NCBI GenBank assembly: GCA_043754515.1
Contig: JAYUUO010000143.1
Coordinates: 1 to 37,150 of the forward strand
Length of the DNA: 37,150 nucleotides
Direction of reading: 5' to 3'
Source: Armatimonadota bacterium
GTDB taxonomy: Bacteria > Armatimonadota > Armatimonadia > Armatimonadales > Armatimonadaceae
Made by a program: the position numbers and the translations under genes. Positions 1 through 37,150 of this stretch are shown here, one piece after another. Position 1 is the first letter of the stretch. Each line of letters starts with the position of its first letter. Below the pieces are notes generated by a model. It was not told where the DNA came from, did no database searches, and worked only from the letters and a program-made list of their open reading frames with translations.

Positions 1-118
1 TCCCGCGCTCCGTCTAGCAAGGCCGACACGGTTCACCCCCACGCTCGTGGGGCATAGAAGCGCAAAACCGCGCTTTCACGTCGGCGACACGGTTCACCCC
101 CACGCTCGTGGGGCATAG
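1..118 (-). CRISPR. Inverted (fold-back) copy of part of the CRISPR array: 2 repeats in reverse orientation
   Basis: CGGTTCACCCCCACGCTCGTGGGGCATAG at 29-57 and 90-118. Positions 1-74 are the exact reverse complement of 117-190. Confidence 0.9.
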
Positions 119-133
119 CGCGGTTTTGCGCTT

Positions 134-1322
134 CTATGCCCCACGAGCGTGGGGGTGAACCGTGTCGGCCTTGCTAGACGGAGCGCGGGAAGTGCTATGC
201 CCCACGAGCGTGGGGGTGAACCGATCGAGGCTGCCGCGCCGCGCCGGTTCAAGAACTATGCCCCACGAGCGTGGGGGTGAACCGGGTCGCCGAGGAACTA
301 GTGGCCGGATTCGCGGCTATGCCCCACGAGCGTGGGGGTGAACCCGAAGGCTGTGATCCCGGATGGGCCGCGCAAGGCTATGCCCCACGAGCGTGGGGGT
401 GAACCGTGGACAAGGCGACGAACACCGCCCCACCCCACCTATGCCCCACGAGCGTGGGGGTGAACCGGGTCAGGCTTTAGCGTCGGGCGGGTAAACGCAC
501 TATGCCCCACGAGCGTGGGGGTGAACCGTCCTTCCCTCCGTGGAACTTGACGAGGAATGGCTATGCCCCACGAGCGTGGGGGTGAACCGAATCGCATGTT
601 GCGCTAATCAGGCGCAACGTCCTATGCCCCACGAGCGTGGGGGTGAACCGGTCTTCTTGATGATGAACCCGGTATGGCTGAACTATGCCCCACGAGCGTG
701 GGGGTGAACCGGGATCGAACTATGAAACTAACCCCACTACAACCTATGCCCCACGAGCGTGGGGGTGAACCGGAAACAAAGTTGCTGAAACTCACTTCGG
801 TTTACTATGCCCCACGAGCGTGGGGGTGAACCGCGGGTGACACGATCGGCAGGAGTATCGGGGTCCTATGCCCCACGAGCGTGGGGGTGAACCGAAACTC
901 GCCGGGGTGCCCGGCCTTGACCTCGACTATGCCCCACGAGCGTGGGGGTGAACCGGACGCGAAGCGGGTAGCCGAAGAATTGGTAGCCTATGCCCCACGA
1001 GCGTGGGGGTGAACCGTTAAGCGGTGGTTATGAACAATTTCTTCGGCACCTATGCCCCACGAGCGTGGGGGTGAACCGGGGGGGTGGCTTTTGCGCCGCG
1101 AAGCGTCGAGCTATGCCCCACGAGCGTGGGGGTGAACCGCGAACTGAGGCTCCCGATCGTCGGGAACAGCGCTATGCCCCACGAGCGTGGGGGTGAACCG
1201 GGCGTTGCCAGTTGACCCACTTTTCCCACGCACTATGCCCCACGAGCGTGGGGGTGAACCGGCATTACGCACCCCTTCCCGCTGTAACTAGCACTATGCC
1301 CCACGAGCGTGGGGGTGAACCG
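134..1322 (+). CRISPR. Type I-E-like CRISPR array, 20 repeats and 19 complete spacers
   Basis: 29-bp repeat CTATGCCCCACGAGCGTGGGGGTGAACCG with a 61-bp period (starts 134, 195 ... 988, 1050 ... 1294). Spacers are 32 bp, with one of 33 bp. The CCCCAC/GTGGGG hairpin and the 3' GTGAACCG handle match the type I-E repeat pattern. No cas genes in the window. Confidence 0.97.
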
Positions 1323-1335
1323 GAAGGAAACGAAC

Positions 1336-1431
1336 TAAGTAATCGGTCTGAATAAAGTTTAGCTAAAAATCGTTCGTTTCACTCTCGAAGTAGGTCGAAC
1401 TTAGTCAAACTTTATTCAGACCGATTACTTA
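1336..1431. repeat. 25-bp perfect inverted repeat in the AT-rich region between the array and the ATPase gene
   Basis: TAAGTAATCGGTCTGAATAAAGTTT (1336-1360) and AAACTTTATTCAGACCGATTACTTA (1407-1431). Confidence 0.9.
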
Positions 1432-1444
1432 CAGGAACGAAATT

Positions 1445-3505
1445 ATGAATAACGAACTGACCATCGCCGCCGACCTGTCGCTACCCCTCGAACTCGTGAC
1501 CGAGACGATAGCCATTCTCGCGAAAAAGGGGGCCAGGAAGAGTTATGCCGCCTCGGTGCTCGCGGAGGAGATGCTCGGTGCCGGGGCGCATGTGGTCGTC
1601 ATTGACTCCCCCGGCGTCTGGTGGGGCTTGCGGGCGGGCGCGGACGGCGACCCGGCGGAGGGCCTGCCGATAGTGATCGTCGGCGGCGACCACGCCGACC
1701 TGCCACTCGACCCGTCCCAAGGCGCGGCGGTCGCCGACCTGGTGGTGGTGGAGCGCGTGTCGTGCGTACCCGACGTGCGGCGGCTCCCGCGCCGGGAGGT
1801 GATCCGCTTCCTGACCGCGTTCCTGACCCGACTCTACGAGACGAACCGCGACGCCCTGCACCTGATTGTTGACGAGGCGGACCTCGTGGTGCCGCAGATG
1901 CCCGGCGCGGACGGCCAGCAGCTCCTAGAGGCGATGGATAACATCGTGCGGCGCGGGCGGTCAGCCGGCCTCGGCTGCACCTTAATCACCCAGCGCCCGG
2001 CGGTGCTGAACAAAAACGTCCTGACGCAGGTCGAGGTACTCCTCGCGATGCGTCTGACCGGATCGCCCGACCGCAAGGCCATCGGCGAATGGTTCGCGGC
2101 GCACGGGTCCGACGCCGAGCGCAAGGCGGTCGCGGAGTCGCTGGCGACGCTCGGCGTCGGCGAGGGCTGGTTCTGGTCGCCGAACATCCTGGGGGGCGTT
2201 TTGCGCCGCATCCGGACACGCCGACGGCGCACGTTCGATTCGAGCGCGACCCCGAAGGTAGGCGAGGCGGTACGCGAGCCCCTGGCACTCGCGAACGTGG
2301 ACATGGCGTCGCTCGCGGCACGGTTCGCGTCGCAACTCGACGCGGCGAAAGAGAACGACGTCGAAGTACTGAAGGCGAGGATAGCGGATCTCAAAAGGCA
2401 GGTATTGCTCGCATCGCCTCCGGAGCGCGTCGAAATAGCGGTGAAATCGGCAAAACTCGTTTTGCCTGAGATCGTGGAGCGCATCGTGGAGGTGCCGGTA
2501 CTCGCGGCGGGCGAGGTGGACAGGCTCGGCGATATGCGCGACTCGATGGTGGGCACGGCGAAAGATTTGATGAATATGGCGGGCGAGATCACGGCGCGCC
2601 TCGCCGCGTTCGTACCTTTTGCGGCGTCCCCCTCCGGAGCGGCAGAGAAAGCGGATGCCCCCGCTCCGGTCAGCCCCGCCCCACGGCCACGGCCCACCAG
2701 CAGGCGCGCCGTGATCTCGCCCGTCCTGACCTTAGCGACAAACGATCTTGCTATCCCGCCGACGCAGCCGATGCAGCCGATCAGCCTTTCCTGGGAGGGG
2801 GCGAGAGGCGATCCGCAGCTCACCTCCGGCTCCCAGGATGTGAGCACCGTCACAGGCGGGGGCGATGCCGCTACCAACGATCCAAGCAACGTATTTAGTA
2901 GCAAACGTTACAACGTTACAACGTTACAACGTCCGTTCACCGAGAACCCGTTCGCCTCCGCACGCGAAAATGCTCCGCATTTCTCGGCACCGGAGAAGCC
3001 GCCCCGCGCGATTCCCCTGGATAACTCCCAGAGGAAATTGATCAACGCGCTGGCGTCCTTCGCGGCTCTCGGGGTGCGGTGCGTGTCGCGCGAGAACGCA
3101 GCGACGTGGGCGGGGTATTCGGCGGACGGGGGGCGATTCGCCGCTATCACCCGCGATCTGAAAAAGATGGGCATGATCACATACCCGACTCCGGGGGAAC
3201 TCGCCCTCACCGATGCGGGCGCGGCGGCGGCGGATCCGGTCGTAAGCCGCCCACGCGGGCGGACCTGCACGGGGCGTGGCTGTCCCGCCTCCCCGGTACC
3301 CCAGCAGAGGATGCTCTCCGAGCTGCTGAAAGTCTACCCGAAGGGTCTCACCAGGGACGCGCTCGCGGCGCGGCTCGACCTGTCGTCCTCGGGCGGGAGC
3401 TTCGCGGAGAACGTGCGCGAACTCAAGAACCTGGGACTCGCCGGGTATCCCCGGTCGGGGTCCGTCGCGGCGACACTCCTACTCTTCTCGGAAGGACTCG
3501 CGTAG
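1445..3505 (+). CDS. HerA/FtsK-like (DUF87-type) P-loop ATPase with a C-terminal winged-helix-like region
   Basis: Walker A-like AILAKKGARKSY (degenerate), Walker B LIVDEAD, and RRGRSAGLG..LITQRPA motif typical of HerA/FtsK ATPases. Confidence 0.8.
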   Translation: MNNELTIAADLSLPLELVTETIAILAKKGARKSYAASVLAEEMLGAGAHVVVIDSPGVWWGLRAGADGDPAEGLPIVIVGGDHADLPLDPSQGAAVADLVVVERVSCVPDVRRLPRREVIRFLTAFLTRLYETNRDALHLIVDEADLVVPQMPGADGQQLLEAMDNIVRRGRSAGLGCTLITQRPAVLNKNVLTQVEVLLAMRLTGSPDRKAIGEWFAAHGSDAERKAVAESLATLGVGEGWFWSPNILGGVLRRIRTRRRRTFDSSATPKVGEAVREPLALANVDMASLAARFASQLDAAKENDVEVLKARIADLKRQVLLASPPERVEIAVKSAKLVLPEIVERIVEVPVLAAGEVDRLGDMRDSMVGTAKDLMNMAGEITARLAAFVPFAASPSGAAEKADAPAPVSPAPRPRPTSRRAVISPVLTLATNDLAIPPTQPMQPISLSWEGARGDPQLTSGSQDVSTVTGGGDAATNDPSNVFSSKRYNVTTLQRPFTENPFASARENAPHFSAPEKPPRAIPLDNSQRKLINALASFAALGVRCVSRENAATWAGYSADGGRFAAITRDLKKMGMITYPTPGELALTDAGAAAADPVVSRPRGRTCTGRGCPASPVPQQRMLSELLKVYPKGLTRDALAARLDLSSSGGSFAENVRELKNLGLAGYPRSGSVAATLLLFSEGLA
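2447..2470 (-). repeat. 24-bp hairpin element, family A, in frame in the ATPase gene
   Basis: TCGGCAAAACTCGTTTTGCCTGAG. Its reverse complement shares 22 bp with the copy at 7216-7237. Encodes SAKLVLPE. Confidence 0.75.
2904..2932 (+). repeat. AACGTTAC tandem repeat (3.6 copies), candidate centromere-like site
   Basis: AACGTTAC at 2904, 2912 and 2920. The same 8-mer occurs at 4775, 4783 and 5879. Confidence 0.7.
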
Positions 3506-3596
3506 CGAGACGACCCCGAGCGAGGGATCCTCTTGGGGCTTGTTCCAGGAGAATAGGGACCCGCGCAAAAAAAACCGGGAGTTGCCCGCCGAAGAC

Positions 3597-3625
3597 TTGA
3601 CACGCGTCCCCCGAGATATTATACT
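3597..3625 (+). promoter_or_regulatory. sigma70-type promoter for the AAA/RHH/rep operon
   Basis: TTGACA (3597-3602), 17-bp spacer, TATACT (3620-3625). AGGAGG RBS just before the ATG at 3762. Confidence 0.8.
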
Positions 3626-3631
3626 CCTGTA

Positions 3632-3664
3632 ACCGCAGGTTGTAACTAACTTACAACCTGCGGT
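3632..3664. promoter_or_regulatory. 14-5-14 inverted repeat at the predicted transcription start; candidate operator
   Basis: ACCGCAGGTTGTAA-ctaac-TTACAACCTGCGGT. Its TTACAAC core is shared with the AACGTTAC tandem repeats. Confidence 0.65.
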
Positions 3665-3761
3665 AGCATTCAGAGTATCGGCACACGGCGCGGGGGCTTG
3701 GTACAGAATTCGTTCGTACCGAGCGACGGTTTCCCGCCGCGCGGCCGCCTTAGGAGGAAAC

Positions 3762-4598
3762 ATGGCAGGCTATATCGAGCATTTCGGCCTCAGAATGAAA
3801 CCGTTCGCCACCACGCCGGACCCGCGCTTCGCCTACGGGACGCCGGAGCACCAATCCGCCGTACTCAAGATCCAGTTCACGGTCGAGGAACAACAGGGCA
3901 TGTTCCTGCTTCAGGGAGAAGTCGGCACCGGCAAGACCACTGTAAGCCAGTTCCTGATGAACGACTGGCGCCAGGACAAATCGTTCGCTGTCGCGCACAT
4001 CACCAACCCGTCCGTGCGCACCCCGACGCAGTTTCTGCGGCTCCTTCTGTCGAGCTTCGGCGTCGCGCCGCCGCACCTCCAGTCCGACAACTGGGAGGCA
4101 CTGCGCACGTTCCTCGTCGGTAACCACCGGGACGGGAAGACCACGGTGCTAGTGATAGACGAAGCACAGACCGTGAGCGCGGAGAACATGGAGACGCTCA
4201 CGCACATCAGCAACGAGCAGACCCAGTCGAGCAAGCTGATACAGATAGTGCTCCTCGCGCAGCCGAACATCGCCCGGAAGCTCTCGTACAAGCCCGCTTT
4301 CCGGGACCGGATCGCGAACGGCATGGTGCTGAACCCCCTCTCCCCGGAAGCGTCGGTGGCCCTGCTCCGCTTCCGGCTCACGGTAGCGGGCGGCAACTTC
4401 GACGACCTGTTCCCCGACCCGGCGACGCACCGCCGGATCTACGGGAGTACGAAGGGCGTCCCGAGGCGGCTGTGCATGCTCTGCGACAACGCCCTGCTGA
4501 ACGCCTACGCACGCGGCAAGTCGGTCGTGGACGACGCCACGATCACCGAAGCACTGAACGACCTTTCGTTCAAAGGATGGAAGGATAAATCCGAATGA
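3762..4598 (+). CDS. ExeA/GspA-like AAA ATPase
   Basis: N-terminal YIEHFGLRMKPFATTPDPRF, Walker A GEVGTGKTT, Walker B LVIDEAQ, C-terminal GVPRRLCMLCDNALL, all typical of ExeA-family AAA proteins. Confidence 0.88.
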   Translation: MAGYIEHFGLRMKPFATTPDPRFAYGTPEHQSAVLKIQFTVEEQQGMFLLQGEVGTGKTTVSQFLMNDWRQDKSFAVAHITNPSVRTPTQFLRLLLSSFGVAPPHLQSDNWEALRTFLVGNHRDGKTTVLVIDEAQTVSAENMETLTHISNEQTQSSKLIQIVLLAQPNIARKLSYKPAFRDRIANGMVLNPLSPEASVALLRFRLTVAGGNFDDLFPDPATHRRIYGSTKGVPRRLCMLCDNALLNAYARGKSVVDDATITEALNDLSFKGWKDKSE

Positions 4599-5203
4599 GT
4601 CTGGTCATGCCCAAGCGCGGCGGCGCGGCGATCGCGCTCGCCGAACTCAACGCGGAACACGCCCCCCGCGAAAATCCCGCAGCGGATGCCCCGAGCGAGT
4701 ATTCCTTACCACCCCCCGCAGGCGAGGTTCCCACGCCCGGCGCACGCGGGAGGAGCCCTCGAAACTTGGTAACGAACGTTACAACGTTACAAGATTCTAA
4801 CGATTCTTATACCGATACAACGAACGTTTCAACGCCCGAAGTGTCGGGCGTTCGTGAGGGCGAACGCACAAACGGGGAACAATCGTGGCGATTTTCCGGC
4901 GCGGGGGCGGGTGTCACGGGGGGAGAAAAGACCGCATGGGACAACTTCTCGGAGCGCGGGATCCGCGCCCGGAAGGCGATCCAAATAGCCGACGACGACG
5001 AGAAGCAGGGCGACATCGCCGTGGTCACGATCCGGGTCTCCGCGAGACTCGCCCGCTACATGGATCAGTACACGTCGCGGCGTAGCGAGACCGACCCGAA
5101 AGGGGCGCGCAAGTACCGGAAGCAGGACGCCGTCGCCGAGGCGTTCGCCGCGTTCTACGCCGATCACGTCATGCCGCCGGCACCGGCGGGGGAGGAACTG
5201 TAA
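4595..5203 (+). CDS. Small protein with a disordered N-terminus and a C-terminal ribbon-helix-helix-like domain (ParG/CopG-like adaptor candidate)
   Basis: ATGA overlap with the upstream gene. The C-terminus VVTIRVSARLARYMDQY...KQDAVAEAFAAFY fits a beta-alpha-alpha pattern. Confidence 0.6.
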   Translation: MSLVMPKRGGAAIALAELNAEHAPRENPAADAPSEYSLPPPAGEVPTPGARGRSPRNLVTNVTTLQDSNDSYTDTTNVSTPEVSGVREGERTNGEQSWRFSGAGAGVTGGEKTAWDNFSERGIRARKAIQIADDDEKQGDIAVVTIRVSARLARYMDQYTSRRSETDPKGARKYRKQDAVAEAFAAFYADHVMPPAPAGEEL

Positions 5204-6271
5204 GTGGGCAATTCAGAGAAGCCGCCTCCACACACAATTTGCGGCAGTTTTGTGGAACAGGCGAAACGAGTTTCGCTAGGTCGAGCGGCTTTCTTGAGCG
5301 ACCCGGACAAAGTTCCACCGGGGAAACCACGCCGCGATTTCGCCGGGTTCCAGCCGCTGGAGGCGAACTTTACCCCGACCCCCAACGCCTTTTTCGACAA
5401 GGTGATGGGACACTACCCGCTGCGCGTCGTGTCCGTGGTCGCCATCCTGATCCGCGCGACAAGCGGGTGGCGCGACTCGGTGACGGGGGAGAAGCGCGTC
5501 GAGGCGGAGCTGGCGCTGAGCGATTTCGTCCGCCCGGAGTTGTCCCTGAACTCCGCGCGGCAGGGGATCCGGGAGGCGATAGCCGCCGGGTTCGTGGTCG
5601 AGACCGCCGCCCCGACCAACCGCGACGGCACGCGGTACGCGCTCCGCTGGGCGGACGACGGCGCACTCAGGACCGCCGTCGAGCGTCAACGCAGGGCGAA
5701 CGGCGACGCGCGGGAGCTGTCCGGCGCGTTGTTCTCGTGTGTTTCCGGGGATCCGACATCTGGACCTCCAATATCTGGACCCCCACGATTTGGGGGTCCA
5801 AAATCCGCACCCCCTATATATAAAGAAACGTTCTCTGGAAAAGAAACCGTTAGTTCTAACGTCTTAGAGAAACCGTTGAACGTTACGCAAACCGACATAG
5901 ACCGGCTTCTGACTCGGGGGGGAACGTTCAACGGCGAGGACAGAGATATGTATAACAACCTGGTGATAGGACCGGTACGAGAAATCATCAGTCTCACGGC
6001 CGACGGCAAGAGCGCGTCCCGCTTCGTCCAGCTCCGAGAGATCTGTTTGCGCACGGAGACGCTCGCGGCGTGGTCCGCCGCGCTCACCGGACTCCGGAGT
6101 CGTTGCGCCACGCCGACGGCGCGTAAGGTGGGCAAGCCCGGCGCGTGGTTCAACGTCGCGTGCGTCAAGGAACTCGAGAAGCGGGGCGTGATCGTGCCGA
6201 GCCGGGCGGACGAAGGGGAGCGCGACGAGGTGCGCGGCATGATCGCGGAGTCGCTGGGGATGGGCGAATGA
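5204..6271 (+). CDS. Putative replication initiator (phage O/RepA-like winged helix)
   Basis: N-terminal NFTPTPNAFFDKVM..ILIRATSGW motif of phage replication proteins, a central iteron-encoded low-complexity stretch, and C-terminal KPGAWF. Confidence 0.72.
   Translation: MGNSEKPPPHTICGSFVEQAKRVSLGRAAFLSDPDKVPPGKPRRDFAGFQPLEANFTPTPNAFFDKVMGHYPLRVVSVVAILIRATSGWRDSVTGEKRVEAELALSDFVRPELSLNSARQGIREAIAAGFVVETAAPTNRDGTRYALRWADDGALRTAVERQRRANGDARELSGALFSCVSGDPTSGPPISGPPRFGGPKSAPPIYKETFSGKETVSSNVLEKPLNVTQTDIDRLLTRGGTFNGEDRDMYNNLVIGPVREIISLTADGKSASRFVQLREICLRTETLAAWSAALTGLRSRCATPTARKVGKPGAWFNVACVKELEKRGVIVPSRADEGERDEVRGMIAESLGMGE
5213..5296 (+). mobile_element. 84-bp composite hairpin element (family B shell holding E and A units), in frame at the rep 5' end
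   Basis: TCAGAGAAGCCGCC...GCGGCTTTCTTG. The 57-bp interior is the exact reverse complement of the interior of the copy at 12633-12716. Confidence 0.85.
5747..5935. other. Candidate replication origin inside the rep gene (iterons plus AT-rich tract)
   Basis: ATCTGGACCTCCA (5758), ATCTGGACCCCCA (5773), inverted TGGGGGTCCA (5791) and ATCCGCACCCCCT (5803) at about 15-bp spacing, followed by AT-rich 5815-5870. Layout resembles the lambda O origin. Confidence 0.62.
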
Positions 6272-7095
6272 ACACACCGAACGAACTGACGGCATGCGGG
6301 ACGGCCGGATCTTCTTCCATCCGTCCTCGCCTGTTATCCGTGGAGAAGGCAATGACAAGGGAAAAACGTCCCGCTTGTTTCGTACCCAACAAATTACAGA
6401 TGGAGTATCTGCGCGGAGCCTGCGAATCGCCAACCGGCGAGATCGCCGAGTTCACATATCGCGCCTCGGGCCGGAACTTCGCCGCGCTGGAAAAACGCCG
6501 CGTTTCGAGAAAAACCGCGGCGGTTTTCTCTTGTTCCCTAGATGCTCTGGTGGATGCGGGATTCCTGCTCCCCGCCCCGTGCGCCGACACGGACGACTAC
6601 CTGGCCCGGTACCGGATCACCGAACCGGGGCGCGAAATAGTCCGCGAGAAGGACGCCCGCGAGCGTGTCCTGACTATCAACATGGACGGCGGGCCGACCG
6701 GTGGCACTGTCGAATGGTCGCCCGCCGCGCCTGCCGACCCGCTCTGGTGGGAGTTCACGAGTTACGGAGACGGCACGGGGCACTACCTAGCGGCGCGCGC
6801 GGGACGTTCTTACCGGATCGACTTCCCGGTGATCACGGGCGAAGTGGCACCGAAGGTGCGATTATGGCTGATCTGCTGGCGGATACGGGACAAATGGGCC
6901 GCCCGTTTTCCCCCGTACTACGATCCCCGGCAGACGGAAGGGAGACGCGTCGCGCCGATACTCGCCGGGGCGAAGGAGGTCTGCCGTGTCCACGCCCTGA
7001 CGGGCGTGTGGACTGACGAGCCCGTGGATGTTGAGCGACTGGTCGGCGGCTCGCCTGCCGGGACTTCCGCCGGTGACGGCGCGGGGGCTGGGTAG
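6268..7095 (+). CDS. Hypothetical protein
   Basis: ATG at 6268 overlaps the rep stop (ATGA). Carries in-frame hairpin elements at 6358-6381 and 6489-6537. Confidence 0.6.
   Translation: MNTPNELTACGTAGSSSIRPRLLSVEKAMTREKRPACFVPNKLQMEYLRGACESPTGEIAEFTYRASGRNFAALEKRRVSRKTAAVFSCSLDALVDAGFLLPAPCADTDDYLARYRITEPGREIVREKDARERVLTINMDGGPTGGTVEWSPAAPADPLWWEFTSYGDGTGHYLAARAGRSYRIDFPVITGEVAPKVRLWLICWRIRDKWAARFPPYYDPRQTEGRRVAPILAGAKEVCRVHALTGVWTDEPVDVERLVGGSPAGTSAGDGAGAG
6489..6537 (+). repeat. Nested hairpins: 27-bp family C-like unit inside a family D unit, in frame
   Basis: GGAAAAACGCCGCGT[TTCGAGAAAAACCGCGGCGGTTTTCTC]TTGTTCC. Confidence 0.7.
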
Positions 7096-7100
7096 GCATA

Positions 7101-8279
7101 ATGCACTGTTATGGGAACCTAGAAACCCGCGAAACCGCACCCCAAGCCGGGCCGACCAAGCCGGGCGTCCCCAGGCCGGACCCCGGCGCGGGCGAAAATG
7201 CCGCATTCGGGACAACAGGCAAAACGAGTTTTGCCGATGCCGCGTTTTCCCTTGTCGCGGGTCCGTCGCCGCTCCTTCCGGACGCGCCCCGCGTCGTCGA
7301 TGAGATCCTCCTCCAGGTCACGCGCGGCTACAAGGCCGGTGCCCGTTCGGGGAGCACCCAGAACGCCTATGGGAGCGACTGGCGGCACTTCGCCGCCTGG
7401 TGCGCCGCGGGCGGCTACGAGCCCCTCCCCGCCGAGCCGCAGACCGTGGAGTTCTACCTCGCCGACCACGCCCCCAGCGGGCGGCCCGGCTCGCTCTCCC
7501 TCTCCACCCTGAGCCGCCGCCTGGTCGGGATCGCCCACGCTCACCGCGAGGCGGGGTACGAGAGCGCGACGGCGGCGCGCTCCGTGCGCGATACCCTCCA
7601 GGGCATCCGCCGCGCCGCGGCCGACGGCGGGCGGGCCGGCGTCCGGCAGGCGACCCCGATCCTGATCGAGGACCTGCGCGAGATCCTGGGGGCCCTCGCG
7701 GTGCGCGTCGCGGCGGCGGGCACTTCCCCCGCCCGTCTCCTCCCGCTCCGCGACCGGGCGATGCTGCTCTTCGAGTTCTCGTGCGCCCTGCGCGCCGGGG
7801 AGGTGGGGATGCTGAACGTCTCCGACCTGCGCGAGGTGGGCAGGAAGGGCTACATCGTCACGCTGCGCCGCTCGAAGACGGACCAGATGGCGAAGGGGGC
7901 GCAGATCGCGGTGGCGCACGGTGCGAACCCGGGGACGTGCCCCGTGATCGCGCTGCGGGAGTGGCTCGGGGCGGCGGGGATCACGTCGGGCCCGCTGTTC
8001 CCGCGCGTGGACCGGCACGGCAACGTGGGCAAGATCGGGATCACCCGCAAGGGGATAACGATCGCCGTGAAACGCGCGGCGCGGTACGCGGGCCTGGACC
8101 CGTCGGGCTACTCCGGACACTCGCTGCGCGCCGGCCTCGCGACGTCCGCCGCCTTGATGAACGCGCCGTACGCCAAGATCAAGGAGCAGGGTCGTTGGAA
8201 GAGCGACCGGGTACTCGGCAGGTACATCCGCGACGCCGAACTGTTCCGCGACAACGCCGCGACCAGCACCGGCCTGTGA
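7101..8279 (+). CDS. Tyrosine recombinase, Cre-like subfamily (start uncertain)
   Basis: STQNAYGSDWRHF N-terminal domain, RDRAMLL..ALRAGE (Arg I), RSKTDQ (Lys), YSGHSLRAG (H-x-x-R), GRW..VLGRY (Trp and catalytic Tyr). Confidence 0.92.
   Translation: MHCYGNLETRETAPQAGPTKPGVPRPDPGAGENAAFGTTGKTSFADAAFSLVAGPSPLLPDAPRVVDEILLQVTRGYKAGARSGSTQNAYGSDWRHFAAWCAAGGYEPLPAEPQTVEFYLADHAPSGRPGSLSLSTLSRRLVGIAHAHREAGYESATAARSVRDTLQGIRRAAADGGRAGVRQATPILIEDLREILGALAVRVAAAGTSPARLLPLRDRAMLLFEFSCALRAGEVGMLNVSDLREVGRKGYIVTLRRSKTDQMAKGAQIAVAHGANPGTCPVIALREWLGAAGITSGPLFPRVDRHGNVGKIGITRKGITIAVKRAARYAGLDPSGYSGHSLRAGLATSAALMNAPYAKIKEQGRWKSDRVLGRYIRDAELFRDNAATSTGL
7214..7237 (+). repeat. 24-bp family A hairpin nested in a family D remnant
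   Basis: AACAGGCAAAACGAGTTTTGCCGA flanked by TCGGGAC and TGCCGCGTTTTCCC. Confidence 0.7.
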
Positions 8280-8327
8280 CGGACGCGCCGCGTGGATGCC
8301 ACTGACGCTCTCGAGCGGGGAAATAAA

Positions 8328-8480
8328 AGGCGAGAATCGCCCGCGCGGAGGAAATCGGCAAAATACTTTTGCCTGTACGCGGCGTTCCGGCAGATCGGCG
8401 AAACGAGACAGGTGAAGACGAGTCTTCACCGATTTGCCTGTCTTCGTGGAAAAACGCGGCGTTTGTTCCGTCTCGCCTGT
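8328..8480. repeat. Intergenic cluster of nested hairpin elements (families A and D)
   Basis: A at 8355-8376. A inside A: TCGGCGAAACGAGA[CAGGTGAAGACGAGTCTTCACCGA]TTTGCCTGT at 8395-8441. D at about 8448-8470. Outer arms AGGCGAGA and TCTCGCCT. Confidence 0.8.
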
Positions 8481-8575
8481 GTTCCGATTACCGAGTCTGG
8501 CACGGTATTTGCTGTATAATCTGCGCACGTCTCCCAAATTATTATATTGATTGCGAAGCACACACCGGAAGGGGC

Positions 8576-8675
8576 CATCGGGCGATCAGTGAAAACTCGT
8601 TTTCACCTGATCGGCAAAAGCGGCTGAGAGAGATGTCCCATCTTCTCGATTTGCCTGAGTAGATTTCGCCCGATG
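8576..8675. repeat. Intergenic nest of hairpin elements (A, and C inside A)
   Basis: Outer arms CATCGGGCGA and TCGCCCGATG. A at 8586-8609. TCGGCAAAAGCGGCT[GAGAGAGATGTCCCATCTTCTCGA]TTTGCCTGAG at 8611-8659. Confidence 0.8.
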
Positions 8676-8704
8676 ACTCCTCTCCCACGGAGGCCTGTAT
8701 CAGG

Positions 8705-9115
8705 ATGGTCGTTCGTTTCAACACTGTATCGCTGACGCTCAAAGACGTTCTCTCCGGGCTGACGCGGCGGACCCAGTCGCCCGCCCGGAGCGGCAAGCTC
8801 GCCGACCCGCCCCCCTACATCGCGCCCGACTCCAGGCACTTCCGCTACGCCTCCTTCATCGCCGCCGGCATGCCCTACGACGAGGCTTGCCGGGAAGTCT
8901 GTGCCAGCCCGCGCACCGCCGAGAGGTGGCGCACCGATCTGCGCGAGGTGGCTTGCCGCTACTTCCGCCGCCGCGTCACCTACGATTTCGCCGCAAGGTA
9001 CGTAGTGGACGCGGAATTGCGCCGCGTCTGCGCCGAGGTGGCCCCCAAAGAACCCACGACCGTAGTGGTCGCGGACAAAAACTCGTCGCCATCGAGTTCA
9101 GGTTGCGACTGCTAG
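8705..9115 (+). CDS. Small HTH-containing protein, possible regulator
   Basis: GMPYDEACREVCASPRTAERWRTDL resembles a helix-turn-helix. GGAGG lies upstream. Confidence 0.55.
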   Translation: MVVRFNTVSLTLKDVLSGLTRRTQSPARSGKLADPPPYIAPDSRHFRYASFIAAGMPYDEACREVCASPRTAERWRTDLREVACRYFRRRVTYDFAARYVVDAELRRVCAEVAPKEPTTVVVADKNSSPSSSGCDC

Positions 9116-9170
9116 GCGGAGCGAGGATCCGTGAATACGTCCTATTCCTTATCCCGAGTTGAAAATAGAT

Positions 9171-9203
9171 GCGCGGAATCCCGCGCGGCGCGGGATTCCG
9201 CGC
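9171..9203. repeat. Perfect 15-3-15 GC-rich hairpin; possible terminator or hairpin element
   Basis: GCGCGGAATCCCGCG-cgg-CGCGGGATTCCGCGC followed by TTGTTT. Confidence 0.6.
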
Positions 9204-9321
9204 TTGTTTCCGCATCCGATCCACCCCACAATAGTGTAGCAGGCAGAATCTGTTGTGGAGGTCCGCTCCTCCCGTGTTGGGAGACTGAGGGGAAGCGGAC
9301 CCCCAACAAGGGAAAAAGTGT

Positions 9322-9393
9322 CGCGGGTTAGCTCAGGGGTAGAGCGGAAGACTCATAATCTTCAGGTCGGGAGTTCGAGACTCCCATCCGCAC
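9322..9393 (+). tRNA. tRNA with CAT anticodon (Met or Ile2), no encoded CCA
   Basis: Cloverleaf: acceptor CGCGGGT/ATCCGCA, D arm GCTC/GAGC, anticodon stem GAAGA/TCTTC with CT-CAT-AA loop (CAT at 9354-9356), T arm GGGAG-TTCGAGA-CTCCC. Confidence 0.9.
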
Positions 9394-9630
9394 TCGCATA
9401 GAAAACGGTCGCCGCGCCCGCGTTCGACGACCGACCGACCCGGCGGGACTGTCGTCCCGCCGCACGGAGAGGGAAGTGGCGGAACTTCCGGTCAGGAAAT
9501 AGTCCCTGACCGGGCCGCCTACGAATCCTCGATACCTATAGCGGGAGCCGCATCGGCTCCGCGCGATTTGCTTCCGAACGTCCAACCGGTTTCTCTGTCC
9601 AGACAGAACCACGTTCCCACCCCCATTCAA

Positions 9631-9744
9631 AGAAACAGCAACCGTCGAGACAAGACAGGCGTACAGGCAAAACGGAGTCAGGCAAAAGGATTTTGCCGAG
9701 TTGCCGAGAACAAGTTTCTGCCGATTTGACGGTTGCTGTTTTCT
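9631..9744. repeat. Triple-nested family A hairpins inside an outer inverted repeat
   Basis: Three ACAGGC/TCAGGC left ends (9655, 9663, 9678) are closed by three GCCGA right ends (9699, 9707, 9724). Outer arms CAGCAACCGTC and GACGGTTGCTG. Confidence 0.8.
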
Positions 9745-9894
9745 CGCACCGAGGTTCCTACGATGAGTGCGCGCGCCAGATTTAAAGAACAAGACTCCTA
9801 TATACGCGGCCAGAAACCGCTCACTGCCGGTTCCTCGCGCAAGCGTAACCCCCTCTGTCGTGCCGTCATAAGGCGATTCAGCGGCGTCCGCGCG

Positions 9895-10059
9895 ATGGCC
9901 TGCGAGGCACTGGGTCTGCGCTACGTCGCCGTCGCCGCCCCGCGCGACCTGAACCAGCTCCGCGCCGCGGCCGCCTTCGCGCCGGACGCCATAGACAGAG
10001 GCATCCGCAGCTACATCCCCTGGTCCTATGAGATCCAGGGCATCGGAGACGTCGCATGA
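9895..10059 (+). CDS. Small hypothetical protein (start uncertain)
   Basis: Short ORF with high GC at third codon positions. Confidence 0.35.
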   Translation: MACEALGLRYVAVAAPRDLNQLRAAAAFAPDAIDRGIRSYIPWSYEIQGIGDVA

Positions 10060-10264
10060 AAAACGGATCCTTTTCCGCCGTTATCGCTGTTCTGGTGGCC
10101 TCCATCGGCATAGCGTCGCAGGTTCGCTCGCCGTCTATCGGGTCTAACGTGATCCTCGCCGCGACCCCCAGATTCTGCTATGGTAGCCGCGCGAAGCGGC
10201 GCGGCCTGTCCGGCCAGGCGCGTCGGCGCGGCATCGTCGCCCGACGGAAGCGCAGCCGACTCAG

Positions 10265-10621
10265 ATGAATGCAAGCGAAGCGGACGCGATCCGCATTTTC
10301 GCCCCGAACGTCCTGCTCGCCCTCCGCGCCGCTGAACTGCTCCTCACCCGGCGCTCGCGGCTCCGATCCGCCGAGAAGCGGCATTTCGAGCAGGGTGCCT
10401 CCTCCCATTCGGAGTACAGGCGTGCCGTCGCTCAGGAGGACGAATCCGCCAGGGCATTGCGAGAGATGTTGCATCGGGTAGGAGTCCTCCCGGATGTCGA
10501 AAACTGCGGCGGGGAAAAACGCGGCATCTCTCGAAACGAGTTTCGAGATTGTTTCGGTTTGTCGAGTATGGATTTATTCGAGGAAGTAGATCCATCTCCA
10601 CTCCGAGCGGGAACGATCTAA
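10265..10621 (+). CDS. Hypothetical protein with a 69-bp in-frame hairpin nest
   Basis: 118-aa ORF. The nest at 10496-10564 keeps the frame. Confidence 0.45.
   Translation: MNASEADAIRIFAPNVLLALRAAELLLTRRSRLRSAEKRHFEQGASSHSEYRRAVAQEDESARALREMLHRVGVLPDVENCGGEKRGISRNEFRDCFGLSSMDLFEEVDPSPLRAGTI
10496..10564. repeat. Three-level hairpin nest (24+24+21 bp)
   Basis: GTCGAAAACTGCGGC[GGGGAAAAACGCGGCAT[CTCTCGAAACGAGTTTCGAGA]TTGTTTC]GGTTTGTCG. Confidence 0.72.
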
Positions 10622-10683
10622 TTGATTTCGCGAGACAAGCCAGCAAGAACACTGACTTGTTTCGCACCAGATGTAGTCGCCGA

Positions 10684-10736
10684 ACTGCCCCTCTTGATAG
10701 GTAGGAAACTCTTTCCTACCTATCAAGAGGGGCAGT
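10684..10736. repeat. Perfect 25-3-25 inverted repeat
   Basis: ACTGCCCCTCTTGATAGGTAGGAAA-ctc-TTTCCTACCTATCAAGAGGGGCAGT. Confidence 0.9.
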
Positions 10737-11712
10737 GCCGAGCGCGACGAGGCGGAGACCCCGCCTGGCGAGAGACATAAACGGAACTCACGCCCGACAC
10801 GACCACGCATCCACGGGGATTTCTTCTAAGTTCCCGCTCAAGAAAATCGCCAGGGCGATTTCTCTGACACGTTGCGAATCCACGGTCGTGTCGGCGACGG
10901 AAAGTTTGCCAGTGTTCTCTTGTGTCGAATCTTTTCTCGCGGGCAACGACCCGTATTTATTGCATAACGGCGAGTGTCTCGCCTTCCTGACCGCGCTACC
11001 TGCCGCTTCCTGTGACTCGCTCGTGACCGACCCGCCGTATTCGAGCGGGGGGCGCACGGCGGGGGAGCGGACGGGCCGCACCACGACCCAGAAATACATC
11101 CAGACCGATACGAAGCGGCAGTACGTGGATTTCGACGGCGACTCGCGCGACCAGCGCGGGTATCTCGCCTGGTGTGCGCTGTGGCTTTCCGAATGCTACC
11201 GCGTCCTGAAGCCCGGCTCTCCGGCGGTCATTTTCACGGACTGGCGGCAGTTGCCGGTCACAACGGACGCGCTCCAGGCGGGCGGCTTCACCTGGCGGGG
11301 GATATGTGCGTGGGACAAGACGCGCGGCTGCCGACCGACGCGCGGGCGGTTCGCGTCCCAGTGCGAGTACATGGTCTGGGGTAGCAAGGGGGCGATGCCG
11401 GCAGACCGGGACGCGCCCTGTTTGGACGGAGTGTTCACCCACCCGGTCAAAGCCGCCGACAAACACCACGTCACAGGGAAGCCGAGCGACCTTCTTCGCG
11501 AGATCGTCCGCATCACCGAGCGACCTACGGAGGCTCATGTACCCGTCATCCTAGACCCGTTCGCGGGATCGGGCACGACCGGCGTCGCTGCCATAGAGAA
11601 TGGGTTCCGGTTCATCGGCTGCGAGTGGGGCGCGGAGTACGCGGCCATCGCGAACGGGCGACTGGCGGACGCGGCGGGACGTCTGGCGGTGGATAGCGGA
11701 GGCATTGCATGA
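10735..11712 (+). CDS. Orphan DNA methyltransferase, N6/N4 beta class (true start probably downstream, about 10889-10912)
   Basis: Catalytic TDPPY precedes the SAM-binding motif ILDPFAGSGTTG. H-x-T-x-KP motif present. Confidence 0.92.
   Translation: MPSATRRRPRLARDINGTHARHDHASTGISSKFPLKKIARAISLTRCESTVVSATESLPVFSCVESFLAGNDPYLLHNGECLAFLTALPAASCDSLVTDPPYSSGGRTAGERTGRTTTQKYIQTDTKRQYVDFDGDSRDQRGYLAWCALWLSECYRVLKPGSPAVIFTDWRQLPVTTDALQAGGFTWRGICAWDKTRGCRPTRGRFASQCEYMVWGSKGAMPADRDAPCLDGVFTHPVKAADKHHVTGKPSDLLREIVRITERPTEAHVPVILDPFAGSGTTGVAAIENGFRFIGCEWGAEYAAIANGRLADAAGRLAVDSGGIA
10838..10867 (-). repeat. Family B hairpin element
   Basis: TCAAGAAAATCGCCAGGGCGATTTCTCTGA, the reverse orientation of the TCAGAGAAATCGCC..GGCGATTTTCTTG consensus. 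Confidence 0.8.
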
Positions 11713-12120
11713 CCTCCTTTTCGTTCCACGCGGGCGATTCGCTCGCCGTCTTGCGCACGTTCCCCGATGAGTCCGTCCATAGCATCGTCACGTCGCCGCC
11801 TTACTTCGCTTTGCGCGACTACCAGGTCAACGGGCAGATCGGCCGCGAAGCGACGCCCGGCGCGTACATAGCGGCCCTGGTCGCCGTGTTCCGGGAGGCC
11901 AGGCGCGTCCTGCGCAAGGACGGCACCCTATGGCTCAACTTGGGGGACAGCTACGTAAACAAGCAGCTCCTCTGCATCCCGCACCGCGTCGCGATGGCAC
12001 TCCAGGACGACGGGTGGCTCCTGCGTTGCGACGCGATCTGGGAGAAGCCGAACGCCTGTCCCGAGTCGGTGGGGGACCGCCCTAGCCGCTCCCACGAGTA
12101 CGTATTCCTGTTCGCCCGGT

Positions 12121-12150
12121 CAGAGAAATCGCCCGAGGCGATTTTCTTGA
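12121..12150 (+). repeat. 30-bp family B element, in frame, adding 10 aa (EKSPEAIFLS) to the MTase
   Basis: CAGAGAAATCGCCCGAGGCGATTTTCTTGA interrupts the usually contiguous HEYVFLFARS-xxYFYD motif. Confidence 0.85.
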
Positions 12151-12220
12151 GCCGCTGGTATTTCTACGACCGCGAGGCCGTATGCGTCCCGTGTGCGTCC
12201 TCTCTTTCGGGGAGTCGCCT

Positions 12221-12369
12221 CGCGAGTGTGAAAAACGGATCCGCGCGGGTCACGCCGTCGGGCACCCCAAGAAAATCGCCCGAGGTGATTTCTCTGAACC
12301 GGTTCCTCGCAGGGGGCAATCGCGGTGACCGCTCGGAAGTGCGGGGCGGATTCGTTTTTCACACTCGCG
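12221..12369. mobile_element. 149-bp MITE-like insertion with 24-bp terminal inverted repeats, containing a family B element (12268-12297)
   Basis: CGCGAGTGTGAAAAACGGATCCGC and GCGGATTCGTTTTTCACACTCGCG (1 mismatch). Its removal restores the MTase frame. Confidence 0.72.
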
Positions 12370-12632
12370 CGGGCGGCCCCTGCGCTCGGTCTGGAAGATC
12401 CCGACGCGCGCTTTTTTCGCCAGATCGTGCGGGGTCACCGACGTCAATCATTTCGCGGCGATGTCCCCCGATCTCGCCCGGCTGTGCGTCCGGGCCGGCA
12501 CGCCGCCGGGCGGCACGGTGCTCGACCCGTTCGGCGGCACGGGCACCACGCTCGCGGTCGCTAAAGAGGAGGGCCGTTCCGGCATGTACATAGATCTGAA
12601 CCCAGACTATTTACGCCTCGCCGAGGCGCGAG

Positions 12633-12716
12633 TCAGAGAAATCGCCCGACCTAGCGAAACGAGTTTCGCCTGTTCCACAAAACTGCCGCAAATTGTGTGT
12701 GGAGGCGATTTTCTTG
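12633..12716 (+). mobile_element. 84-bp composite hairpin element, second copy, in frame at the MTase 3' end
   Basis: TCAGAGAAATCGCC...GGCGATTTTCTTG. The interior is inverted relative to 5213-5296. Confidence 0.85.
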
Positions 12717-12750
12717 TCAGTGCTTCCCCGGATTGGAAAGACCCTACACC

Positions 12751-13107
12751 ATGAGTATTTTTTCGTCGTTCCTTCATCACGCCATACCCGCGATCCCCGA
12801 AGAGCACTTGACGTCATCGAAGGTCAGTTCTCTCATCTCCACCCTGTTTCCGGGTGCCACCAGCGCGACCTCGTCAAATGTTTTCTCGGTTGTTCTGAAG
12901 CATGTGGCGGACTGGCTGGCGAACGACGCCCTGCGCATGACCGACCAGGAAAGCGCAGCACTGGCCAAGTCCTGGGGGATCACGCCCGAGCAGATCAAGG
13001 AGATAGAGGGAGTCTTTCTTGAGCGCGCGCTATCGCGCCTCGCCTCCCTGATCACCCACGAAATCGGCCCCGAGTCCGGCATGATTAGAGCGAACCCTCC
13101 GCAGTAG
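12751..13107 (+). CDS. Hypothetical protein
   Basis: ATGA coupling to the MTase stop, upstream GGAAAG, 118 aa. Confidence 0.6.
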   Translation: MSIFSSFLHHAIPAIPEEHLTSSKVSSLISTLFPGATSATSSNVFSVVLKHVADWLANDALRMTDQESAALAKSWGITPEQIKEIEGVFLERALSRLASLITHEIGPESGMIRANPPQ

Positions 13108-13128
13108 CGGCTCCCGACGTCACCCCAG

Positions 13129-13755
13129 ATGCAAACATATAGAGAGCATAAAATCACCCGCGCGACGCCCGGCTCCCTGTTCGAGGCGGGCCTGCTCCGC
13201 TTCGAGGAGGATGACCTCGTCTACGCGGCGACGGCGCGGTGCCGGTGCAGTGCCGGGCTAGCGTTCGTCCAGGGCGAGTGGTCGATGCGCGCTTGGTGGT
13301 GCTCCGCCCTGCTGACAGATGGATTGGATGGATGTCATGCCACTTCCGACGACGGGCACGACGCAGAAAAATCGTTCTACCTCGCGTCGGACGCGATCGA
13401 ATGCGAGTACCTGCCGGGCCTGCCCGACGACGGCACGATCATCCGCACCACGCTCACCGGCGAGACGACCCGGCCGAACGCCCCGACTACCGCGTATACG
13501 ATCACGGCGGGCGGCAAGGCTCCGGTGACGCATCATGTCGAGTCCATCGCGAAAGACGCCCTGTTCGACGCCGCGTACCGCGAGGGCACCGTTTCGCTCT
13601 CCGTCCGATGCGCGGTGGTCAACGAAAGGCCGATACGAACGAGCAGTACACCCACGGAACCCTCTTGGGAGGCATCCCGAGCAAGGGATGCCTCCCAGGT
13701 GTCCTCGGAACAAACGCAACGTTTTTCCTCGAAAGGAAAACCACGGGACATATGA
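13129..13755 (+). CDS. Hypothetical protein with a Cys-rich motif; C-terminus contains hairpin insertions
   Basis: RCRCSAGLA..WWCSA motif. Hairpins at about 13665-13698 and 13705-13731 (family D). Confidence 0.6.
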   Translation: MQTYREHKITRATPGSLFEAGLLRFEEDDLVYAATARCRCSAGLAFVQGEWSMRAWWCSALLTDGLDGCHATSDDGHDAEKSFYLASDAIECEYLPGLPDDGTIIRTTLTGETTRPNAPTTAYTITAGGKAPVTHHVESIAKDALFDAAYREGTVSLSVRCAVVNERPIRTSSTPTEPSWEASRARDASQVSSEQTQRFSSKGKPRDI

Positions 13756-13838
13756 TCGAACGCCTACCGCGTATCCTGCACGCCGCGCTACTCGGCCTGA
13801 TACTCCTAGCCGCTATAACCCTCGGATTATTCCGCTGA
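13752..13838 (+). CDS. 28-aa single-pass membrane peptide
   Basis: MIERLPRILHAALLGLILLAAITLGLFR, with ATGA coupling to the upstream ORF. Confidence 0.4.
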   Translation: MIERLPRILHAALLGLILLAAITLGLFR

Positions 13839-14665
13839 AACCCGTATATGTTAGCATCGGGGACATCGGGCCGCGGGAACGGGGCGTCGCGCTCGTCTTC
13901 CTCGAAGCGGCCGGACCCGGCGACGACCGGTTCGAGAAAGCGGCGCGTGCCACGGGCATCCCCGTCGGACTCCTGCGGAAGTTGAGCCGGATCGAGAGCG
14001 GCGAGGAGGAAGACCCCGACGAGCAGGTCAGCCGCCTCGCGCGCACGGTCGCCGGGATGCCGGACCCGCCCGAGCGGTGCTTCGACAAGAAGAACCGGCG
14101 CGCCGAGTTCGCGCCCGCGCCGGAGATGACGGCGTGGCTGACGTCAACCTATGTTTCGCACGGCGGGGTGCTCAGCCACAAAGAGCACAAGCACCTATCC
14201 TATGCGCAGCCATCGGTGCTCTGGACGAACGTCGAGAACAAGCGGAGCGGGCAACGGGTCGTCGGCACGGCGTCCATGCCGTCGCGGGCGAGCGGAGACC
14301 CGTGGAGCATCGCCCAGCGGGAACGTCAGCTGACGGAGTGGTTCGGCAAGGTGCCCGAGTTCCTCATCACCCTGGACGCGACGTACTGGTGGGAGTCCGA
14401 ACCCCTGCGCCGCCTGGCGGTCGCGGAGCACGAACTGCTCCACTGCGGCCAGGCGAAAGACGCGTTCGGTTGCCCCAAGTTCAGCGAGCAGACCGGCTTG
14501 CCGATATTCACGATCCGCCCGCACGACGTGGAAGCGTTCGTGCTCGAAGGGGACCGGTACGGCGCGGCTAATTCGGCCGGCGCGTCGGCGGATCTGTTCG
14601 CCGCCTGGAAGCGGGGGCCGACGGTAACGCCCGCGCAGATTGTCCGCATCTGCGGCAACCGTTAA
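13835..14665 (+). CDS. Putative phage metallopeptidase (start uncertain)
   Basis: LWTN..VVGTA..QLTEWFGKVPEFLITLDA..EHELLHCGQ..RPHDVEAF..RYG. HExxH motif and the typical position upstream of TerS. Confidence 0.8.
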   Translation: MKPVYVSIGDIGPRERGVALVFLEAAGPGDDRFEKAARATGIPVGLLRKLSRIESGEEEDPDEQVSRLARTVAGMPDPPERCFDKKNRRAEFAPAPEMTAWLTSTYVSHGGVLSHKEHKHLSYAQPSVLWTNVENKRSGQRVVGTASMPSRASGDPWSIAQRERQLTEWFGKVPEFLITLDATYWWESEPLRRLAVAEHELLHCGQAKDAFGCPKFSEQTGLPIFTIRPHDVEAFVLEGDRYGAANSAGASADLFAAWKRGPTVTPAQIVRICGNR

Positions 14666-14670
14666 CCGAA

Positions 14671-14700
14671 TCAGAGAAACCGCCCGGGGCGGTTTTCTTG
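14671..14700 (+). repeat. 30-bp family B element, intergenic; may also act as a terminator
   Basis: TCAGAGAAACCGCCCGGGGCGGTTTTCTTG. Confidence 0.85.
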
Positions 14701-14768
14701 AATCGCGGCGATTTGTCGAGAACGGCACTTTGATTTACTTTTATAGAATGAGCGGGGGGGCGTAGCTC

Positions 14769-15353
14769 ATGCCTGTGTTGGAGGAGCCGCATAAACGCTT
14801 CGTGCTGCGGTGTCTCGCACGCTATGCCTCGGCGAAGGAAACCATCGGGGCACTCGCCCAAGAGTTTCCCGACGCGGACCTGTCCAGGATGACCGCCCAG
14901 AACCTGACTGTATACGATCCGAATACGGGGGCCGGTCGCGCATGGTTATCCGACGAGCACCGGGCATATTTCTTGGAGTGCCGGAGGGCCGCGAACGCGG
15001 AAGAGGAACTGATCCCGATAGCGAACCGCGCGTACCGCCTGACGCGGTTGCAGGAGATCGCCGAGCACGAGGACCACTCGGGCAACCCGATCCTCGTGGC
15101 GAAAATGCTGGAACAGGCGGCGCGGGAGATGGGCGGCATGTACTGCGCTACCGCCCGCGCCGCGCCGGGAGGCGGCATCTCCGGGGGGACTAGTGGTGCT
15201 GGAACATCAGAGCCTGAGCGAGCTGAGGAGCTTAATAGCGTACTCGACATCCTCCGAACGCGACCGACTGGAGAAGCTACTCCTGAAGGAGTTCCGGGAC
15301 GCGACGCCCGGCCCGGAACTCCGGGCGAGCATCCGAGCGAGGTGCGAGAGTGA
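14769..15353 (+). CDS. DUF2280-like protein, probable terminase small subunit
   Basis: VYDP..IPIANRAYRLTRLQ..LEQAAREMGGMY pattern, directly upstream of TerL. Confidence 0.78.
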   Translation: MPVLEEPHKRFVLRCLARYASAKETIGALAQEFPDADLSRMTAQNLTVYDPNTGAGRAWLSDEHRAYFLECRRAANAEEELIPIANRAYRLTRLQEIAEHEDHSGNPILVAKMLEQAAREMGGMYCATARAAPGGGISGGTSGAGTSEPERAEELNSVLDILRTRPTGEATPEGVPGRDARPGTPGEHPSEVRE

Positions 15354-16794
15354 CATCGGCTATTTCGTCAACGCCTACTGCTGGACGTACGACCCCCGCG
15401 ACCAGAGCGACCCGGAGATGCTCTTCAAGTTGTTCCCGCGCCAGGAGGAGTTTCTGGCGTGGCTACAAGCCCGCGAGAAAAATCAGGAAGACGGCATAGC
15501 GGAAAAGTGCCGCGACGTCGGCTTCACCTGGCTGTGTTGCGCGTACGCCCTGTACGGGTGGCTGTTCCGCAAAGGCTTCAAGGCGGGCTTCGGCTCGCGC
15601 GTCCTGAAGCTCGTGGACCGCAAGGGCGACCCGGACACCATATTCGAGAAGCTGCGGTTCCTCCTGTACCGGCTGCCGCGCTGGATGCTCCCGGCGGGGT
15701 TTTCCGAGAGGCTCCACGACGGGCTCTGCAAGATCCTGAACCCCCAGAGCGGCGCGTCCATCATCGGGGAGGGCGGGGACAACATCGGGCGCGGCGGGCG
15801 CACCACCGTCTATTTCCTTGACGAGGCGGCGTTCGTCGCCCGCCCAAAGAAGATAGACGCCGCGCTCTCGCAGAACTCGCGGTGCAAGATCCACGTGTCC
15901 ACCCCGAACGGCATGGGGAACCCCTTCGCGCAGAAGCGGTTCTCCGGCAAGTTCCCGGTGTTCACTTTCCGCTGGACGGACGACCCGCGCAAGGACGAGG
16001 CGTGGTACCGCAAACAGAAGGACACGCTCGACCCCGTTATCCTCGCGCAGGAAGTGGACATCGACTACACCGCGTCCATCGAGGGGATCTGCATCCCGGC
16101 GGCGTGGGTGCTCTGCGCGGTGAACCTGAAGATCCCCGAAGGCGACGGGCCCGTGATAGCGGGACTAGACATCGCGGCGGGGGGCAAGAACAAATCGGTG
16201 TTCCTCGCGCGGCGCGGTCCGGTCGTCAAGGTGGTTGAGAGCTGGGGGCAGATGAACACCACGCAGACGACGTGGAAGGCCGCCGAACTCGCCGAGAAAC
16301 ACGGCGTGAAGACGCTCTGCTACGACTGCATCGGCGTCGGCGAGGGGGTGCGCGGCACGCTCGACTCGGCGGAAAACAAGCCCCCGTTCGCCACGTTCCC
16401 CGTCAGCTCCGGCGACACCGCATCCGATTCCAAGTGGCCGGACGGCAAGACGAGCCGGGAGCGGTTCAAGAACCTGCGGGCGGAACTCTGGTGCCGCGCC
16501 CGCCGCCGCTTCGAGAAGACGTACGAGTACGTCAAGCTCTGCATCATGCACCCAGTCGAGGATCTCGTCAGCCTGCCGGACCACCAGGATCTGATCACGC
16601 AGCTGTCGCTCCCCACGATGCACAAAATCGAGACAGGCAAGGTCGGCATCGAGAGCAAGCAGGACATGGCCAAGCGCGGCGTCGCGTCCCCCGACCACGC
16701 CGACGCCTTCGTGTTCGCGTTCGCGGACGAAGTGATGCCCCAACCGGGCTGGGCGCAGGACAAGGCGATGCTCGGTTGGCTCGCAAGTCGGTAG
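15193..16794 (+). CDS. terL: Terminase large subunit
   Basis: EKCRDVGFTW Walker A-like, YFLDEAAF Walker B, STPNG coupling motif, nuclease motifs GLDIAAGG and SPDHADA. Confidence 0.93.
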   Translation: MVLEHQSLSELRSLIAYSTSSERDRLEKLLLKEFRDATPGPELRASIRARCESDIGYFVNAYCWTYDPRDQSDPEMLFKLFPRQEEFLAWLQAREKNQEDGIAEKCRDVGFTWLCCAYALYGWLFRKGFKAGFGSRVLKLVDRKGDPDTIFEKLRFLLYRLPRWMLPAGFSERLHDGLCKILNPQSGASIIGEGGDNIGRGGRTTVYFLDEAAFVARPKKIDAALSQNSRCKIHVSTPNGMGNPFAQKRFSGKFPVFTFRWTDDPRKDEAWYRKQKDTLDPVILAQEVDIDYTASIEGICIPAAWVLCAVNLKIPEGDGPVIAGLDIAAGGKNKSVFLARRGPVVKVVESWGQMNTTQTTWKAAELAEKHGVKTLCYDCIGVGEGVRGTLDSAENKPPFATFPVSSGDTASDSKWPDGKTSRERFKNLRAELWCRARRRFEKTYEYVKLCIMHPVEDLVSLPDHQDLITQLSLPTMHKIETGKVGIESKQDMAKRGVASPDHADAFVFAFADEVMPQPGWAQDKAMLGWLASR

Positions 16795-16806
16795 GCGTTA
16801 CATCCC

Positions 16807-18501
16807 ATGCGATTTTTCTGGCAAAAAACCGACCGAGAACAGGTGACTAACAAAACTGCGGCAGTGAGAGAAAACCTGCCCGAGAAGACGCCGCATCTCT
16901 CTCCGCAGGTTTGTCTCGGAGAGACGGGACGTCTTCTCGATTGTGTGGATACGAGTATTCATCGAGTCGAGAGCGAGGCGGTTTCCGCCTCGCTCTTCGC
17001 GGACGAAATCCGCCGCCAATTCGCGGAGGACCTGGAGCCGATTCTGGCGCGGGCCACCCGGACGGCGCGCGAGGAGACCCTCGCCGAAATAGCCCGCGCC
17101 CTGACGCCCATGGCTCCCGTCCCGGCCGTGCCGAACCCGAACGCCCGGCCCGCGTACGGGGCGTACGCCTTCGACCGGCCGATCACGTTCTCGACCCCGC
17201 AGTCGCCGGCCCGCAAGCCGCTCGCGCTGGCGTCCACGGACACGCTCCGCGCCCTGGCCGACAACTACGACATCCTGCGGGCGTGCATCAACGAGCTACG
17301 CCGCGAGGTGCTGTCCGTGCCCATAGAGGTCGTCGCCCGTGACCCGAAGGACACGCGTCCGACGACGAGAAAGCGGCTGGAGGCGGCGCGGGCCCTGTTC
17401 GCGAACGACGGCGCGATCGGCGGGGTCGGGGAACCGCGCCGCCACTTCGAGTCGAAGCTGATTGAGGACCTGTGCGTGATCGGCGCGGGCGCGATCTTCC
17501 ACGAGCGGGCGGGCGGCGGCTGGGTGCGCCAGTCCGTCGCCATCGACGCAGCCACCATCCGGCCTTTCGTGGACGCGTACGGCTGGGCACCGTCTCCGGG
17601 CGAGCCGGGCGAGGATAACGTCTACGAGCAGTGGGTGTACGGGGTGCAGGTCGCGCGTTTCGGGCGCGCCGACCTGACCTATGACGGCATCTACCCGACG
17701 ACCTACTCGCCCTATTTCAAGTCGCCGGTCGAGTATCTGCTCGACGCCGTGGACACCGCGCTCCGCTCCAACATGTGGAACAAGGGGTGGCTGACGGACG
17801 GCAACTCGCCCGACGACGCCTACGCCCTGCCGGAGAACTGGCAGCCGGAACAGATCAAGATGTACGCGGAGTGGTGGGATTCGCTCACGGCGGGCGGGGC
17901 GAACTCCCGACACAAGACGCGGTTCCTCCCGAGCGGCTCGCAGCGCGTCGGGGCGCGTTCGCGCAAGGACCAGGATTTCGCGGGCCTCGATTTGTGGCTC
18001 GTGCGCCGGACGTGCGCGATCATGGGCGTCCAGCCCGCTTCGATAGGGTTCGCCGGGGAGCAGTACAAAGTCTCCCAGGAAAGCAGCGTGGCGCAGACCA
18101 CCGCGTTCGGGGCGGGGGTCATCCTCGGCTGGCGCAAGGATACGTACGACGACCTGCTCTCGCGGCACGGGTTCGCGGAGTTCGAGTGCCGCAACGTGAC
18201 GGACAGGCAGGAGACGGCGCAGGCGCGCGCGGTCACGAACGAGACCCTGATCCGGTCTGGGCAGCGCACCCCGAACGAATGCCGACAGGCCGACGGCGAG
18301 GACCCCTTAGAAGGCGGGGACGTACTCCTCGTGCCCGCGACGCTCATCCCCCTCACTATTGCCGGGCTGGGCGCGCCTGGCGCGCCCAAAGACAACGGCC
18401 CATCTGGGCGGGACGACGTCCCGCCCGCGACAGATGCGGCAGACGGACAAAAGGATTTTGCCGATTTGCCTGAGGACGCCCCAAAAAACACGGAAGACTA
18501 A
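16807..18501 (+). CDS. Portal protein
   Basis: Follows TerL. IDAATIRP, SPVEYL, and C-terminal TPNECRQADGEDPLEGGD are typical of HK97-like portals. Confidence 0.88.
   Translation: MRFFWQKTDREQVTNKTAAVRENLPEKTPHLSPQVCLGETGRLLDCVDTSIHRVESEAVSASLFADEIRRQFAEDLEPILARATRTAREETLAEIARALTPMAPVPAVPNPNARPAYGAYAFDRPITFSTPQSPARKPLALASTDTLRALADNYDILRACINELRREVLSVPIEVVARDPKDTRPTTRKRLEAARALFANDGAIGGVGEPRRHFESKLIEDLCVIGAGAIFHERAGGGWVRQSVAIDAATIRPFVDAYGWAPSPGEPGEDNVYEQWVYGVQVARFGRADLTYDGIYPTTYSPYFKSPVEYLLDAVDTALRSNMWNKGWLTDGNSPDDAYALPENWQPEQIKMYAEWWDSLTAGGANSRHKTRFLPSGSQRVGARSRKDQDFAGLDLWLVRRTCAIMGVQPASIGFAGEQYKVSQESSVAQTTAFGAGVILGWRKDTYDDLLSRHGFAEFECRNVTDRQETAQARAVTNETLIRSGQRTPNECRQADGEDPLEGGDVLLVPATLIPLTIAGLGAPGAPKDNGPSGRDDVPPATDAADGQKDFADLPEDAPKNTED
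16840..16965. repeat. 126-bp five-level hairpin nest, in frame at the portal 5' end
   Basis: Parses as 24 (A) + 27 (E) + 24 (C) + 27 + 24 (C) bp, i.e. 42 codons with no stop. Confidence 0.78.
18437..18474. repeat. Degenerate family A elements, in frame at the portal 3' end
   Basis: CAAAAGGATTTTGCCGA is shared with 9683-9699 and 21487-21503, and is followed by TTTGCCTGAG. Confidence 0.62.
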
Positions 18502-18507
18502 ACAGTT

Positions 18508-19806
18508 ATGCCAACCACACAAATCATGAAGCCCCTACAACTGTTCGTGCCGATCACGCGCTCGGCACGAACCGACGACGGCGCCTCGCTCTTCGTCGAG
18601 GGCTACGTCTACTGCAACGCCGTCGTCGGGGACGGGTGGAACCTGAAGCGTGCCGCCATGGAAGCCGCGACCCCCGACTATATGAACTGGGGCGCGGTGC
18701 GCGAGATGCACCAGCCGAGCGCGGCCGGCACCGCCTCCGGCACCGTGACCGTGGCGGGCGTCGAGATCCCGCTCGGCGTGGAGTGGGACGACAAGGGCGC
18801 GTTCCTGCGCACCAAGATCGTGGACGACAACGCCATCAAGAAGTGCGAGCAGGGCGTCTACCGCGGCTTCTCGGTCGGCGTTCAGCCCACCAAAGTACGC
18901 GGCGTGGATATCGAGGAGTGTGCCTGGTACGAGAACAGCCTCGTCGACCGGCCCTACGACAAGGACGCCAACTTCTCGCGGATGTTACTCGCCCGCCGCG
19001 ACGACGCCCCTGAAGACGGGTCGGACGTGGAGGTAGAGGTGTACGAGGAAGACGAGAAACTACCCGACGAAGATAAACCGGATCCCCTCGCCGCCGGAAT
19101 AGAGGGAGACGGGACGCCTTCTCGGGACGCCGTATTCGTGGTACGCGGATTATTCCAAAACAAGGTGGCTTCGAGCGAAAACAGGCAATTGCGCGGCCTG
19201 GCCTGGGAAGTATTGCACTCGGTGTTCTACGAGGTGCTCAACCACGCGTCCGTCGACGATGTGGACGCGACGGTGCGCGAAGCCATCGGCGAGTTCGCGG
19301 ATTACATCGTGCCGCTCATCGTGGCCGAACGCGCGAAGGCGGACGAGATCAATGCCACGCTCCCCGACGAACTATACTGGGCGGCGGGCATGGACGACGG
19401 CGCGACTCTGGTTACCCGCGTGGCCCAGATCACCCGCGTCGAACTCGACGGTCGCGCCGAACTCGCCCGCGTCGCGTCGGAACTTTCGGCACGCTCGGTC
19501 CGCGTCGCGGAATTGGAGACGCGCGTCGCCGCGCAGGAGACGGAGATTGCGCGACTCAAAGCCGCCCCCGACACCAAGCAGGCCCGCCCGGTGCGTGTCC
19601 ACGGCGTCGCGCTGGAGCGCACGTTCGCCGATTCGATCGCGCCCGTCGCCCCCGAGGACGCGCAAATAGCCGTGATGCGCTCCGACCTGGATCGCCTCAC
19701 CCGCGAACTGTCCGCCGAGCCGGACGAAAAGAAGCGCCAGGACGGCGTGACCCGCATGCTCTCCCTCAAACAGAATCTCGCCGCTCTGGGTGCGTCCCTG
19801 AGTTAG
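18508..19806 (+). CDS. Prohead protease fused to a scaffold-like coiled coil
   Basis: VREMHQ, GVYRGFSVG and ENSLVDRP motifs of phage prohead serine proteases. Lies between portal and capsid. Confidence 0.82.
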   Translation: MPTTQIMKPLQLFVPITRSARTDDGASLFVEGYVYCNAVVGDGWNLKRAAMEAATPDYMNWGAVREMHQPSAAGTASGTVTVAGVEIPLGVEWDDKGAFLRTKIVDDNAIKKCEQGVYRGFSVGVQPTKVRGVDIEECAWYENSLVDRPYDKDANFSRMLLARRDDAPEDGSDVEVEVYEEDEKLPDEDKPDPLAAGIEGDGTPSRDAVFVVRGLFQNKVASSENRQLRGLAWEVLHSVFYEVLNHASVDDVDATVREAIGEFADYIVPLIVAERAKADEINATLPDELYWAAGMDDGATLVTRVAQITRVELDGRAELARVASELSARSVRVAELETRVAAQETEIARLKAAPDTKQARPVRVHGVALERTFADSIAPVAPEDAQIAVMRSDLDRLTRELSAEPDEKKRQDGVTRMLSLKQNLAALGASLS

Positions 19807-19839
19807 AGAAAAGAAAACCCTCCTGAAGGACAATAACCC

Positions 19840-21288
19840 ATGAACGTAAACCGCATTTTTCACGAGCTGCCCTTACCTGGCTCCGACCAGCCGCTCCCCG
19901 CCTCGCTCCCGATTTTCACGCGGGGCCTCGACCTGACCTCGGACAAGTCGGCGGACCTCGTCCGCCGCGCGGGCGAGATCGAACGTTCCGGCGGTAACAC
20001 CGCCGACATCGCGAAACTCGTCGCGGATTTCGCGGCGCAGTCCGCGTCCATCTCCCGCGCGATCAACAGCGGCAACGCGCCGATCCGCGAGAACCTGGAA
20101 GCCGAGGCGAAGATCCTCGTCCCGCTCGAGACGCCTCTGCGCAACAAGTTGCCCCGCAAGGTCGGATCGGGCAAGGCGTCGGCGTGGAAACAGATCACCA
20201 GCATGGGCGGTGGCTACGGCTACGCCTCGATTACCACGGCGGCGGGCAACGTCGCGGGCGGTAATACGATCACCGTCGCTTCCGTGGCCGGTCTAGTGGT
20301 CGGCGACGTCGTGATCGTCGGCACCTTTCCGACGACCGAGCAGAAGACCGTGACCGCGATCAACGCCGGCACGCTGGTACTCACGCTCGACTCGAACCTG
20401 GTGAACGCCCAGAACGCCGTCTCCGTGATCAAGACGTCCACCCAGCCGGGCGGGGGCACCGCCGTCCGTGCCTTTTTCTCCGAAACAGGAGCACCCGCCG
20501 AGTTCACCACCGTTTACGCGAACCAACTCGTCGCGTACAAGATACTCGGCGCGCTCGGGTCGGTGACCGGGTTCAGCATGGCGGCGGGCGCGTCATTCCA
20601 GAATCAGCTCGCTATGGAGAAGACAAACCAGATCCGTAACACGATGCTGAACGAGGAAAATGCGCTGATCAACGGCAGCGCGAGTAGCATCCTCGCGCCC
20701 TGGGGCGACGGGACGAACGCGCTCGGGTTCGACGGCCTGCTGAACAGCATCGGCACGGCGAACGGGACGCCGTCCGTGCATATCCAGACGAACGTCGGCC
20801 CGCTGACGACCGCCCACCTGGACGCGCAGATCGTGCGCCTGTGGCGGCAGGGTGCGCAGAACATCTACATGATGATGAGCGGACAGGAGATCACCAGCCT
20901 CGCGAAGATCGCGCAGGGGGGCGGTTCGTACCGCATCGTGCTCGACCAGAGCAACGCGAAGCTCGGCGCGTCGGTGCGCGGGTACATCCACCCGATCACG
21001 GGCGAGCCGATCGAGATCCTGCCGTCGCGGTTCCTCTCGCCGGGCACCATCGTCTTTGGCTGTGATCGCCTCCCGGACGGATCGCCCGCCGCCGACGTGG
21101 ACGTGCTTCCGCAGGTGCAGTTGCCGGAACTCGCGCCGAACGAGGACATCCAGGGCTACGTCGCGCAGGAGCTCGCCCCGAGCACGGCCGCCCCGCAATC
21201 CTACCCGTTCATCGTCTCCGTGTACGAGACGTTCCGCATGAAATCGGCACTACACTTCGGCAAAAGCACCGGCGTAACCGCGGCGTAA
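19840..21288 (+). CDS. Major capsid protein with an inserted beta-rich accessory domain
   Basis: Gene position, RENLEAEAKILVPLETPLRNKLPR, EENALINGS, FDGL motif. Confidence 0.82.
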   Translation: MNVNRIFHELPLPGSDQPLPASLPIFTRGLDLTSDKSADLVRRAGEIERSGGNTADIAKLVADFAAQSASISRAINSGNAPIRENLEAEAKILVPLETPLRNKLPRKVGSGKASAWKQITSMGGGYGYASITTAAGNVAGGNTITVASVAGLVVGDVVIVGTFPTTEQKTVTAINAGTLVLTLDSNLVNAQNAVSVIKTSTQPGGGTAVRAFFSETGAPAEFTTVYANQLVAYKILGALGSVTGFSMAAGASFQNQLAMEKTNQIRNTMLNEENALINGSASSILAPWGDGTNALGFDGLLNSIGTANGTPSVHIQTNVGPLTTAHLDAQIVRLWRQGAQNIYMMMSGQEITSLAKIAQGGGSYRIVLDQSNAKLGASVRGYIHPITGEPIEILPSRFLSPGTIVFGCDRLPDGSPAADVDVLPQVQLPELAPNEDIQGYVAQELAPSTAAPQSYPFIVSVYETFRMKSALHFGKSTGVTAA

Positions 21289-21300
21289 CCTCCGGATTAA

Positions 21301-21545
21301 GCGGGAGATCGTCTCCCCGGAACTCGGTGGAAACGAGTTTCCACCTGTATCTCCACGATTTTCCCCGGAACAAACCTGCCCGAGAGGAAAAACGGGCAGC
21401 CCGTTTGTTCCGAAAAACGCGCCATCACACAAACGCTCGCGTTTAATCTGCACAGGCGAAACTAAGACAGGCAAAACGAAGTCAGGCAAAAGGATTTTGC
21501 CGATTTGTCTGTTCCCTCTCCGCAGGTTTGTTCCGCCGATCTCCT
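21301..21545. repeat. Large intergenic nest of hairpin elements after the capsid gene
   Basis: A at 21324-21347, D at 21386-21412, A-in-A at about 21467-21510. Arms CGGAACAAACCTGC (21366) and GCAGGTTTGTTCCG (21522). Outer arms GGAGATCG and CGATCTCC. Confidence 0.8.
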
Positions 21546-21567
21546 CGTTTTCGTGAAAGACAACCAT

Positions 21568-21774
21568 ATGACACCCACCAACGAATACGTTGACGCGCTC
21601 AACGCCTTGATAGACGGCGTCCGGCGCGAAGCCGCCGGACTCATCTCCAACCAGCCCGACGCGGACGGCCGCGCCGCCGCGGGGAACCGGCTGAGCGATC
21701 TCGCGGACGTCGCGTCTGCGAAAGCTGCGGCGGTCCCCTCGAACCCGCCCGCCACCAAAGGAGCTACCGCCTGA
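21568..21774 (+). CDS. Small hypothetical protein
   Basis: ATG at 21568 with upstream GAAAG. The stop overlaps the next start (TGATG). Confidence 0.55.
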   Translation: MTPTNEYVDALNALIDGVRREAAGLISNQPDADGRAAAGNRLSDLADVASAKAAAVPSNPPATKGATA

Positions 21775-22241
21775 TGTTCGCTAAACTACCCGGAGCCAGC
21801 CCCGCGCAAAACACCGGCGGGGAGTCCCGCTCCTTCACCGGGGACGGCACGCCGTTCCTACGCGTGCCCGGTCTGCAATCCCTCGAATCCGTCCGCGTAG
21901 GCACCGCCGATCTGCCGCGTACCGGCGAATTTCGTTTCCCGAAAACCGGCCAGAAGGGTTTCTTCGTGGACTCGGTGTTACCGCTGTATGAGCTGACGCG
22001 CGACGAGGCGGGGACGCCCTTCCTGCTGCGCTCGGAAACGAGCAATGACGGCATCTGGCAGAAAGATTTCACCGTCTACGTCACCGGCGAGTGGGACGCG
22101 GAAGACGCCGCGTCTCTCCCATACCCGATGGTGTTACGCGGGGAGGAAATCGCTGCGGGCGAGACGGGCACCGTCGGCGTCGCGTCGGAGAAGAAACCCC
22201 GAGAAGGCATTCCCGGACTAATTGCGGACAAGGCGAAGTAG
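21774..22241 (+). CDS. Hypothetical virion or neck-associated protein
   Basis: AAGGAG RBS. Located in the morphogenesis operon. Confidence 0.65.
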   Translation: MFAKLPGASPAQNTGGESRSFTGDGTPFLRVPGLQSLESVRVGTADLPRTGEFRFPKTGQKGFFVDSVLPLYELTRDEAGTPFLLRSETSNDGIWQKDFTVYVTGEWDAEDAASLPYPMVLRGEEIAAGETGTVGVASEKKPREGIPGLIADKAK

Positions 22242-22244
22242 GCC

Positions 22245-22901
22245 ATGCCGTACTCTATCTACCCGACCGAGGCGGATCTCGCGTCCCGGCTGAAGGCGGA
22301 TGGGGTATCGCCGGAGACCATCGCGGCGTTCCAAGACGGGGGCATGCTCCTTGACGCGACCCAGTCCGCCGTCTCGGACTGGGAAGACGCGACGAACTGG
22401 CACCCGTATCTGGCCGGGTCGCCCGCGCCGCGCTTATTCGACGCGCCGCTCTCGGTGTCCGGCGGGCGGAACGTCCCCGGCTCGCGGGTAGATCTGGACG
22501 CCCCGTTGTTGTCATTGATGTCGGTCGCTTGCGGCGGGCGCGTGTTAACAGCGGACCGCGATTTCTTCGCGGCACCGCGTAACGCGCCCGCCGCCGACAA
22601 GCCGTATCTGTGGATCACGTTCGCCGTGCCGCCCGCCGGTAGCGTTGTGATAACGGGGCGGTGGGGTCGGGTCGCGGTGATCCCGGACAACGTCTGGGAC
22701 GCCATTATATCCCAGGCGCACAATTTTCTCGCGCCCGACCTGGCACTTGCCGGGCGCGACCGCGTCACGGAGAAGACCATCGCGGGTGCGACGCTGAAGT
22801 TTACGGGTGCCGCGAGTGACAAGCGTCTCGACCTCCAATCCCAGCTCCGCCAGTCGCGCTGGGAACGCCTCGTGAAGAATAACAAACGGGTGGTTTTCTA
22901 A
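22245..22901 (+). CDS. Probable head-tail adaptor
   Basis: YPTEADL N-terminus and VVITGRWG..IPDNVWDAII pattern of gp6/gp15-like adaptors; gene order. Confidence 0.65.
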   Translation: MPYSIYPTEADLASRLKADGVSPETIAAFQDGGMLLDATQSAVSDWEDATNWHPYLAGSPAPRLFDAPLSVSGGRNVPGSRVDLDAPLLSLMSVACGGRVLTADRDFFAAPRNAPAADKPYLWITFAVPPAGSVVITGRWGRVAVIPDNVWDAIISQAHNFLAPDLALAGRDRVTEKTIAGATLKFTGAASDKRLDLQSQLRQSRWERLVKNNKRVVF

Positions 22902-22910
22902 GGATACTCC

Positions 22911-23240
22911 ATGTTCACGCTTGAGGACGCCCGTGAGTTCGCCGATCTGATCGCGGACTTCGGCAATATGATCACCCTCCCGAACGGTGACACGTTTAAG
23001 GCCGTCGTCGAGACGAGTCTGGACAGCATCCGCCGCCGGGACGGGGACAGCCCATTGGAAAACGCTCGGGGAAGAGTTGTTCTGTTTCTGCTCAAACCGT
23101 CCGACGCCGCGCTGATCCCCCCCGGTACGCTACTCCCCTACAGGGGACAACGATTCACGCTCGCGGAACCCAAAACGGCGGTATTCGGGGACGTCCCTAT
23201 CATTACCACGATCTTGGGGGCGAGCGGCGGCTACTCGTAA
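22911..23240 (+). CDS. Probable head closure/joining protein
   Basis: 109 aa, AAGGA RBS, position after the adaptor. Confidence 0.5.
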   Translation: MFTLEDAREFADLIADFGNMITLPNGDTFKAVVETSLDSIRRRDGDSPLENARGRVVLFLLKPSDAALIPPGTLLPYRGQRFTLAEPKTAVFGDVPIITTILGASGGYS

Positions 23241-23252
23241 CGCGATCTCTCG

Positions 23253-23771
23253 ATGGATGAGTTTGACATAACTATAACGGGCGAACGTGAGATCGCGGAT
23301 GACGCGCTCCGCGCCGCCCGCGCCCTGGCGGACTTCACGCCCGAACTACGCGTCGCCGCAGAGATGCTTTCCGCCCGGATCGCCCGACGCTTCCAGGACG
23401 CCTCGTCCCTGCTCCTCGCCCTGTCGGCACGCACCGTCAAGGCGCGACGCGCGAAAGTGGCGAAAGGCGCGTCGCTTGTCGGCGGGATAGACACCCCGCT
23501 CCGCGCTTTCGCCGACTCGCTGTACAAGGCCGCGACCGCGACCCTGCCGGGCGTGACGGGTAGCGCGGCGAAGGCGTCGCCGGGGGAGGTAGCGGTCGGC
23601 ATAGATCCCGCCGCCACCCCCTACATGCGGGCCGTCCTGCTCGGCGATCCCGGACGGAACATCCCCGAACGCGACGCGCTGGACCTGCCGGGCAGCGACA
23701 CCGACGCTGTACTCGCTGCGTTCGACGCCACCGTAGAAAAGAAACTGCTCGCGGCGTTAGGCGTGCTCTAG
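23253..23771 (+). CDS. Probable tail completion / virion morphogenesis protein (Mu gpG-like)
   Basis: IARRF..ALSARTVKARR..RNIPER pattern and gene order. Confidence 0.62.
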   Translation: MDEFDITITGEREIADDALRAARALADFTPELRVAAEMLSARIARRFQDASSLLLALSARTVKARRAKVAKGASLVGGIDTPLRAFADSLYKAATATLPGVTGSAAKASPGEVAVGIDPAATPYMRAVLLGDPGRNIPERDALDLPGSDTDAVLAAFDATVEKKLLAALGVL

Positions 23772-23780
23772 GATATTCCA

Positions 23781-24359
23781 ATGCTGACGTTTCCTTATCT
23801 ATCCGACCCCGGCGACGAGTACGAGATCCGAGTTTTCGATACCTTGCGCGGGCTGGTCGCGGCCAGCCCGCTCGCGGCGGGGCGATACCAAGGAACCATC
23901 CGCCAGTTCCCCGCGACGACCGCGCGGGAGAAGGACGGGCGAGGGATTCTCCTGCCGCCCCTCGTTTCGATCTACTGCCCGATGGAGACCGACGACGCGG
24001 CCGTCACGATGGGCGGATCCGGGGTCGGGAAATGGGGCAGCGAGATGCGCGGCACCATGATCGTCCTGCTTTTCGAGAACCCCCAGGGAGCGAACCCGTT
24101 GCCGGATGAGACGATCCCGATTCCGGAGGGCGGGGACGCGAACGACTACCTGGACGGCCTGTACCGCCGCCTGCATAATTTCACGGGTGCGCTGAAGCGG
24201 ACGCTCGTCACGTTCCGGCAAGACCCGACCCCCGGCAACACGCGCCTCTGGCATAATCTCACGTTCGCCTCGCCGACCACCGTTCTTCACCGGAGTCCGG
24301 GCGAGTACCTGCGATCCATCACCAATTTCGACCTGCACGCTCTGCGAAGGACACCCTGA
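23781..24359 (+). CDS. Hypothetical protein, possible tail terminator
   Basis: AGGA RBS and position upstream of the tail tube. Confidence 0.5.
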   Translation: MLTFPYLSDPGDEYEIRVFDTLRGLVAASPLAAGRYQGTIRQFPATTAREKDGRGILLPPLVSIYCPMETDDAAVTMGGSGVGKWGSEMRGTMIVLLFENPQGANPLPDETIPIPEGGDANDYLDGLYRRLHNFTGALKRTLVTFRQDPTPGNTRLWHNLTFASPTTVLHRSPGEYLRSITNFDLHALRRTP

Positions 24360-24360
24360 C

Positions 24361-24726
24361 ATGAACGAAACAAGAGATATGTCCCGCCCTATCGAATCGG
24401 AACCCGAAAACCTATTTGTCATTTACCTGTTGCAAGACGGCGGCTCCCACTTCGACGGGCAGAACGTGGTGCTCTATCCGGGCGTGCCCGTCCGCGCCGG
24501 CTCGCTCGACCCCGACTTTCTCACCCAGCTCCTGAGTGAGGGGATCGTCGCATACGTGGAACATCTAGCTCAGCCGCACAGGGGGAAACAAGTTTCCCCC
24601 TGTGCGGCTGAGCTAGATGTTCCGTCGGCTCGCCAAAGCGAGCCGACGGGGACCTTCTGCTCTGGGGTCCCGCCTGTCTTCACCCCGGAGATACCCGCCC
24701 TGGAGACGCCCGCGCCGGAGGGCTAA
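24361..24726 (+). CDS. Hypothetical protein containing a 66-bp perfect hairpin in frame
   Basis: 121-aa ORF starting immediately after the previous stop. Confidence 0.55.
   Translation: MNETRDMSRPIESEPENLFVIYLLQDGGSHFDGQNVVLYPGVPVRAGSLDPDFLTQLLSEGIVAYVEHLAQPHRGKQVSPCAAELDVPSARQSEPTGTFCSGVPPVFTPEIPALETPAPEG
24558..24623. repeat. Perfect 32-2-32 inverted repeat inside a CDS
   Basis: GGAACATCTAGCTCAGCCGCACAGGGGGAAAC-aa-GTTTCCCCCTGTGCGGCTGAGCTAGATGTTCC. A second 12-4-12 hairpin follows at 24622-24649. Confidence 0.92.
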
Positions 24727-24729
24727 CCC

Positions 24730-26367
24730 GTGGCCTTAACACTCTATTTCGAGGTGTCCCCCGGCACCGCGTCCCTGCCGCCGAGTGTCGCGGACGGCGC
24801 GTTCGCCGCGCTCGGTGCCCCCGCGCCGGACACGGGCGGGGGCGCGACCCTCGACAACACCCAATCGGGCACGCCGCCCGTCCAGCCCGGCGTGCTCTAC
24901 GCCTACCGCGCCCGCCGCTACGACGACGCGACCGGCCTCTACTCGCCCTACTCCGAAGTCGCCTTCGCGCGGGCACCACTATTCTTTAAGGAAAACAGCA
25001 TGGAAGGCATTCTAGATTCAGTCATCGTCGGCGGCCAGAGCGAGATCGGTATCGGACTCGAGGCCTACGAAGGCTTCGCTGTCAAGGCCCAGAAGAAGCT
25101 CGAGTACCGCTCCGGCGGCCCTAAGCGGACCATCAACACCCTGTTCGCCAAGCCCCTCGTCAACCGGCCCACCATGCGGCGCAAGTCCGCGCCGGGCACG
25201 GTCATGTTCGAGGGGCAGATGGTCGTCGAGGTCACGCCGGAGGGCGGATGGCTACTCCTGCTTGCCGCGTTCCTCTCCGACGTCGTGGCCGGCGCGGTCG
25301 TCCCGTTCACGCACACGTTCGCCAACAAGTTCGGCGCGAAGTCGGTCACCCTGTACCAGAAGGAGGGCAACGTCCTCAAAGTGTATCCGGGGTGCCGCGT
25401 CCAGTCGATCCAGTTCAACAACCTGGCGGCGGAGCCGACCGATATCGTCACCGCGAACGTGAACGTGCTCGCCCTGAACGAGGTGGTCTACGACCTTTCC
25501 GTGGATCCCGGCGCGTACGCGCGTTGCGGCATGGACACGGCGGGCCTCGACCCGCTCCCGCCCTATTCCGGCGTGGAGATGGTGAGCTTCATCGCGAACG
25601 TGGCGGGCACCGTCCGCACGTTTACCCTCTCGATCACCAAGGAGATGGGGAAAAAGAAAACGGCGACCGGCAAGCGCGGCTACTCCGCGCACTTCGAGAC
25701 GAAGACCGAGATCGCGGCGTCTGCGGAGGTCTATTTCGAGAACATCAGCGACCTGCTCCGCGACTACGGTCAACCCGCGCCGTCCGCCGCGCCCGTCGGC
25801 AACACGGTCGCGATGGCCACGATCAACGCGCCGTTCTCGCTGATCTTCGCCCCGCCGAACAACGCGTCCGGCTTCAGCAACACCTTCTCGATCGTCGCGC
25901 CGTCCGCGATCTACTCGGTGAACGAGGACGTCAAAGACGAGAAAGAGATCGTGCAGACGCTCACGTTCCAGACGGTGGACGACCCGGCCTCGGGCGCGGG
26001 GACTGACTTTTACCTGGCGTTCGTGAACTCGGTCTCGCAGGCGGGGCTGTTCACCCCCGCCGCGCCGGTGCCGAACTTCCCATCTAGCGCGGTGCATAAC
26101 TATTTCTGCGCCGCCGTGAATGCCGCCCCCGCCCCGACCACGACCGTGTTCACGACCGACACGGTCAACACGGCCTCGCTCGCGGCGTCAAACAACTACG
26201 CGATCTACCTCGCGAAGTCGGTGCTGTTCCTGAGCGGTGCCAACGTGGGGTTGTCGCGCCCGATCACCGCGTATACCGCGCCGACGGGCGGCGTCGGCGC
26301 GCAATTCACTGTCGCCACCGCGTTCCCGTCCGCGCCGGGCACGGGGGACATATTCACCGTCGCGTAG
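24730..26367 (+). CDS. Tail tube (major tail) protein; likely internal start at 25000, FN3-like N-terminal segment, C-terminal accessory domain
   Basis: IGIGLEAYEG, FTHTF and VYPGCRVQSIQF tail-tube patterns. AAGGA RBS before the in-frame ATG at 25000. Confidence 0.78.
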   Translation: MALTLYFEVSPGTASLPPSVADGAFAALGAPAPDTGGGATLDNTQSGTPPVQPGVLYAYRARRYDDATGLYSPYSEVAFARAPLFFKENSMEGILDSVIVGGQSEIGIGLEAYEGFAVKAQKKLEYRSGGPKRTINTLFAKPLVNRPTMRRKSAPGTVMFEGQMVVEVTPEGGWLLLLAAFLSDVVAGAVVPFTHTFANKFGAKSVTLYQKEGNVLKVYPGCRVQSIQFNNLAAEPTDIVTANVNVLALNEVVYDLSVDPGAYARCGMDTAGLDPLPPYSGVEMVSFIANVAGTVRTFTLSITKEMGKKKTATGKRGYSAHFETKTEIAASAEVYFENISDLLRDYGQPAPSAAPVGNTVAMATINAPFSLIFAPPNNASGFSNTFSIVAPSAIYSVNEDVKDEKEIVQTLTFQTVDDPASGAGTDFYLAFVNSVSQAGLFTPAAPVPNFPSSAVHNYFCAAVNAAPAPTTTVFTTDTVNTASLAASNNYAIYLAKSVLFLSGANVGLSRPITAYTAPTGGVGAQFTVATAFPSAPGTGDIFTVA

Positions 26368-26418
26368 TCACACAAACTGCGGCACTTTAGTGGATCACAA
26401 ACACGAGCGTTTTGTGGG
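26368..26418. repeat. Two tandem family E-like hairpins (27 + 24 bp)
   Basis: TCACACAAACTGCGGCACTTTAGTGGA followed by TCACAAACACGAGCGTTTTGTGGG. Confidence 0.62.
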
Positions 26419-26475
26419 TCACACGAACGAGAATACGTTCCGTCTCCCACGAAGAGATCGGCGGAGTAACATCCT

Positions 26476-27129
26476 ATGAAAACAGAAACATCGAACGCGA
26501 CTAAAACCCCTACCCTACCGACCGCCGATGAGATCGCGCGGGCGCGGGCCGAACGGCAGGCGCGGGGGGCCGTGTCTAACGGCAAGGTAAGCGAGAGCGA
26601 CAAGGCCCGCGCGATCACGGCGGCCCGGATGGACGACGACGGCATCGAAGTCGTCATTGCCGGAGTACCGCTCTTACTTAAAGGTCTGCCCCCGAAACGG
26701 GCGCGCCTGATGCAGGACGCCCTCTGGGAGGACTGCCCGCCGATCCTGCTCTACATCGCGGTCGCCGATCGCTACGGGCGCGGGATAGACTACGCGAGAA
26801 CGGCCGAGTTCGTACGTAAGGCGAAGATCGACGAGGAATGCGCCGAAGACGCGGTGGTAAACGACGTGAATACGTTCGCGAACCGCCTCATGGAAGAGGC
26901 GGGGGGCGAGCGCGTCCCGGCCAAGGGCTTCGGGAAGCGGGCGGTGGACGCGCTCGCCGAAGTCGTCTGGATGCTCGCGTCGGACACGCCGGGGCTGGAG
27001 AGGGACGCGATAGCGGGTCTCCTGGAGGACCGGTTCCGCATCCGGGATCTCGCGGTACTCGTGCGCGCCCTGTTCGCCGCTATGGGCGATTTCCCCGGAT
27101 CCATGGCCGACCGTTTTACTACGCCTTGA
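26476..27129 (+). CDS. Tail assembly chaperone (G-like)
   Basis: GGAG RBS. Lies between tail tube and tape measure and ends at a slippery site. Confidence 0.7.
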   Translation: MKTETSNATKTPTLPTADEIARARAERQARGAVSNGKVSESDKARAITAARMDDDGIEVVIAGVPLLLKGLPPKRARLMQDALWEDCPPILLYIAVADRYGRGIDYARTAEFVRKAKIDEECAEDAVVNDVNTFANRLMEEAGGERVPAKGFGKRAVDALAEVVWMLASDTPGLERDAIAGLLEDRFRIRDLAVLVRALFAAMGDFPGSMADRFTTP

Positions 27130-27368
27130 CGGGCCTATCGCCGGACGGCAAGCCCGCGCCGCCGCCCGGACCCGCCAAGGACTTCTCCCGACAACGCGCC
27201 TGGTTCGCGCATCTGTATCCCGGCCTTTCTTTCGCGCTCCTGACCGAGGAGCAGATATTCGCCTACGACCAGCACATGGCGGACATCGCGCGGGCGAACG
27301 CGTCGCTCACCGCCGATCTGCTTTTCGCGCGGTTCGCGCCGCTCTTCGGCCTGCGGATAAATGCTTAG
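27114..27368 (+). CDS. -1 frame extension of the chaperone (GT-like product)
   Basis: CGT TTT ACT at 27112-27120. The -1 frame is open (FYYALTG...GLRINA), matching the conserved G/GT frameshift arrangement. Confidence 0.65.
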   Translation, partial: FYYALTGLSPDGKPAPPPGPAKDFSRQRAWFAHLYPGLSFALLTEEQIFAYDQHMADIARANASLTADLLFARFAPLFGLRINA

Positions 27369-27535
27369 GACAAAGCCGCTTTTGTCCGGACAAAAGCGGC
27401 TGAGTCGGTGTTTCGCCACGAAACACCTGGAGGGCAGTCAAAAGCGGCTTTTGTCGAAGAGGCGATTTTCTTGCCTTCTCGATTTGTCGAATCGGCGAGG
27501 ACTAGTCCTCGCCGGTCTCCCTGTTTGTTCCGGAA
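27367..27535. repeat. Intergenic cluster of hairpin elements before the tape measure gene
   Basis: CAAAAGCGGCT-type units (also at 8615), an A-like unit at 27405-27429, a B right end at 27460-27473, and a palindrome at 27493-27514. Confidence 0.7.
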
Positions 27536-27541
27536 ACCCTC

Positions 27542-30500
27542 ATGAGCGACACGACGAAGACCCTCACCTACCGCGTGAAGGCGGACGGCCAGTCAGCGAT
27601 CACCAGCTTACAGGCGTTCGCATCGAGCCTCGTCGGGATCGCGAAAGTCTCGCCCGACGCCGCGCGGGCGATGAAGGCATACAACGACCAGGTGGTCACG
27701 AACGCCCGCGCACAGAAGGAAGTGGCGCAGGGCGGCGTGCTCGCGGCGCGGACGCTCAAGGAAGAGGCGGGCGCGCTGACCAACGCGGCGCGGGCCCGCG
27801 CCGCGTTGTCCCAGGCCGACCTGTCCGCCGCGCGCGCGGCGAAGGTGGCATCCGACGAGGGCAGGCGCGCCGCGACGGAGCGCGAACGGTCGTCGCGCTC
27901 GATAGTCGCGCTCGTGGACAAAGAATCGAAATCGCTCGACGCCGCCCGGACTCGGGAGATCGCCACGCAGCGGCTCGTCGAGGCGGAATACGACGCCATG
28001 GCGAAAAAGGCGCAGACCGGCTACGGCGCGGTGCGCGCGGAACTCGCCAAAACCCTGGCCGTCGAAGAGAAACAGCGCGCGGCGATCGCGAAAAATGCCA
28101 CGTTCACACCCGCGGCGTCTGTCGGTGGGGGATTCAACCTGGGTGCCCTGGGGGCTACGGCGGGCGTCGGGGTCGGGGTCGGCGACTTGGTCACCCGGCT
28201 CAAAGACTTCGAGAAGGTGATGACGGACATCCGGGGCAACACGGACATGACGGACGCCGAGTTTGGGCAGATGAAGACGTCGGTGCTCGACCTCGCGGCG
28301 ACCACGGGCGCGGCCACGGAGGACATCGGGCGGGGATTCATGCGCGCCCGCAACTTCGCGTTCGGCATGGCGGACACGACCCGCATCGTCGAGGTAGCCA
28401 CCAAATCGGCGGTCGGCTCCGGCGCGGACGTCAACCGCACGGCGGAGCTACTCGCGTCCACCATGCACAACTTCGGCATCGCGGGCAAGGACGCCCTGGT
28501 GACGATGAACGTGCTCCACGAGGGCGCGGTACTCGGCAACATGACGCTGGAGCAGTTCACCGAGCACGCGAAGCCGGTGGTCTCGCTCGCGTCGCAACTG
28601 GGGGTGTCGCTCTCCGACACGGTGTCCGGTTATGTCGCGCTGACCCGCGCGGGCTACGACAGCGCGCAGGCGGCGACGCAACTCCAGGGGATCATGACGC
28701 ACATCATCAACCCCAGCAAATCGGCCCAGAAGGAGATCGCGCTGCTCGCCAAAACGACCGGCGTGGATCTCGCGGGGGATTTCACGCTCGCCGGACTCAA
28801 GGCCCGCGGGTTCACCGGCGTGCTTGAGGACGTGCGCAAGGCGACGCGCGGCCACGAGGACGCGGTGCTGAAACTGATCCCGGCGCTCCGGGGCGGCATC
28901 GGGGCCATGCTCGTCACGGGCAAGGGCTACGACGACGTCAAAGACGCCGCGAACAAGCTAGCTGACGTGTATTCGGGCAAGCTCGACCCGACCACGCAGT
29001 CGTTCACCAACCAGCAGAAAACGCTCCAGGGGCAGCTCGCGAATCTGAACCAGGAAGTGACCCGGATCGTGAACGAGGAAGGGCCGGCGTTCCTGTCGTG
29101 GCTGACGCAGGGGGCGAAGGGGGTCCACTCGCTCATGGAAGAGTTCCGCGACATGGCCCCCGAGTCGAAAAAAGCGTGGGAGGGGGTCGGCGGCGCGGCG
29201 GTCGCCGTCGCGCTCGCCGTGCCCGCTATAGTGAACCTCATCGCCTGGCTCGGCAAGGCGAAGGACGCGTACGTCGCCCTGAGCCTGGCGTCGGGCGGGT
29301 CGTTCCTCGGCGGCGCGGGCCTCGGCGCGAAGGGGGCGGGACTGCTCGCGGGCGGCGCGGGGGCGATCGCCACGCGCGCCGGCCTGATCGCCGGGTCGGG
29401 GATCGCCGGGGTCGGCATCGGCCTCGCGATCAACGACCGGTTCATCGGGAAGAACGACGCGCGGGCGGCGAAGACCGACGCCGAGACGGATGCCATGAAC
29501 GCGCGGCGCGGCCCCGCTTACGCGAAGTTCGCCAAAACCCGCGAGACGCTGATCTCGTACCGGGAAGAGCAGGCACTGCTGTCCGGGGAGGCGGCGCGCC
29601 TCGGCAAGGAGTCGGGCGAATCGTCGCCCCAGGCCAAGGACGCCCGCCAGCAATTTTCGTTGATAACGTCGCGCGTCGAGTCCCTGACGAAGCAGGCGGC
29701 GGCGGATCGTGCGGCGGCGGTGAAGAGCCTCGCCGAGTCTAAGAAACCGGCGAAACCCGCCAAGGGCGGGCTGAAGGGGCCCGCGCCGCATGTCGATACG
29801 GCGGGGGGCGATGACGCCGCGCGCCGCAAGGCGGAGGCGGAGGCGAAACGGGCTTCCGAGGACGCGGCTGAGGCGACCCGCGCGGCGGCCGGGACGCGCC
29901 TCTCGAACCTGCAGAAGCGATACAAGAAGACGCTGGACACCCTGGGCGCGGACGCCGCGCCGGAGGAGATGCCAGGGCTGAAGGCGAAGTTGCGCCGTCT
30001 GTCGGGCGACATCCTCCAGGCAGCGACGGACGCGGCTGCGGCGGAACTGGCGAAGGCCAAAGTATCCGACCCGAAGTACCTGCTCGCGGCGGGGGCGCGC
30101 CAGCGCGGCGAGATCGGACGTGCGCTCGACGAACAGGGGGAGCGTTCCACCGAAATCACGGACGCCGTGAAAAAGGCATACGTACGTTTGCGCGGCGCGG
30201 CGCACAAGGCGGCGCAGAAGTCGCGGGAGGAGCGCGTCTCGCTCGCGAAGGACGCCGCCGAGCAGGAACAGGAAGTACTCGCCCATATGCTCGAAGTGGC
30301 GAAGAAGCAGGGGCTGTCGCCGGAGTACGAGGACACGTTCCGGGACGCGGTGAAACAGGCGGCGGACAAACTCCTGCTCGCGCGCGGCGCGGCGGCGAAC
30401 GCGGAGTACGCGAAGGACATCGGCGACGGCAAGACGCCCGAGGCGGCGAAGCGGACCCAGAGCGCGTCCTACCGCAAGGCGCGGCGCGAGTACGACAAAG

Positions 30501-32083
30501 TGACGCTCACGGTCGGTAGCGAGGAGAGCGAGACGGACCAGGCGGTGCATGCGGGCCGCGACCGTTACTACGAGAACGAGAACAAGGATAACCCCGACAC
30601 GACCGAGGCATTCGGCAGGCGCGTCCAGGCGTTGCGCGGCTACATCGAGACCGAGGTGCGGAACCTGGAGCAACTGCGCGAGATGTCCGGCAAACAGGCC
30701 GAGTCGCTCGCGGACGTCGGGCGCGAGCGCGACATCGCGAAACAGATCAACGCCAAGCGGATGCAGTTGGCGATGGTCTACCTCCAGGAGATGCTGGCGC
30801 GGATGAACCGGCCGGAGCTCGGCGACCCGGCCGACTCGGGGCACAAGCTCACGGACGCGGTTGCGGCGTCGGACACGCAGGCGAAAAAAGACGGCCTGTC
30901 GCTCGACAAGACGGAGATCGCGGTGCGGGAGCGGCTCGCGGCCGAATCGCTCGGTCGGCGGGCGTTCGGGGACGGGGGCGTGGTGGACGTGCAGATCTTC
31001 CGGGGCCAGTACGACATGGCGCGGCGGCTCACGGACGACATGCGCGAGCGGATCCGCCTCCTCCAAGACGAGGCGCGCGTCGTGTCGGAATACGCGGACG
31101 CACAGGGGAGTAAACTGACGCCCCAGGAGGCGGCGAAGATCCTGTCGGACCTCGCGGCGGAACTGAAGAAGAACCGGGCGTTCCTGGAAGCGAATTCCGT
31201 AGGGGACGCGGCGGACAAACAACGCGAGCGCGTCACCGCCGCGCTCAGACCGATGATCGACGCGCAGGTACAACTCCTGCGCGGGTCGGCGCGGCGGGCG
31301 AGCGACCTCGCGGCGGAGGCACTCACGGGCGGCGCGTCGGAGCGCAGGAACCTCGGCAAGAACCTGGGGGGCGTGGCGACGGAGCTCGGTAAGGATTCGC
31401 TGAAGGACTTCGCGGGGTCGCTCACAGACCAGCTGACCCTGCCTCTGAAAAAGATGGGCGACGACCTCGGGAAGCGTATCGGGGCGGGCGCGGCCAACCT
31501 GCTGAAGTCGGCGGGGCCGAACATCGGCATTGAGATCGGCGGCGCGGCGGTCGGGATCATGAGCATCCTGAACGCGAAGGGGCACAAGAAGACGAACTCT
31601 ATCCTGGGCGGACTGCTCGGCGGCGTCGCGGGCTTCCTTATCGGCGGACCCATGGGGGCGTCGGTGGGGTTCGGGGCGGGGTCGGCGATCGGCGGGGCGT
31701 TCGCGGACGGCGGCGTGGCACCGGCAGGCAAACTGAGCCTGTTCGGGGAGCGCGGGCCGGAGCTTGGCATCCCGGACTCGGCGATGCGGATCCTGCCCGC
31801 CCGCGTCACGGCAGCACTCGCGTCCGGCGACCTGTCCGGCATGCAAGCGAAAATGCCCCATACAGGCAGAAACAAGTTTCTGCCGATGTCGCGGGTTACG
31901 GAGCCGGGCGGTTCACCCGCATCGGGGACGGAAGAAACGCCGCGTTCTTCCACTATCCAGCACATCAGCCTCAACGCCCCCCTGATGCACGTGGAACAGA
32001 TAAACGACCGAACGGATGCGGCCTGGGCGGCGAAGCAGCTCGGCGAGACGCTCGGCGACCGGTTCCGCGCGGCAGGGCACTGA
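27542..32083 (+). CDS. Tail tape measure protein (TP901-like core)
   Basis: 1513 aa, Ala/Gly-rich. DFEKVMTDIR..AATQLQGIM core and C-terminal FADGG..LFGERGPEL. Confidence 0.93.
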   Translation: MSDTTKTLTYRVKADGQSAITSLQAFASSLVGIAKVSPDAARAMKAYNDQVVTNARAQKEVAQGGVLAARTLKEEAGALTNAARARAALSQADLSAARAAKVASDEGRRAATERERSSRSIVALVDKESKSLDAARTREIATQRLVEAEYDAMAKKAQTGYGAVRAELAKTLAVEEKQRAAIAKNATFTPAASVGGGFNLGALGATAGVGVGVGDLVTRLKDFEKVMTDIRGNTDMTDAEFGQMKTSVLDLAATTGAATEDIGRGFMRARNFAFGMADTTRIVEVATKSAVGSGADVNRTAELLASTMHNFGIAGKDALVTMNVLHEGAVLGNMTLEQFTEHAKPVVSLASQLGVSLSDTVSGYVALTRAGYDSAQAATQLQGIMTHIINPSKSAQKEIALLAKTTGVDLAGDFTLAGLKARGFTGVLEDVRKATRGHEDAVLKLIPALRGGIGAMLVTGKGYDDVKDAANKLADVYSGKLDPTTQSFTNQQKTLQGQLANLNQEVTRIVNEEGPAFLSWLTQGAKGVHSLMEEFRDMAPESKKAWEGVGGAAVAVALAVPAIVNLIAWLGKAKDAYVALSLASGGSFLGGAGLGAKGAGLLAGGAGAIATRAGLIAGSGIAGVGIGLAINDRFIGKNDARAAKTDAETDAMNARRGPAYAKFAKTRETLISYREEQALLSGEAARLGKESGESSPQAKDARQQFSLITSRVESLTKQAAADRAAAVKSLAESKKPAKPAKGGLKGPAPHVDTAGGDDAARRKAEAEAKRASEDAAEATRAAAGTRLSNLQKRYKKTLDTLGADAAPEEMPGLKAKLRRLSGDILQAATDAAAAELAKAKVSDPKYLLAAGARQRGEIGRALDEQGERSTEITDAVKKAYVRLRGAAHKAAQKSREERVSLAKDAAEQEQEVLAHMLEVAKKQGLSPEYEDTFRDAVKQAADKLLLARGAAANAEYAKDIGDGKTPEAAKRTQSASYRKARREYDKVTLTVGSEESETDQAVHAGRDRYYENENKDNPDTTEAFGRRVQALRGYIETEVRNLEQLREMSGKQAESLADVGRERDIAKQINAKRMQLAMVYLQEMLARMNRPELGDPADSGHKLTDAVAASDTQAKKDGLSLDKTEIAVRERLAAESLGRRAFGDGGVVDVQIFRGQYDMARRLTDDMRERIRLLQDEARVVSEYADAQGSKLTPQEAAKILSDLAAELKKNRAFLEANSVGDAADKQRERVTAALRPMIDAQVQLLRGSARRASDLAAEALTGGASERRNLGKNLGGVATELGKDSLKDFAGSLTDQLTLPLKKMGDDLGKRIGAGAANLLKSAGPNIGIEIGGAAVGIMSILNAKGHKKTNSILGGLLGGVAGFLIGGPMGASVGFGAGSAIGGAFADGGVAPAGKLSLFGERGPELGIPDSAMRILPARVTAALASGDLSGMQAKMPHTGRNKFLPMSRVTEPGGSPASGTEETPRSSTIQHISLNAPLMHVEQINDRTDAAWAAKQLGETLGDRFRAAGH
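31863..31952. repeat. Two 24-bp hairpin elements in frame in the tape measure gene (A at 31863-31886, D at 31929-31952)
   Basis: CAGGCAGAAACAAGTTTCTGCCGA and CGGAAGAAACGCCGCGTTCTTCCA. Confidence 0.72.
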
Positions 32084-32085
32084 CA

Positions 32086-32592
32086 ATGACTACGATAATT
32101 ACCGTGCCCGGCAATTCGTTCGCGTGGACGCCCTCCGGGGTGTTCGTCGCGGCGGGGGACTTGCTCCGGGTCTTCGCCACGGGCGCGGTCGCGCCGATCA
32201 GGGGGTCTTCTAACGAATATCCACCCTACGGCGACACCGGGCGGGTAGCGGGGGTACACCCCCGCTACCCGGCGGATGTGAGCGGGTTCGCGGCGTCCGG
32301 CGTCGCTCTTTTCGGCTTGGCCATCGCGGTGAGTGCCGTTGAACCCGTCGCGCAGGTCCATGACGCGGTCATGCCATTTCGCGTCGGCACCACGACCGAC
32401 GGCGAAATCTACTTCGTCGCGGCGTCAACCGGACAGATCTGGCTCAACTTCAACGACACGTACTACGGCGACAACGCCGGATCCTACGTCGCGACGATAA
32501 CAACCGGCATCGCGCTCCCCGCGACACCGATCCTGACCGCGACTGGGCTACTGATCGGCAACGCGCCGCTCATCCGCCTCCGAGCCTATTGA
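32086..32592 (+). CDS. Tail-associated protein with a LecA/PA-IL-like lectin fold
   Basis: W..SGV.V..GD.LRV.ATG at the N-terminus and GQIWLNFND..YGDNAGSY at the C-terminus. Confidence 0.55.
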   Translation: MTTIITVPGNSFAWTPSGVFVAAGDLLRVFATGAVAPIRGSSNEYPPYGDTGRVAGVHPRYPADVSGFAASGVALFGLAIAVSAVEPVAQVHDAVMPFRVGTTTDGEIYFVAASTGQIWLNFNDTYYGDNAGSYVATITTGIALPATPILTATGLLIGNAPLIRLRAY

Positions 32593-32686
32593 CCCCCTTC
32601 GGAATCCGAAACCACGGAGAATCCGGAACCGGCAAATCTCGGCCCCGACCGTTCGCGGAGATTTGCCGAGAAGCGACGCATATCCC

Positions 32687-33514
32687 ATGGCCGAACAAAG
32701 CATATTACTTTCTTTCACCCCGTTCGGTGGGGCGGAGTTCGTTTTCGCCGACCCCTACGACCCGGACGATTTCGACCCCGGCGAGATCACGCACACGATC
32801 CCCGCCTCCGAGATCCCCCAGGACGGCGAGTACCAGAGTGACTCGTACCTCGCGCCGCGCGTCGCCACGATCAAAGGCACTATCGTCGGTCCCGACCTCG
32901 GTACCGTCCAGTCACGCCTGAACGCCATCCTGTCCGGGAGTCCCAAAGGCGGCGAGGGGCGCCTCCGGCAGCGGCTGGTGGACGCTTCGGCAGGCACGCT
33001 CTCGGACTATTATCTCCCGTGCCGCGTGTACCACCGCCAGCCTGGAAAGCAGGACGGGTACCCGCGCCGCGAATGGATGATCTCGTACCGGTCCGGATCG
33101 CCCCTCTGGCGCGAATGGTCAGCTAGGTCACAGGTGCTGTACGCGGGGAGCCTCGCGGCGGCATCCCAGGCGGTGCCCTTCGTGCCGGGCGGCGGCGAGA
33201 ACGTGCCGCCCGTGATCACGTTCGCCGTGACGGCGGCGGGGGCGGTGGCCATCGCCCCCGCCGCCGTCGGGGCCATTTCGGACAGTGTTTCGGTGACGAT
33301 CTCGGCCGACGCCCTGGACACATGGACGTTCGACTGCGAGCGGCGGGTACTGACCCGCGCGGGCGCGCCCGGCGTGAACCAGAACGCCCGGATCACGCAG
33401 GGCGGCTTTTTCTCCCTGACGCCGTCCGGCACCGTCGTCACCCTGACCACGGGAGCCGGGGCAGGCGCGGGCAATTTCGTCACTTCCTGGCGGCAACGAT
33501 TCGCGGCGGTTTGA
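32687..33514 (+). CDS. Distal tail (Dit-like) protein
   Basis: PRVATIKGTI..PLW..FFSLTP..WR pattern and position after the tape measure gene. Confidence 0.7.
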   Translation: MAEQSILLSFTPFGGAEFVFADPYDPDDFDPGEITHTIPASEIPQDGEYQSDSYLAPRVATIKGTIVGPDLGTVQSRLNAILSGSPKGGEGRLRQRLVDASAGTLSDYYLPCRVYHRQPGKQDGYPRREWMISYRSGSPLWREWSARSQVLYAGSLAAASQAVPFVPGGGENVPPVITFAVTAAGAVAIAPAAVGAISDSVSVTISADALDTWTFDCERRVLTRAGAPGVNQNARITQGGFFSLTPSGTVVTLTTGAGAGAGNFVTSWRQRFAAV

Positions 33515-33518
33515 ACTA

Positions 33519-33604
33519 TTTTGGGGGCAGTCAGCTCAGGTGAAAGAGAAGACCGCGGCGATCTCTCTCCAAACGAGTTTTCACCGAACAGGCTTCCCCT
33601 AAAA
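33519..33604. repeat. Nest of a C-like 27-bp unit inside a 24-bp A unit inside an outer inverted repeat
   Basis: CAGGTGA[AAGAGAAGACCGCGGCGATCTCTCTCC]AAACGAGTTTTCACCGA at 33537-33587. Outer arms TTTTGGGGG and CCCCTAAAA. Confidence 0.75.
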
Positions 33605-33611
33605 GATCACC

Positions 33612-36600
33612 ATGAGTAACGAAGCGACGCTCCAAGTCCGGCTCTACAACGCGGACAACACCGGCTACGGCGTGCTCCCGCTCTCCGAAAATGGAAGCCC
33701 CGGCGTGAAATCCGCGAGCGCGCGGGTCACGGCGGCGGAGGGGTACGCGGACGGCACGCTGGTGCTGACGGGTGCCCGGCGCGATTACCCCGCGCTCGCC
33801 CGCCGCCGCCGGGTGGCCTTCTACGCCGTATACCGCCGCCGCGCCGACGACGCTGTTCAGACCGCGCTCCTCTACCGGGGCGTGGTGAAGCGCGTGCTCC
33901 CGGTGAAAGGGAGCAAGGGGGAGCGGTCTCTGTCGGTGAAGCTCGTCGGGCTGTGGAGCGAGATCGGGCGCGTCCGGTGCTACAAGGTGTACCCGAACGC
34001 GGAAGGTGCGGACCGCGCCTCGTTCTTCGCCGCGCTCGCGGGCACGTTCGTGCTCCCCAAGTACCCCGGCGTGGCGGTGGCGACCGGCGCGGTGGGGAGC
34101 GTCCCCGACTACGTGTCCGCCTACGACAAAACGTTCGCCGAAGCGGTGGCGACGCTCCAGCAGAACGTGGGACAGGTCGCGACGGGCATGGACGTAGACC
34201 CGGTGACGGGGGCCGACCGGCTTTTCTTCCGGCCCTTCGACGATCTGTCGGCCCCCGCGCGGCACGCGATCCCGCTCCCGGATGCGCAGACGGGCCGCGA
34301 GAACGTCGAGGAGGACGGGGCGGCGCAGGTCACCGTGCTGACGATCCGGGGCGGGGAGCCGCGCGGCGGGGGCAACCTGCTCGCGGACGCGGTGCAGAAC
34401 AACGCCAGTTTCGAGTTCCCGGAGCTGCCGGGGTCGGCGAGCGTGGGCAACTACCTCCAGAACGGCAGCCTGGAGACCGGCAACTTCTTCGACGAGATAA
34501 ACGGCGGCACGACCAAGAACAAGTCGGACGAGGGGATACAGCCGTTCCTCGGGGACTGGTACGGGTACCTCGGGAAGCCGGGGGCCGCGCTCGCGCAGTC
34601 CGTCTGGTCGCCGCCGTCGCCGCTCGCGCCCGGCCGGACGTACCGGCTGGATCTGCGCGCCCGCCTCGAGAACCAGTCCTTCCCCGTGCCCGCGCTGGCC
34701 CTGATCGAGTGGTTCCAGGGCACGGCTATCAGCCACGTGGCACTAGGGAGCGTGCCGCTCGCGGTGTCGCCGACGGGCGCGACCTGGGATTTGTTCGGCA
34801 TCAACCTGACGCCGCCCGCCGGGGCGAACGCGTTCCGATTCTCGGTCACGCGCGCTCCCTCGGTGCCCGGCGAGCCGACGACGGGCAACGACCCGTACGT
34901 CCTCTTCGTGGACGACGTCCGCTTCTTTGACCCGTCCCCGATCACGCAGAAGGGCTGGGAGCTGTTCCGCGTCGGCACCAACGTGGTGTACAACGCGGTG
35001 GACTGGGCGAGCGACCTGTCGCCCTGGCACAACGGGCGGTGCTGTTTTTTCGACGCGGTGTCGCGCGACGTGGATGGGCAGGACTGCCAATTGCGGCCGT
35101 TCGGCTACAACCGGACGTCGGTGACCGGGGGCACGACCCTGGTGGCTGGGTTCGCGGTGCGCGTGACGCGCGGCGCGGTTTTGACGAACATCGGCGGGAC
35201 GGTACAAAACGGAGTTTTTACCACGATGACGCCGACGCTGAAGTTCCAGGTGGGGATCGAGAACTGGGCGACGGACGGGCACCCGCAGGGCGAGACGGTG
35301 ACGAGCTACGTGGTGCCCGCCGACGGCGCGTGGCGGTACGTGTCGCACACGAAAACGATCGGGGGCGACACGGCGCAGGCGACGTGCCGCCTGATGATGC
35401 GCGGCGAGGGTGCCTACTACGCGGACGCGGCGTTCCTGATGGCGGCGGACGCGCCGTTCGCGCGGGCGGTGACCGCGAACACGGCGGGCTTCGCGAATGG
35501 TACTCTGACGAGCACCGCGATGCCCGATCCCGCGCTGTATGTGGAAGGCAAGCAGTACCGGCGGCGTTATAGGGCGGTTGATCTGTTCGCGGCGGGCACG
35601 CCCATCGGGGACGAGGCGTTCGCGGTCGGCGAGATCGAGGCCACGGAGGATCTGCCGGAGGTGGTGTCGGACAACGACGCGCTGTCCTACGCGCGGCTGT
35701 ATTTCAAGAAGTTCTCGCTTCCCCTCTCGCGCCCGAACCTGGAAACGGAGGGCGTACTGGAAACGGGCGCGGCCTCGTCCACGGCGGGCATGATGCCCGG
35801 CGAGTCGGCGCGGTTCCTGGGGCCCGACGGCACGGAGCTGTTCCCGTCGCCGCTCTCGTGCGTCGAGAAGTTGGTCGCTTTCGAGGGGGGGAAGCTATCC
35901 ATCACGCCGTTTTTCGGGGTGGAGGAGCGCGACCCGTACCGCTCCATCGAGGAGATGATCCGCGCAGCGCGCCTTTCGGGGACGCAGACGGGCGCGGGGA
36001 GTCTGGGCGGCCTGTCCGGCGGGTCCGGCAGCGCGGGCGGGGGCTACCCGACCGCGCCGTCGCCGCACGCCGCGAGCCACGGGGTCGGCGGGACGGATCC
36101 CATAACCCCCGCGAGCATCGGCGCGGAGGCGGGCGCTAACAAAGGCGTCCCGAACGGGTACCCCGGGCTGGGCCCGGACGGCAAAGTCCTGGCGGGCCAG
36201 TTGCCGCCCTCCGTCGTCGGCTCGGTCACCTACGTCGGCACCTGGGACGCGTCGGCGAACACGCCCGCACTCGCGTCCGGCGTCGGGACGAAGGGCTACT
36301 ACTACGTGGTCGCGGTCGCGGGCACCACGGCGGTGGACGGCGTCGCGCGGTGGAACGTCGGCGACTGGATCGTGTACGACGGGGCGAAGTGGGACAAGCT
36401 CGACGGGATCGCGTCGGAGGTGCTCTCGGTGAACGGACAGACGGGAGTGGTGATGATACCGGCGTTCGGTGGGAGCGGCGCGGGGCACGGCGCGGGGCTG
36501 GTGCCCGACCCCGGCCCGACTCCGGGCACTTCACGATTTCTGCGGGAAGACGGGGCGTTCGCGGTGCCGCCCTCCGGCGGCGCGGGCACGTTCCAGACGA

Positions 36601-36983
36601 CGGAAGAAGACGCGTCGGCATTCTACCAGGTGGCGAACTTCAACAGCCATGTCGTCGCGGACTGCTACGGCGGCAACATCAACGTCACTCTTCCGGTGAT
36701 TACCGGCGCGGCGGACGTCGGAAAAACGGTCACCATGGTCCGCCAGGATTCATACGGCGCGAACAGCGGCAAGGTCGTCACCGTGATCGGGGGCGGGCCG
36801 ACCGCGACGCCCCAGACGATCCGGGGCACCCTTGCCCTGCGGCAACTTTCCGGCGACTGGCAGAGCGTGACGCTCCGCTCCGCGCGAGGTGGTAGCACGA
36901 CCGGCTACGAGTGGCACGTCATCTCCAAAACCTACACCGACGCCGGACGCAACTCGCTCAACGTCAACACCTCGGCGGCTTAG
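33612..36983 (+). CDS. Tail tip/hub protein with carbohydrate-binding-like modules and a C-terminal fibre region
   Basis: 1123 aa after Dit. NASFE and NGSLE CBM-like starts; YVGTWDASANTPALASG..WNVGDWIV and VLSVNGQTG tail-fibre motifs. Confidence 0.78.
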   Translation: MSNEATLQVRLYNADNTGYGVLPLSENGSPGVKSASARVTAAEGYADGTLVLTGARRDYPALARRRRVAFYAVYRRRADDAVQTALLYRGVVKRVLPVKGSKGERSLSVKLVGLWSEIGRVRCYKVYPNAEGADRASFFAALAGTFVLPKYPGVAVATGAVGSVPDYVSAYDKTFAEAVATLQQNVGQVATGMDVDPVTGADRLFFRPFDDLSAPARHAIPLPDAQTGRENVEEDGAAQVTVLTIRGGEPRGGGNLLADAVQNNASFEFPELPGSASVGNYLQNGSLETGNFFDEINGGTTKNKSDEGIQPFLGDWYGYLGKPGAALAQSVWSPPSPLAPGRTYRLDLRARLENQSFPVPALALIEWFQGTAISHVALGSVPLAVSPTGATWDLFGINLTPPAGANAFRFSVTRAPSVPGEPTTGNDPYVLFVDDVRFFDPSPITQKGWELFRVGTNVVYNAVDWASDLSPWHNGRCCFFDAVSRDVDGQDCQLRPFGYNRTSVTGGTTLVAGFAVRVTRGAVLTNIGGTVQNGVFTTMTPTLKFQVGIENWATDGHPQGETVTSYVVPADGAWRYVSHTKTIGGDTAQATCRLMMRGEGAYYADAAFLMAADAPFARAVTANTAGFANGTLTSTAMPDPALYVEGKQYRRRYRAVDLFAAGTPIGDEAFAVGEIEATEDLPEVVSDNDALSYARLYFKKFSLPLSRPNLETEGVLETGAASSTAGMMPGESARFLGPDGTELFPSPLSCVEKLVAFEGGKLSITPFFGVEERDPYRSIEEMIRAARLSGTQTGAGSLGGLSGGSGSAGGGYPTAPSPHAASHGVGGTDPITPASIGAEAGANKGVPNGYPGLGPDGKVLAGQLPPSVVGSVTYVGTWDASANTPALASGVGTKGYYYVVAVAGTTAVDGVARWNVGDWIVYDGAKWDKLDGIASEVLSVNGQTGVVMIPAFGGSGAGHGAGLVPDPGPTPGTSRFLREDGAFAVPPSGGAGTFQTTEEDASAFYQVANFNSHVVADCYGGNINVTLPVITGAADVGKTVTMVRQDSYGANSGKVVTVIGGGPTATPQTIRGTLALRQLSGDWQSVTLRSARGGSTTGYEWHVISKTYTDAGRNSLNVNTSAA

Positions 36984-37039
36984 TAACTACTCTCCCAGAG
37001 ATAAATCGCGGGGGCCATACAATCCCCGAGCAGCTCAAT

Positions 37040-37099
37040 TCAGAGAAACCGTCTCTGGCGGTTTTCTTGTCAGAGAAACCGCCAGAGGTGGTTTTCTTG
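37040..37099 (+). repeat. Two head-to-tail family B elements with an exact 30-bp period
   Basis: TCAGAGAAACCGTCTCTGGCGGTTTTCTTG followed by TCAGAGAAACCGCCAGAGGTGGTTTTCTTG. Confidence 0.88.
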
Positions 37100-37150
37100 A
37101 TTCGCCTGGGAGCGGTTTGTGTAGCACTACCGCCCCCCGTGTGGCCCCAC

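Follow-up and report, generated by a model that had tools for sequence, protein, structure and literature searches.

Minute imperfect hairpins crowd phage and transposon DNA in a single genus of Armatimonadota

Are the small imperfect hairpins that recur along a phage sequence of an Armatimonadota bacterium mobile DNA, and what might move them? The stretch analyzed, referred to here as the window, spans 37,150 nt (GCA_043754515.1, contig JAYUUO010000143.1, positions 1-37,150, forward strand). The original prediction, drawn from sequence inspection, named 32 hairpin positions; the predicted motif is present at all 32, within 0-2 bases. Twenty-four are intact hairpins, five are split by a nested copy (5213, 6489, 10511, 12633, and 33537), and three are decayed or half copies (6358, 16847, and 26368). 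With the CRISPR array set aside, the window contains 23 perfect hairpins with at least four A/T pairs, compared with 1.55 ± 1.28 in 20 codon shuffles. Genome-wide, a scan for bulged hairpins returns 87 matches versus 1 in a shuffle, and family A alone returns 66 versus 0. Reversed sequence (37 matches in the bulge scan) was rejected as a control because hairpins survive reversal. The catalogue holds 201 dispersed copies across the genome, with cores of 21-32 bases. Family A, thought to be uniformly 24 bp, has cores of 21-25 bases, and the families number more than the five or so first proposed (G, H, and I, for example). At gathering score Rfam matches none of the hairpins, its sole match in the window being one tRNA.

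Element ends are conserved; stems and loops vary. The claimed stem covariation was assessed on copies chosen by end tags alone and stands in part. In the 28-base core of family B, 87 of 100 cells are paired (shuffle mean 69.7; reached by 0 of 1000 shuffles), and family D behaves similarly (D22 and D26, reached by 1 and 2 of 1000 shuffles), whereas the 27-base form of B and family G (G24) are not significant, their values being reached by 69 and 88 of 1000 shuffles, respectively. Covariation is nevertheless weaker evidence here than had been claimed, because both arms of a hairpin can be rewritten jointly in one step and because loops are found in both orientations relative to the element ends.

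Several copies lie within phage genes, in both orientations. A family A hairpin (2447-2468, minus strand) sits in frame in the HerA-like ATPase gene and adds 7-8 residues; its peptide corresponds to a 7-residue gap relative to the two homologues, of 10, that align through the stretch. Another family A copy (31863-31886) and an unbulged D-like hairpin are in frame at the C-terminus of the tape measure protein (31863-31950, plus strand). The second methylase is frameshifted in the window near 12362. In ORF 6400-7095, a family D copy interrupted by a 27-base copy of family C is in frame (6489-6537, plus), and further D copies lie at 6887-6912 (minus), a site absent from the original prediction, and near the end of ORF 13129-13755 (13707-13728, minus). 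The integrase N-terminal extension contains a family A copy nested in a D-type hairpin (7216-7237, plus). The portal carries a nested cluster of E and C, with an intact C core at 16882, in its N-terminal extension (16840-16940, plus), and nested A remnants in its C-terminal tail (18437-18474, plus). The family B copy predicted at 10838 as a 30-bp unit is present as 29 bases upstream of the first methylase domain (10839-10867, minus).

Self-nesting, also predicted, is confirmed by composites that recur as units. Family B arms accommodate 54 bases in the loop: the copy at 5213-5296 (plus), which supplies 28 codons at the start of a putative replication ORF, carries there a composite of E and an A-like hairpin, and the B copy at 12633-12716 (plus) carries the same composite inverted relative to its outer ends. 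The E motifs proposed as separate copies at 5228 and 12675 are both present and belong to this one 54-base composite, occurring twice. Three family A copies, one inside another, occupy 9655-9725 (plus), and the inner two are found again, 95% identical, at 21467. A triple nest at 10496-10565 (plus), with G outermost, D in the middle, and a further family at 10529-10548, is also present on contigs C138, C87, and C97. Intergenic DNA holds clusters at 8355-8469 (A at 8355-8375, A at 8409-8432 inside another A, and D at 8448-8469) and 8587-8655 (a variant of A followed by an A copy that family C interrupts at 8626), a family B copy (14671-14700, plus), and a family A copy interrupted by 27 bases of family C (33537-33587, plus). 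The largest intergenic nest follows the capsid gene (A, D, and A in A in A; 21324-21545), decayed E-type copies follow the tail tube gene (26368-26420), and another nest precedes the tape measure gene (27367-27535); borders of the larger nests are approximate and may be off by a few bases. Two family B copies stand head to tail with a period of 30 at 37040-37099 (plus).

Comparison of close phage strains shows entire hairpins present in one and missing from another at the same position. Two 30-base family B copies in the second methylase, at 12120-12149 (plus) and 12268-12297 (minus), are both missing from a contig of run X8 that covers 12089-12485 with six other letter differences; the first is cleanly absent, and the second leaves two altered bases next to its junction. 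A 27-base bulged hairpin of family I in the ATPase gene (2960-2986, plus), unlisted in the original prediction, is missing in run X9. The reverse case occurs in the integrase, where an empty site in the window (7470-7475, plus) is followed in X9 and X10, from two studies, by a 24-base D-type hairpin; a contig of X11 over 7329-7590 aligns without a gap. The empty B and ATPase alleles come from independent ice metagenomes, each polymorphism being represented by one contig per run at a depth of 2-5. Empty-site alleles among relatives had been set beforehand as the test of mobility, and such alleles exist, in both directions. Most bridged sites are unchanged among strains (X5 over 8239-8692, for example), which counts against the mechanism proposed below.

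Insertion junctions are exact to about one base. The absence of an obvious target duplication, noted in the original prediction, is upheld by the B copy at 12120, with at most one ambiguous base; at 2960 and 7470, where 4-5 bases are ambiguous, a short duplication is possible. Protein motifs indicate that the empty state is ancestral, and in silico removal of family B, judged by eye, restores continuous transposase-like frames in most host copies. All four polymorphic hairpin indels in coding DNA are multiples of three, as expected of codon-sized units, although this length is not obligatory elsewhere: net inserts of 22, 23, and 28 bases occur in non-coding repeats and of 29 bases in dead transposases.

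Although first described as a system of the phage, the same families occur in host IS remnants, in RHS repeats (6 copies), in one larger host repeat (34 of the 201 copies), and in host gaps of a sister species. Among transposase remnants defined by Pfam, with 24 rows merged into 19 loci, 12 of 19 contain hairpins, compared with 1.5% of random windows; this test replaced an ‘IS’ class that was dropped as evidence, being circular because it had been defined from the elements' own surroundings. Structural gene cores of the window (20,055 bases) hold 1 of its 25 catalogued copies, and called host genes (3.74 Mb) hold 4 of the 201 genome copies. Twelve ‘phage’ contigs totaling 184 kb hold 81 copies, a figure biased by hand-picking of the contigs, several of them after they had proved rich in elements. 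Hairpins crowd the phage and transposon DNA of this genus. Strict targeting of mobile DNA is weakened as an interpretation because in the sister species G003 five family A copies sit among ordinary host genes.

Among the genomes searched, the families are confined to one Armatimonadota genus. Searching IMG/VR with the terminase yielded 70 loci, all at 50% identity or less, and a portal search across 71 genomes of the order found four other genomes at 49-55%. The 75 related loci (1.11 Mb) contain no strict bulged hairpins, versus 8 in the window and 16 in C138, and therefore offer no nucleotide-level empty sites. When searched as exact patterns, B, D, A, and G have no match in IMG/VR, and GenBank phages yield a single 25-base match, at chance level. 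A literature search of mostly open papers turned up no account of such elements, either in Armatimonadota or in a phage.

Where the elements insert is not arbitrary. A loose palindromic site of 9 bases, CNRN^xNYNG, is common to families A and B, with insertion falling after CNRN and before one free base and NYNG. Among 33 independent B copies, C occupies position -4 in 28, a purine -2 in 29, A +1 in 17, a pyrimidine +3 in 29, and G +5 in 16; among 33 family A copies the corresponding counts are 17 (C-4), 26 (purine-2), 23 (pyrimidine+3), and 18 (G+5). A and B themselves each have C four bases before the 3' end, like the target. In G002, two IS605 tnpA paralogues each have a 30-base hairpin inserted at the same nucleotide, the two hairpins being of different families. 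The site is weak or absent for families D, C, G, and H. That the target itself forms a small hairpin was considered and rejected, since the two halves of the site show no covariation. Host DNA neither avoids nor is enriched in the site (frequency 0.025, compared with 0.027 in phage and 0.022 in IS DNA).

In agreement with the original prediction, no transposase emerged as mobilizer: none was found flanked by hairpins, and no autonomous copy was found. Matches to Y1 transposases in genome G000 number four at three loci, weak or broken, none of them hairpin-flanked in this fragmented assembly (313 contigs, 92.7% complete); because of that fragmentation, a multicopy transposase could be missing from it. 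A search for autonomous copies with split arms gave nothing convincing, and no arm pair brackets a gene. The ends of one aligned IS605 pair in G002 are unlike the hairpin elements, and no circle junction was seen in the assembled contigs.

On balance, we favor the view that the hairpins are non-autonomous mobile DNA, likely among the smallest mobile DNA elements. An enzyme, probably supplied by the host, would recognize the imperfect foot of the hairpin and paste the element into CNRN-x-NYNG without target duplication. The chemistry may be a DNA-level cut-and-join of the IS200/IS605 peel-and-paste type, in which target and right end are handled alike, so far as PMC6006769 describes. The fold would bring both ends together, so that a single hairpin could act as both. 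The pile-up in prophage accessory DNA and dead IS would arise mainly because selection removes copies elsewhere, and frame-keeping lengths would be those that survive in genes. The best single candidate class, put forward tentatively, is an HUH Y1 transposase acting in trans; a host type IA topoisomerase is a much slimmer prospect. The site is read on either side of the junction and so suits a dimer on double-stranded DNA better than a single-strand cut by HUH enzyme or topoisomerase, which counts against the mechanism.

An unlikely extension would make the hairpins hyperparasites: a host housekeeping enzyme, or a cut-and-join protein of a novel kind, would place these gene-less elements chiefly in the DNA of phages and IS, at times when that DNA is incoming, unwound, or outside the chromosome, and the cell would slowly tag and cripple its parasites. 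If so, a universal enzyme, topoisomerase I for instance, would be suggested by the C that lies four bases ahead of both junctions, and the lack of a mobilizer gene of their own in SDR-type elements would be explained.

Among alternatives to enzymatic insertion, the one that survives best needs no dedicated enzyme. During replication, template switching or recombination over short homologies would copy the hairpins, with help from phage recombination proteins, and they would spread further by gene conversion and amplification of host IS, RHS, and larger repeats. It draws on the base changes beside some inserts (12268 and a nested A), on loop inversions and arm rewriting, which show that template switching does act on hairpins, on the copies that ride in the larger host repeat and RHS repeats, and on the lack of a mobilizer among our matches. 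However, the site consensus is common to two unlike families and not homologous to element ends, two families chose the same nucleotide in paralogues, and the ends have stayed asymmetric and bulged, where switching would be expected to make them perfect; we hold this account to be unlikely.

Less probable still is break capture. Here the loose palindrome would be cleaved by a nuclease of the host, with a preference for DNA that is incoming or unmodified, and a free hairpin oligomer would be ligated into the break during repair, much as directed cutting has been proposed for SDR5 at HIP1 in the account of PMC4390886. The two-sided palindromic site, its off-centre junction, and the strong bias to phage and IS DNA agree with this. 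Yet restriction sites are far less degenerate than this one, which is about equally frequent in host, phage, and IS DNA; G003 copies lie in host gaps, and no source of free hairpins is provided. Transcription, reverse transcription, and integration of the hairpins is improbable to a greater degree. G000 has two reverse transcriptase genes, three of the four genomes of the genus have at least one, and the fold of B contains G-U pairs on one strand. Against an RNA route, neither G000 gene is near catalogued copies, and one of them adjoins a small partner gene, which we take to be the arrangement of diversity-generating retroelements; G003 (82% complete) has family A and no reverse transcriptase match, the two strands are about equally able to fold, and within genes the copies point either way. 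That the hairpins are functional phage parts under selection (terminators, processing or binding sites) is very improbable and largely refuted by the empty alleles: a terminator-like pattern occurs at 29 sites over 1400-21000, versus 14.9 ± 4.3 in shuffles, and some copies match it, but hairpins are absent in close strains, inserted both ways round inside genes, nested, and present in dead host IS.

For testing how elements this small move, this case offers empty and filled alleles that are exact and come from living populations, a genus with several families, and a target rule that can be measured; sister genomes that have or lack each family provide a basis for a comparative search for the mobilizer. 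Phage and transposase proteins acquire insertions of 7-10 residues from the hairpins, whose bias to mobile DNA is either a map of weak selection or a sign of targeting.

Rickettsia palindromic elements are about 100-150 bases long. Like them, the hairpins are palindromic non-coding mobile DNA found in frame in genes (PMC3733652, as described there), and like MITEs they are common to host and virus (PMC11602168, in its account); unlike both, they measure 21-30 bases, have asymmetric ends, and lack a duplication, prokaryotic MITEs being given in PMC3733652 as 70-300 bases with terminal inverted repeats. They resemble IS200/IS605 ends, as these are outlined in PMC6006769, in having no target duplication, 20-25-base hairpins, and a short target motif directly 5' of the insert, and differ in having no transposase gene, one hairpin for two ends, and a two-sided degenerate site in place of a fixed tetranucleotide. 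REP and REPIN sequences, by the descriptions in PMC3116915, PMC3733652, PMC6006769, and PMC8266576, are likewise short, imperfect, often bulged, non-autonomous, lineage-specific, and sometimes intragenic. A match to a described REP family had been named as a possible refutation; REPs are defined in PMC6006769, as far as it sets this out, by GTAG or GTGG 0-2 bases 5' of the stem, and the flanks of all our families lack this tag. Unlike REPIN doublets, moreover, these hairpins are gained and lost as single units inside genes; and unlike REPs, they are found mostly in mobile DNA and inside genes, not in the spacers between host genes. As for a cognate RAYT gene, none of the three Y1 loci in the fragmented G000 assembly is flanked by them.

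The closest known kind, as the original prediction suggested, is the small dispersed repeats of Nostocaceae, set beside ours by description; these repeats, SDR1-8, were reportedly introduced by Elhai et al. in 2008 and are about 20-30 bases long. To our knowledge, how DNA elements of fewer than 30 bases move has been an open question since that report. Like our families, SDRs are several per genome, lineage-restricted, and precisely inserted, with no known mobilizer in the accounts of PMC2884548, PMC4390886, and PMC5861425. SDR5, as PMC4390886 reports it, inserts exactly after the third base of HIP1 and before the fourth, off-centre in the palindrome; the site here is a degenerate CNRN-x-NYNG 9-mer instead. 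The hairpins also differ from SDRs in belonging to another phylum, probably in sequence, and in being strongly biased to prophage and IS DNA in G000. Finally, unlike with SDRs, their presence and absence are seen here directly among close phage strains.

The hairpins predicted along this contig are real elements of the host lineage that are mobile and crowd a phage. Each of the 32 positions named in the original prediction bears its motif (24 as intact hairpins, 5 interrupted by a nested copy and 3 in decayed form), and the window contains 23 perfect AT-rich hairpins, against 1.55 +/- 1.28 in shuffled sequences. The predicted mobility is borne out by close strains of the phage in four public metagenome runs (X8, X9, X10 and X11), where hairpins are absent or present as units. 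Part of the stretch is present in eleven public runs, four of which represent the likely source population while the others come from five different studies; the strain comparison covers the window up to 21320 and uses a single contig per run for each polymorphism, at a depth of 2-5.

The X8 contig, which differs from the window by 6 other letters over 12089-12485, is without exactly 30 bases at 12120-12149 and without 30 bases net at 12266-12297. X8 also carries one additional base behind 12362, which would fuse the window's two methylase frames, so that X8 holds the intact, empty methylase allele. In X9, 27 bases (2960-2986) are missing, and the same contig has one more unit, at 2903, of the 8-base tandem repeat found at 2903-2931 and 4775-4795. 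A 24-base D-type hairpin lies behind 7470 in X9 and X10, which come from two studies, and is absent from the window and X11. Among the indels listed, all four polymorphic hairpin indels found in coding DNA preserve the frame; the other bridged hairpin sites show no change between strains and window. Judged from sequence comparison, the empty state is older than the filled one, because the family A peptide is missing from homologous ATPases and transposase-like frames are continuous once family B is taken out. Paralogous repeats of the assembly (GCA_043754515.1) likewise show net hairpin inserts of 24, 22, 23 and 28 bases. In G002, another genome of the genus, two IS605 tnpA paralogues with open frames (L126, L129) hold different 30-base hairpins at the identical nucleotide position, both in frame; the 10 extra residues presumably sit directly ahead of the tnpA catalytic helix.

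A genome-wide scan revealed further families that are built alike, a short outer stem being followed by one bulged base, then by an A/T tract and at the top by a GC-rich tip, whereas family A has an unbroken stem and mismatched end tags. The predicted stem covariation held in part: pairing exceeds column shuffles for B28, D22 and D26 (family letter followed by core length in bases) but not for B27 or G24. Because the loops can point either way with respect to the asymmetric ends, part of this covariation may be due to template switching instead of selection. Longer perfect hairpins of 13-32 pairs, outside all families and some within genes, occur at 10684-10736, 24558-24623, 9171-9203, 13666-13697 and 32242-32271; of these, the 24558 hairpin contains an A-like core.

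Among 33 family B copies with independent flanks, C occupies position -4 in 28 (p 2e-10) and a purine position -2 in 29; on the 3' side, 17 copies have A at +1, 29 have a pyrimidine at +3 and 16 have G at +5. The preference recurs in family A in a more even form. The target is a degenerate 9-base palindrome, CNRN^xNYNG, about equally frequent in host and phage DNA and without covariation between its two halves, and the site rule is weak or absent in families other than A and B. The B unit opens with T in 19 copies, G in 8, C in 3 and A in 3; since this base is no regular copy of a target base, insertion entails no regular duplication.

These exact junctions without duplication, together with conserved ends and variable interiors that even accept a 54-base cargo, lead us to infer a DNA-level cut-and-join reaction that would read the hairpin foot. 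IS200/IS605 transposases act in the same mode on 20-25-base hairpins, as described in PMC6006769, and PMC8266576 reports the hairpin bulge to be important for one TnpA-REP group. The cleavage preference of bacterial topoisomerase I for C at -4 (PMC3467081) agrees with the target and with the 3' ends of families A and B. The two-sided target site nonetheless argues against either single-strand enzyme in simple form. The four Y1 transposase hits in the assembly are weak or broken and none is flanked by these hairpins; in G002 there are 16 such hits. No arm pairs bracketing a gene, as in an autonomous copy, were found. Two reverse transcriptases both lie far from catalogued copies; at contig C197, 29307-30862 (L125), a reverse transcriptase is followed by a small partner gene, which we take to be a diversity-generating retroelement arrangement.

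The assembly comprises 313 contigs (5.13 Mb, 62% GC), of which the window's, C143, encodes a tailed phage with a tyrosine integrase, two DNA methylases, terminase, portal, capsid, tail tube and tape measure. It starts with a CRISPR array whose repeat also stands at the start of C138, a contig that carries all of a type I-E cas operon as well as more phage genes, and the two are likely a single element of ~75 kb. The phage contains a CRISPR-Cas locus of type I-E that is complete but divided between window 134-1322 and C138:1-9707 (L001); of 19 spacers tested, one (406-438) agrees with another phage-like contig, C97, in 30 of 31 bases. A 96-base inverted-repeat element that has TA at either end, presumably an IS630-like MITE, occurs in three near-identical copies at window 1336-1431, C138:9834-9929 and C164:9929-10024, and two of them flank the CRISPR-Cas locus as equally oriented copies, resembling a composite transposon. 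Window 1-74 is a perfect inverted copy of 117-190 within the array, likely an assembly fold-back. Consecutive genes at 3762-8279 for an AAA ATPase, a small partner, a putative replication protein and a tyrosine recombinase suggest a phage-plasmid lifestyle; a tRNA with a CAT anticodon lies at 9322-9393. The accessory region is in decay: in the HerA-like ATPase (1445-3505) the Walker A glycine is altered and a stretch of ~18 codons near 3245-3300 is out of frame, and the second methylase is frameshifted.

The 201 catalogued copies fall into 12 phage-like contigs (81) and IS-like DNA (47), two classes that are partly circular, one larger host repeat (34), RHS repeats (6), other non-coding DNA (29) and called host genes (4 in 3.74 Mb). 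Independently of the circular IS-like class, 12 of 19 Pfam-defined transposase remnants have a copy <=300 bases away, compared with 1.5% of 1-kb host windows drawn at random and 37 of 602 windows at contig ends. All six metagenome matches of B (judged by eye) and one of two GTDB matches lie in or adjoin transposase-like frames. The window's structural gene cores (20 kb) hold 1 of 25 catalogued copies. Beyond this assembly, the exact B pattern occurs in one other GTDB genome, also of the Armatimonadota (L088, L089), and a looser pattern gives two matches in G002, the two genomes being likely identical and counted as one. Family A numbers 43 here, 5 in G003 of the same genus, among ordinary host genes, and one each, with imperfect stems, in 4 others of the 401 genomes of the phylum. 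Given this spread, the G003 locations and the decaying accessory region, much of the bias to phage and IS DNA is explained by weak selection; targeting of mobile DNA is a possible further cause, because short host gaps (375 kb) contain few copies. At ~30 sites (e.g. C59:45, C156:20177) the larger host repeat occurs empty, with one nested family A copy or with two, and the last of these forms is the most amplified. One host CRISPR spacer (C61:2330-2368) runs from a family B loop into a loop of another family, and so was likely acquired from hairpin-rich invading DNA; further host spacers have matches in contigs C87, C172 and C260.

The hairpins fail MITE tests, and REP identity was rejected on tag, doublet and location tests as described in PMC3116915, PMC3733652 and PMC6006769. 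A literature search, supplements aside, found no published description of such elements in Armatimonadota or any phage. They behave like cyanobacterial SDRs as portrayed in PMC2884548, PMC4390886 and PMC5861425, and are an SDR-like variant of a kind already known, though unexplained.
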